A stretch of DNA of 64,000 nt. Origin: Eledone cirrhosa. Lineage: Eukaryota. The stretch lies in NCBI GenBank assembly GCA_964016885.1, contig OZ024744.1, positions 115,568,001 through 115,632,000 on the forward strand, in the 5' to 3' direction. The position numbers and the translations under genes were made by a program. The notes below the pieces were generated by a model. It worked only from the letters and a program-made list of their open reading frames with translations. It ran no database searches and was not told the DNA's origin. Positions 1 to 64,000 of the stretch are shown here, piece after piece. Each line of letters opens with the position of its first letter. Within the stretch, counting starts at the first letter, position 1.

Positions 1-3000
1 TTAATGTTGAGGATGTGTGAAGGGTAGATTGTATGATGTCTATGTTACATGGTAGTGAGACATGGGTATTGAATGTAGAGGATGTGTGAAGGGTAGATTG
101 TATGATGTCTGTGTATGTTACATGGTAGTGTGACATGGGTAGTTAATGTAGAGGATGTGTGAAGGGTAGATTGTATGATGTCTGTGTATGTTACATGGTA
201 GTGAGACATGGGTAGTTAATGTAGAGGATGTGTGAATGGTAGATTGTAAGATGTCTGTGTATGTTGCATGGTAGTGAGATATGGGTAGTTAATGTAGAGG
301 ATGTGTGAAGGGTAGATTGTAAGATGTCTGTGTATGTTACATGGTAGTGAGACATGGGTAGTTAATGTAGAGGATGTGTGAATGGTAGATTGTAAGATGT
401 CTGTGTATGTTACATGGTAGTTAGACATGGGTAGTTAATGTAGAGGATGTGTGAAGGGTAGATTGTAAGATGTCTGTGTATGTTACATGGTAGTTAGACA
501 TGGGCAGTTAATGTAGAGGATGTGTGAAGGGTAGATTGTATGATGTCTGTGTATGTTACATGGTAGTGTGACATGGGTAGTTAATGTAGAGGATGTGTGA
601 AGGGTAGATTGTATGATGTCTGTGTATGTTACATGGTAGTGAGCCATGGGTAGCTAATGTAGAGGATGTGTGAAGGGTAGATTGTATGATGTCTATGTTA
701 CATGGTAGTGAGACATGGGTATTGAATGTAGAGGATGTGTGAAGGGTAGATTGTATGATGTCTGTGTATGTTACATGGTAGTGAGACATGGGTAGTTAAT
801 GTAGAGGATGTGTGAAGGGTAGATTGTATGATGTCTGTGTATGTTACATGGTAGTGTGACATGGGTAGTTAATGAAGAGGATGTGTGAAGGGTAGATTTA
901 TGATATCTATGTTACATGGTAGTGAGACATGGGTAGTTAATGTAGAGGATGTGTGAATGGTAGATTGTATGATGTCTGTGTATGTTACATGGTAGTGAGA
1001 CATGGGTAATTAATGTAGAGGATGTGTGAAGGGTAGATTGTATGATGTCTGTGTATGTTACATGGTAGTGTGACATGGGTAGTTAATGTAGAGGATGTGT
1101 GAAGGGTAGATTGTATGATGTCTGTGTATGTTACATGGTAGTGAGACATGGGTAGTTAATGTAGAGGATGTGTGAAGGGTAGATTGTATGATGTCTATGT
1201 TACATGGTAGTGAGACATGGGTATTGAATGTAGAGGATGTGTGAAGGGTAGATTGTATGATGTCTGTGTATGTTACATGGTAGTGTGACATGGGTAGTTA
1301 ATGTAGAGGATGTGTGAAGGGTAGATTGTATGATGTATGTGTTACATGGTAGTGGGACATGGTTAGTTAATGTAGAGGATGTGTGAAGGGTAGATTGTAT
1401 GATGTCTATGTTACATGGTAGTGAGACATGGGTATTGAATGTAGAGGATGTGTGAAGGGTAGATTGTATGATGTCTGTGTATGTTACATGGTAGTGAGAC
1501 ATGGGTAGTTAATGTAGAGGATGTGTGAAGGGTAGATTGTATGATGTCTGTGTATGTTACATGGTAGTTAGACATGGGTAGTTAATGTAGAGGATGTGTG
1601 AAGGGTAGATTGTAAGATGTCTGTGTATGTTACATGGTAGTGAGACATGGGTAGTTAATGTAGAGGATGTGTGAATGGTAGATTGTAAGATGTCTGTGTA
1701 TGTTACATGGTAGTGAGACATGGGTAGTTAATGTAGAGAATGTGTGAAGGGTAGATTGTATGATATCTGTGTATGTTACATGGTAGTGAGACATGGGTAG
1801 TTAATATAGAGGATGTGTGAATGGTAGATTGTAAGATGTCTGTGTATGTTGCATGGTAGTGAGATATGGGTAGTTAATGTAGAGGATGTGTGAAGGGTAG
1901 ATTGTAAGATGTCTGTGTATGTTACATGGTAGTGGGACATGGGTAGTTAATGTAGAGGATGTGTGAATGGTAGATTGTAAGATGTCTGTGTATGTTACAT
2001 GGTAGTTAGACATGGGTAGTTAATGTAGAGGATGTGTGAAGGGTAGATTGTAAGATGTCTGTGTATGTTACATGGTAATGAGACATGGGTAGTTAATGTA
2101 GAGGATGTGTGAATGGTAGATTGTACGATGTCTGTGTATGTTACATGGTAGTTAGACATGGGCAGTTAATGTAGAGGATGTGTGAAGGGTAGATTGTATG
2201 ATGTCTGTGTATGTTAGATGGTAGTGAGCCATGGGTAGTTAATGTAGAGGATGTGTGAAGGGTAGATTGTATGATGTCTATGTTACATGGTAGTGAGACA
2301 TAGGTAGTTAATGTAGAGGATGTGTGAAGGGTAGATTGTATGATGTCTGTGTATGTTACATGGTAGTGGGACATGGGTAGTTAATGTAGAGGATGTGTGA
2401 AGGGTAGATTGTATGATGTCTGTGTATGTTACATGGTAGTGAGCCATGGGTAGCTAATGTAGAGGATGTGTGAAGGGTAGATTGTATGATGTCTATGTTA
2501 CAAGGTAGTGAGACATGGGTATTGAATGTAGAGGATGTGTGAAGGGTAGATTGTATGATGTCTGTGTATGTTACATGGTAGTGAGACATGGGTAGTTAAT
2601 GTAGAGGATGTGTGAAGGTTAGAGTGTATGATGTCTGTGTATGTTACATGGTAGTGGGACATGGGTAGTTAATGTAGAGGATGTGTGAAGGGTAGATTAT
2701 ATGATATCTGCGTATGTTACATGGTAGTGAGACATGGGTAATTAATGTAGAGGATGTGTGAAGGGTAGATTGTATGATGTCTGTGTATGTTACATGGTAG
2801 TGAGACATGGGTAATTAATGTAGAGGATGTGTGAAGGGTAGATTGTATGATGTCTGTGTATGTTACATGGTAGTGATACATGTGTAGTTAATGTAGAGGA
2901 TGTGTGAAGGGTAGAGTGTATGATGTCTGTGTATGTTACATGGTAGTGTGACATGGGTAGTTAATGTAGAGGATGTGTGAAGGGTAGATCGTATGATATC

Positions 3001-6000
3001 TATGTTACAAGGTAGTGAGATATGGGTAGTTAATGTAGAGGATGTGTGAAGGGTAGATTGTAAGATGTCTGTGTATGTTACATGGTAGTGAGACATGGGT
3101 AGTTAATGTAGAGGATGTGTGAATGGTAGATTGTATGATATCTATGTTACATGGTAGTGAGACATGGGTAGTTAATGTAGAGGATGTGTGAAGGGTAGAT
3201 TGTAAGATGTCTGTGTATGTTACATGGTAGTTAGACATGGGCAGTTAATGTAGAGGATGTGTGAAGGGTAGATTGTATGATGTCTGTGTATGTTACATGG
3301 TAGTGGGACATGGGTAGTTAATGTAGAGGATGTGTGAAGGGTAGATTGTATGATGTCTGTGTATGTTACATGGTAGTGAGCCATGGGTAGCTAATGTAGA
3401 GGATGTGTGAAGGGTAGATTGTATGATGTCTATGTTACATGGTAGTGAGACATGGGTAGTTAATGTAGAGGATGTGTGAAGGGTAGATTGTATGATATCT
3501 ATGTTACATGGTAGTGTAACATGGGTAGTTAATGTAGAGGATGTGTGAATGGTATATTGTATGATGTCTATGTTATATGGTAGTGAGACATGGGTAGTTA
3601 ATGTAGAGGATGTGTGAAGGGTAGATTGTATGATGTCTGTGTTACATGGTAGTGAGACATGGGTATTGAATGTAGAGGATGTGTGAAGGGTAGATTGTAT
3701 GATGTCTGTGTATGTTACATGGTAGTGAAACATGGGTAGTTAATGTAGAGGATGTGTGAAGAGAAGATTGTATGATGTCTGTGTATGTTACATGGTAGTG
3801 AGACATGGGTAGTTAATGTAGAGGATGTGTGAAGGCTAGATTGTATGATGTCTGTGTTACATGGTAGTGAGACATGGGGAGTTAATGTAGAGGATGTGTG
3901 AAGGGTAGATTGTATGATGTCTGTGTATGTTACATGGTAGTGAGACATGGTTATTGAATGTAGAGGATGTGTGAAGGGTAGATTGTATGATGTCTGTGTA
4001 TGTTACATGGTAGTGAGACATGGATATTGAATGTAAAGGATGTGTGAGGGGTAGATTGTATGATGTCTATGTTACATGGTAGTGGGACATGGGTAGTAAA
4101 TGTAGAGGATGTGTGAATGGTAGATTGTATGATGTCTGTGTATGTTACATGGTAGTGAGACATGGGTAGGTAATGTAGAGGATGTGTGAAGGGTAGATTG
4201 TATGATGTCTATGTTACATGGTAGTGAGAGATGGGTAGTAAATGTAGAGGATGTGTGAAGGGTAGATTGTATGATGTCTGTGTATGTTACATGGTAGTGA
4301 GACATGGGTAGTTAATGTAGAGGATGTGTGAAGGGTAGATCGTATGATGTCTGTGTATGTTACATGGTAGTGAGACATGGGTAGGTAATGTAGAGGATGT
4401 GTGAAGGGTAGATCGTATGATGTCTATGTTACATGGTAGTGAGAGATGGGTAGTAAATGTAGAGGATGTGTGAAGGGTAGATTGTATGATGTCTGTGTAT
4501 GTTACATGGTAGTGAGACATGGGTAGGTAATGTAGAGGATGTGTGAAGGGTAGATTGTATGATGTCTGTGTATGTTACATGGTAGTGAGACATGGGTAGT
4601 TAATGTAGAGGATGTGTGAAGGGTAGATCGTATGATGTCTGTGTATGGTACATGGTAGTGAGACATGGGTAGGTAATGTAGAGGATGTGTGAAGGGTAGA
4701 TCGTATGATGTCTATGTTACATGGTAGTGAGAGATGGGTAGTAAATGTAGAGGATGTGTGAATGGTAGATTGTATGATGTCTGTGTATGTTACATGGTAG
4801 TGAGACATGGGTAGGTAATGTAGAGGATGTGTGAAGGGTAGATCGTATGATGTCTATGTTACATGGTAGTGAGAGATGGGTAGTAAATGTAGAGGATGTG
4901 TGAAGGGTAGATTGTATGATGTCTGTGTATGTTACATGGTAGTGAGACATGGGTAGGTAATGTAGAGGATGTGTGAAGGGTAGATTGTATGATGTCTGTG
5001 TATGTTACATGGTAGTGAGACATGGGTAGTTAATGTAGAGTATGTGTGAAGGGTAGATCGTATGATGTCTGTGTATGTTACATGGTAGTGAGACATGGGT
5101 AGGTAATGTAGAGGATGTGTGAAGGGTAGATCGTATGATGTCTATGTTACATGGTAGTGAGAGATGGGTAGTAAATGTAGAGGATGTGTGAAGGGTAGAT
5201 TGTATGATGTCTGTGTATGTTACATGGTAGTGAGACATGGGTAGGTAATGTAGAGGATGTGTGAACGGTAGATTGTATGATGTCTGTGTATGTTACATGG
5301 TAGTGAGACATGGGTAGGTAATGTAAAGGTTGTGTGAAGGGTAGATCGTATGATGTCTGTGTATGTTACATGGTAGTGTGACATGGGTAGGTAATGTAGA
5401 GGATGTGTGAAGGGTAGATTGTATGATGTCTATGTTACATGGTAGTGAGACATGGGTGGTTAATGTAGAGGATGTGTGAAGGGTAGATCGTATGATGTCT
5501 ATGTTACATGGTAGTGAGAGATGGGTAGTAAATGTAGAGGATGTGTGAAGGGTAGATTGTATGATGTCTGTGTATGTTACATGGTAGTGAGACATGGGTA
5601 GGTAATGTAGAGGATGTGTGAAGGGTAGATTGTATGATGTCTGTGTATGTTACATGGTAGTGAGACATGGGTAGTTAATGTAGAGGATGTGTGAAGGGTA
5701 GATCGTATGATGTCTATGTTACATGGTAGTGAGAGATGGGTAGTAAATGTAGAGGATGTGTGAAGGGTAGATTGTATGATGTCTATGTTACATGGTAGTG
5801 AGACATGGGTAGTAAATGTAGAGGATGTGTGAATGGTAGATTGTATGATGTATGTGTTACATGGTAGTGAGACATGGTTATTGAATGTAGAGGATGTGTG
5901 AATGGTAGATTGTATGATGTATGTGTTACATGGTAGTGAGACATGGTTATTGAATGTAGAGGATGTGTGAAGGGTAGATTGTATGATGTGTGTATGTTAC

Positions 6001-9000
6001 ATGGTAGTGTGACATGGGTAGTTAATGTAGAGGATGTGTGAAGGGTAGATTGTATGATGTCTGTGTATGTTACATGGTAGTGTGACATGGGTAGTTAATG
6101 TAGAGGAAGTGTGAAGGGTAGATTGTATGATGTCTGTGTATGTTACATGGTAGTGAGACATGGGTAGTTAATGTAGAGGATGTGTGAAGGGTAGATTGTA
6201 TGATGTCTATGTTACATGGTAGTGAGACATGGGTATTGAATGTAGAGGATGTGTGAAGGGTAGATTGTATGATGTCTGTGTATGTTACATGGTAGTGTGA
6301 CATGGGTAGTTATTGTAGAGGATGTGTGAAGGGTAGATTGTACGATGTCTGTGTTACATGGTAGTGAGACATGGGTAGTTAATGTAGAGGATGTGTGAAG
6401 GGTAGAGTGTATGATGTATGTGTTACATGGTAGTGGGACATGGTTAGTTAATGTAGAGGATGTGTGAAGGGTAGATTGTATGATGTCTATGTCACATGGT
6501 AGTGAGACATAGGTAGTCAATGTAGAGGATGTGTGAAGGGTAGATTGTATGATGTCTGTGTATGTTACATGGTAGTGAGACATGGGTAGTTAATGTAGAG
6601 GATGTGTGAAGGGTAGATTGTATGATGTCTGTGTATGTTACATGGTAGTTAGACATGGGTAGTTAATGTAGAGGATGTGTGAAGGGTAGATTGTAAGATG
6701 TCTGTGTATGTTACATGGTAGTGAGACATGGGTAGTTAATGTAGAGGATGTGTGAATGGTAGATTGTAAGATGTCTGTGTATGTTACATGGTAGTGAGAC
6801 ATGGGTAGTTAATGTAGAGGATGTGTGAAGGGTTGATTGTATGATATCTGTGTATGTTACATGGTAGTGAGACATGGGTAGTTAATGTAGAGGATGTGTG
6901 AATGGTAGATTGTAAGATGTCTGTGTATGTTACATGGTAGTGAGCTATGGGTAGTTAATGTAGAGGATGTGTGAAGGGTAGATTGTAAGATGTCTGTGTA
7001 TGTTACATGGTAGTGAGACATGGGTAGTTAATGTAGAGGATGTGTGAATGGTAGATTGTAAGATGTCTGTGTATGTTACATGGTAGTTAGACATGGGTAG
7101 TTAATGTAGAGGATGTGTCAAGGGTAGATTGTAAGATGTCTGTGTATGTTACATGGTAGTTAGACCTGGGCAGTTAATGTAGAGGATGTGTGAAGGGTAG
7201 ATTGTAAGATGTCTGTGTATGTTACATGGTAGTGAGACATGGGTAGTTAATGTAGAGCATGTGTGAATGGTAGATTGTAAGATGTCTGTGTATGTTACAT
7301 GGTAGTGAGACATGGGTAGTTAATGTAGAGGATGTGTGAAGGGTAGATTGTATGATGTCTATGTTACATGGTAGAGAGACATGGGTAGTTAATGTAGAGG
7401 ATGTGTGAAGGGTAGATTGTATGATGTCTGTGTATGTTACATGGTAGTGAGACATGGGTAGTTAATGTAGAGGATGTGTGAAGGGTAGATTGTATGATGT
7501 CTGTGTATGTTACATGGTAGTGGGACATGGGTAGTTAATGTAGAGGATGTGTGAGGGGTAGATTGTATGATGTCTGTGTATGTTACATGGTAGTGAGCCA
7601 TGGGTAGTTAATGTAGAGGATGTGTGAAGGGTAGATTGTATGATGTCTGTGTTACATGGTAGTGAGACATGGGTAGTTAATGTAGAGGATGTGTGAAGGG
7701 TAGAGTGTATGATGTATATGTATGTTACATGGTAGTGGGCCATGGGTAGGTAATGTAGAGGATGTGTGAAGGGTAGATTGTATGATGTCTATGTTACATG
7801 GTAGTGATACATGGGTATTGAATGTAGAGGATGTGTGAAAGGTAGATTGTATGATGTCTGTGTTACATGGTAGTGAGACATGGGTAGTTAATGTAGAGGA
7901 TGTGTGAAGGGTAGAGTGTATGATGTCTGTGTTACATGGTAGGGAGAAATGGGTAGTTAATGTAGAGGATGTGTGAAGGGTAGATTGTATGATGTCTGTG
8001 TATGTTACATGGTAGAGAGACATGGGTAGTTAATGTAGAGGATGTGTGAAGGGTAGATTGTATGATGTCTGTGTATGTTACATGGTAGAGAGACATGGGT
8101 AGTTAATGTAGAGGATGTGTGAAGGGTAGATTGTATGATGTCTGTGTATGTTACATGATAGTGAGACATGGGTAGTTAATGTAGAGGATGTGTGAATGGT
8201 AGATTGCAAGATGTCTGTGTATGTTACATGGTAGTTAGACATGGGTAGTTAATGTAGAGGATGTGTGAAGGGTAGATTGTAAGATGTCTGTGTATGTTAC
8301 ATGGTAGTTAGACATGGGCAGTTAATGTAGAGGATGTGTGAAGGGTAGATTGTAAGATGTCTGTGTATGTTACATGGTAGTGAGACATGGGTAGTTAATG
8401 TAGAGGATGTGTGAATGGTAGATTGTAAGATGTCTGTGTATGTTACATGGTAGTGAGACATGGGTAGTTAATGTAGAGGATGTGTGAAGGGTAGATTGTA
8501 TGATGTCTATGTTACATGGTAGTGAGACATGGGTAGTAAATGTAGAGGATGTGTGAATGGTAGATTGTATGATGTATGTGTTACATGGTAGTGAGACATG
8601 GTTATTGAATGTAGAGGATGTGTGAATGGTAGATTGTATGATGTATGTGTTACATGGTAGTGAGACATGGTTATTGAATGTAGAGGATGTGTGAAGGGTA
8701 GATTGTATGATGTGTGTATGTTACATGGTAGTGTGACATGGGTAGTTAATGTAGAGGATGTGTGAAGGGTAGATTGTATGATGTCTGTGTATGTTACATG
8801 GTAGTGTGACATGGGTAGTTAATGTAGAGGAAGTGTGAAGGGTAGATTGTATGATGTCTGTGTATGTTACATGGTAGTGAGACATGGGTAGTTAATGTAG
8901 AGGATGTGTGAAGGGTAGATTGTATGATGTCTATGTTACATGGTAGTGAGACATGGGTATTGAATGTAGAGGATGTGTGAAGGGTAGATTGTATGATGTC

Positions 9001-12000
9001 TGTGTATGTTACATGGTAGTGTGACATGGGTAGTTATTGTAGAGGATGTGTGAAGGGTAGATTGTACGATGTCTGTGTTACATGGTAGTGAGACATGGGT
9101 AGTTAATGTAGAGGATGTGTGAAGGGTAGAGTGTATGATGTATGTGTTACATGGTAGTGGGACATGGTTAGTTAATGTAGAGGATGTGTGAAGGGTAGAT
9201 TGTATGATGTCTATGTCACATGGTAGTGAGACATAGGTAGTCAATGTAGAGGATGTGTGAAGGGTAGATTGTATGATGTCTATGTCACATGGTAGTGAGA
9301 CATAGGTAGTCAATGTAGAGGATGTGTGAAGGGTAGATTGTATGATGTCTGTGTATGTTACATGGTAGTGAGACATGGGTAGTTAATGTAGAGGATGTGT
9401 GAAGGGTAGATTGTATGATGTCTGTGTATGTTACATGGTAGTTAGACATGGGTAGTTAATGTAGAGGATGTGTGAAGGGTAGATTGTAAGATGTCTGTGT
9501 ATGTTACATGGTAGTGAGACATGGGTAGTTAATGTAGAGGATGTGTGAATGGTAGATTGTAAGATGTCTGTGTATGTTACATGGTAGTGAGACATGGGTA
9601 GTTAATGTAGAGGATGTGTGAAGGGTTGATTGTATGATATCTGTGTATGTTACATGGTAGTGAGACATGGGTAGTTAATGTAGAGGATGTGTGAATGGTA
9701 GATTGTAAGATGTCTGTGTATGTTACATGGTAGTGAGCTATGGGTAGTTAATGTAGAGGATGTGTGAAGGGTAGATTGTAAGATGTCTGTGTATGTTACA
9801 TGGTAGTGAGACATGGGTAGTTAATGTAGAGGATGTGTGAATGGTAGATTGTAAGATGTCTGTGTATGTTACATGGTAGTTAGACATGGGTAGTTAATGT
9901 AGAGGATGTGTCAAGGGTAGATTGTAAGATGTCTGTGTATGTTACATGGTAGTTAGACCTGGGCAGTTAATGTAGAGGATGTGTGAAGGGTAGATTGTAA
10001 GATGTCTGTGTATGTTACATGGTAGTGAGACATGGCTAGTTAATGTAGAGCATGTGTGAATGGTAGATTGTAAGATGTCTGTGTATGTTACATGGTAGTG
10101 AGACATGGGTAGTTAATGTAGAGGATGTGTGAAGGGTAGATTGTATGATGTCTATGTTACATGGTAGAGAGACATGGGTAGTTAATGTAGAGGATGTGTG
10201 AAGGGTAGATTGTATGATGTCTGTGTATGTTACATGGTAGTGAGACATGGGTAGTTAATGTAGAGGATGTGTGAGGGGTAGATTGTATGATGTCTGTGTA
10301 TGTTACATGGTAGTGAGCCATGGGTAGTTAATGTAGAGGATGTGTGAAGGGTAGATTGTATGATGTATGTCTTACATGGTAGTGAGACATGGGTAGTTAA
10401 TGTAGAGGATGTGTGAATGGTAGATTGTATGATGTCTATGTTACATGGTAGTGAGACATGGGTAGTTAATGTAGAGGATGTGTGAAGGGTAGATTGTATT
10501 ATGTCTGTGTATGTTACATGGTAGTGAGACATGGGTAATTAATGTAGAGGATGTGTGAAGGGTAGATTGTATGATGTCTGTGTTACATGGTAGTGAGACA
10601 AGGGTAGTTAATGTAGAGGATGTGTGAAGGGTAGATTGTATGATGTATATGTATGTTACATGGTAGTGGGCCATGGGTAGGTAATGTAGAGGATGTGTGA
10701 AGGGTAGATTGTATGATGTCTATGTTACATGGTAGTGATACATGGGTATTGAATGTAGAGGATGTGTGAAAGGTAGATTGTATTATGTCTGTGTATGTTA
10801 CATGGTAGTGAGACATGGGTAATTAATGTAGAGGATGTGTGAAGGGTAGATTGTATGATGTCTGTGTTACATGGTAGTGAGACAAGGGTAGTTAATGTAG
10901 AGGATGTGTGAAGGGTAGATTGTATGATGTCTGTGTATGTTACATGGTAGTGAGACATGGGTAGTTAATGTAGAGGATGTGTGAAGGGTAGATTGTATGA
11001 TGTCTGTGTATGTTACATGGTAGTGGGACATGGGTAGTTAATGTAGAGGATGTGTGAGGGGTAGATTGTATGATGTCTGTGTATGTTACATGGTAGTGAG
11101 CCATGGGTAGTTAATGTAGAGGATGTGTGAAGGGTAGATTGTATGATGTCTGTGTTACATGGTAGTGAGACATGGGTAGTTAATGTAGAGGATGTGTGAA
11201 GGGTAGAGTGTATGATGTATATGTATGTTACATGGTAGTGGGCCATGGGTAGGTAATGTAGAGGATGTGTGAAGGGTAGATTGTATGATGTCTATGTTAC
11301 ATGGTAGTGATACATGGGTATTGAATGTAGAGGATGTGTGAAAGGTAGATTGTATGATGTCTGTGTTACATGGTAGTGAGACATGGGTAGTTAATGTAGA
11401 GGATGTGTGAAGGGTAGAGTGTATGATGTCTGTGTTACATGGTAGGGAGAAATGGGTAGTTAATGTAGAGGATGTGTGAAGGGTAGATTGTATGATGTCT
11501 GTGTATGTTACATGGTAGAGAGACATGGGTAGTTAATGTAGAGGATGTGTGAAGGGTAGATTGTATGATGTCTGTGTATGTTACATGGTAGAAAGACATG
11601 GGTAGTTAATGTAGAGGATGTGTGAAGGGTAGATTGTATGATGTCTGTGTATGTTACATGGTAGTGAGACATGGGTAGTTAATGTAGAGGATGTGTGAAT
11701 GGTAGATTGCAAGATGTCTGTGTATGTTACATGGTAGTTAGACATGGGTAGTTAATGTAGAGGATGTGTGAAGGGTAGATTGTAAGATGTCTGTGTATGT
11801 TACATGGTAGTTAGACATGGGCAGTTAATGTAGAGGATGTGTGAAGGGTAGATTGTAAGATGTCTGTGTATGTTACATGGTAGTGAGACATGGGTAGTTA
11901 ATGTAGAGGATGTGTGAATGGTAGATTGTAAGATGTCTGTGTAGGTTACATGGTAGTGAGACATGGGTAGTTAATGTAGAGGATGTGTGAAGGGTAGATT

Positions 12001-15000
12001 GTATGATGTCTATGTTAAATGGTAGAGAGACATGGGTAGTTAATGTAGAGGATGTGTGAAGGGTAGATTGTATGATGTCTGTGTATGTTACATGGTAGTG
12101 AGACATGGGTAGTTAATGTAGAGGATGTGTGAGGGGTAGATTGTATGATGTCTGCGTATGTTACATGGTAGTGGGACATGGGTAGTTAATGTAGAGGATG
12201 TGTGAGGGGTAGATTGTATGATGTCTGCGTATGTTACATGGTAGTGAGCCATGGGTAGTTAATGTAGAGGATGTGTGAAGGGTAGATTGTATGATGTCTG
12301 TGTTACATGGTAGTGAGACATGGGTAGTTAATGTAGAGGATGTGTGAAGGGTAGAGTGTATGATGTATATGTATGTTACATGGTAGTGGGCCATGGGTAG
12401 GTAATGTAGAGGATGTGTGAAGGGTAGATTGTATGATGTCTATGTTACATGGTAGTGATACATGGGTATTGAATGTAGAGGATGTGTGAAAGGTAGATTG
12501 TATGATGTCTGTGTTACATGGTAGTGAGACATGGGTAGTTAAGTAGAGGATGTGTGAAGGGTAGAGTGTATGATGTCTGTGTTACATGGTAGGGAGAAAT
12601 GGGTAGTTAATGTAGAGGATGTGTGAAGGGTAGATTGTATGATGTCTGTGTATGTTACATGGTAGAGAGACATGGGTAGTTAATGTAGAGGATGTGTGAA
12701 GGGTAGATTGTATGATGTCTGTGTATGTTACATGGTAGAGAGACATGGGTAGTTAATGTAGAGGATGTGTGAAGGGTAGAGTGTATGATGTCTGTGTATG
12801 TTACATGGTAGTGGGACATGTGTAGTTAATGTAGAGGATGTGTGAAGGGTAGATTGTATGATGTCTGTGTATGTTACATGGTAGTGTGACATGGGTAGTT
12901 AATGTAGAGGATGTGTGAAGGGTAGATTATATGATGTCTGTGTATGTTACATGGTAGTGTGACATGGGTAGTTAATGTAGAGGATGTGTGAAGGGTAGAT
13001 TATATGATATCTGCGTATGTTACATGGTAGTGAGACATGGGTAGTTAATGTAGAGGATGTGTGAAGGGTAGATTATATGATGTCTGTGTATGTTACATGG
13101 TAGTGTGACATGGGTAGTTAATGTAGAGGATGGTGAAGGGTAGATTATATGATATCTGCGTATGTTACATGGTAGTGAGACATGGGTAGTTAATGTAGAG
13201 GATGTGTGAAGGGTAGATTGTATGATGTATGTGTTACATGGTAGTGAGACATGGGTAGTTAATGTAGAGGATGTGTGAATGGTAGATTGTATGATGTCTA
13301 TGTTACATGGTAGTGAGACATGGGTAGTTAATGTAGAGGATGTGTGAAGGGTAGATTGTATTATGTCTGTGTATGTTACATGGTAGTGAGACATGGGTAA
13401 TTAATGTAGAGGATGTGTGAAGGGTAGATTGTATGATGTCTGTGTTACATGGTAGTGAGACAAGGGTAGTTAATGTAGAGGATGTGTGAAGGGTAGATTG
13501 TATGATGTCTGTGTATGTTACATGGTAGTGAGACATGGGTATTGAATGTAGAGGATGTGTGAAGGGTAGATTGTATGATGTCTGTGTATGTTACATGGTA
13601 GTGAGACATGGGTATTGAATGTAGAGGATGTGTGAAGGGTAGATTGTATGATGTCTGTGTATGTTACATGGTAGTTAGACATGGGTAGTTAATGTAGAGG
13701 ATGTGTGAAGGGTAGATTGTAAGATGTCTGTGTATGTTACATGGTAGTGAGACATAGGTAGTTAATGTAGAGGATGTGTGAAGGGTAGATTGTATGATGT
13801 CTATGTTACATGGTAGTGAGACATGGGTATTGAATGTAGAGGATGTGTGAAGGGTAGATTGTATGATGTCTGAGTTACATGGTAGTGAGACATGGTTAGT
13901 TAATGTAGAGGATGTGTGAAGGGTAGAGTGTATGATGTATGTGTATGTTACATGGTAGTGGGACATGGGTAGTTAATGTAGAGGATGTGTGAAGGGTAGA
14001 TTGTATGATATCTGCGTATGTTACATGGTAGTGAGACATGGGTAGTAAATGTAGAGGATGTGTGAATGGTAGATTGTAAGATGTCTGTGTATGTTACATG
14101 GTAGTGAGACATGGGTAGTTAATGTAGAGAATGTGTGAAGGGTAGATTGTATGATATCTGTGTATGTTACATGGTAGTGAGACATGGGTAGTTAATATAG
14201 AGGATGTGTGAATGGTAGATTGTAAGATGTCTGTGTATGTTGCATGGTAGTGAGATATGGGTAGTTAATGTAGAGGATGTGTGAAGGGTAGATTGTAAGA
14301 TGTCTGTGTATGTTACATGGTAGTGGGACATGGGTAGTTAATGTAGAGGATGTGTGAATGGTAGATTGTAAGATGTCTGTGTATGTTACATGGTAGTTAG
14401 ACATGGGTAGTTAATGTAGAGGATGTGTGAAGGGTAGATTGTAAGATGTCTGTGTATGTTACATGGTAATGAGACATGGGTAGTTAATGTAGAGGATGTG
14501 TGAATGGTAGATTGTACGATGTCTGTGTATGTTACATGGTAGTTAGACATGGGCAGTTAATGTAGAGGATGTGTGAAGGGTAGATTGTATGATGTCTGTG
14601 TATGTTAGATGGTAGTGAGCCATGGGTAGTTAATGTAGAGGATGTGTGAAGGGTAGATTGTATGATGTCTATGTTACATGGTAGTGAGACATAGGTAGTT
14701 AATGTAGAGGATGTGTGAAGGGTAGATTGTATGATGTCTGTGTATGTTACATGGTAGTGAGACATGGGTAGTTAATGTAGAGGATGTGTGAAGGGTAGAT
14801 TGTATGATGTCTGTGTATGTTACATGGTAGTTAGACATGGGTAGTTAATGTAGAGGATGTGTGAAGGGTAGATTGTATGATGTCTGTGTATGTTACATGG
14901 TAGTGGGACATGGGTAGTTAATGTAGAGGATGTGTGAAGGGTAGATTGTATGATGTCTGTGTATGTTACATGGTAGTGAGCCATGGGTAGCTAATGTAGA

Positions 15001-18000
15001 GGATGTGTGAAGGGTAGATTGTATGATGTCTATGTTACAAGGTAGTGAGACATGGGTATTGAATGTAGAGGATGTGTGAAGGGTAGATTGTATGATGTCT
15101 ATGTTACATGGTAGTGAGACATGGGTAGTTAATGTAGAGGATGTGTGAAGGGTAGAGTGTATGATGTCTGTGTATGTTACATGGTAGTGGGACATGGGTA
15201 GTTAATGTAGAGGATGTGTGAAGGGTAGATTATATGATATCTGCGTATGTTACATGGTAGTGAGACATGGGTAATTAATGTAGAGGATGTGTGAAGGGTA
15301 GATTGTATGATGTCTGTGTATGTTACATGGTAGTGAGACATGGGTAATTAATGTAGAAGATGTGTGAAGGGTAGATTGTATGATGTCTGTGTATGTTACA
15401 TGGTAGTGATACATGTGTAGTTAATGTAGAGGATGTGTGAAGGGTAGAGTGTATGATGTCTGTGTATGTTACATGGTAGTGTGACATGGGTAGTTAATGT
15501 AGAGGATGTGTGAAGGGTAGATCGTATGATATCTATGTTACATGGTAGTGAGACATGGGTAGTTAATGTAGAGGATGTGTGAATGGTAGATTGTATGATG
15601 TCTGTGTATGTTACATGGTAGTGTGACATGGGTAGTTAATGTAGAGGATGTGTGAAGGGTAGATTGTATGATATCTATGTTACATGGTAGTGAGACATGG
15701 GTAGTTAATGTAGAGGATGTGTGAATGGTAGATTGTATGATGTCTGTGTATGTTACATGGTAGTGAGACATGGGTAATTAATGTAGAGGATGTGTGAAGG
15801 GTAGATTGTATGATGTCTATGTTACATGGTAGTGTGACATGGGTAGTTAATGTAGAGGATGTGTGAAGGGTAGATTGTATGATGTCTGTGTATGTTACAT
15901 GGTAGTGAGACATGGGTAGTTAATGTAGAGGATGTGTGAAGGGTAGATTGTATGATGTCTATGTTACATGGTAGTGAGACATGGGTATTGAATGTAGAGG
16001 ATGTGTGAAGGGTAGATTGTATGATGTCTGTGTATGTTACATGGTAGTGTGACATGGGTAGTTAATGTAGAGGAATGTGTGAAGGGTAGATTGTATGATG
16101 TCTGTGTATGTTACATGGTAGTGAGACATGGGTAGTTAATGTAGAGGATGTGTGAATGGTAGATTGTAAGATGTCTGTGTATGTTGCATGGTAGTGAGAT
16201 ATGGGTAGTTAATGTAGAGGATGTGTGAAGGGTAGATTGTAAGATGTCTGTGTATGTTACATGGTAGTGAGACATGGGTAGTTAATGTAGAGGATGTGTG
16301 AATGGTAGATTGTAAGATGTCTGTGTATGTTACATGGTAGTTAGACATGGGTAGTTAATGTAGAGGATGTGTGAAGGGTAGATTGTAAGATGTCTGTGTA
16401 TGTTACATGGTAGTTAGACATGGGCAGTTAATGTAGAGGATGTGTGAAGGGTAGATTGTATGATGTCTGTGTATGTTACATGGTAGTGGGACATGGGTAG
16501 TTAATGTAGAGGATGTGTGAAGGGTAGATTGTATGATGTCTGTGTATGTTACATGGTAGTGAGCCATGGGTAGCTAATGTAGAGGATGTGTGAAGGGTAG
16601 ATTGTATGATGTCTATGTTACAAGGTAGTGAGACATGGGTATTGAATGTAGAGGATGTGTGAAGGGTAGATTGTATGATGTCTGTGTATGTTACATGGTA
16701 GTGAGACATGGGTAGTTAATGTAGAGGATGTGTGAAGGGTAGAGTGTATGATGTCTGTGTATGTTACATGGTAGTGGGACATGGGTAGTTAATGTAGAGG
16801 ATGTGTGAAGGGTAGATTATATGATATCTGCGTATGTTACATGGTAGTGAGACATGGGTAATTAATGTAGAGGATGTGTGAAGGGTAGATTGTATGATGT
16901 CTGTGTATGTTACATGGTAGTGAGACATGGGTAATTAATGTAGAAGATGTGTGAAGGGTAGATTGTATGATGTCTGTGTATGTTACATGGTAGTGATACA
17001 TGTGTAGTTAATGTAGAGGATGTGTGAAGGGTAGAGTGTATGATGTCTGTGTATGTTACATGGTAGTGTGACATGGGTAGTTAATGTAGAGGATGTGTGA
17101 AGGGTAGATCGTATGATATCTATGTTACATGGTAGTGAGACATGGGTAGTTAATGTAGAGGATGTGTGAATGGTAGATTGTATGATGTCTGTGTATGTTA
17201 CATGGTAGTGTGACATGGGTAGTTAATGTAGAGGATGTGTGAAGGGTAGATTGTATGATATCTATGTTACATGGTAGTGAGACATGGGTAGTTAATGTAG
17301 AGGATGTGTGAATGGTAGATTGTATGATGTCTGTGTATGTTACATGGTAGTGTGACATGGGTAGTTAATGTAGAGGATGTGTGAAGGGTAGATTGTATGA
17401 TATCTATGTTACATGGTAGTGAGACATGGGTAGTTAATGTAGAGGATGTGTGAATGGTAGATTGTATGATGTCTGTGTATGTTACATGGTAGTGAGACAT
17501 GGGTAATTAATGTAGAGGATGTGTGAAGGGTAGATTGTATGATGTCTATGTTACATGGTAGTGTGACATGGGTAGTTAATGTAGAGGATGTGTGAAGGGT
17601 AGATTGTATGATGTCTGTGTATGTTACATGGTAGTGAGACATGGGTAGTTAATGTAGAGGATGTGTGAAGGGTAGATTGTATGATGTCTATGTTACATGG
17701 TAGTGAGACATGGGTATTGAATGTAGAGGATGTGTGAAGGGTAGATTGTATGATGTCTGTGTATGTTACATGGTAGTGTGACATGGGTAGTTAATGTAGA
17801 GGAATGTGTGAAGGGTAGATTGTATGATGTCTGTGTATGTTACATGGTAGTGAGACATGGGTAGTTAATGTAGAGGATGTGTGAATGGTAGATTGTAAGA
17901 TGTCTGTGTATGTTGCATGGTAGTGAGATATGGGTAGTTAATGTAGAGGATGTGTGAAGGGTAGATTGTAAGATGTCTGTGTATGTTACATGGTAGTGAG

Positions 18001-21000
18001 ACATGGGTAGTTAATGTAGAGGATGTGTGAATGGTAGATTGTAAGATGTCTGTGTATGTTACATGGTAGTTAGACATGGGTAGTTAATGTAGAGGATGTG
18101 TGAAGGGTAGATTGTAAGATGTCTGTGTATGTTACATGGTAGTTAGACATGGGCAGTTAATGTAGAGGATGTGTGAAGGGTAGATTGTATGATGTCTGTG
18201 TATGTTACATGGTAGTGGGACATGGGTAGTTAATGTAGAGGATGTGTGAAGGGTAGATTGTATGATGTCTGTGTATGTTACATGGTAGTGAGCCATGGGT
18301 AGCTAATGTAGAGGATGTGTGAAGGGTAGATTGTATGATGTCTATGTTACATGGTAGTGAGACATGGGTAGTTAATGTAGAGGATGTGTGAAGGGTAGAT
18401 TGTATGATATCTATGTTACATGGTAGTGTAACATGGGTAGTTAATGTAGAGGATGTGTGAATGGTATATTGTATGATGTCTATGTTATATGGTAGTGAGA
18501 CATGGGTAGTTAATGTAGAGGATGTGTGAAGGGTAGATTGTATGATGTCTGTGATACATGGTAGTGAGACATGGGTATTGAATGTAGAGGATGTGTGAAG
18601 GGTAGATTGTATGATGTCTGTGTATGTTACATGGTAGTGAAACATGGGTAGTTAATGTAGAGGATGTGTGAAGAGAAGATTGTATGATGTCTGTGTATGT
18701 TACATGGTAGTGAGACATGGGTAGTTAATGTAGAGGATGTGTGAAGGCTAGATTGTATGATGTCTGTGTTACATGGTAGTGAGACAAGGGTAGTTAATGT
18801 AGAGGATGTGTGAAGGGTAGATTGTATGATGTCTGTGTATGTTACATGGTAGTGAGACATGGGTATTGAATGTAGAGGATGTGTGAAGGGTAGATTGTAT
18901 GATGTCTGTGTATGTTACATGGTAGTGAGACATGGGTATTGAATGTAGAGGATGTGTGAAGGGTAGATTGTATGATGTCTGTGTATGTTACATGGTAGTT
19001 AGACATGGGTAGTTAATGTAGAGGATGTGTGAAGGGTAGATTGTAAGATGTCTGTGTATGTTACATGGTAGTGAGACATAGGTAGTTAATGTAGAGGATG
19101 TGTGAAGGGTAGATTGTATGATGTCTATGTTACATGGTAGTGAGACATGGGTATTGAATGTAGAGGATGTGTGAAGGGTAGATTGTATGATGTCTGAGTT
19201 ACATGGTAGTGAGACATGGTTAGTTAATGTAGAGGATGTGTGAAGGGTAGAGTGTATGATGTATGTGTATGTTACATGGTAGTGGGACATGGGTAGTTAA
19301 TGTAGAGGATGTGTGAAGGGTAGATTGTATGATATCTGCGTATGTTACATGGTAGTGAGACATGGGTAGTAAATGTAGAGGATGTGTGAATGGTAGATTG
19401 TAAGATGTCTGTGTATGTTACATGGTAGTGAGACATGGGTAGTTAATGTAGAGAATGTGTGAAGGGTAGATTGTATGATATCTGTGTATGTTACATGGTA
19501 GTGAGACATGGGTAGTTAATATAGAGGATGTGTGAATGGTAGATTGTAAGATGTCTGTGTATGTTGCATGGTAGTGAGATATGGGTAGTTAATGTAGAGG
19601 ATGTGTGAAGGGTAGATTGTAAGATGTCTGTGTATGTTACATGGTAGTGGGACATGGGTAGTTAATGTAGAGGATGTGTGAATGGTAGATTGTAAGATGT
19701 CTGTGTATGTTACATGGTAGTTAGACATGGGTAGTTAATGTAGAGGATGTGTGAAGGGTAGATTGTAAGATGTCTGTGTATGTTACATGGTAATGAGACA
19801 TGGGTAGTTAATGTAGAGGATGTGTGAATGGTAGATTGTACGATGTCTGTGTATGTTACATGGTAGTTAGACATGGGCAGTTAATGTAGAGGATGTGTGA
19901 AGGGTAGATTGTATGATGTCTGTGTATGTTAGATGGTAGTGAGCCATGGGTAGTTAATGTAGAGGATGTGTGAAGGGTAGATTGTATGATGTCTATGTTA
20001 CATGGTAGTGAGACATAGGTAGTTAATGTAGAGGATGTGTGAAGGGTAGATTGTATGATGTCTGTGTATGTTACATGGTAGTGAGACATGGGTAGTTAAT
20101 GTAGAGGATGTGTGAAGGGTAGATTGTATGATGTCTGTGTATGTTACATGGTAGTTAGACATGGGTAGTTAATGTAGAGGATGTGTGAAGGGTAGATTGT
20201 ATGATGTCTGTGTATGTTACATGGTAGTGGGACATGGGTAGTTAATGTAGAGGATGTGTGAAGGGTAGATTGTATGATGTCTGTGTATGTTACATGGTAG
20301 TGAGCCATGGGTAGCTAATGTAGAGGATGTGTGAAGGGTAGATTGTATGATGTCTATGTTACAAGGTAGTGAGACATGGGTATTGAATGTAGAGGATGTG
20401 TGAAGGGTAGATTGTATGATGTCTGTGTATGTTACATGGTAGTGAGACATGGGTAGTTAATGTAGAGGATGTGTGAAGGGTAGAGTGTATGATGTCTGTG
20501 TATGTTACATGGTAGTGGGACATGGGTAGTTAATGTAGAGGATGTGTGAAGGGTAGATTATATGATATCTGCGTATGTTACATGGTAGTGAGACATGGGT
20601 AATTAATGTAGAGGATGTGTGAAGGGTAGATTGTATGATGTCTGTGTATGTTACATGGTAGTGAGACATGGGTAATTAATGTAGAAGATGTGTGAAGGGT
20701 AGATTGTATGATGTCTGTGTATGTTACATGGTAGTGATACATGTGTAGTTAATGTAGAGGATGTGTGAAGGGTAGAGTGTATGATGTCTGTGTATGTTAC
20801 ATGGTAGTGTGACATGGGTAGTTAATGTAGAGGATGTGTGAAGGGTAGATCGTATGATATCTATGTTACATGGTAGTGAGACATGGGTAGTTAATGTAGA
20901 GGATGTGTGAATGGTAGATTGTATGATGTCTGTGTATGTTACATGGTAGTGTGACATGGGTAGTTAATGTAGAGGATGTGTGAAGGGTAGATTGTATGAT

Positions 21001-24000
21001 ATCTATGTTACATGGTAGTGAGACATGGGTAGTTAATGTAGAGGATGTGTGAATGGTAGATTGTATGATGTCTGTGTATGTTACATGGTAGTGAGACATG
21101 GGTAATTAATGTAGAGGATGTGTGAAGGGTAGATTGTATGATGTCTATGTTACATGGTAGTGTGACATGGGTAGTTAATGTAGAGGATGTGTGAAGGGTA
21201 GATTGTATGATGTCTGTGTATGTTACATGGTAGTGAGACATGGGTAGTTAATGTAGAGGATGTGTGAAGGGTAGATTGTATGATGTCTATGTTACATGGT
21301 AGTGAGACATGGGTATTGAATGTAGAGGATGTGTGAAGGGTAGATTGTATGATGTCTGTGTATGTTACATGGTAGTGTGACATGGGTAGTTAATGTAGAG
21401 GAATGTGTGAAGGGTAGATTGTATGATGTCTGTGTATGTTACATGGTAGTGAGACATGGGTAGTTAATGTAGAGGATGTGTGAATGGTAGATTGTAAGAT
21501 GTCTGTGTATGTTGCATGGTAGTGAGATATGGGTAGTTAATGTAGAGGATGTGTGAAGGGTAGATTGTAAGATGTCTGTGTATGTTACATGGTAGTGAGA
21601 CATGGGTAGTTAATGTAGAGGATGTGTGAATGGTAGATTGTAAGATGTCTGTGTATGTTACATGGTAGTTAGACATGGGTAGTTAATGTAGAGGATGTGT
21701 GAAGGGTAGATTGTAAGATGTCTGTGTATGTTACATGGTAGTTAGACATGGGCAGTTAATGTAGAGGATGTGTGAAGGGTAGATTGTATGATGTCTGTGT
21801 ATGTTACATGGTAGTGGGACATGGGTAGTTAATGTAGAGGATGTGTGAAGGGTAGATTGTATGATGTCTGTGTATGTTACATGGTAGTGAGCCATGGGTA
21901 GCTAATGTAGAGGATGTGTGAAGGGTAGATTGTATGATGTCTATGTTACATGGTAGTGAGACATGGGTAGTTAATGTAGAGGATGTGTGAAGGGTAGATT
22001 GTATGATGTCTGTGTATGTTACATGGTAGTGATACATGGGTAGTTAATGTAGAGGATATGTGAAGGGTAGATTGTATGATGTCTATGTTACATGGTAGTG
22101 TAACATGGGTAGTTAATGTAGAGGATGTGTGAATGGTATATTGTATGATGTCTATGTTATATGGTAGTGAGACATGGGTAGTTAATGTAGAGGATGTGTG
22201 AAGGGTAGATTGTATGATGTCTGTGATACATGGTAGTGAGACATGGGTATTGAATGTAGAGGATGTGTGAAGGGTAGATTGTATGATGTCTGTGTATGTT
22301 ACATGGTAGTGAAACATGGGTAGTTAATGTAGAGGATGTGTGAAGAGAAGATTGTATGATGTCTGTGTATGTTACATGGTAGTGAGACATGGGTAGTTAA
22401 TGTAGAGGATGTGTGAAGGCTAGATTGTATGATGTCTGTGTTACATGGTAGTGAGACATGGGGAGTTAATGTAGAGGATGTGTGAAGGGTAGATTGTATG
22501 ATGTCTGTGTATGTTACATGGTAGTGAGACATGGTTATTGAATGTAGAGGATGTGTGAAGGGTAGATTGTATGATGTCTGTGTATGTTACATGGTAGTGA
22601 GACATGGATATTGAATGTAAAGGATGTGTGAGGGGTAGATTGTATGATGTCTATGTTACATGGTAGTGGGACATGGGTAGTAAATGTAGAGGATGTGTGA
22701 ATGGTAGATTGTATGATGTCTGTGTATGTTACATGGTAGTGAGACATGGGTAGGTAATGTAGAGGATGTGTGAAGGGTAGATTGTATGATGTCTATGTTA
22801 CATGGTAGTGAGAGATGGGTAGTAAATGTAGAGGATGTGTGAAGGGTAGATTGTATGATGTCTGTGTATGTTACATGGTAGTGAGACATGGGTAGGTAAT
22901 GTAGAGGATGTGTGAAGGGTAGATTGTATGATGTCTGTGTATGTTACATGGTAGTGAGACATGGGTAGTTAATGTAGAGGATGTGTGAAGGGTAGATCGT
23001 ATGATGTCTGTGTATGTTACATGGTAGTGAGACATGGGTAGGTAATGTAGAGGATGTGTGAAGGGTAGATCGTATGATGTCTATGTTACATGGTAGTGAG
23101 AGATGGGTAGTAAATGTAGAGGATGTGTGAAGGGTAGATTGTATGATGTCTGTGTATGTTACATGGTAGTGAGACATGGGTAGGTAATGTAGAGGATGTG
23201 TGAAGGGTAGATTGTATGATGTCTGTGTATGTTACATGGTAGTGAGACATGGGTAGTTAATGTAGAGGATGTGTGAAGGGTAGATCGTATGATGTCTGTG
23301 TATGTTACATGGTAGTGAGACATGGGTAGGTAATGTAGAGGATGTGTGAAGGGTAGATCGTATGATGTCTATGTTACATGGTAGTGAGAGATGGGTAGTA
23401 AATGTAGAGGATGTGTGAATGGTAGATTGTATGATGTCTGTGTATGTTACATGGTAGTGAGACATGGGTAGGTAATGTAGAGGATGTGTGAAGGGTAGAT
23501 CGTATGATGTCTATGTTACATGGTAGTGAGAGATGGGTAGTAAATGTTGAGGATGTGTGAAGGGTAGATTGTATGATGTCTGTGTATGTTACATGGTAGT
23601 GAGACATGGGTAGGTAATGTAGAGGATGTGTGAAGGGTAGATTGTATGATGTCTGTGTATGTTACATGGTAGTGAGACATGGGTAGTTAATGTAGAGGAT
23701 GTGTGAAGGGTAGATCGTATGATGTCTGTGTATGTTACATGGTAGTGAGACATGGGTAGGTAATGTAGAGGATGTGTGAAGGGTAGATCGTATGATGTCT
23801 ATGTTACATGGTAGTGAGAGATGGGTAGTAAATGTAGAGGATGTGTGAAGGGTAGATTGTATGATGTCTGTGTATGTTACATGGTAGTGAGACATGGGTA
23901 GGTAATGTAGAGGATGTGTGAAGGGTAGATTGTATGATGTCTGTGTATGTTACATGGTAGTGAGACATGGGTAGGTAATGTAAAGGTTGTGTGAAGGGTA

Positions 24001-27000
24001 GATCGTATGATGTCTGTGTATGTTACATGGTAGTGAGACATGGGTAGGTAATGTAGAGGATGTGTGAAGGGTAGATTGTATGATGTCTATGTTACATGGT
24101 AGTGAGACATGGGTGGTTAATGTAGAGGATGTGTGAAGGGTAGATTGTATGATGTCTGTGTATGTTACATGGTAGTGAGACATGGGTAGGTAATGTAGAG
24201 GATGTGTGAAGGGTAGATTGTATGATGTCTGTGTATGTTACATGGTAGTGAGACATGGGTAGTTAATGTAGAGGATGTGTGAAGGGTAGATCGTATGATG
24301 TCTATGTTACATGGTAGTGAGAGATGGGTAGTAAATGTAGAGGATGTGTGAAGGGTAGATTGTATGATGTCTATGTTACATGGTAGTGAGACATGGGTAG
24401 TAAATATAGAGGATGTGTGAATGGTAGATTGTATGATGTATGTGTTACATGGTAGTGAGACATGGTTATTGAATGTAGAGGATGTGTGAATGGTAGATTG
24501 TATGATGTATGTGTTACATGGTAGTGAGACATGGTTATTGAATGTAGAGGATGTGTGAAGGGTAGATTGTATGATGTGTGTATGTTACATGGTAGTGTGA
24601 CATGGGTAGTTAATGTAGAGGATGTGTGAAGGGTAGATTGTATGATGTCTGTGTATGTTACATGGTAGTGTGACATGGGTAGTTAATGTAGAGGAAGTGT
24701 GAAGGGTAGATTGTATGATGTCTGTGTATGTTACATGGTAGTGAGACATGGGTAGTTAATGTAGAGGATGTGTGAAGGGTAGATTGTATGATGTCTATGT
24801 TACATGGTAGTGAGACATGGGTATTGAATGTAGAGGATGTGTGAAGGGTAGATTGTATGATGTCTGTGTATGTTACATGGTAGTGTGACATGGGTAGTTA
24901 TTGTAGAGGATGTGTGAAGGGTAGATTGTATGATGTCTGTGTTACATGGTAGTGAGACATGGGTAGTTAATGTAGAGGATGTGTGAAGGGTAGAGTGTAT
25001 GATGTATGTGTTACATGGTAGTGGGACATGGTTAGTTAATGTAGAGGATGTGTGAAGGGTAGATTGTATGATGTCTGTGTATGTTACATGGTAGTGAGAC
25101 ATGGGTAGTTAGTGTAGAGGATGTGTGAAGGGTAGATTGTATGATGTCTATGTCACATGGTAGTGAGACATAGGTAGTCAATGTAGAGGAGGTGTGAAGG
25201 GTAGATTGTATGATGTCTGTGTATGTTACATGGTAGTGAGACATGGGTAGTTAATGTAGAGGATGTGTGAAGGGTAGATTGTATGATGTCTGTGTATGTT
25301 ACATGGTAGTTAGACATGGGTAGTTAATGTAGAGGATGTGTGAAGGGTAGATTGTAAGATGTCTGTGTATGTTACATGGTAGTGAGACATGGGTAGTTAA
25401 TGTAGAGGATGTGTGAATGGTAGATTGTAAGATGTCTGTGTATGTTACATGGTAGTGAGACATGGGTAGTTAATGTAGAGGATGTGTGAAGGGTTGATTG
25501 TATGATATCTGTGTATGTTACATGGTAGTGAGACATGGGTAGTTAATGTAGAGGATGTGTGAATGGTAGATTGTAAGATGTCTGTGTATGTTACATGGTA
25601 GTGAGCTATGGGTAGTTAATGTAGAGGATGTGTGAAGGGTAGATTGTAAGATGTCTGTGTATGTTACATGGTAGTGAGACATGGGTAGTTAATGTAGAGG
25701 ATGTGTGAATGGTAGATTGTAAGATGTCTGTGTATGTTACATGGTAGTTAGACATGGGTAGTTAATGTAGAGGATGTGTCAAGGGTAGATTGTAAGATGT
25801 CTGTGTATGTTACATGGTAGTTAGACCTGGGCAGTTAATGTAGAGGATGTGTGAAGGGTAGATTGTAAGATGTCTGTGTATGTTACATGGTAGTGAGACA
25901 TGGGTAGTTAATGTAGAGGATGTGTGAAGGGTAGATTGTATGATGTCTATGTTACATGGTAGAGAGACATGGGTAGTTAATGTAGAGGATGTGTGAAGGG
26001 TAGATTGTATGATGTCTGTGTATGTTACATGGTAGTGAGACATGGGTAGTTAATGTAGAGGATGTGTGAAGGGTAGATTGTATGATGTCTGTGTATGTTA
26101 CATGGTAGTGGGACATGGGTAGTTAATGTAGAGGATGTGTGAGGGGTAGATTGTATGATGTCTGTGTATGTTACATGGTAGTGAGCCATGGGTAGTTAAT
26201 GTAGAGGATGTGTGAAGGGTAGATTGTATGATGTCTGTGTTACATGGTAGTGAGACATGGGTAGTTAATGTAGAGGATGTGTGAAGGGTAGAGTGTATGA
26301 TGTATATGTATGTTACATGGTAGTGGGCCATGGGTAGGTAATGTAGAGGATGTGTGAAGGGTAGATTGTATGATGTCTATGTTACATGGTAGTGATACAT
26401 GGGTATTGAATGTAGAGGATGTGTGAAAGGTAGATTGTATGATGTCTGTGTTACATGGTAGTGAGACATGGGTAGTTAAGTAGAGGATGTGTGAAGGGTA
26501 GAGTGTATGATGTCTGTGTTACATGGTAGGGAGAAATGGGTAGTTAATGTAGAGGATGTGTGAAGGGTAGATTGTATGATGTCTGTGTATGTTACATGGT
26601 AGAGAGACATGGGTAGTTAATGTAGAGGATGTGTGAAGGGTAGATTGTATGATGTCTGTGTATGTTACATGGTAGAGAGACATGGGTAGTTAATGTAGAG
26701 GATGTGTGAAGGGTAGAGTGTATGATGTCTGTGTATGTTACATGGTAGTGGGACATGTGTAGTTAATGTAGAGGATGTGTGAAGGGTAGATTGTATGATG
26801 TCTGTGTATGTTACATGGTAGTGTGACATGGGTAGTTAATGTAGAGGATGTGTGAAGGGTAGATTATATGATGTCTGTGTATGTTACATGGTAGTGTGAC
26901 ATGGGTAGTTAATGTAGAGGATGTGTGAAGGGTAGATTATATGATATCTGCGTATGTTACATGGTAGTGAGACATGGGTAGTTAATGTAGAGGATGTGTG

Positions 27001-30000
27001 AAGGGTAGATTATATGATGTCTGTGTATGTTACATGGTAGTGTGACATGGGTAGTTAATGTAGAGGATGTGTGAAGGGTAGATTATATGATATCTGCGTA
27101 TGTTACATGGTAGTGAGACATGGGTAGTTAATGTAGAGGATGTGTGAAGGGTAGATTGTATGATGTATGTGTTACATGGTAGTGAGACATGGGTAGTTAA
27201 TGTAGAGGATGTGTGAATGGTAGATTGTATGATGTCTATGTTACATGGTAGTGATACATGGGTATTGAATGTAGAGGATGTGTGAAAGGTAGATTGTATT
27301 ATGTCTGTGTATGTTACATGGTAGTGAGACATGGGTAATTAATGTAGAGGATGTGTGAAGGGTAGATTGTATGATGTCTGTGTTACATGGTAGTGAGACA
27401 AGGGTAGTTAATGTAGAGGATGTGTGAAGGGTAGATTGTATGATGTCTGTGTATGTTACATGGTAGTGAGACATGGGTAGTTAACGTAGAGGATGTGTGA
27501 AGGGTAGATTGTATGATGTCTGTGTATGTTACATGGTAGTGGGACATGGGTAGTTAATGTAGAGGATGTGTGAGGGGTAGATTGTATGATGTCTGTGTAT
27601 GTTACATGGTAGTGAGCCATGGGTAGTTAATGTAGAGGATGTGTGAAGGGTAGATTGTATGATGTCTGTGTTACATGGTAGTGAGACATGGGTAGTTAAT
27701 GTAGAGGATGTGTGAAGGGTAGAGTGTATGATGTATATGTATGTTACATGGTAGTGGGCCATGGGTAGGTAATGTAGAGGATGTGTGAAGGGTAGATTGT
27801 ATGATGTTTATGTTACATGGTAGTGATACATGGGTATTGAATGTAGAGGATGTGTGAAAGGTAGATTGTATGATGTCTGTGTTACATGGTAGTGAGACAT
27901 GGGTAGTTAATGTAGAGGATGTGTGAAGGGTAGAGTGTATGATGTCTGTGTTACATGGTAGGGAGAAATGGGTAGTTAATGTAGAGGATGTGTGAAGGGT
28001 AGATTGTATGATGTCTGTGTATGTTACATGGTAGAGAGACATGGGTAGTTAATGTAGAGGATGTGTGAAGGGTAGATTGTATGATGTCTGTGTATGTTAC
28101 ATGGTAGAGAGACATGGGTAGTTAATGTAGAGGATGTGTGAAGGGTAGATTGTATGATGTCTGTGTATGTTACATGGTAGTGAGACATGGGTAGTTAATG
28201 TAGAGGATGTGTGAATGGTAGATTGCAAGATGTCTGTGTATGTTACATGGTAGTTAGACATGGGTAGTTAATGTAGAGGATGTGTGAAGGGTAGATTGTA
28301 AGATGTCTGTGTATGTTACATGGTAGTTAGACATGGGCAGTTAATGTAGAGGATGTGTGAAGGGTAGATTGTAAGATGTCTGTGTATGTTACATGGTAGT
28401 GAGACATGGGTAGTTAATGTAGAGGATGTGTGAATGGTAGATTGTAAGATGTCTGTGTATGTTACATGGTAGTGAGACATGGGTAGTTAATGTAGAGGAT
28501 GTGTGAAGGGTAGATTGTATGATGTCTATGTTACATGGTAGAGAGACATGGGTAGTTAATGTAGAGGATGTGTGAAGGGTAGATTGTATGATGTCTGTGT
28601 ATGTTACATGGTAGTGAGACATGGGTAGTTAATGTAGAGGATGTGTGAAGGGTAGATTGTATGATGTCTGTGTATGTTACATGGTAGTGGGACATGGGTA
28701 GTTAATGTAGAGGATGTGTGAGGGGTAGATTGTATGATGTCTGTGTATGTTACATGGTAGTGAGCCATGGGTAGTTAATGTAGAGGATGTGTGAAGGGTA
28801 GATTGTATGATGTCTGTGTTACATGGTAGTGAGACATGGGTAGTTAATGTAGAGGATGTGTGAAGGGTAGAGTGTATGATGTATATGTATGTTACATGGT
28901 AGTGGGCCATGGGTAGGTAATGTAGAGGATGTGTGAAGGGTAGATTGTATGATGTCTATGTTACATGGTAGTGATACATGGGTATTGAATGTAGAGGATG
29001 TGTGAAAGGTAGATTGTATGATGTCTGTGTTACATGGTAGTGAGACATGGGTAGTTAAGTAGAGGATGTGTGAAGGGTAGAGTGTATGATGTCTGTGTTA
29101 CATGGTAGGGAGAAATGGGTAGTTAATGTAGAGGATGTGTGAAGGGTAGATTGTATGATGTCTGTGTATGTTACATGGTAGAGAGACATGGGTAGTTAAT
29201 GTAGAGGATGTGTGAAGGGTAGATTGTATGATGTCTGTGTATGTTACATGGTAGAGAGACATGGGTAGTTAATGTAGAGGATGTGTGAAGGGTAGAGTGT
29301 ATGATGTCTGTGTATGTTACATGGTAGTGGGACATGTGTAGTTAATGTAGAGGATGTGTGAAGGGTAGATTGTATGATGTCTGTGTATGTTACATGGTAG
29401 TGTGACATGGGTAGTTAATGTAGAGGATGTGTGAAGGGTAGATTATATGATGTCTGTGTATGTTACATGGTAGTGTGACATGGGTAGTTAATGTAGAGGA
29501 TGTGTGAAGGGTAGATTATATGATATCTGCGTATGTTACATGGTAGTGAGACATGGGTAGTTAATGTAGAGGATGTGTGAAGGGTAGATTATATGATGTC
29601 TGTGTATGTTACATGGTAGTGTGACATGGGTAGTTAATGTAGAGGATGTGTGAAGGGTAGATTATATGATATCTGCGTATGTTACATGGTAGTGAGACAT
29701 GGGTAGTTAATGTAGAGGATGTGTGAAGGGTAGATTGTATGATGTATGTGTTACATGGTAGTGAGACATGGGTAATTAATGTAGAGGATGTGTGAATGGT
29801 AGATTGTATGATGTCTATGTTACATGGTAGTGAGACATGGGTAGTTAATGTAGAGGATGTGTGAAGGGTAGATTGTATTATGTCTGTGTATGTTACATGG
29901 TAGTGAGACATGGGTAATTAATGTAGAGGATGTGTGAAGGGTAGATTGTATGATGTCTGTGTTACATGGTAGTGAGACAAGGGTAGTTAATGTAGAGGAT

Positions 30001-33000
30001 GTGTGAAGGGTAGATTGTATGATGTCTGTGTATGTTACATGGTAGTGAGACATGGGTATTGAATGTAGAGGATGTGTGAAGGGTAGATTGTATGATGTCT
30101 GTGTATGTTACATGGTAGTGAGACATGGGTATTGAATGTAGAGGATGTGTGAAGGGTAGATTGTATGATGTCTGTGTATGTTACATGGTAGTTAGACATG
30201 GGTAGTTAATGTAGAGGATGTGTGAAGGGTAGATTGTAAGATGTCTGTGTATGTTACATGGTAGTGAGACATAGGTAGTTAATGTAGAGGATGTGTGAAG
30301 GGTAGATTGTATGATGTCTATGTTACATGGTAGTGAGACATGGGTATTGAATGTAGAGGATGTGTGAAGGGTAGATTGTATGATGTCTGAGTTACATGGT
30401 AGTGAGACATGGTTAGTTAATGTAGAGGATGTGTGAAGGGTAGAGTGTATGATGTATGTGTATGTTACATGGTAGTGGGACATGGGTAGTTAATGTAGAG
30501 GATGTGTGAAGGGTAGATTGTATGATATCTGCGTATGTTACATGGTAGTGAGACATGGGTAGTAAATGTAGAGGATGTGTGAATGATAGACTGTATGATG
30601 TATGTGTTACATGGTAGTGAGACATGGTTATTGAATGTAGAGGATGTGTGAAGGGTAGATTGTATGATGTCTGTGTATGTTACATGGTAGTGTGACATGG
30701 GTAGTTAATGTAGAGGATGTGTGAGAGGTAGATTGTATGATGTCTGTGTATGTTACATGGTAGTGAGACATGGGTAGTTAATGTAGAGGATGTGTGAAGG
30801 GTAGATTGTATGATGTCTATGTTACATGGTAGTGAGACGTTGGTAGTTAATGTAGAGGACGTGTGAAGGGTAGATTGTATGATGTCTGTGTATGTTACAT
30901 GGTAGTGAGACATGGGTAATTAATGTAGAGGATGTGTGAAGGGTAGATTGTATGATGTCTGTGTATGTTACATGGTAGTGAAACATGTGTAGTTAATGTA
31001 GAGGATGTGTGAAGGGTAGATTATATGATGTCTGCGTATGTTACATGGTAGAGAGACATGGGTAGTTAATGTAGAGGATGTGTGAAAGGTAGATTGTATG
31101 ATATCTATGTTACATGGTAGTGAGACATGGGTAATTAATGTAGAGGATGTGTGAATGGTAGATTGTATGATGTCTGTGTATGTTACATGGTAGTGAGACA
31201 TGGGTAGTTAATGGAGAGGATGTGTGAATGTTAGATTGTATGATGTCTGTGTTACATGGTAGTGAGATATGGGTAGTTAATGTAGAGGATGTGTGAAGGG
31301 TTGATTGTATGATGTATGTGTTACATGGTAGTGAGACATGGGTAGTTAATGTAGAGGATGTGTGAAGGGTAGATTGTATGATGTCTGTGTACGTTACATG
31401 GTAGTGAAACATGGGTAGTTAATGTAGAGGATGTGTGAAGGGTAGATTGTATGATGTCTGTGTTACATGGTAGTGAGACATGGGTATTGAATGTAGAGGA
31501 TGTGTGAAGGGTAGATTGTATGATGTCTGTGTATGTTACATGGTAGTGAAACATGGGTAGTTAATGTAGAGGATGTGTGAAGGGTAGATTGTATGATGTC
31601 TGTGTTACATGGTAGTGAGACATGGGTATTGAATATAGAGGATGTGTGAAGGGTAGATTGTATGATGTCTGTGTATGTTACATGGTAGTGAGACATGGGT
31701 ATTGAATGTAGAGGATGTGTGAAGGGTAGATTGTATGATGTCTGTGTATGTTACATGGTAGTTAGACATGGGTAGTTAATGTAGAGGATGTGTGAAGGGT
31801 AGATTGTAAGATGTCTGTGTATGTTACATGGTAGTGAGACATAGGTAGTTAATGTAGAGGATGTGTGAAGGGTAGATTGTATGATGTCTGTGTATGTTAC
31901 ATGGTAGTGAGACATGGATATTGAATGTAGAGGATGTGTGAAGGGTAGATTGTATGATGTCTGTGTATGTTACATGGTAGTGGGACATGGGTAGTTAATG
32001 TAGAGGATGTGTGAAGGGTAGATTGTATGATGTCTGTGTATGTTACATGGTAGTGAGCCATGGGTAGTTAATGTAGAGGATGTGTGAAGGGTAGATTGTA
32101 TGATGTCTATGTTACATGGTAGTGAGACATGGGTATTGAATGTAGAGGATGTGTGAAGGGTAGATTGTATGATGTCTGTGTTACATGGTAGTGAGACATG
32201 GGTAGTTAATGTAGAGGATGTGTGAAGGGTAGAGTGTATGATGTATGTGTATGTTACATGGTAGTGGGACATGGGTAGTTAATGTAGAGGATGTGTGAAG
32301 GGTAGATTATATGATGTCTATGTTACATGGTAGTGAGACATGGGTAGTTAATGTAGAGGATGTGTGAAGGGTAGAGTGTATGATGTATGTGTATGTTACA
32401 TGGTAGTGGGACATGGGTAGTTAATGTAGAGGATGTGTGAAGGGTAGATTATATGATATCTGCGTATGTTACATGGTAGTGAGACATAGGTAGTTAATGT
32501 AGAGGATGTGTGAAGGGTAGATTGTATGATGTCTATGTTACATGGTAGTGAGACATGGGTATTGAATGTAGAGGATGTGTGAAGGGTAGATTGTATGATG
32601 TCTGTGTTACATGGTAGTGAGACATGGGTAGTTAATGTAGAGGATGTGTGAAGGGTAGAGTGTATGATGTATGTGTATGTTACATGGTAGTGGGACATGG
32701 GTAGTTAATGTAGAGGATGTGTGAAGGGTAGATTATATGATATCTGCGTATGTTACATGGTAGTGAGACATGGGTAGTAAATGTAGAGGATGTGTGAATG
32801 ATAGATTGTATGATGTATGTGTTACATGGTAGTGAGACATGGTTATTGAATGTAGAGGATGTGTGAAGGGTAGATTGTATGATGTCTGTGTATGTTACAT
32901 GGTAGTGTGACATGGGTAGTTAATGTAGAGGATGTGTGAGGGGTAGATTGTATGATGTCTGTGTATGTTACATGGTAGTGAGACATGGGTAGTTAATGTA

Positions 33001-36000
33001 GAGGATGTGTGAAGGGTAGATTGTATGATGTCTATGTTACATGGTAGTGAGACATGGGTAGTTAATGTAGAGGATGTGTGAAGGGTAGATTGTATGATGT
33101 CTGTGTATGTTACATGGTAGTGTGACATGGGTAGTTAATGTAGAGGATGTGTGAACGGTAGATTGTATGATGTCTGTGTTACATGGTAGTGAGACATGGG
33201 TATTGAATGTAGAGGATGTGTGAAGGGTAGATTGTATGATGTCTGTGTATGTTACATGGTAGTGAAACATGGGTAGTTAATGTAGAGGATGTGTGAAGGG
33301 TAGATTGTATGATGTCTGTGTTACATGGTAGTGAGACATGGGTATTGAATATAGAGGATGTGTGAAGGGTAGATTGTATGATGTCTGTGTATGTTACATG
33401 GTAGTGAGACATGGGTATTGAATGTAGATGTGTGAAGGGTAGATTGTATGATGTCTGTGTATGTTACATGGTAGTTAGACATGGGTAGTTAATGTAGAGG
33501 ATGTGTGAAGGGTAGATTGTAAGATGTCTGTGTATGTTACATGGTAGTGAGACATAGGTAGTTAATGTAGAGGATGTGTGAAGGGTAGATTGTATGATGT
33601 CTGTGTATGTTACATGGTAGTGAGACATGGATATTGAATGTAGAGGATGTGTGAAGGGTAGATTGTATGATGTCTGTGTATGTTACATGGTAGTGGGACA
33701 TGGGTAGTTAATGTAGAGGATGTGTGAAGGGTAGATTGTATGATGTCTGTGTATGTTACATGGTAGTGAGCCATGGGTAGTTAATGTAGAGGATGTGTGA
33801 AGGGTAGATTGTATGATGTCTATGTTACATGGTAGTGAGACATGGGTATTGAATGTAGAGGATGTGTGAAGGGTAGATTGTATGATGTCTGTGTTACATG
33901 GTAGTGAGACATGGGTAGTTAATGTAGAGGATGTGTGAAGGGTAGAGTGTATGATGTATGTGTATGTTACATGGTAGTGGGACATGGGTAGTTAATGTAG
34001 AGGATGTGTGAAGGGTAGATTATATGATGTCTATGTTACATGGTAGTGAGACATGGGTAGTTAATGTAGAGGATGTGTGAAGGGTAGAGTGTATGATGTA
34101 TGTGTATGTTACATGGTAGTGGGACATGGGTAGTTAATGTAGAGGATGTGTGAAGGGTAGATTATATGATATCTGCGTATGTTACATGGTAGTGAGACAT
34201 AGGTAGTTAATGTAGAGGATGTGTGAAGGGTAGATTGTATGATGTCTATGTTACATGGTAGTGAGACATGGGTATTGAATGTAGAGGATGTGTGAAGGGT
34301 AGATTGTATGATGTCTGTGTTACATGGTAGTGAGACATGGGTAGTTAATGTAGAGGATGTGTGAAGGGTAGAGTGTATGATGTATGTGTATGTTACATGG
34401 TAGTGGGACATGGGTAGTTAATGTAGAGGATGTGTGAAGGGTAGATTATATGATATCTGCGTATGTTACATGGTAGTGAGACATGGGTAGTAAATGTAGA
34501 GGATGTGTGAATGATAGATTGTATGATGTATGTGTTACATGGTAGTGAGACATGGTTATTGAATGTAGAGGATGTGTGAAGGGTAGATTGTATGATGTCT
34601 GTGTATGTTACATGGTAGTGTGACATGGGTAGTTAATGTAGAGGATGTGTGAGGGGTAGATTGTATGATGTCTGTGTATGTTACATGGTAGTGAGACATG
34701 GGTAGTTAATGTAGAGGATGTGTGAAGGGTAGATTGTATGATGTCTATGTTACATGGTAGTGAGACATGGGTAGTTAATGTAGAGGATGTGTGAAGGGTA
34801 GATTGTATGATGTCTGTGTATGTTACATGGTAGTGTGACATGGGTAGTTAACGTAGAGGATGTGTGAAGGGTAGATTGTATGATGTCTGTGTTACATGGT
34901 AGTGAGACATGGGTATTGAATGTAGAAGATGTGTGAAGGGTAGATTGTATGATGTCTATGTTACATGGTAGTGAGACATGGGTAGTTAATGTAGAGGACG
35001 TGTGAAGGGTAGATTGTATGATGTCTGTGTATGTTACATGGTAGTGAGACATGGGTAATTAATGTAGAGGATGTGTGAAGGGTAGATTGTATGATGTCTG
35101 TGTATGTTACATGGTAGTAAAACATGTGTAGTTAATGTAGAGGATGTGTGAAGGGTAGATTATATGATGTCTGCGTATGTTACATGGTAGAGAGACATGG
35201 GTAGTTAATGTAGAGGATGTGTGAAAGGTAGATTGTATGATATCTATGTTACATGGTAGTGAGACATGGGTAATTAATGTAGAGGATGTGTGAATGGTAG
35301 ATTGTATGATGTCTGTGTATGTTACATGGTAGTGAGACATGGGTAGTTAATGTAGAGGATGTGTGAATGTTAGATTGTATGATGTCTGTGTTACATGGTA
35401 GTGAGACATGGGTAGTTAATGTAGAGGATGTGTGAAGGGTAGATTGTATGATGTCTGTGTTACATGGTAGTGAGACATGGGTATTGAATGTAGAGGATGT
35501 GTGAAGGGTAGATTGTATGATGTCTGTGTTACATGGTAGTGAGACATGGGTATTGAATGTAGAGGATGTGTGAAGGGTAGATTGTATGATGTCTGTGTTA
35601 CATGGTAGTGAGACATGGGTAGTTATTGTAGAGGATGTGTGAAGGGTAGATTGTATGATGTCTGTGTATGTTACATGGTGGTGAGCCATGGGTAGTTAAT
35701 GTAGAGGATGTGTGAAGGGTGTAGATTGTATGATGTCTGTGTATGTTACATGGTAGTGAAACATGGGTAGTTAATGTAGAGGATGTGTGAAGGGTAGATT
35801 GTATGATGTCTGTGTTACATGGTAGTAAGACATGGGTATTGAATATAGAGGATGTGTGAAGGGTAGATTGTATGATGTCTGTGTATGTTACATGGTAGTG
35901 AGACATGGGTAGTTAATGTAGAGGATGTGTGAAGGGTAGATTGTATGATGTCTGTGTTACATGGTAGTGAGACATGGGTAGTTAATGTAGAGGATGTGTG

Positions 36001-36348
36001 AAGGGTAGATTGTATGATGTCTATGTTACATGGTAGTGAGACATGGGTATTGAATGTAGAGGATGTGTGAAGGGTAGATTGTATGATGTCTGTGTATGTT
36101 ACATGATAGAGAGAAATGGGTAGTTAATGTAGAGGATGTGTGAAGGGTAGATTGTATGATGTCTGTGTATGTTACATGGTAGTGAAACATGGGTAGTTAA
36201 TGTAGAGGATGTGTGAAGGGTAGATAGTATGATGTCTGTGTTACATGGTAGTGAAACATGGGTAGTTAATGTAGAGGATGTGTGAAGGGTAGATTGTATG
36301 ATGTCTGTGTTACATGGTAGTGAGACATGGGTATTGAATATAGAGGAT
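1..36348 (+). repeat. Large tandem satellite, 73-bp monomer with 69-bp variants (~500 monomers), derived from an RTE-clade LINE coding fragment; continues beyond the window start
   Basis: Consensus atgtagaggatgtgtgaagggtagattgtatgatgtctgtgtatgttacatggtagtgagacatgggtagtta repeats head-to-tail. The 69-bp forms lack 4 bp (gtctatgttac or gtctgtgttac). The array ends abruptly at ...tagaggat (36348). The + strand translates in two frames as VKGRLYDVCV and MLHGSETWVVNVEDV. Confidence 0.97.
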
Positions 36349-36436
36349 TTGTTTTATATTCTTATTATACCTCCAGTTGCCCCCTCCCCCTTTTATATTT
36401 TATTTTTATATTACCTTATCTCTGTATATCTTATTT

Positions 36437-36770
36437 TGTTTCTCAACTGTAAGAAGTATGCAATACCTTCCTATGTCTTTCATAGCTTACTAGCTCTATA
36501 CAGACGTCTATTGTTTCTCAACTATAAGAAGTACTCAATACTTCCCCTAGGCTGTCATGTCTTACTAGCTCTATACAGACGTCTATTGTCTCAACAGTAA
36601 GAAGTACTTGATACCCCCCGCCCCCTCCCCTAGGCTGTCATGGCTTACTAGCTCTATACGGACGTCTATTGTGTCTCAACAGTAAGAAGTACTCAATACT
36701 TCCCCCAGTCTATCATGGCTTACTAGCTCTATACGGATGTTGGAATTGAATAAATATATAAATAAATAAA
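36437..36770 (+). repeat. Four diverged ~75-bp tandem copies followed by a (TAAA)n-like tail; possibly an amplified retroelement 3' UTR
   Basis: Core cttactagctctata at 36486, 36561, 36644 and 36719 (periods 75, 83, 75). The last copy runs into gttggaattgaataaatatataaataaataaa. The 3'-UTR interpretation is inference only. Confidence 0.8.
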
Positions 36771-36831
36771 CAGATGTAAATGAATAAGTTACCAGATTAA
36801 TAATTTCAATAAAATAATACATTTTCTCCAG

Positions 36832-36926
36832 CAATTTTATAATGAATGCCTTATATTGGTGACAGCTAAGTTGACATTCGAACAATTTTATAATGAATGC
36901 CTTATATTGGTGACAGCTAAGTTGAC
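36832..36926. repeat. Perfect 44-bp direct repeat, two copies, 51-bp period
   Basis: caattttataatgaatgccttatattggtgacagctaagttgac at 36832 and 36883. Confidence 0.9.
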
Positions 36927-36969
36927 TTGGAACATATATCACATTTTATACATTACATCATAATCACTT

Positions 36970-37127
36970 GGTATGTGTGTATGTATAATGTATGTGTGTG
37001 TGTATATATGCATGTATAATGTATGCATGTGTGTACGCAAGCGTGTTATTGTATGTGTGGATGTGTATGTTTTGAGTTGTATGTGTACATGTGTATATAC
37101 TTTGTATCTGTACATGTGTATATGCAG
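36970..37127. repeat. Degenerate (TG/TA)n microsatellite at the 3' end of the R4-like element
   Basis: gtatgtgtgtatgtataatgtatgtgtgtgtgtatatatg... runs up to the element stop codon at 37131. Confidence 0.8.
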
Positions 37128-37130
37128 TTA

Positions 37131-37649
37131 TTAGATGCAGAATTTTTGGAATGTTTTACATATTTTTACTGTTCCATAAATGGATTGTACTTGTAATTTC
37201 CTAACTAGTTGTGTTCTTTCTGTTCCTGTGAAGCCCAGCTTCTCAAGATTTGTATTGAGGTAGTTACTAACATATCCCATGCCCCAATAATCACAGGTAT
37301 AATCAGGGTGGAGTATCTGCAGATTTCTCATCAGTTCTGCATAAATATTCTCCTTTTCGCTAATCTTTGATATTATATTGGCATCTGCTGGGCAGCTAAC
37401 TTCCACTACTGTGAATGCTTTCTTCTCCCTGTCCCATATCATTATATCAGGCCTATTATGCCTGCATTTTATTGGGGTTTTTACTGGAACATTCCACCAG
37501 TACTCTTTCATATTATGTACATGGATGTCTTCCACATTGCTGTAGCTTTTAATGTGTTTATTATCAGGGCTATCTTTTCTACGGATTGCATCGTACAGTG
37601 TTTTGGTCACTACGTCATACCTCATAGGTAGATAGTACCGCGATGACAT
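37131..37649 (-). pseudogene. REL endonuclease domain remnant (172-aa ORF) of the R4-like element
   Basis: HNRPDIMIWDREKKAFTVVEVSCPADANIISKISEKENIY matches the RPD..E...KY layout of REL endonucleases. The upstream frame has a stop and lacks the C-x2-C half of the zinc knuckle. Confidence 0.85.
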
Positions 37650-38107
37650 CTTTGGACAAGTGCTTATGACATGAGTGACATCTTCGATGTTAATTCTATC
37701 TCTTTTGCGAATCAGGTATTTTGTGCTGATTTTCTGTTCTTGGATTGCAAAAGCGTATCCTTAAAAGTGGGAGCAAATATAGCGGTTGTTGGTCCAAGAT
37801 AGACTACTTTCTTTATCTATATTGCTCTCACTCTGGAGCTTCCTGGCAACATATCCATGTATGATTTTTTATTGATAAGCATGCAGTTTTTCATCCATGT
37901 ATTCACTGCAGTAATGCTGGGTAATTTCCCTGGATGTGAGTTTTTGATTATCATACAAGGAATATTTCTCAAGGAGTTCCTTCCCAACTCTCATGATCTT
38001 ATCTGTCTCATGCAGATAGACTTGCTCAATAGAGGGGCTCCTACATTTGGAGATTCGTAAATGTTGTTGCAGGGATATCATGCTACACTCAACTGCTGCC
38101 TGGATGT

Positions 38108-40583
38108 TAGGCCTCCCCTGTTTCATGTAGAAGTGCTATATGTCACTACGCCTCCCCTGTTTCATGTAGAAGTGCTATATGTCACTAGGCCTGCCCTGTT
38201 TCATGTAGAAGTGGTATATGTCACTAGGTCTGCCCTGTTTCATGTAGAAGTGCTATATGTCACTAGGCCTCCCCTGTTTCATGTAGAAGTGCTATATGTC
38301 ACTAGGCCTCCCCTGTTTCATGTAGAAGTGGTATATGTCACTAGGCCTGCCCTGTTTCATGTAGAAGTGCTATATGTCACTAGGCCTCCCCTGTTTCATG
38401 TAGAAGTGGTATATGTCACTAGGCCTGCCCTGTTTCATGTAGAAGTGCTATATGTCACTAGGCCTGCCCTGTTTCATGTAGAAGTGCTATATGTCACTAG
38501 GCCTCCCCTGTTTCATGTAGAAGTGCTATATGTCACTAGGCCTCCCCTGTTTCATGTAGAAGTGGTATATGTCACTAGGCCTGCCCTGTTTCATGTAGAA
38601 GTGCTATATGTCACTAGGCCTCCCCTGTTTCATGTAGAAGTGGTATATGTCACTAGGCCTGCCCTGTTTCATGTAGAAGTGCTATATGTCACTAGACCTC
38701 CCCTGTTTCATGTAGAAGCGCTATATGTCACTAGGCCTCCCCTGTTTCATGTAGAAGTGCTATATGTCACTAGGCCTGCCCTGTTTCATGTAGAAGTGCT
38801 ATATGTCACTAGGCCTCTCCTGTTTCATGTAGAAGTGCTATATGTCACTAGGCCTGCCCTGTTTCATGTAGAAGTGCTATATGTCACTAGGCCTGCCCTG
38901 TTTCATGTAGAAGTGCTATATGTCACTAGGCCTCCCCTGTTTCATGTAGAAGTGCTATATGTCACTAGGCCTGCCCTGTTTCATATAGAAGTGCTATATG
39001 TCACTAGGCCTCCCCTGTTTCATGTAGAAGTGCTATATGTCACTAGGCCTCCCCTGTTTCATGTAGAAGTGCTATATGTCACTAGGCCTGCCCTGTTTCA
39101 TGTAGAAGTGCTATATGTCACTAGGTCTCCCCTGTTTCATGTAGAAGTGGTATATGTCACTAGGCCTCCCCTGTTTCATGTTGAAGTGGTATATGTCACT
39201 AGGTCTCCCCTGTTTCATGTAGAAGTGCTATATGTCACTAGGCCTCCCCTGTTTCATGTAGAAGCGCTATATATCACTAGGCCTCCCCTGTTTCATGTAG
39301 AAGTGCTATATATCACTAGGCCTCCCCTGTTTCATGTAGAAGTGCTATATGTCACTAGGCCTGCCCTGTTTCATGTAGAAGTGGTATATATCACTAGGCC
39401 TGCCCTGTTTCATGTAGAAGTGCTATATGTCACTAGGCCTGCCCTGTTTCATGTAGAAGTGGTATATGTCACTAGGCCTCCCCTGTTTCATGTAGAAGTG
39501 CTATATGTCACTAGGCCTCCCCTGTTTCATGTAGAAGTGCTATATGTCACTAGGCCTGCCCTGTTTCATGTAGAAGCGCTGTATGTCACTAGGCCTCCCC
39601 TGTTTCATGTAGAAGTGGTATATGTCACTAGGCCTCCCCTGTTTCATGTAGAAGTGTTATATGTCACTAGGCCTCCCCTGTTTCATGTAGAAGTGCTATA
39701 TGTCACTAGGCCACCCCTGTTTCATGTAGAAGTGGTATATGTCACTAGGCCTGCCCTGTTTCATGTAGAAGCGCTATATGTCACTAGGCCTGCCCTGTTT
39801 CATGTAGAAGTGCTATATGTCACTAGGCCTCCCCTGTTTCATGTAGAAGTGCTATATGTCACTAGGCCTCCCCTGTTTCATGTAGAAGCGCTATATGTCA
39901 CTAGGCCTCCCCTGTTTCATGTAGAAGTGCTGTATGTCACTAGGCCTCCCCTGTTTCATGTAGAAGTGCTGTATGTCACTAGGCCTCCCCTGTTTCATGT
40001 AGAAGTGCTATATGTCACTAGGCCTGCCCTGTTTCATGTAGAAGTGCTATATGTCACTAGGCCTGCCCTGTTTCATGTAGAAGTGCTATATGTCACTAGG
40101 CCTGCCCTGTTTCATGTAGAAGCGCTATATATCACTAGGCCTCCCCTGTTTCATGTAGAAGTGCTGTATGTCACTAGGCCTGCCCTGTTTCATGTAGAAG
40201 TGCTATATGTCACTAGGTCTCCCCTGTTTCATGTAGAAGCGCTATATATCACTAGGCCTCCCCTGTTTCATGTAGAAGCGCTATATGTCACTAGGCCTGC
40301 CCTGTTTCATGTAGAAGTGCTATATGTCACTAGGCCTCCCCTGTTTCATGTAGAAGTGCTATATGTCACTAGGCCTCCCCTGTTTCATGTAGAAGTGCTA
40401 TATGTCACTAGGCCTCCCCTGTTTCATGTAGAAGTGTTATATGTCACTAGGCCTGCCCTGTTTCATGTAGAAGTGCTATATGTCACTAGGCCTCCCCTGT
40501 TTCATGTAGAAGCGCTATATATCAGTGTGATATGTTAGGCCTCTCCTGTTTCATGTAGAAGCGCTATATGTCAGTGTGATATG
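38108..40583. repeat. 39-bp minisatellite (~62 copies) plus a terminal 49-bp unit, amplified from within the R4-like ORF
   Basis: Unit taggcctcccctgtttcatgtagaagtgctatatgtcac; its minus strand reads SDI*HFYMKQGRP. Element sequence is contiguous on both sides (GTGNVHI.. upstream; NIQAAVECSMISLQQHL downstream). Confidence 0.96.
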
Positions 40584-41360
40584 GACATTTCCAGTGCCAG
40601 AACTTTTGGGTTTGTAACATCAATGACTTGGCTCTTATCTAACTTCCAGTCAAGTAGTTCAAATGTTGATGTTAGGACAGGCTAAACAAACTTATTGTGG
40701 ATTTATTGTGTACAGAGATTTCAGATGACCATATTTTTCTTATTTGGATGTTATATTCCCTGGTTAATTGTTCCTTGTTACAAATTCTAACATAGAATAT
40801 GTTCTTATCTATCCCTCATCAAATACTAGTGAAACAGTTAGGCCATTGATGAAAATGTTGCTAGATTGGCTTGTAGTTTTTCCTCACTTTACAATCATAT
40901 AAGAACATTTATCTTGGCCAAACTCCATTCCTATATCTTTCGAGAACATTGTAACCAGGTGAAGGTTTTTCTTCATCCCATCTATGTTCTTGGCATAGTT
41001 TCAGGTCATCCACAAAGAAATGATGGGTTAAGTTCGTATATCTGTCCTCCTGTGAACCAATGATGTATCCTTCACATTTCTTGAGCAGAAAGGACAAGGA
41101 GTTTAATGACAAGATAAATAGTATCAGAGAGAGACTGTCTCCTTGAAATATACCCCTGTGATGATCTATTTTATCAGTGAAAATAGATTCCTCCTTCTCT
41201 GTCTTAGGATAGTGACCCTGGAAGAAGATAGTTTCTCTATGGCTCTGATAATAATGTATGGGACTTTAGAAAGTCGGAGAGCCTCTATCATCCAAGTGGG
41301 GAACAGAATTTAAATCTTTCTTCTAATCCAGCCAGACAAAGTACCTCTTATGTTGCAGCA

Positions 41361-41975
41361 TGTGCGTGTGTGTGTGTGTGTGCATGCGTACATATGTATG
41401 CATGCATATTTTCCTCAGTCCCTTAATTTCAAGTACATGTTTGACTAACCACCTTCCCTGTGACAACGTTGTAAAGAAATCGCCATAATCTCTTGTGTCA
41501 ACATTCATCCTTTAAATTGTAAAATTCTTTACAAATTTTGAAGGTGCCAGCTATCACAGCCATTTGTAGTCTATGAATTAGGGAGCTGCGTTCTTTGACC
41601 ACAAATCCAAGTTCATTATACTTTGGTCGAAGTGGGTTGGTATATAACCTGTAGCTCCAAATATGAAGCTGAGGGTGTATCTTGGATATTGGATCTATAA
41701 ACTCCTCATCAATGGTCTGTAGATGTCCTCCCTCTCCTGTATTTTTCTTACAACATTGACATCATGTGGGCAGCTGATCTCTACAACAGAGCACGTTTTC
41801 AATGTGTGGTCCCAAACAACAATATCAGGCCGGTTGTGTTTTAATTTGGTGGCAGTATTTATTTTCAGGTTCCACCAGTATTCCTTAATGCCATCTATCT
41901 CAACATATTCCTCCCTATTTGTTTTTCGTCTTCTGTAATACATTCCAAATCGTTCTAACTATGTCTTTGTTGTTC
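41361..41975 (-). mobile_element. Second, heavily 5'-truncated R4-like element (REL domain, 3' UTR, CA/TA-rich end), diverged from the first
   Basis: Minus strand: KEYWWNLKINTATKLKHNRPDIVVWDHTLKTCSVVEISCPHDVNVVRKIQEREDIY, then FGATGYI and GTFKICK, colinear with 37131-37649. TG-rich repeat at 41361-41406. Confidence 0.85.
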
Positions 41976-42199
41976 TTCCTCTACTAGTTTCTTTGCTTGA
42001 TAACTACTGGTACTTCTTCACTCAACAATCATCATCAACAGGTTGATCACCCTATACCTCCACCCACTGAGGGACATTTAGCTATTATCTCTAGCAGGCT
42101 GGTCACCCAATATGATATATATTGATACAGGAACATATTTCTGGAATTAGTTCCATTTCTCTATTTATATTCCATACACTGTTGATCATTCATAACATC

Positions 42200-42385
42200 T
42201 GCTCTTTGTCTATCTGTCTAGTCTGTATCTCTGTCTATCTACCTTGTTTGTATATCTATCTATATATCTGTTTCTCTACCTGTCCATCTATCTATCTTTG
42301 TCTATCGTGTCCCTCTGTCTATCTAACTACATTGTTTGAGTATCTATATATCTATCTATATTGTTTGTCTCTCTGTCTATCTAAC
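42200..42385. repeat. Degenerate (TCTA/TCTG)n low-complexity tract
   Basis: tctatctgtctagtctgtatctctgtctatct...tctatctatct... Confidence 0.7.
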
Positions 42386-42431
42386 TTAATAGTTACATCT
42401 TTTGCCAAAACTTACAATGGGCTTAATCCTT

Positions 42432-43148
42432 TAACATTTACATTACTCTATATATACTATTGTATTTTCACAGTAAAGGCTTTACCTCACATAATATCTC
42501 ACATAACATTTACATTACTCTATATATACTATTGTATTTTCACAGTAAAGTCTTTACTTCACATAATATCTCGCATAACATTTACATTATTCTATATATA
42601 CTACTAGCTGAGGTACCCGGTAATACCCAGGAGCGGGGGTATTCCCAGTTCCCATTAAAATGCCCAATCAATGCCTCTCAGACCAAAAATGAAATCAAAA
42701 TATAGGACAGATAATCAAAAGCGAAGACAAATTCATTTACGAAACAATGACACAAACAAATATTGTTGAGTGCATTGGTCAGGCGAAAAAATGTTTGTCA
42801 GAGAAGTTGAGTGTTGCTATAAGGAAAAAAATAGAACTCCCATTAGGGTGTCTTAATATTATTTAAATATTAATATTGAATAGGCATTATATCTTGTCAT
42901 TTACCTATGGTTTAAATTCCATATAAATCGATGGGAAAAAATTAAGCGGGGGTTTTCAGCTGGGTTTGAACCCCCGGGAACCCTTTGATTAAAATGAAAT
43001 ATACGCAAGAAATCAAATGGGCATGAGCCCCACACATGTGTCAAGTTTCATCAAGATCGGTTTGGTAGTTTTTGAGTTTTAGGTTCACAAACAAACAGAC
43101 AGAAATTGCCATATATTTTCACAGTAAAGGCTTTACCCCAAATAATAT
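42432..43148. repeat. 72-bp tandem repeat, three copies, the third split by a Helitron-like insertion
   Basis: taacatttacatta at 42432, 42504 and 42576. The third copy stops at ...tatatacta (42603) and resumes as tattttcacagtaaaggctttacc at ~43114. Confidence 0.88.
42604..43112 (-). mobile_element. Non-autonomous Helitron-like element (~510 bp)
   Basis: Minus-strand 3' end CTAG (plus ctag 42604-42607) is followed by host T. An imperfect GC-rich hairpin (cccggtaatacccagg) lies ~8 nt inside. The opposite end, aagtttcatcaagatcggtt...acaaacaaacagacaga, resembles Lep1-type non-autonomous Helitrons. Inserted at an A^T with no TSD; the 5' TC end is not visible. Confidence 0.7.
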
Positions 43149-43438
43149 AATAATAATAATGAAATTAATGTGTACAGTGCTCAGGTGCACTACAATTCAT
43201 CAAAGGTGCATGTATAGTACATAGAATAATGTACAAATGTCAGGAAAATGAACAGTGTACGAGTCATGAAATACATGTGTGCGTGTGTATGGAAGGGGGA
43301 TATCAGGTATAGTGTTGGCGAATCTCAGGAAGTATGGAGGTTTTAAAGCATGCAGTGTTTCGACATCTAATAACTGATGCAGGTAGTTTGTTCCATCCTT
43401 CAGCAACTCTGAGCGTGAAAAAATGTTTCCGAAAGTCT
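43141..43438 (-). mobile_element. 5'-truncated CR1-clade LINE 3' end
   Basis: Minus strand 43437-43303 reads DFRKHFFTLRVAEGWNKLPASVIRCRNTACFKTSILPEIRQHYT*, the CR1 ORF2 C-terminal FF..RV...WN.LP......FK motif. It is followed by a 3' UTR and a (TTA)n tail. Confidence 0.85.
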
Positions 43439-43460
43439 GTGTACTAAAGATAAACTATGA

Positions 43461-43529
43461 TGTCATGGGATCTCAGGCAGACTCACAGAGAATGTAGACT
43501 TTGTATGCAACAAATGCACAGGAGCAGTG
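43461..43529 (+). mobile_element. Short Cys-rich coding remnant, probably the PHD-like finger half found in some RTE-clade ORFs
   Basis: Reads CHGISGRLTENVDFVCNKCTGAV (C-x13-F-x-C-x2-C). Family assignment is from recollection. Confidence 0.45.
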
Positions 43530-43534
43530 TGCAT

Positions 43535-43735
43535 AAATAATCATTTAAATGGAGCTAAGTTTAAAATGTAACTTTGAAGAAATAACAGATAAATGATATC
43601 GATATTCCTTTCTGAAGAACAGTCAGATAAAATTTACCTAATCTTTCCTCTTAGTCCATAGAAATTAACTAGACAAATAATCATTTAAACGGAGCTAAGT
43701 CTAAAATATAAGTTTGAAGACATAAAAGATAAATT
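43535..43735. repeat. Diverged ~60-bp direct repeat, 140-bp spacing
   Basis: aaataatcatttaaa(t/c)ggagctaagt(t/c)taaaat(g/a)taa(c/g)tttgaaga at 43535 and 43675. Confidence 0.75.
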
Positions 43736-43828
43736 TATTCCTTTAGACCCAACTGTCGACAGTTTCATTCATACTTTGTGGAAATGTTTAATCGTTGCAT
43801 TATCCATGAGGCTTCGAGATTATCAAAT

Positions 43829-43950
43829 GGTGAAGGTGCATGGCTGAGTGGTTAGAGAATTAGATTCGCAATCATGAGGTAGTGAGTTCAATTCCTGGAC
43901 CAGGCGGTGCGTTATGTCCTTGAGCAAGACATTTTATTTCACATTGCTCG
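43829..43950 (+). mobile_element. tRNA-derived SINE head (family A), 3'-truncated
   Basis: Pol III A box tggctgagtgg (43841-43851) and B box gagttcaattcc (43884-43895), then gtccttgagcaagacattttatttcacattgctc. Reverse-complement copies occur at ~46245-46305 and ~49180-49300. Confidence 0.8.
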
Positions 43951-44078
43951 TTCTACCTGGAGTTGCGACCGATAGATAGTATTAGCAACTGGAAAGACCA
44001 AAGGAAACATTGTTTCCTCGGTCCAATTTGACGAAACTCGATCGACTGTCAATATATATATAAATGGTAAAAAAAAAA

Positions 44079-46306
44079 CCTTTGGTCAGGAATGACCATG
44101 GGATTTGCATCTAGAAAGTTCCCCTCCAGGGCACAAATCAAAGGAAAGTTGTATTTGTGGAAAACCAGCAGTCATCCATACATACCAATCTTCCCTCTCC
44201 ACATCATCAATGTTGTCCAATGGTTGATACAGCTTGGCACTAGTGATGTGATAACATACAATATATATACATTATATATTGGAAGGAGAAAACTCTTAGT
44301 GTGAAATTGGGGTTTGAAATAAATCTTTTGTGACATCAGTCCTGGAACTTTTCTGACACACCTCGTAGACTCTATATATATTGTTGTCCAAGGTAACGGC
44401 AAAGGCCAGCACAGCTTGGCACCAGTGACAATCATAATTATAGATATAACTTTGATAGGTTTCGGCCAGTATTGGCCCAGGGCATGTCTAACTTAATAGC
44501 ACCACCTGGCAACACTATATATGTATTATATATGATGTTGTCAAAGGGAAAGGTAATGTCTGATACAGCTTGGTACCAGTGACATCACAACTATATATAT
44601 ACTATATATATTATATATGATGTTGTCCAAGGGAAAGGTAATGTCTGATACAGCTTGGTACCAGTGACATCACAACTATATATATACTATATATATATAT
44701 TATATATGATGTTGTCCAAGGGAAAGGTAATGTCTGATACAGCTTGGTACCAGTGACATCACAACTATATATATACTATATATATTATATATGATGTTGT
44801 CCAAGAGAAAGGTAATGTCTGATACAGCTTGGTACCAGTGACATCACAACTATATATATACTATATATATATTATATATGATGTTGTCCAAGGGAAAGGT
44901 AATGTCTGAAACAGCTTGGTACCAGTGACATCACAACTATATATATACTATATATATATATTATATATGATGTTGTCCAAGGGAAAGGTAATGTCTGATA
45001 CAGCTTGGTACCAGTGACATCACAACTATATATATACTATATATATTATATATGATGTTGTCCAAGGGAAAGGTAATGTTTGATACAGCTTGGTACCAGT
45101 AACATCACAACTATATATATACTATATATATATATTATATATGATGTTGTCCAAGAGAAAGGTAATGTCTGATACAGCTTGGTACCAGTGACATCACAAG
45201 TATATATATACTATATATATATTATATATGATGTTGTCCAAGGCAGAGGTAATGTCTGATACAGCTTGGTACCAGTGACATCACAACTATATATATACTA
45301 TATATATTATATATGATGTTGTCCAAGGGAAAGGTAATGTCTGATACAGCTTGGTACCAGTGACATCACAACTATATATATACTATATATATTATATATG
45401 ATGTTGTCCAAGAGAAAGGTAATATCTGATACAGCTTGGTACCAGTGACATCACAACTATATATATACTATATATATTATATATGATGTTGTCCAAGAGA
45501 AAGGTAATATCTGATACAGCTTGGTACCAGTGACATCACAACTATATATATACTATATATATTATATATGATGTTGTCCAAGAGAAAGGTAATGTCTGAT
45601 ACAGCTTGGTACCAGTGACATCACAACTATATAGATACTATATATATATTATATATGATGTTGTCCAAGAGAAAGGTAATGTCTGATACAGCTTGGTACC
45701 AGTAACATCACAACTATATATATACTATATATATATATTATATATGATGTTGTCCAAGGGAAAGGTAATGTCTGATACAGCTTGGTACCAGTGACATCAC
45801 AACTATATATATACTATATATATATTATATATGATGTTGTCCAAGGGAAAGGTAATGTCTGATACAGCTTGGTACCAGTGACATCACAACTATATATATA
45901 CTATATATATTATATATGATGTTGTCCAAGGGAAAGGTAATGTCTGATACAGCTTGGTACCAGTGACATCACAACTATATATATACTATATATATTATAT
46001 ATGATGTTGTCCAAGGGACAGGTAATGTCTGATACAGCTTGGTACCAGTGACATCACAACTATATATATACTATATATATATTATATATGATGTTGTCCA
46101 AGAAAGGTAATGTCTGATACAGCTTGGTACCAGTGACATCACTACTATATATATATTATATATGATGTTGTCCAAGGGAAAGGTAATGTCTGATACAGCT
46201 TGGTACCAGTGACATCACAACCTATTTCTAGAGCTGAGTAAACTGGAGCAACATGAAATAAAGTGTGTTGCTCAAGGACACAACACATCACCAGGTCCAG
46301 GTATCG
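44079..46306 (-). mobile_element. SINE (family A-type head) with a body segment expanded into the 85-89-bp array
   Basis: The array exits directly into cctatttctagagctgagtaaactggagcaacatgaaataaagtgtgttgctcaaggacacaac, matching 49160-49220 and the reverse complement of ~43895-43950. The left part 44079-44250 leads into the same gttgtccaa...gatacagcttggcac segment. The left boundary is partly from recollection of this repeat family. Confidence 0.7.
44514..46221. repeat. 85-89-bp minisatellite (~20 copies): constant ~57-bp core plus a variable (TA)n spacer
   Basis: Core gatgttgtccaagggaaaggtaatgtctgatacagcttggtaccagtgacatcacaac followed by tatatatatactatatata(ta)nttatatat. gacatcacaa occurs at 44581, 44666 and 44755. 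Confidence 0.96.
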
Positions 46307-46338
46307 CCATACTTCACTGAATCACCTATACTATATAT

Positions 46339-46459
46339 TAGGGCACCAGCTGTAGAAACCAAGCCACACAGTTCTGTATAAACAAGACATGGTCAGCTGA
46401 CTCATAACATCTCAGCTAATCCATGCGGGTTAAAATGGACATTAAATAGTAATGATGAT
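46339..46459 (+). mobile_element. 3' fragment of a SINE with a degenerate (ATG)n tail
   Basis: cagctgtagaaaccaagcca...aaaatggacattaaatagtaatgatgat matches the reverse complement of 48957-49050. Confidence 0.6.
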
Positions 46460-46474
46460 ATGTATACACTTGTC

Positions 46475-48590
46475 ACATGCTAAAATCAGTCAGTTGGAAT
46501 TTTCAGACGACATGATGTTACTTAACCCGACAGAAGGTGACTTTCAACATGCCCTTAGGCATTAGGTTTGATGCAGAGTGCTACATGACGGGAATCAAAA
46601 TTAGTGCAGCGAAAACTGAGACACTCGTCCTCTCAAAGAAGCCTGCACAGTACACTCTATATGAGAATGGAGTTCCACTGAAGCAGGTAGTGAAGTTCAA
46701 GTATCTCGGGGCCATGTTCACGGGTGATGGAAGGCAGGAGGCTGAATTAAGTGCAAGAATTGCAGGAGCTGATGTAGTAATGTACCAGCTTCACCATTTA
46801 GTAATCAGAAGGGAGATAGATGTAAATACCAAACGCGCTACCTTCAATTCAGTATTCATGCCAACCCTTACCTATGGTCATGATTCTTGGGTAATGACCG
46901 AAAGAATATGATCCCAAATATAAGGAGCTGAAATGGGTTTGGGGATAAGGTTACTTACTGAAAGATCACAACTCTGATACTATGACATGTGGTTAGAATG
47001 TCTCAGGAAAGAATCTCTGAATTGAGAGATCACAGCGCTGATACTACAGACATGTGGTTAGAATGTCTCAGGAAAGAATCTCTGAATTGAGAGATACTCT
47101 GATACTATGACATGTGTTTAGAATGTCTCAGGAAAGAATCTCTGAATTGAGAGATCACAGCTCTGATACTACAGACATGTGGTTAGAATGTCTCAGGAAA
47201 GAATCTCTGAATTGAGAGATCACAGCTCTGATACTATGTACATGTGGTTAGAATGTCTACGGAAAGAATCTCTGAATTGAGAGGTCACAGCTCTGATTCT
47301 ACAGACATGTGGTTAGAATGTCTCAGGAAAGAATCTCTGAATTGAGAGGTCACAACTCTGATACTATGGACATGTGGTTAGAATGTCTCAGGAAAGAATC
47401 TCTGAATTGAGAGATCACAGCTCTGATACTATGACATGTGGTTAGAATGTCTCAGGAAAGAATCTCTGAATTGAGAGGTCACAACTCTGATACTATGACA
47501 TGTGGTTAGGATGTCTCAGGAAAGAATCTCTGAATTGAGAGGTCACAACTCTGATACTATGACATGTGGTTAGGATGTCTCAGGAAAGAATCACTGTATT
47601 GAGAGATCACAGCTCTGATACTATGACATGTGGTTAGAATGTCTCAGGAAAGAATCTCTGAATTGAGAGATCACAACTCTGATACTATGACATGTGGTTA
47701 GAATGTCTCAGGAAAGAATCTCTGAATTGAGAGGTCACAACTCTGATACTATGACATGTGGTTAGGATGTCTCAGGAAAGAATCACTGTATTGAGAGATC
47801 ACAGCTCTGATACTATGACATGTGGTTAGAATGTCTCAGGAAAGAATCTCTGAATTGAGAGATCACAACTCTGATACTATGACATGTGGTTAGAATGTCT
47901 CAGGAAAGAATCTCTGAATTGAGAGATCACAGCTCTGATACTATGACATGTGGTTAGAATGTCTCAGGAAAGAATCTCTGAATTGAGAGATCACAGCTCT
48001 GATACTATGACATGAGGTTAGAATGTCTCAGGAAAGAATCTCTGAATTGAGAGATCACAGCTCTGATACTATGACATGTGGTTAGAATGTCTCAGGAAAG
48101 AATCTCTGAATTGAGAGATCACAGCTCTGATACTATGACATGTGGTTAGAATGTCTCAGGAAAGAATCTCTGAATTGAGAGATCACAGCTCTGATACTAT
48201 GACATGTGGTTAGAATGTCTCAGGAAAGAATCTCTGAATTGAGAGATCACAGCTCTGATACTACAGACATGTGGTTAGAATGTCTCAGGAAAGAATCTCT
48301 GAATTGAGAGGTCACAACTCTGATACTATGACATGTGGTTAGAATGTCTCAGGAATGAATCTCTGGACAAATTTTACGGGCAAAGGCAACCGGCAAGAGA
48401 CCCAGGGCTAGACCCTAACCAAGATAGTTGGATAACATCCATGAGCTTGGCTGGCCTCAGTTGGGGATTCAGCTGGATCAGTTGGTGACGGTTGCTTCTG
48501 ACAGGACCTGCTGGAAGGAGGGTTTGAGAACTCCGCCCCCATAATCCTCTCAAGAATATATGGGCAAAGAAGAATAAGAGGATGATGTCC
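46475..48590 (+). mobile_element. 5'-truncated decayed RTE-clade LINE (Expander/Rex3-like), interrupted by a 64-bp array
   Basis: QLEFSDDMMLL (FADD), GIKISAAKTE, FKYLG, PTLTYGHDSWVMTERI*SQI*GAEMG, [array], then GQILRAKATGKRPRARP*PR*LDNIHELGWPQLGI..VASDRTCW, ending in a purine-rich gaagaataagaggatgatg tail. Confidence 0.9.
46958..48365 (+). repeat. 64/65-bp minisatellite (~22 copies) amplified from the RTE ORF C-terminal region
   Basis: Unit attgagagatcacagctctgatactatgacatgtggttagaatgtctcaggaaagaatctctga. The 65-bp copy at 47341 reads IERSQL*YYGHVVRMSQERIS in frame. Confidence 0.96.
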
Positions 48591-48751
48591 TTTCCTTGTG
48601 AGTGTAATCCATGTTTTAATTATTATTAGTTGTAATGAGTATGGCAATGACAGTAGCAGTGAAGAGCCTTCTCTAATTTGGGGTGGAGGGAGTTGCGGCT
48701 ACCCAGGAAGAGAGGTATAAGTACATAGGGTAGGTGGTTGATATGTAAGGT

Positions 48752-48865
48752 AATTGTTTCTACTTTTGGCACAAGGCCAGCAATTACCCAGTGCATTACT
48801 GCTACTTTATTTTATCAGTAATGCACTGGGTAATTGCTGGCCTTGTGCCAAATGTAGAAACAATT
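48752..48865. repeat. Near-perfect inverted repeat (50-bp arms, 1 mismatch, 14-nt loop) built from the family B SINE 3' tail
   Basis: 48752-48801 aattgtttctacttttggcacaaggccagcaattacccagtgcattactg versus 48816-48865 cagtaatgcactgggtaattgctggccttgtgccaaatgtagaaacaatt. Arm plus loop match ~49726-49790. Confidence 0.93.
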
Positions 48866-48956
48866 CTTTAATAGGTTATCATCACTTACCTCGCCCTTAC
48901 TACGCGGTCACCTCACTCCCTTTTAAATTCTAATACTCATAACTCCTTAGTAGCTG

Positions 48957-49300
48957 TGATCATCATCATCATCATCATTTTACGTCCACTTTTCCCTGCT
49001 TGCAAGGGTAGGACGGGAACTGATTCTGGCTTGATTTCTACAGCTGGATGTCCTTCCTAACACCAACCTCATTTACAGTGAGTGCTGGGTGCTTTTTGCC
49101 GTGTCACCTCTACCACCACTTTGCAGTGGAATGATAGGGACCCCAATCCCTATCATCTCATTTCTACAGCTGAGTAAACTGGAGCAATGTGAAATAAAGT
49201 GTCTTGCTCAAGGAAACAACACACCACCCGGTCTGAGAATTGAACTCACAACCTTTCGATTGTAAGGCCAATGCTCTAACCACTAAACCATGTGCCTCCA
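48957..49300 (-). mobile_element. Near full-length tRNA-derived SINE (family A head) with (ATG)n tail
   Basis: Minus strand starts tggaggcacatggtttagtggttagagc (A box), then gagttcaattct (B box), then ttccttgagcaagacactttatttcacattgctccag. It ends in a (CAT)n run on the plus strand at 48958-48978. Confidence 0.82.
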
Positions 49301-49844
49301 TAACTTATGAAATAATTGTTTCTACTATTGGCACAAGGCCAGCAATTGCCAGTGTATTACTGGTACTTTATTTTATCGACCCCGAAAGGATGAAGGGCAA
49401 AGTTAACCTCGGCGGGATTTGAACACATAATGGCAAGGGCCGTAACTCTATGCGTCAAAGCATGGTGTCCGACACTCTACCGATACTGCCAATCCAACGC
49501 CCTTTATAACTTATGAAATAATTGTTTCTACTTTAGGCACAAGGCCAACAATTATCCAGTGCATTACAGGTACTCTTATTTTATTGACCCCGTAAGGATA
49601 AAAGTCAAAGTTAACCTCGGCGGGATTTGAACTCAGATCGTAAAGGGACGTAACTATGCTGGAAAGCATGGCGTCCGACCCTCTACCGATACTGCCAATC
49701 CACCGCCCTTTATAACTTATGAAATAATTGTTTCTACTTTAGGCACAAAGCCAGCAATTACCCAGTGCATTACTGGTACTTTATTTTATCGACCCCGTAA
49801 GGATGAAAGGCAAAGTCAACCTCGGCTATAACTTATGAAATAAT
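49300..49844 (-). mobile_element. Three tandem copies of a second tRNA-derived SINE (family B), each bounded by the same 17-bp direct repeat
   Basis: ataacttatgaaataat at 49300, 49506, 49712 and 49828. Minus-strand heads have A box tggcagtatcgg and B box g(a/t)gttcaaatcc. The third copy lacks the head (116-bp unit versus 206 bp). Confidence 0.85.
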
Positions 49845-49974
49845 GATGACAGATGTGAGAACAGCTACTCTTGCTACTTGTGGAAGAAAATGAAATTTTT
49901 AAATAATCAAAACTATGTTTGAAGTGGGATACATAAAATGTTTATGTAGCTCTTTTACTGACAGTCTCCCTCTT

Positions 49975-52900
49975 ATAACAGTGTCTCTCTCGTATAGCAG
50001 GCTCTCTCTCTCATATAACAGTGTCTCTCTCTCATAAAACAGTGTCTCTCTCTCATATAACAGTGTTTCTCTCATATAACCGTGTCTCGCTCTCATATAA
50101 CAGTGTCTCTCTCATATAACAGTGTCTCTCTCGTATAGCAGGCTCTCTCTCTCATATAACAGTGTCTCTCTCTCATAAAACAGTGTCTCTCTCATATAAC
50201 AGTGTCTCTCTCTCATATAACAGTGTCTCTCTCTCATATAACAGTGTCTCTCTCTCATATAAAAGTGTCTCTCTCATATAACAGTGTCTCTCTCTGATAC
50301 AGCAGTGTTTCTCTCATATAACAGTGTCTCTCTCTCATATAACAGTGTCTCTCTCATATAACCGTGTCTCGCTCTCATATAGCAGTGTCTCTCTCATATA
50401 ACAGTGTCTCTCTCATATAACAGTGTCTCTCTCATATAACAATGTCTCTCTTGTATAGCAGGCTCTCTCTCTCATATAACAGTGTCTCTCTTATATAACA
50501 GTGTCTCTCTCTCATATAACGGTGTCTAAATCTCATGTAACAGTGTCTCTCTCTCATAAAACAGTGTCTCTCTCTCATAAAACAGTGTCTCTCGCTCATA
50601 AAACAGTGTCTCTCTCATATAACAGTGTCTCACATGTAACAGTGTCTCTCTCACTCATATAACAGTGTCTCTCTCTCTCATATAACAGTGTCTCTCTCAT
50701 ATAACAGTGTCTCTCTCATATAACAGTGTCTCTCTTATATAACAGTGTCTCTCTCTCTCATATAACTTTGTCTCTCTAATGTTACAGTATCACTCTCATA
50801 TAACAGTACCTCTCTCATATAACAGTACCTCTCTCATATAACAGTGTCTCTTTCATATAACAGTGTCTCTCTCTCAGATAACAGTGTCTCTCTCATATAA
50901 CAGTGTCTCACTCTCATATAGCAGTGTCTCTCTCTCATATAACAATGTCTCTCTCATATAAAAGTGTCTCTCTCTCATATAACACTGTCTCTCTTATATA
51001 ACAGTGTCTCTCTCATATAACAGTGTCTCTCTCATATAACAATGTCTCTCTGTCATATAACAATGTCTCTCTTATATAACAGTGTCTCACTCATAAAACA
51101 GTGTCTCTCACATATAAGTGTCTCGCTCTCATATAACAGTGTCTCTCTCATATAACAGTGTCTCTCTCTCATATAACAGTGTCTCTCTCTCATATAACAG
51201 TGTCTCTCATGTAACAGTGTCTCTCTCATATAACAGAAGCTCTCTCTCATATAACAGTGTCTCTGTCTCTAATATAACAGTGTCTCTCTCGCATATAACA
51301 GTGTCTCTCTCTCATATAACAGTGTCTCTCTCTCATATAACAGTGTCTCTCTCATATAACAGTGTCTCTCTCTCATATAACAGTGTCTCTCTCTCTCATA
51401 TAACAGTGTCTCTCGCATATAACAGTGTATCTCTCTCATATAACAGTTTCTCTCTCATATAACAGTGTCTCTCTCTCATATAACAGTGTCTCTCTCATAT
51501 AACAGTGTCTCTTTCTCATATAATAGTGTGTCTGTCATATAACAGTGTCTCGCTCTCAGAAAACAGTGTCTCTCTCTCATAAAACGTTGTCTCCCTCATA
51601 TAACAGTGTCTCTCTCTCATATAACAGTGTCTCTCTTATATAACAGTGTCTCTCTCTCATATAACAGTGTCTCTCTCTCATATAACAGTGTCTCTCTCGT
51701 ATAACAGTGTCTCTCTCATATAACAGTGTCTCTCTCATATAACAGTGTCTCCCTCATATAACAGTGTCTCTCTCATATAACAGTGTCTCTCTCATATAAC
51801 AGTGCCTCTCTCTCATATTACAGTGTCTCTCTCATATAACAGTGTCTCTCTCATATAACGGTGATTCTCTCTCATATTACAGTGTCTCTCTCTCATATAA
51901 CAGTGTCTCTCTCTCATATAACAGTGTCTCTCTCATATAACAGTGTCTCTCTCTCATATAACAATGTCTCCCTTATATAACAGTGTCTCTCTCTCTCATA
52001 TAACAGTGTCTCTCATATAACAGTGTCTCTCTGTCATATAACAGTGTCTCTCTCAGATAACAGATGTCTCTCTCTCATATAACAATGTCTCCCTTATATA
52101 ACAGTGTCTCTCTCTCATATAACAGTGTCTCACTCTCATATAACAGTGTCTTTCTCATATAACAGTATCTCTCTCTCATATAACAATGTCTCTCTCTCAT
52201 ATAACAGTATCTCTCTCATATAACAGTGTCTCTCTCATATAGCAGAGTCTCTCCATATAACAGTGTCTCTTTCTCAGGTAACAGTGTCTCTCTCATATAA
52301 CAGTGTCTCCCTCTCATATAACAGTGTCCATCTCATATAACAGTGTCTCTCTCTCATATAACAGTGTCTCTCTCTAATATAACAGTGTCTCTCTCATATA
52401 ACAGTGTCTCTCTCTCATATAACAGTGTCCCTCTCTCTAATAACAGTGTCTCTCTCTCATATAACAGTGTCTCTCTCTCTTATAACAGTGTCTCTCTCAT
52501 ATAACAGTGTCTCTCACATATGACAGTATCTCTCTCTCTCTCATATAAGAGTGTCTCTCTCTCATATAACAGTGTCTCTCTCATGTAACAGTGTCTCTCT
52601 CATATAACAACAGAGTCTCTCTCGTATAACAGTGTCTCTTTCTCATATAACAGTGTCTCTCTCATATAACAGTGTTTCTGTCTCATATAACAGTGTGTCT
52701 CTCATATAACAGTGTCTCTCTCATATAACAGTGTCTCTCTCTCATATAACAGTGTCACTCTCTCATGTAAGTGTCTCTCTTATATAATAGTGTCACTCTC
52801 TCATATAACAGTCTCTCTCGTATAGCAGTCTCTCTCTCTCTCTCTCATATAAAAGTGTCTCACTCTCATATAACAGTGTCTCTCTCTCATATAACAGTGT

Positions 52901-55900
52901 CTCTCTCATATAACAGTTTCTCTCCCATATAACAGTGTCTCTCTCATATAACAGTGTCTCTCTCATATAACAGTATCTCTCTCTCATATAACAGTGTCTC
53001 TCTCTCATAACAGTGTCTCTCTCTCATATAACAGTGTCTCTCTCATATAACAGTATCTCTCTCATATAACAGTGTCTCTCTCTCATATAACAGTGTCTCT
53101 CTCACATAACAGTGTCTCTTTCTCATATAAGAGTGTCTCTCTCATATAACAGTGTCTCTCTCATATAACAGTTTCTCTCCCATATAACAGTGTCTCTCTC
53201 ATATAACAGTATCTCTCTCTCATATAACAGTGTCTCTCTCTCATAACAGTGTCTCTCTCTCATATAACAGTGTCTCTCTCATATAACAGTATCTCTCTCT
53301 CATATAACAGTGTCTCTCTCATATAACAGTATCTCTCTCTCATATAACAGTGTCTCTCTCTCATATAACAGTGTCTCTCTCACATAACAGTGTCTCTTTC
53401 TCATATAACAGTGTCTCTCTCTCATATAACAGTGTCTCTCTCATAACAGTGTCTCTCTCTCATATAACAGTGTCTCTCTCATATAACAGTATCTCTCTCT
53501 CATATAACAGTGTCTCTCTCATATAACAGTATCTCTCTCTCATATAACAGTGTCTCTCTCATATAACAGTGTCTCTCTCATATAACAGGGTCTCTCTCAT
53601 ATAACAGTGTCTCTCTCCCATATTACAGTGTCTCTCTCTCTTATAACAGTGTCTCTCTCATATAACAGTGTCTCTCTCGCATATAACAGTGTCTCTCTCT
53701 CATATAACAGTGTGTCTCTTATATAACAGTGTCTCTCTCTCGTATAACTGTGTCTCTCATATAAATGTGTCTCTCTCTCATATAACAGTTTCTCTCTCTC
53801 ATATAACGGTGTCTCTCTCTCATACAGCAGTGTCTCTCTCCTATAACAGTGTCTCTCTCTCATATAACAGTGTCTCTCTCATATAACCGTGTCTCGCTCT
53901 CATATAACAGTGTCTCTCTCATATAACAGTGTCTCTCTCATATAACAGTGTCTCTCTCATATAACAATGTCTCTCTCGTATAGCAGGCTCTCTCTCTCAT
54001 ATAACAGTGTCTCTCTTATATAACAGTGTCTCTCTCTCATATAACAGTGTCTCTCTCTCATGTAACAGTGTCTCTCTCTCATACAGCAGTGTCTCTCTCC
54101 TATAACAGTGTCTCTCTCTCATATAACAGTGTCTCTCTCATATAACCGTGTCTCGCTCTCATATAACAGTGTCTCTCTTATATAACAGTGTCTCTCTCAT
54201 ATAACAGTGTCTCCCTCATATAACAGTGTCTCTCTCATATAACAGTGCCTCTCTCTCATATTACAGTGTCTCTCTCATATAACAGTATCTCTCTCATATA
54301 ACGGTGATTCTCTCTCATATAACGGTGATTCTCTCTCATATTACAGAGTCTCTCTCTCATATAACAGTGTCTCTCTCTCATATAACAGTGTCTCTCTCAT
54401 ATAACAGTGTCTCTCTCTCATATAACAATGTCTCCCTTATATAACAGTGTCTCTCTCTCTCATATAACAGTGTCTCTCATATATAAGTGTCTCTCTGTCA
54501 TATAACAGTGTCTCTCTCAGATAACAGATGTCTCTCTCTCATATAACAATGTCTCCCTTATATAACAGTGTCTCTCTCTCATATAACAGTGTCTCACTCT
54601 CATATAACAGTGTCTTTCTCATATGACAGTATCTTTCTCATATGACAGTATCTCTCTCTCATATAACAATGTCTCTCTCTCATATAACAGTGTCTCTCTC
54701 ATATAGCAGAGTCTCTCCATATAACAGTGTCTCTTTCTCAGGTAACAGTGTCTCTCTTATATAACAGTGTCTCTCTCTAATATAACAGTGTCTCTCTCAT
54801 ATAACAGTGTCTCTCTCTCATATAACAGTGTCTCTCTCTCTAATAACAGTGTCTCTCTCTCATATAACAGTGTCTCTCTCTCTTATAACAGTGTCTCTCT
54901 CATATAACAGTGTGTCTCACATATGACAGTATCTCTCTCTCTCATATAAGAGTGTCTCTCTCTCATATAACAGTGTCTCTCTCATGTAACAGTGTCTCTC
55001 TCATATAACAACAGAGTCTCTCTCATATAACAGTGTCTCTTTCTCATATAACAGTGTCTCTCACATATAACAGTGTTTCTGTCTCATTTAACAGTGTGTC
55101 TCTCATGTAACAGTGTCTTTCTCATATAACAGTGTCTCTCTCTCATATAACAGTGTCTCTCATATAACAGTGTCTCTCTCTCATATAACAGTGTCACTCT
55201 CTCATATAACAGTCTCTCTCGTATAGCAGTCTCTCTCTCTCTCTCTCATATAAAAGTGTCTCACTCTCATATAACAGTGTCTCCCTCTCATATAACAGTG
55301 TCTCTCTCATATAACAGTTTCTCTCCCATATAACAGTGTCTCTCTCATATAACAGTGTCTCTCTCATATAACAGTATCTCTCTCTCATATAACAGTGTCT
55401 CTCTCTCATTTCAGTGTCTCTCTCTCATATAACAGTGTCTCTCTCATATACAGTATCTCTCTCATATAACAGTGTCTCTCTCACATAACAGTGTCTCTTT
55501 CTCATATAACAGTGTCTCTCTCATATAACAGTGTCTCTCTCATATAACAGTATCTCTCTCTCATATAACAGTGTCTCTCTCTCATATCAGTGTCTCTCTC
55601 TCATATAACAGTGTCTCTCTCATATAACAGTATCTCTCTCTCATATAACAGTGTCTCTCTCATATAACATTATCTCTCTCTCATATAACAGTGTCTCTCT
55701 CTCATATGACAGTGTCTCTCTCTCATATAACAGTGTCTCTCTCATAACAGTGTCTCTCTCTCATATAACAGTGTCTCTCTCATATAACAGTATCTCTCTC
55801 TCATATAACAGTGTCTCTCTCTCATATAACAGTGTCTCTCTCTCATATAACAGTGTCTCTCTCTCATATAACAGTGTCTCTCATGTAACAGTGTCTCTCT

Positions 55901-58900
55901 CATATAACAGAAGCTCTCTCTCATATAACAGTGTCTCTGTCTCTAATATAACAGTGTCTCTCTCATATAACAGTGTCTCTCTCGCATATAACAGTGTCTC
56001 TCTCTCATATAACAGTGTCTCTCTCTCATATAACAGTGTCTCTCTCATATAACAGTGTCTCTCTCTCATATAACAGTGTCTCTCTCTCTCATATAACAGT
56101 GTCTCTCTCTCATATAACAGTGTCTCTCTCGTATAACAGTGTCTCTCTCATATAACAGTGTCTCTCTCATATAACAGTGTCTCCCTCATATAACAGTGTC
56201 TCTCTCATATAACAGTGTCTCTCTCATATAACAGTGCCTCTCTCTCATATTACAGTGTCTGTCTCATATAACAGTGTCTCTCTCATATAACGGTGATTCT
56301 CTCTCATATTACAGTGTCTCTCTCTCATATAACAGTGTCTCTCTCTCATATAACAGTGTCTCTCTCATATAACAGTGTCTCTCTCTCATATAACAATGTC
56401 TCCCTTATATAACAGTGTCTCTCTCTCTCATATAACAGTGTCTCTCATATAACAGTGTCTCTCTGTCATATAACAGTGTCTCTCTCAGATAACAGATGTC
56501 TCTCTCTCATATAACAATGTCTCCCTTATATAACAGTGTCTCTCTCTCATATAACAGTGTCTCACTCTCATATAACAGTGTCTTTCTCATATAACAGTAT
56601 CTCTCTCTCATATAACAATGTCTCTCTCTCATATAACAGTATCTCTCTCATATAACAGTGTCTCTCTCATATAGCAGAGTCTCTCCATATAACAGTGTCT
56701 CTTTCTCAGGTAACAGTGTCTCTCTCATATAACAGTGTCTCCCTCTCATATAACAGTGTCTCTCTCATATAACAGTGTCTCTCTCTCATATAACAGTGTC
56801 TCTCTCTAATATAACAGTGTCTCTCTCATATAACAGTGTCTCTCTCTCATATAACAGTGTCTCTCTCTCTAATAACAGTGTCTCTCTCTCATATAACAGT
56901 GTCTCTCTCTCTTATAACAGTGTCTCTCTCATATAACAGTGTCTCTCACATATGACAGTATCTCTCTCTCTCATATAAGAGTGTCTCTCTCTCATATAAC
57001 AGTGTCTCTCTCATGTAACAGTGTCTCTCTCATATAACAACAGAGTCTCTCTCGTATAACAGTGTCTCTTTCTCATATAACAGTGTCTCTCTCATATAAC
57101 AGTGTTTCTGTCTCATATAACAGTGTCTCTCTCATATAACAGTGTCTCTCTCTCATATAACAGTGTCTCTCATATAACAGTGTCTCTCTCTCATATAACA
57201 GTGTCACTCTCTCATGTAAGTGTCTCTCTTATATAATAGTGTCACTCTCTCATATAACAGTCTCTCTCGTATAGCAGTCTCTCTCTCTCTCTCTCATATA
57301 AAAGTGTCTCACTCTCATATAACAGTGTCTCTCTCTCATATAACAGTGTCTCTCTCATATAACAGTTTCTCTCCCATATAACAGTGTCTCTCTCATATAA
57401 CAGTGTCTCTCTCATATAACAGTATCTCTCTCTCATATAACAGTGTCTCTCACTCATAACAGTGTCTCTCTCTCATATAACAGTGTCTCTCTCATATAAC
57501 AGTATCTCTCTCATATAACAGTGTCTCTCTCTCATATAACAGTGTCTCTCTCACATAACAGTGTCTCTTTCTCATATAAGAGTGTCTCTCTCATATAACA
57601 GTGTCTCTCTCATATAACAGTTTCTCTCCCATATAACAGTGTCTCTCTCATATAACAGTATCTCTCTCTCATATAACAGTGTCTCTCTCTCATAACAGTG
57701 TCTCTCTCTCATATAACAGTGTCTCTCTCATATAACAGTATCTCTCTCTCATATAACAGTGTCTCTATCATATAACAGTATCTCTCTCTCATATAACAGT
57801 GTCTCTCTCTCATATAACAGTGTCTCTCTCACATAACAGTGTCTCTTTCTCATATAACAGTGTCTCTCTCTCATATAACAGTGTCTCTCTCTCATATAAC
57901 AGTGTCTCTCTCATAACAGTGTCTCTCTCTCATATAACAGTGTCTCTCTCATATAACAGTATCTCTCTGTCATATAACAGTGTCTCTCTCATATAACAGT
58001 ATCTCTCTCTCATATAACAGTGTCTCTCTCATATAACAGTGTCTCTCTCATATAACAGTGTCTCTCTCCCATATTACAGTGTCTCTCTCTCTTATAACAG
58101 TGTCTCTCTCATATAACAGTGTCTCTCTCGCATATAACAGTGTCTCTCTCTCATATAACAGTGTGTCTCTTATATAACAGTGTCTCTCTCTCGTATAACT
58201 GTGTCTCTCATATAAACGTGTCTCTCTCTCATATAACAGTTTCTCTCTCTCATATAACAGTGTCTCTCTCTCATACAGCAGTGTCTCTCTCCTATAACAG
58301 TGTCTCTCTCTCATATAACAGTGTCTCTCTCATATAACCGTGTCTCGCTCTCATATAACAGTGTCTCTCTCATATAACAGTGTCTCTCTCATATAACAGT
58401 GTCTCTCTCATATAACAGTGTCTCTCTCATATAACAATGTCTCTCTCGTATAGCAGGCTCTCTCTCTCATATAACAGTGTCTCTCTTATATAACAGTGTC
58501 TCTCTCTCATATAACAGTGTCTCTCTCTCATGTAACAGTGTCTCTCTCTCATAAAACAGTGTCTCTCTCTCATAAAACAGTGTCTCTCTCTCATATAAAA
58601 GTGTCTCTCTCATATAACAGTGTCTCACATGTAACATTGTCTCTCTCACTCATATAACAGTGTCTCTCTCTCATATAACAGTGTCTCTCTCATATAACAG
58701 TGTCTCTTTCTCATATAATAGTGTGTCTGTCATATAACAGTGTCTCGCTCTCAGAAAACAATGTCTCTCTCTCATAAAACGCTATCTCCCTCATATAACA
58801 GTGTCTCTCTCTCATATAACACTGTCTCTCTTATATAACAGTGTCTCTCTCTCATATAACAGTGTCTCTCTCTCATATAACAGTGTCTCTCTCGTATAAC

Positions 58901-61900
58901 AGTGTCTCTCTTATATAACAGTGTCTCTCTTATATAACAGTGTCTCCCTCATATAACAGTGTCTCTCTCATATAACAGTGTCTCTCTCATATAACAGTGC
59001 CTCTCTCTCATATTACAGTGTCTCTCTCATATAACAGTGTCTCTCTCATATAACGGTGTCTCTCTCTCATATAACAGTGTCTCTCATGTAACAGTGTCTC
59101 TCTCATATAACAGAAGCTCTCTCTCATATAACAGTGTCTCTGTCTCTAATATAACAGTGTCTCTCTCATATAACAGTGTCTCTCTCGCATATAACAGTGT
59201 CTCTCTCTCATATAACAGTGTCTCTCTCTCATATAACAGTGTCTCTCTCATATAACAGTGTCTCTCTCTCATATAACAGTGTCTCTCTCTCTCATATAAC
59301 AGTCTCTCTCTCGTATAACAGTGTCTCTCTCATATAACAGTGTCTCTCTCATATAACAGTGTCTCCCTCATATAACAGTGTCTCTCTCATATAACAGTGT
59401 CTCTCTCATATAACAGTGCCTCTCTCTCATATTACAGTGTCTGTCTCATATAACAGTGTCTCTCTCATATAACGGTGATTCTCTCTCATATTACAGTGTC
59501 TCTCTCTCATATAACAGTGTCTCTCTCTCATATAACAGTGTCTCTCTCATATAACAGTGTATCTCTCTCATATAACAATGTCTCCCTTATATAACAGTGT
59601 CTCTCTCTCTCATATAACAGTGTCTCTCATATAACAGTGTCTCTCTGTCATATAACAGTGTCTCTCTCAGATAACAGATGTCTCTCTCTCATATAACAAT
59701 GTCTCCCTTATATAACAGTGTCTCTCTCTCATATAACAGTGTCTCACTCTCATATAACAGTGTCTTTCTCATATAACAGTATCTCTCTCTCATATAACAA
59801 TGTCTCTCTCTCATATAACAGTATCTCTCTCATATAACAGTGTCTCTCTCATATAGCAGAGTCTCTCCATATAACAGTGTCTCTTTCTCAGGTAACAGTG
59901 TCTCTCTCATATAACAGTGTCTCCCTCTCATATAACAGTGTCTCTCTCATATAACAGTGTCTCTCTCTCATATAACAGTGTCTCTCTCTAATATAACAGT
60001 GTCTCTCTCATATAACAGTGTCTCTCTCTCATATAACAGTGTCTCTCTCTCTAATAACAGTGTCTCTCTCTCATATAACAGTGTCTCTCTCTCTTATAAC
60101 AGTGTCTCTCTCATATAACAGTGTCTCTCACATATGACAGTATCTCTCTCTCTCATATAAGAGTGTCTCTCTCTCATATAACAGTGTCTCTCTCATGTAA
60201 CAGTGTCTCTCTCATATAACAACAGAGTCTCTCTCGTATAACAGTGTCTCTTTCTCATATAACAGTGTCTCTCTCATATAACAGTGTTTCTGTCTCATAT
60301 AACAGTGTCTCTCTCATATAACAGTGTCTCTCTCTCATATAACAGTGTCTCTCATATAACAGTGTCTCTCTCTCATATAACAGTGTCACTCTCTCATGTA
60401 AGTGTCTCTCTTATATAATAGTGTCACTCTCTCATATAACAGTCTCTCTCGTATAGCAGTCTCTCTCTCTCTCTCTCTCATATAAAAGTGTCTCACTCTC
60501 ATATAACAGTGTCTCTCTCTCATATAACAGTGTCTCTCTCATATAACAGTTTCTCTCCCATATAACAGTGTCTCTCTCATATAACAGTGTCTCTCTCATA
60601 TAACAGTATCTCTCTCTCATATAACAGTGTCTCTCTCTCATAACAGTGTCTCTCTCTCATATAACAGTGTCTCTCTCATATAACAGTATCTCTCTCATAT
60701 AACAGTGTCTCTCTCTCATATAACAGTGTCTCTCTCACATAACAGTGTCTCTTTCTCATATAAGAGTGTCTCTCTCATATAACAGTGTCTCTCTCATATA
60801 ACAGTTTCTCTCCCATATAACAGTGTCTCTCTCATATAACAGTATCTCTCTCTCATATAACAGTGTCTCTCTCTCATAACAGTGTCTCTCTCTCATATAA
60901 CAGTGTCTCTCTCATATAACAGTATCTCTCTCTCATATAACAGTGTCTCTATCATATAACAGTATCTCTCTCTCATATAACAGTGTCTCTCTCTCATATA
61001 ACAGTGTCTCTCTCACATAACAGTGTCTCTTTCTCATATAACAGTGTCTCTCTCTCATATAACAGTGTCTCTCTCTCATATAACAGTGTCTCTCTCATAA
61101 CAGTGTCTCTCTCTCATATAACAGTGTCTCTCTCATATAACAGTATCTCTCTGTCATATAACAGTGTCTCTCTCATATAACAGTATCTCTCTCTCATATA
61201 ACAGTGTCTCTCTCATATAACAGTGTCTCTCTCATATAACAGTGTCTCTCTCCCATATTACAGTGTCTCTCTCATATAACAGTGTCTCTCTCGCATATAA
61301 CAGTGTCTCTCTCTCATATAACAGTGTGTCTCTTATATAACAGTGTCTCTCTCTCGTATAACTGTGTCTCTCATATAAATGTGTCTCTCTCTCATATAAC
61401 AGTTTCTCTCTCTCATATAACAGTGTCTCTCTCTCATACAGCAGTGTCTCTCTCCTATAACAGTGTCTCTCTCTCATATAACAGTGTCTCTCTCATATAA
61501 CCGTGTCTCGCTCTCATATAACAGTGTCTCTCTCATATAACAGTGTCTCTCTCATATAACAGTGTCTCTCTCATATAACAGTGTCTCTCTCATATAACAA
61601 TGTCTCTCTCGTATAGCAGGCTCTCTCTCTCATATAACAGTGTCTCTCTCATATAACAGTGTCTCTCTCATATAACAGTTTCTCTCCCATATAACAGTGT
61701 CTCTCTCATATAACAGTATCTCTCTCTCATATAACAGTGTCTCTCTCTCATAACAGTGTCTCTCTCTCATATAACAGTGTCTCTCTCATATAACAGTATC
61801 TCTCTCTCATATAACAGTGTCTCTATCATATAACAGTATCTCTCTCTCATATAACAGTGTCTCTCTCTCATATAACAGTGTCTCTCTCACATAACAGTGT

Positions 61901-64000
61901 CTCTTTCTCATATAACAGTGTCTCTCTCTCATATAACAGTGTCTCTCTCTCATATAACAGTGTCTCTCTCATAACAGTGTCTCTCTCTCATATAACAGTG
62001 TCTCTCTCATATAACAGTATCTCTCTGTCATATAACAGTGTCTCTCTCATATAACAGTATCTCTCTCTCATATAACAGTGTCTCTCTCATATAACAGTGT
62101 CTCTCTCATATAACAGTGTCTCTCTCCCATATTACAGTGTCTCTCTCTCTTATAACAGTGTCTCTCTCATATAACAGTGTCTCTCTCGCATATAACAGTG
62201 TCTCTCTCTCATATAACAGTGTGTCTCTTATATAACAGTGTCTCTCTCTCGTATAACTGTGTCTCTCATATAAATGTGTCTCTCTCTCATATAACAGTTT
62301 CTCTCTCTCATATAACAGTGTCTCTCTCTCATACAGCAGTGTCTCTCTCCTATAACAGTGTCTCTCTCTCATATAACAGTGTCTCTCTCATATAACCGTG
62401 TCTCGCTCTCATATAACAGTGTCTCTCTCATATAACAGTGTCTCTCTCATATAACAGTGTCTCTCTCATATAACAGTGTCTCTCTCATATAACAATGTCT
62501 CTCTCGTATAGCAGGCTCTCTCTCTCATATAACAGTGTCTCTCTTATATAACAGTGTCTCTCTCTCATATAACAGTGTCTCTCTCTCATGTAACAGTGTC
62601 TCTCTCTCATAAAACAGTGTCTCTCTCTCATAAAACAGTGTCTCTCTCTCATATAAAAGTGTCTCTCTCATATAACAGTGTCTCACATGTAACATTGTCT
62701 CTCTCACTCATATAACAGTGTCTCTCTCTCATATAACAGTGTCTCTCTCATATAACAGTGTCTCTTTCTCATATAATAGTGTGTCTGTCATATAACAGTG
62801 TCTCGCTCTCAGAAAACAATGTCTCTCTCTCATAAAACGCTATCTCCCTCATATAACAGTGTCTCTCTCTCATATAACACTGTCTCTCTTATATAACAGT
62901 GTCTCTCTCTCATATAACAGTGTCTCTCTCTCATATAACAGTGTCTCTCTCGTATAACAGTGTCTCTCTTATATAACAGTGTCTCTCTCATATAACAGTG
63001 TCTCCCTCATATAACAGTGTCTCTCTCATATAACAGTGTCTCTCTCATATAACAGTGCCTCTCTCTCATATTACAGTGTCTCTCTCATATAACAGTGTCT
63101 CTCTCATATAACGGTGTCTCTCTCTCATATAACAGTGTCTCTCATGTAACAGTGTCTCTCTCATATAACAGAAGCTCTCTCTCATATAACAGTGTCTCTG
63201 TCTCTAATATAACAGTGTCTCTCTCATATAACAGTGTCTCTCTCGCATATAACAGTGTCTCTCTCTCATATAACAGTGTCTCTCTCTCATATAACAGTGT
63301 CTCTCTCATATAACAGTGTCTCTCTCTCATATAACAGTGTCTCTCTCTCTCATATAACAGTGTCTCTCTCTCATATAACAGTGTCTCTCTCGTATAACAG
63401 TGTCTCTCTCATATAACAGTGTCTCTCTCATATAACAGTGTCTCCCTCATATAACAGTGTCTCTCTCATATAACAGTGTCTCTCTCATATAACAGTGCCT
63501 CTCTCTCATATTACAGTGTCTGTCTCATATAACAGTGTCTCTCTCATATAACGGTGATTCTCTCTCATATTACAGTGTCTCTCTCTCATATAACAGTGTC
63601 TCTCTCTCATATAACAGTGTCTCTCTCATATACAGTGTCTCTCTCTCATATAACAATGTCTCCCTTATATAACAGTGTCTCTCTCTCTCATATAACAGTG
63701 TCTCTCATATAACAGTGTCTCTCTGTCATATAACAGTGTCTCTCTCAGATAACAGATGTCTCTCTCTCATATAACAATGTCTCCCTTATATAACAGTGTC
63801 TCTCTCTCATATAACAGTGTCTCACTCTCATATAACAGTGTCTTTCTCATATAACAGTATCTCTCTCTCATATAACAATGTCTCTCTCTCATATAACAGT
63901 ATCTCTCTCATATAACAGTGTCTCTCTCATATAGCAGAGTCTCTCCATATAACAGTGTCTCTTTCTCAGGTAACAGTGTCTCTCTCATATAACAGTGTCT
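49975..64000. repeat. CT-rich satellite with 19/21-bp (17-25-bp) monomers and kb-scale higher-order blocks; continues beyond the window end
   Basis: Monomer is catataacagtg followed by a variable t(ct)n tract. Rare variants recur in the same order, e.g. cagaagctctct at ~51234, 55908, 59111 and 63169. Confidence 0.97.

What the first reader, a model, noticed from the sequence alone, without database searches (positions are those of the whole stretch)
1..49844. A 'satellite nursery': tandem arrays repeatedly born from retroelement interiors
Seen: four independent arrays correspond to internal retroelement segments, namely 73 bp x~500 (RTE ORF), 39 bp x~62 (R4-like ORF), 85-89 bp x~20 (SINE body) and 64 bp x~22 (RTE ORF). 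Low-copy tandem duplications add further stages (75 bp x4, 51 bp x2, 72 bp x3, 206 bp x2.6). Three of the four arrays still sit in register inside their parent element. Known: TE-derived satellites exist, usually described case by case. Inference: this density and the 2-to-500-copy series suggest a regional or lineage-wide microhomology-primed amplification process acting on 40-90-bp units. All three LINE-derived units come from the segment just C-terminal to the RT core. More speculatively, such arrays could act as amplified TE 'memory' producing small RNAs.
Basis: partly seen in the sequence, partly recalled or inferred. Interest (0 to 1): 0.85.

Follow-up and report, generated by a model that had tools for sequence, protein, structure and literature searches.

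The report
Satellites hopping between retrotransposon copies
Short pieces of old jumping genes form tandem repeat blocks here, and two of these blocks sit with near-identical units inside many unrelated copies of their parent element, so they likely spread between those copies by recombination rather than arising afresh at each site, which would give satellite DNA a ready-made network of landing places.

Summary
The four arrays are real and come from two RTE-like LINEs, an R4-like LINE and a SINE-like repeat. The 'regional nursery' reading fails its own test: in 78 unbiased 10-kb samples 30 of 70 arrays matched dispersed repeats against 256 of 700 random segments (P=0.17); the post-RT bias fits 5' truncation; microhomology is inconclusive (P=0.07). 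'In register' does not mean born in place. The 64/65-bp array ends in register in 100 loci, 56 on three small chromosomes. Host flanks are as unlike as unrelated copies (80%), yet unit consensuses of nine distal-C28 hosts are 99.7% alike, and a 1-bp-deletion variant ends 6 of 11 C28 arrays and 0 of 89 elsewhere. The window and a locus 3 Mb away share a sharply bounded 356-bp tract (98%) between flanks of 76-81%, a conversion signature. The 85-bp SINE array behaves alike. Best reading: repeated births at a few element segments, then spread and homogenisation by recombination between homologous copies. Closest known: squamate SINE-derived satellites; Rsp-like spread in Drosophila. The scan noted TE-derived satellites elsewhere in this genome; my look-ups found no note of the host/unit mismatch. 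Small-RNA role untested.

The parts
1..36348 (+). 73/69-bp satellite from the post-RT part of an old RTE-like LINE ('RTE-A', aa about 956-984 of a 1103-aa relative); detached from any parent flank; begins 6.8 kb upstream of the window, about 599 units
37134..38107 (-). 3' part of the R4-like host (aa 203-566 of a relative's ORF, 77% identity)
38108..40524 (-). 39-bp array x62 in register in the R4-like host; two paralogous array-plus-host copies (60 and 12 units, flanks 94-97% alike) on contig C282
40487..40583 (-). 49-bp dimer at the element-5' end of the 39-bp array; likely the founder duplication from which the 39-mer arose by a 10-bp loss (inferred from the sequence)
40595..41162 (-). 5' part of the R4-like host (aa 2-194, frameshifted)
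44518..46221 (+). 85-89-bp array: 60-bp SINE-like core plus a derived (TA)n spacer; the same core (0 differences in 7 of 9 array pieces) sits in other SINE hosts at C28:115.1-117.8 Mb
46222..46300 (+). SINE-like 3' continuation in register with the last 85-bp unit; there is no in-register 5' host
46461..46602 (+). RTE-B host, 5' part outside the shared tract (56 of 74 aligned letters alike to the C28:118.60 host)
46603..46958 (+). RTE-B host tract shared at 350 of 356 letters with an otherwise unrelated host 3.0 Mb away: candidate gene-conversion tract running into the array
46959..48365 (+). 64/65-bp array x22 from the IERSQL..GHVVRMSQER stretch of RTE-B; deletion variant typical of distal C28; family ends in register in 100 loci
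48366..48575 (+). RTE-B host 3' part in register; 79-84% alike to other hosts, 80-82% to the C28:118.60 host
42432..42603 (+). 72-bp x2.4 repeat from a dispersed element; paralogous arrays of 32 and 8 units at C28:118.62 Mb

Best explanation
The arrays are tandem copies of 39-85-bp pieces of old LINEs and a SINE-like repeat, and the 64-bp and 85-bp ones sit with near-identical units inside many unrelated host insertions, so they were likely born a few times by local duplication and then likely spread and kept uniform by recombination between homologous element copies, mostly within a chromosome. Step 1 (shown): certain element segments are duplicated repeatedly with different periods. Step 2 (inferred): slippage or break repair at short, often imperfect repeats makes the first dimer; unequal exchange expands it. 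Step 3 (shown as a pattern, inferred as a process): units are much younger than their hosts, variants are chromosome-specific, and one sharply bounded conversion-like tract joins two hosts. Every dispersed copy of the parent offers one unit of homology plus homologous flanks, so double-strand-break repair from an array-bearing copy, or integration of an excised array circle, would leave an array in perfect register in a new host. Whether arrays are copied into single-unit hosts (about 0.45) or born locally and then overwritten by neighbours (about 0.3) is not resolved. The 39-bp array looks like one birth later duplicated with its host; the 73-bp array is a detached, expanded copy of a family anchored at C28:106.82 Mb. 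No function is needed.
For: 100 loci with junction + unit + in-register 3' RTE-B flank, against 2296 single-unit hosts by a matching pattern; 56 of 100 on C25-C27, 2.5% of the genome, and 10 of 100 on C1-C4, 54% (hand tally). 3' flank identity among 9 distal-C28 hosts 80.1%, among 22 'CA'-variant hosts 81.6%, among 23 single-unit copies 80.9%, between groups 80.5-81.1%; unit consensus 99.7% and 98.3%; a single middle unit 94.3% and 95.9% against 86.5% for single copies. 11 of 11 C28 arrays of 4 or more units are 0-1 letters from the window's consensus, while 0 of 28 single copies lie within 1 letter of the family majority, mean 5.6. Deletion variant in the last unit: 6 of 11 on C28, 0 of 89 elsewhere, P=4e-7. 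16 arrays with host on both sides: flanks 81-84%, units 96%. Window vs C28:118.60: 56/74 outside, 350/356 inside a tract, 3' flank 80%. A single-unit host at C28:119.50 carries the satellite's deletion variant; single-unit hosts with the 'CA' variant are dense on C23 and C26 (13 of 61). SINE-85: first 100 of 331 junction matches all on C28:115.1-117.8 Mb, in 7 arrays by my count; core identical, hosts 78-93% alike. Repeated births.
Against: The flank tree is star-like and weak: only 3 of 51 inner branches are well supported and they force just 2 label changes, so a host subfamily is not formally excluded by the tree. A consensus averages out later mutation, though single middle units still show the gap. 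Terminal units are not significantly more host-like once arrays without both flanks are dropped (P=0.056 and 0.42, 16 arrays). The pattern required one junction, so junction identity across the 100 loci is ascertained. The 'CA' variant also occurs in single copies on large chromosomes (22 of 61 on C1-C4), so it can arise without the satellite. Only one clear conversion tract was found among the array pairs compared; three other near-identical pairs are plain duplications. 12 of 43 arrays with both ends seen lack a 5' host, so other routes of movement exist. 47-bp RTE-A arrays differ between hosts by eye, which fits local births. Host density on C25-C27 was not measured.
Confidence: 0.75

Rival explanations
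1. One reading: each array was born independently where it sits, by a regional microhomology-primed amplification of 40-90-bp post-RT units.
For: Many periods from one RTE-A segment; 47-bp arrays with host-like differences; 49-bp dimer next to the 39-bp array; a 7-nt repeat bounds a CR1-derived 27-mer in 12 of 12 parents; tandem DNA covers 41-55% of C28 samples against 20-21% elsewhere.
Against: Independent births would carry host mutations (mean 5.6 per unit) but C28 consensuses differ by 0-1; no TE enrichment; array counts per sample are alike in distal C28 and C5-C19; mean junction homology 3.4 vs null 2.9, P=0.07.
Confidence: 0.08
2. An RTE-B master already carrying the duplication retrotransposed, and the arrays later expanded and homogenised within each locus.
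For: All 100 loci share junction and register; contigs under another organism label hold the same junction, so the family may be old.
Against: Array hosts are no closer to each other than to single copies, and their commonest flank changes are mostly at CpG sites as in single copies; the deletion variant is confined to C28; within-locus homogenisation would let arrays drift apart, not stay identical.
Confidence: 0.08
3. The arrays were multiplied only by segmental duplication of host plus array.
For: True for the 39-bp copies on C282 (flanks 94-97%) and for three pairs of 64/65-bp loci with both flanks 99-100% alike.
Against: Most hosts differ by 15-20% on both sides while units do not; the window/118.60 pair shares only an internal tract.
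Confidence: 0.04
4. The arrays are kept as amplified 'memory' that yields small RNAs against the parent elements.
For: None from tools; inference only. Units are 77-90% like old subfamilies, so cross-targeting is conceivable.
Against: The 73-mer scores far lower against the young, abundant RTE-A subfamily (62 vs 84-98 for old copies), which a defence would need to hit; TE-derived arrays are not over-represented.
Confidence: 0.07
5. The arrays are assembly artefacts.
For: Array lengths were not checked against long reads.
Against: Units vary (92-95% matches); raw reads of two other samples hold the tandem junction; paralogous arrays differ in copy number and flanks.
Confidence: 0.02

Closest known systems
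SINE-derived satellites (sSat1-3) of squamates, Vassetzky et al. 2023, PMC10702118 (read parts 1, 2 and 4 of 5 and found passages; supplements not seen)
   Same: Arrays of a 67-290-nt element segment with element sequence at either end, at many loci, units more alike (89%) than the SINE copies (64%), longer arrays more uniform, subtelomeric preference.
   Different: Here LINE ORF segments as well as a SINE; host flanks were compared with units locus by locus; chromosome-specific variants, converted single-unit hosts and a bounded conversion tract were seen. In the parts read the authors invoke initial unequal recombination and concerted evolution and do not test flank/unit discordance; their supplements may bear on this.
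Spread of Rsp-like into 1.688 clusters in Drosophila simulans/mauritiana, Sproul et al. 2020, PMC7403614 (abstract and found passages)
   Same: A young satellite appears at many loci already holding an older homologous repeat; interlocus conversion or eccDNA reintegration proposed; discordant similarity of young and old parts.
   Different: There the landing pad is another satellite joined through a hybrid repeat; here it is the dispersed parent retroelement and the array lands in register on its own source segment.
LINE ORF-related satellites (chicken HinfI/CR1, hamster PROsat/L1 ORF2) and human TE-derived minisatellites, as reviewed by Zattera and Bruschi 2022, PMC9659126 (section 2.2 and found passages)
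   Same: Tandem repeats from LINE ORF2 or any part of an element.
   Different: The review finds no conclusive evidence that particular portions are preferred; here two RTE segments each seed several periods, though enrichment over copy number is shown only weakly.

Membership tests
TE-derived satellite DNA | head-to-tail array of a complex unit | tested here: met
TE-derived satellite DNA | unit homologous to an internal segment of a dispersed element, beyond chance | tested here: met
   shuffled sample units gave 0 nucleotide hits in 3 rounds
Squamate-type element-anchored satellites (sSat-like) | element sequence at array ends, many loci, units more alike than elements | tested here: met
   64/65-mer and 85-mer; the 73-mer in the window has no flanks
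Squamate-type element-anchored satellites (sSat-like) | subtelomeric preference | tested here: inconclusive
   loci on C1, C2, C3 and C28 are mostly distal, those on C25 are spread along it; telomeres not mapped
RTE-clade LINE (parents of the 73- and 64-mers) | single ORF with apurinic endonuclease and reverse transcriptase | tested here: met
   RTE-A relative L153: Exo_endo_phos 93-311, RVT_1 623-823; for RTE-B only a 242-aa piece with RVT_1 was held
RTE-clade LINE (parents of the 73- and 64-mers) | placement in the RTE clade by RT phylogeny | not tested
R4/Dong-type LINE (parent of the 39-mer) | RT followed by a CCHC knuckle and a restriction-like endonuclease | tested here: inconclusive
   RVT_1 at 26.4 bits, under the 29.6 cut-off; no Pfam endonuclease hit; Cys/His and PD..E motifs seen by eye; clade not tested
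SINE (parent of the 85-mer) | tRNA-derived Pol III head and LINE-related tail | not tested
   only dispersed, non-coding homologues shown; label recalled
Microhomology-primed tandem duplication | exact short repeat at both unit ends in the parent, above chance | tested here: inconclusive
   12 of 13 families had parents; mean 3.4 nt vs 2.86, P=0.07; parents are diverged stand-ins
piRNA/siRNA source locus | small RNAs mapping to the arrays | not testable with these tools
   no RNA holder listed

The most novel reading that the evidence does not exclude
Satellite homing: once an array forms inside one copy of a retroelement it copies itself, in register, into the matching single segment of other, unrelated copies, so the thousands of dead LINE and SINE copies form a chromosome-biased network of landing pads, and satellite variants sweep through that network chromosome by chromosome.
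Probability: 0.45. Interest if true: 0.75.

Novelty: new variant of a known kind. Interest (0 to 1): 0.55.

Why it matters
How a satellite reaches new loci is a long-standing question, usually hard to test because flanks are unrelated. Here each array has a datable, alignable host, so donor, recipient and tract ends can be read. It also warns that 'array in register inside its parent' is not proof of birth in place, an inference often made. About 100 loci of one family with chromosome-specific variants give a direct assay of ectopic recombination between dispersed repeats in a large animal genome.

Tried and rejected
TE enrichment among arrays: none (30 of 70; 9 of 25 for 10 or more copies; null 256 of 700 and 77 of 250; 6 same-locus repeats of the 76 arrays were dropped first; library 0.97 Mb so both figures are lower bounds; samples did not include C20-C27). 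A unique RTE-A hotspot: a control motif 60 aa downstream also seeded a 43-bp satellite; over the comparable span 4 vs 2 loci with dispersed counts 3 vs 5, too few to call. Post-RT preference: three of three is unremarkable given coverage shares of 0.48 and 0.96 and 3'-heavy depth on RTE-B. Terminal-unit asymmetry: strong in 30 arrays, not significant in the 16 with both flanks. Parents for 75x4, 51x2, the 59-bp neighbour satellite and the 19-21-bp satellite: none convincing. Higher-order period in the 73/69 pattern: none (top autocorrelation 0.13). The RVT_1 search returned CR1-like and Gypsy-like elements, not the parents. No RNA holder listed. The far-flank part failed; absence of shared non-element flanks rests. 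Literature searches for an octopus or cephalopod report and for interlocus conversion among retrotransposon-embedded repeats listed no matching paper; I saw listings only, and the library lacks most subscription journals.

Full report
Setting. The window is G000:C28:115,568,001-115,632,000 of a 3.0-Gb animal assembly. Its repeats recall octopods; that label is recalled and echoed by earlier scan notes, not tested. I call the two RTE-like families RTE-A (parent of the 73-mer) and RTE-B (parent of the 64-mer).

Observation. TRF finds all arrays named. Translations and alignments place the 73-mer in RTE-A at about aa 956-984 of a 1103-aa relative whose RVT_1 domain ends at aa 823; the unit is about 10 bp shorter than the parent segment (parent periods 81-83). 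The 39-mer sits between aa 194 and 203 of an R4-like ORF, with 77% protein identity on the 3' side. The 64-mer sits in RTE-B between a 5' flank with deletions and an intact 3' flank. The 85-mer is a 60-bp SINE-like core plus a (TA)n spacer and is in register only at its 3' end. The 73-bp array has no parent flank in or upstream of the window; a 31-unit sister at C28:106.82 Mb starts with a parent-length segment and runs into aa 984-1035 of RTE-A. Of the low-copy repeats, 75x4 and 51x2 found no parent, 72x2.4 found 17, and 206x2.6 is a multimer of a common repeat. Raw reads of other samples hold the 64/65-bp junction.

I fetched 78 stretches of 10 kb at fixed positions: 38 on C28 and 40 on C1-C19. 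After dropping 6 same-locus repeats, 30 of 70 complex arrays matched dispersed sequence in two or more other loci, against 256 of 700 length-matched random segments (P=0.17). C28 is richer in tandem DNA (41-55% vs 20-21%), but arrays of five or more copies number 12 in 20 distal-C28 samples and 11 in 20 from C5-C19. Dispersed RTE-A coverage rises from near 0 at the 5' end to 25 at aa 1000-1050; 48% lies beyond aa 800, and 96% of R4-like coverage lies beyond aa 100 of the partial ORF. Three post-RT units of three are therefore unremarkable, and they are not the same segment. Exact junction homology averaged 3.4 nt over 12 families against 2.86 at random (P=0.07), with diverged stand-in parents.

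What does hold: repeated births. The RTE-A stretch around LHGSETW gave periods of 40, 42, 43, 47, 59/66, 73 and 96 bp on several contigs, including a 96-bp satellite sampled over 78 kb some 80-160 kb upstream of the window. A control motif 60 aa downstream also seeded a satellite, so this is not a unique site. On a 1,885-bp RTE-B copy, 12 of the 15 best-supported joints go back; six fall in 2015-2121 (several periods, raw reads of two samples), six in 2242-2293 (nearly all in another organism's contigs), none in 446-2014; 5,331 weaker joints were not shown and depth is 3'-heavy.

The unexpected result: young units in old, unrelated hosts. A pattern for junction + unit + RTE-B 3' flank matched exactly 100 places. 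By hand tally: C25 36, C27 12, C28 11 (all beyond 108 Mb), C26 8, C22 6, C1 6, others 21. A matching pattern for single-unit hosts gave 2,296, the first 100 within C1:0-174 Mb where only 2 arrays lie (that contrast with the genome mean alone is not significant, P=0.44). I examined 30 of the 100 loci as returned and fetched 20 more stretches. 3' flanks of 9 distal-C28 hosts (one duplicate dropped; L057 has a mixed consensus) are 80.1% alike, of 22 'CA'-variant hosts (one duplicate dropped) 81.6%, of 23 single copies 80.9%, with the same values between groups; unit consensuses are 99.7% and 98.3% alike and single middle units 94.3% and 95.9%, against 86.5% for single copies. The nine hosts need nine changes on the flank tree, but the tree is weak (3 of 51 branches well supported). 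A 1-bp-deletion variant ends 6 of 11 C28 arrays and 0 of 89 others. Several C28 arrays mix three variants. The window's host and the host at C28:118.60 Mb, inverted and 3.0 Mb away, are 56/74 alike with deletions up to window 46602, 350/356 alike from 46603 to the array, and 80% alike after it; the outer piece at 118.60 is itself RTE-B-like (79-88% to single copies). That is the shape of a conversion tract with both ends in homology; donor and recipient cannot be told apart. A single-unit host at C28:119.50 carries the deletion variant; of 61 single-unit hosts with the 'CA' variant, 13 lie on C23 and C26, none on C25 or C27, and 22 on C1-C4 (hand tally). The 85-bp family shows the same mismatch on a smaller scale: the first 100 of 331 junction matches lie on C28:115.1-117.8 Mb, cores are identical in 7 of 9 pieces, and SINE hosts are 78-93% alike over 54-117 letters. 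The 39-bp array differs: its two paralogues on C282 share host flanks at 94-97%, so it moved with its host.

Mechanism. Shown: derivation, repeated periods, host/unit discordance, chromosome-bound variants, one bounded tract. Inferred: first dimers from slippage or repair at short repeats; expansion by unequal exchange; transfer between hosts by homology-directed repair or circle integration, favoured within a chromosome. Copy-in to single-unit hosts (about 0.45) is favoured by the density on C25-C27 and by satellite-type single hosts; local birth followed by overwriting (about 0.3) stays open because host density there was not measured and terminal units gave no significant signal.

Known systems. 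Vassetzky et al. 2023 (PMC10702118; parts 1, 2 and 4 of 5 read; supplements not seen) describe many-locus SINE-derived arrays with element ends and units more alike than the SINEs. Sproul et al. 2020 (PMC7403614; passages) propose conversion or eccDNA for a satellite spreading into an older homologous one. Zattera and Bruschi 2022 (PMC9659126; section 2.2 and passages) list LINE-ORF satellites and find no conclusive preferred portion. A 2025 review (PMC12628747; two passages) states that satellites arise from element segments and that elements aid their dispersal. Searches listed no paper on this lineage's arrays or on arrays moving between parent copies; I saw listings only.

Verdict. A real cluster of TE-derived satellites, a known kind. 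The nursery statistics do not hold. The useful finding is the evidence that arrays move or are overwritten between unrelated copies of their own parent element. New variant of a known kind; interest 0.55.

Noticed in passing
window 49964-64000 and L031-L033 (to at least C28:115,673,000): 19-21-bp satellite of 55 kb or more, C-rich on the + strand, opposite in skew to the 73-bp array; no convincing parent found.
   Followed up: partly
L027-L029, L057 (C28:115.40-115.48 Mb): 96-bp satellite sampled over 78 kb, from an RTE-A segment overlapping the 73-mer and sharing about 39 identical letters with it.
   Followed up: partly
L024-L026, L059, L060, L023 (C28:115.49-115.56 Mb): 59-bp satellite of about 53 kb with no parent found, and a 54-bp array of about 128 units with weak likeness (80% over 40 letters) to a young RTE-A locus.
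   Followed up: partly
L023:874-1592, L038-L039, L162, L174, L179, L188, L198, L203, L205, L232: 46-51-bp arrays from a common dispersed repeat that already holds this segment as a dimer; the commonest TE-derived array in the random samples, 2 to over 300 units.
   Followed up: partly
L193 (C1:20.0 Mb), L170:9363-9915: Two arrays (27/29 bp x352, 61 bp x9) from the same 3' stretch of a CR1-like LINE; the 27-mer is bounded by a 7-nt exact repeat in the parent.
   Followed up: partly
window 42600-43135: A roughly 520-bp element interrupts the third 72-bp unit; its ends recall a non-autonomous Helitron. The 72-mer's parents start with a TTAA-CCCTT-like end that recalls piggyBac-type elements (both labels recalled).
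   Followed up: no
window 41608-41910 (-), 43315-43437 (-), 43437-43529 (+): Further LINE fragments: a second R4-like 3' piece, a CR1-like 3' end and an RTE-A PHD-finger piece.
   Followed up: partly
window 48740-48860: About 55-bp near-perfect inverted duplication of the 206-bp family's start.
   Followed up: no
L153:1783-5091: A young, very abundant RTE-A subfamily (155,574 first-look candidates, many with open frames over 1,000 aa) with a PHD finger inside the RT C-terminal region.
   Followed up: partly
L012:2242-2293, run X4: Contigs under another organism label show 38-52-bp go-back joints near the RTE-B 3' end that are almost absent from this organism's runs: a likely lineage-specific satellite.
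   Followed up: no
RTE-B unit boundary: CpG decay of the upstream CCG to CTG improves the match between the two ends of the 65-bp segment, so ageing of the element may create the junction homology.
   Followed up: no
L227:2921-4385: 84-bp x17.5 array that looks like C2H2 zinc-finger coding repeats (by eye), counted among the sample arrays.
   Followed up: no

Follow-up and report, generated by a model that had tools for sequence, protein, structure and literature searches.

A 39-bp minisatellite apparently born within a dead LINE of Eledone cirrhosa, with a single 49-bp flank-to-flank junction at its edge

The window analysed here is a stretch of 64,000 nucleotides from Eledone cirrhosa (assembly GCA_964016885.1, contig OZ024744.1, positions 115,568,001 to 115,632,000), about 89% of which is tandem repeat. 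One of its arrays lies within a decayed LINE copy that is coded on the minus strand and bordered on both sides by TG-rich simple sequence. The features of the locus, in window coordinates, are as follows.

37131..38107, minus strand: 3' half of the LINE, with the linker, a damaged zinc knuckle and a restriction-like endonuclease, placed by tblastn of relatives
38061..40538, plus strand: stop-free frame of 825 codons with a 13-residue repeat, opposite to LINE coding and incidental
38104..38107, plus strand: left partner of the 49-bp junction, ATG and one T
38108..40486, plus strand: 61 units of 39 bp, each a 38-nt core followed by C, with a mean pairwise difference of 4.4%
40487..40535, plus strand: the single 49-bp unit, a 38-nt core followed by an 11-nt spacer at 40525-40535
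40536..40573, plus strand: the last core, running on into the unique right flank
40574..40583, plus strand: right-flank 10-mer that recurs in the 49-bp spacer, with ATG at 40581-40583
40584..41361, minus strand: reverse transcriptase (RT) and post-RT region, with frameshifts, belonging to the same LINE copy and placed by tblastn of relatives

When split on a constant anchor, the array consists of 63 cores of 38 nt. TRF finds 62.0 copies at period 39, with 95% matches, and 2.0 copies at period 49. The original prediction, of about 62 39-mers with one 49-bp period at the end, was thus borne out: 61 of the units measure 39 bp, one measures 49 bp, and a final core follows. A 9-mer that it had used to mark the last copies, gcgctatat, is indeed present at 40512 and 40561, but it occurs at seven further sites in the array (nine in total) and is therefore not specific to them. 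Higher-order structure in the array is weak, the longest repeated run being five units (P=0.037). Only one of the six reading frames is free of stops across the array, and a 13-codon unit is expected to be stop-free about 54% of the time per frame; the 825-codon frame is incidental, is no sign of a gene, and could be mis-annotated as one.

The host element is recognizable from both of its parts. With the ORF at 37131-37760 as query, 47 relatives were found, and the RT region was covered by tblastn at 40592-41361. Pfam RVT_1 matches 40909-41265 with an E value of 0.0085, too weak to reach the curated cut-off, and matches all four full-length colinear relatives at about 1e-22 to 1e-25. The downstream ORF (37131-37760) contains RHNRPD...EVSCP, which we take to be a PD-type endonuclease motif (PD-D/E pattern), and the best PDB matches of one relative, P0017, are R2 proteins (E 3e-28). 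Judged by the RT, the PD-type endonuclease and the R2 matches, the host is an RLE-type non-LTR retrotransposon. Assignment to the R4/Dong clade is likely, given the abundance of Dong-R4 in octopus annotations. In RLE-type elements a CCHC zinc knuckle (CX2-3CX7-8HX4C) sits between the RT and the RLE (PMC5678591). This knuckle is seen in the alignment of relatives; in the present copy HX4C alone is left, a gap relative to P0048 takes the place of the first Cys pair, and no full CCHC pattern occurs in the 3' half (37131-38107). At an E value of 0.1, no N-terminal zinc finger or Myb Pfam family was found in the four full-length relatives, and the LINE copy itself ends near 41361. Because alignments to relatives stop by 41361, beside a (TG)n tract, the copy appears to be 5'-truncated.

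The LINE copy is dead. There are in-frame stops at 37871 and 37763, the RT part changes frame, and the coding frame is interrupted by a stop in 48 of the 63 cores (46 TAG and 2 TAA), so the element is not, as had been proposed, an open reading frame split by the array. Selection for an in-frame 39-bp unit was considered and rejected, because those 48 cores carry a stop. The repeated segment had also been equated with the D..RLY...GGRGL region that follows the RT core. The D-I-x-R-F-Y part of that region is present in the unit; the GGRG part is damaged, being five codons short of the relatives, 43 of 47 of which have a GG-x-G-hydrophobic motif. This damage is common to all cores, and would therefore be older than the amplification.

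With the array masked, ten out of ten relatives displayed (of 47) align on both sides of it, running from up to 41361 to 40592 or 40583, resuming at 38105 or 38090, and extending to about 37134 with 39-43% identity. One of the relatives, P0008, skips 26 residues at the position of the array. When the array is excised in silico, DI*RFY pairs with the family DIDRFY, in the frame of the downstream ORF and with a gap of five codons; the same colinearity is found against P0048, a protein of Octopus bimaculoides, at 46% identity over 285 columns. Read on the minus strand, the last core gives D-I-stop-R-F-Y-M-K, which corresponds to the family motif D-x-D-R-[LF]-Y. The original prediction had held that the array would be a foreign insertion if the family consensus lacked this segment. 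What is found after in silico removal is protein colinearity across the site, and since the element is colinear with its relatives, the repeated segment did not come in as a foreign insertion. Against the arrival of a foreign minisatellite stand the family motif, which the core encodes at the colinear position, and the core 13-mer, which has no other occurrence in the 64-kb window outside the array. We regard such an origin, ruled out here at the protein level, as extremely improbable, and birth of the array in situ, out of the LINE's own post-RT sequence, as almost certain from these alignments.

The 78 residues that follow the array gave 11 matches, three of them unrelated, in a full scan, and zero matches in a word-indexed search. 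On inspection P0049, P0051 and P0057 proved to be unrelated repeat proteins, and they were removed before motifs were counted. Among viral_contigs there were 133 pattern matches and no relatives. Metagenome loci share 66-82% identity with the element in short stretches, and blastn never reaches the repeated segment in them.

The junction of the 49-bp unit, tcagtgtgatatgttaggcc, was confirmed in the sequence. The first 10 bases of its spacer correspond to right flank and the last one, a T, to left flank: bases 40525-40534 are identical to 40574-40583, a match with a chance probability of about 1e-6, and the last spacer base together with the shared ATG (40532-40534) matches the left flank at 38104-38107. 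The proposal that the right flank is linked here to the left flank by an ATG common to both thus stands. In 61 of 61 short junctions a single C takes the place of the spacer. Microhomology amounts to 3 bp at period 49 and to 1 bp or none at period 39, and at least 3 bp is expected in local element DNA with a probability of 0.063 per junction over periods of 30-70. The 3-bp ATG is compatible with microhomology-mediated duplication and is not proof of that mechanism.

We suggest the following account, which we hold tentatively and whose ordered chain, taken as a whole, is a little less than evenly likely. The native segment would have been duplicated with a 49-bp period through the 3-base ATG microhomology and would have grown to three or more 49-bp units; a 39-bp variant would then have arisen by a small (10-bp) deletion and a one-base change, and would have filled the array by unequal exchange or gene conversion, as the four variant combinations described below may indicate. 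One 49-bp junction would have survived at the edge, where exchange across the length difference should be rarer. We propose no function for the array, which would reflect neutral turnover in repeat-rich DNA. The three-copy stage is needed because a deletion in a two-copy array would erase the only 49-bp junction. An attraction of this chain is that a deletion through the 49-bp junction would leave breakpoints 1-10 nt apart without coincidence. The 49-bp junction itself is probably an early relic, and it most likely dates from a stage of one to three copies, since a flank-to-flank join is easiest when both flanks are close together.

The step from 49 to 39 bp is less simple than had been proposed. 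The short unit is 10 bp shorter; however, it is not the long unit minus 10 bp, because the 49-bp spacer holds no C. Any 10-nt deletion of the present spacer leaves at least one mismatch, and the best single one leaves exactly one, which falls to zero if the first spacer base had once been C. A direct 39-bp duplication needs one extra base change as well, with the same proviso. Since the deletion and the direct duplication yield an identical junction, sequence alone cannot order the two junction types. Of the proposed birth order, therefore, the in-place origin and the flank-to-flank ATG junction hold, and the succession of 49 by 39 bp does not follow from them. Against the 49-first chain, 6.3% of local junctions reach 3 bp of microhomology by chance alone, and the duplication did not use a longer imperfect repeat that is available at 36-bp spacing.

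The base that separates the two junction types can be read on the coding strand, where the short junction gives Ser-Asp and both flank and spacer give Thr-Asp. Among 58 motif matches in a set of 74 proteins, from which three unrelated matches were left out and in which many near-duplicates were kept, the residue at this position is Ser in 42, Gly in 13, Thr in 2 and Asn in 1. In distant loci, all eight codons have G in the middle, the base matching the junction C, and six of six Ser codons are AGY, although only Ser or Gly could fit the search pattern and the eight loci include a near-identical pair. P0048 has Asn at this polarising position and is undecisive. P0078, which is 63% identical to P0048 and is the nearest relative with the position as in the window, has Thr like the window flank, so the G of flank and spacer may be a subfamily state. 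The outcome is mixed, and on these comparisons it leans towards the G being old for this LINE subfamily. If instead the junction C is old, as the distant loci (8/8) would have it, the 49-bp spacer would have been recopied after the 39-bp junction formed, which counts against the 49-first chain.

The cores at the edge are not as frozen as the junction. Both edge cores, units 62 and 63, carry C at core position 27, in an Arg codon, where 53 of the 61 39-mers have T; the eight 39-mers with C27 cluster toward the right edge (P=0.03), and Arg stands at that motif position in 45 of the 58 motif matches. This edge pattern, together with odd-length ends in two other arrays of the window, favours the 49-first chain, as does the report that array ends homogenise less (PMC5615363). 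However, A35 of unit 62 recurs in five interior units, where it goes together with C27 (P=0.014). Unit 19 shares T9 with unit 63, and at positions 35 and 39 each of the four pairwise combinations is seen. Edge variants that are shared with the interior imply that the edge cores were exchanged or mutated recurrently, which leaves the junction as the only relic. Two of 38 positions distinguish unit 62 from unit 63, taken as no more than the array mean of 4.4%, so there is no clock evidence for an older 49-bp pair. The notion of a preserved intermediate thus applies to the 49-bp junction and fails for cores 62 and 63, whose variants are held in common with interior 39-mers.

Survival of that junction was explored with a toy model in which units were gained and lost, starting from one 39-bp and one 49-bp junction. 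Without suppression, 2-11 of the 600 runs at each setting ended with just one 49-bp junction, in terminal position, an outcome rare enough to weigh against the 49-first chain; when events including the 49-bp junction were assumed to be five-fold rarer, 29-138 of 600 did so. In the model, then, an early origin of the 49-bp junction needs suppressed exchange across the length difference, and such suppression, though plausible, is an assumption.

Both junctions could instead be siblings, made at once by a single replication or repair event with two template switches, after which the 39-bp junction was amplified. The product would run left flank, core, 39-bp junction, core, 49-bp junction, core, right flank. 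We consider both the event and this product somewhat unlikely, though they have several points in their favour. Each junction can be built from single-copy sequence, the left breakpoints lie within about 5 nt of each other, the unseen three-copy 49-bp stage becomes unnecessary, and the spacer lies within a 6-bp hairpin. Iterative annealing and synthesis are described as yielding templated insertions (PMC7407515), and overlapping duplications with different microhomology arms recur within the same 10-bp window in yeast (PMC13167724), which favours siblings over the 49-first chain. On the other hand, the tracts reported for Pol-theta are 1-25 nt, with a mean of 3-6 nt (PMC7407515), shorter than the 38-48 nt needed, and suppressed exchange at the edge is needed here too. 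Templating of the junction C by the hairpin stays speculative: a one-base match has a one-in-four chance and is no evidence for it. A 39-bp duplication that came first, with the 49-bp junction added later, seems to us quite unlikely. Two routes could have led there: the same ATG could have mediated an 88-bp duplication of a two-copy locus, which then lost one 39-bp unit, or a separate 49-bp duplication on a single-copy allele could have been joined to the array by unequal crossover. The short junction reads the family Ser-Asp (Ser in 42/58, with AGY in 6/6 distant Ser codons), and an old C would make the 39-bp junction a clean duplication with 1-bp microhomology and the G of spacer and flank a later change; moreover, a late origin gives a single terminal copy in the toy model without further assumptions. 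Against this, P0078 has Thr like the window flank, so that the G may be a subfamily state, the AGY evidence comes from a pattern forcing Ser or Gly with two of eight loci near-identical, and a second rare duplication would be required with both breakpoints within 10 nt of those of the first.

Very unlikely, in our view, is that the 49-bp unit came about late, as an accident at the edge of a grown array, by a slip on ATATG and a subsequent loss of three bases, or that it is an assembly error. The five bases ATATG are indeed common to the repeat unit and the right flank, but a late accident would match the left flank exactly at the junction only by coincidence, and a random sequencing error would not copy 10 flank bases. 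Sequencing-run contigs bear on this reading and on the 49-first chain. Seven runs were considered, none of them with half of the window words, and four of the seven were compared, over 40470-41340 only; X2 and X3 are one sample, possibly the source of the assembly. Array contigs have a depth of 108 in X2 and 271 in X3, against 3-7 alongside, and the X3 array contig lacks 10 bases at 40525 and has T->C at 40535; these two differences make up the 39-bp junction. By bin arithmetic, no contig covers the 49-bp spacer in X2 or X3, both of which hold the 39-mer, a point in favour of an accident or error and against the 49-first chain. This absence is weak evidence, because contigs drop rare words and variants, and the runs hold 0.20-0.24 of window words. 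One low-depth contig in X2/X3 starts at 40549 (bin arithmetic) and belongs to this locus or to another LINE copy. Many diverged copies of the RT-containing LINE family occur in all four runs mapped, and no one-, two- or few-copy alleles were found among the mapped run contigs. X1 (word share 0.11) has no depth at 40470-40559 in spite of its abundant copies of the LINE family; the locus may be missing from this run, which was not counted. X5 (RAD reads) has zero depth over the array.

Related processes are known from other systems. Ahmed and Liang (2012, PMC3389668) list 7,276 human minisatellites derived from transposable elements, 601 of them tied to L1, and flanking repeats or incomplete end units explain the start of just 6% of such tandem repeats. 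The present array, like theirs, is an internal segment amplified locally in tandem, and it falls within their filters (unit of at least 20 bp, at least two copies, GC of at least 40%, here 0.461 over 38001-40000, 95% unit similarity, and overlap with the element of at least one period, judged here by protein colinearity). It differs in having 63 cores, an RLE-type LINE as host and two junction lengths, and in having no 5-20 bp flanking direct repeat. In the model of Haber and Louis a single-copy segment between short shared words duplicates and may expand (PMC3389668, PMC13167724), and the latter source describes overlapping duplications with different arms and microhomology-mediated duplication as an origin of tandem repeats. 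A short word shared by the flanks of a duplicated single-copy segment is seen here too. Yet the 3-bp arm (P=0.063) belongs to the 49-bp unit that was not amplified, and the 39-bp unit, which was amplified, shows 0-1 bp together with an additional base change, so that flanking direct repeats of 5-10 bp, as that model is given in PMC3389668, are absent (3 bp at period 49, 1 bp or none at period 39). The slipped-strand model of Taylor and Breden expects an incomplete terminal unit (PMC3389668); the last core does have 38 of 39 bases, yet the odd unit here is longer, not shorter.

Poor homogenisation of array ends was described by McAllister and Werren (1999, as cited in PMC5615363). As in their case, a divergent end unit persists, but here it is of another length and exposes a flank-to-flank junction. 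For maize CRM1TR and CRM4TR a multi-step junction origin and growth by gene conversion have been proposed (PMC3648361), and SVA VNTRs acquire new repeat-unit lengths through deletion (PMC4432496). Sequential building of junctions and indels that shift unit length are features that these share with our preferred chain; they are, by these accounts, LTR or composite elements with longer units or microhomologies, in contrast to the coding region of a single dead LINE. Dong-R4 is the dominant RLE-type LINE group annotated in octopus (PMC13282606, PMC8967140), and the closest named protein is from Octopus bimaculoides, although the present copy is truncated and degenerate. Satellites derived from ORF2 and microhomology-mediated duplication are reviewed in PMC9659126. 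A literature search, with most subscription journals outside it, returned no account of this locus or of octopus LINE-born minisatellites. Minisatellites derived from transposable elements, microhomology-mediated duplication and poorly homogenised ends are all already published, and the locus is real but ordinary. Alone, the array is one neutral repeat in a dead transposon, and its value is that of a worked example, in which useful microhomology is lacking from the amplified 39-bp unit and present in the lone 49-bp unit at the edge. Should junctions often be rewritten by a second event ahead of amplification, the true first step would escape standard surveys.

The window contains three arrays that are fully bounded and have some 20 copies or more, and all three have an odd-length end. 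Odd end units therefore look common here and the 49-bp end is less surprising, and a systematic survey is suggested. As a general rule, it is unlikely that minisatellites born from transposable elements in this genome routinely keep the first junction or an older unit length at the edge while the amplified unit is usually a second-step derivative. If true, array edges across the genome would preserve, like fossils, how minisatellites were born, and the rule would explain why most such repeats lack flanking microhomology.

Further observations were made on the other arrays. A 64-bp array at 46959-48365 has 65-bp units in five of its first six intervals, and it follows an RT-associated ORF (score 0.95-0.96, with one cluster listed, in which 14% of members have RVT_1). 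The last unit of an 85-bp array is 76 bp long. Finally, a 73-bp unit shows a weak match to an RTE-like ORF, the best of six frames, with an uncorrected P of 0.02.

The 39-bp minisatellite that lies within the dead RLE-type LINE gives rise to two features of its own, and part of another such element is found nearby:

38061-40538 (+), a stop-free frame of 825 codons that the repeated 39-bp unit creates on the strand opposite the coding one
40519-40533, a hairpin with a 6-bp stem and a 3-nt loop, formed by the end of the core of unit 62 and the spacer of this single 49-bp unit
41510-41928 (-), a second fragment, the endonuclease end of a related RLE-type LINE, with 41-53% identity to the proteins that match the dead LINE

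An annotation would probably take the long frame, wrongly, for a repeat protein. Reverse-complemented, the spacer arm of the hairpin would provide the single C of the 39-bp junction, and one base is no evidence for this. The endonuclease-end fragment sits upstream of the truncated LINE copy.

Further tandem arrays are present in the window:

1-36352, a 73/69-bp array with some 500 units, its left edge beyond the window
44518-46221, an 85-89-bp array of about 20 copies
46959-48365, a 64-bp array of 22 copies, inside a second LINE-like element (46516-48600)
49964-64000, a CT-rich satellite of 19-21-bp units, about 700 copies, continuing past the window end

An RT-associated ORF directly precedes the 64-bp array, and the element in which the array lies is, judging by its motifs, presumably an RTE. 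Units of 65 bp occupy five of the first six intervals, and in one of them the reading frame is kept through Y-G-H-V-V-R-M. KGRLYDVCV and LHGSETW, which we take to be the post-RT motif of RTE-type LINEs, can be read in frames of the 73/69-bp array; when this array was compared with the ORF at 46516, only a weak match was seen (P=0.02, best of 6 frames, uncorrected). The last unit of the 85-89-bp array (46116) is 76 bp long, another edge unit of deviating length, like the 49-bp unit, and is similar to the left-flank junction; the extra TA-rich block is missing from this unit. Dispersed sequence related to this array is found at 44213-44420.
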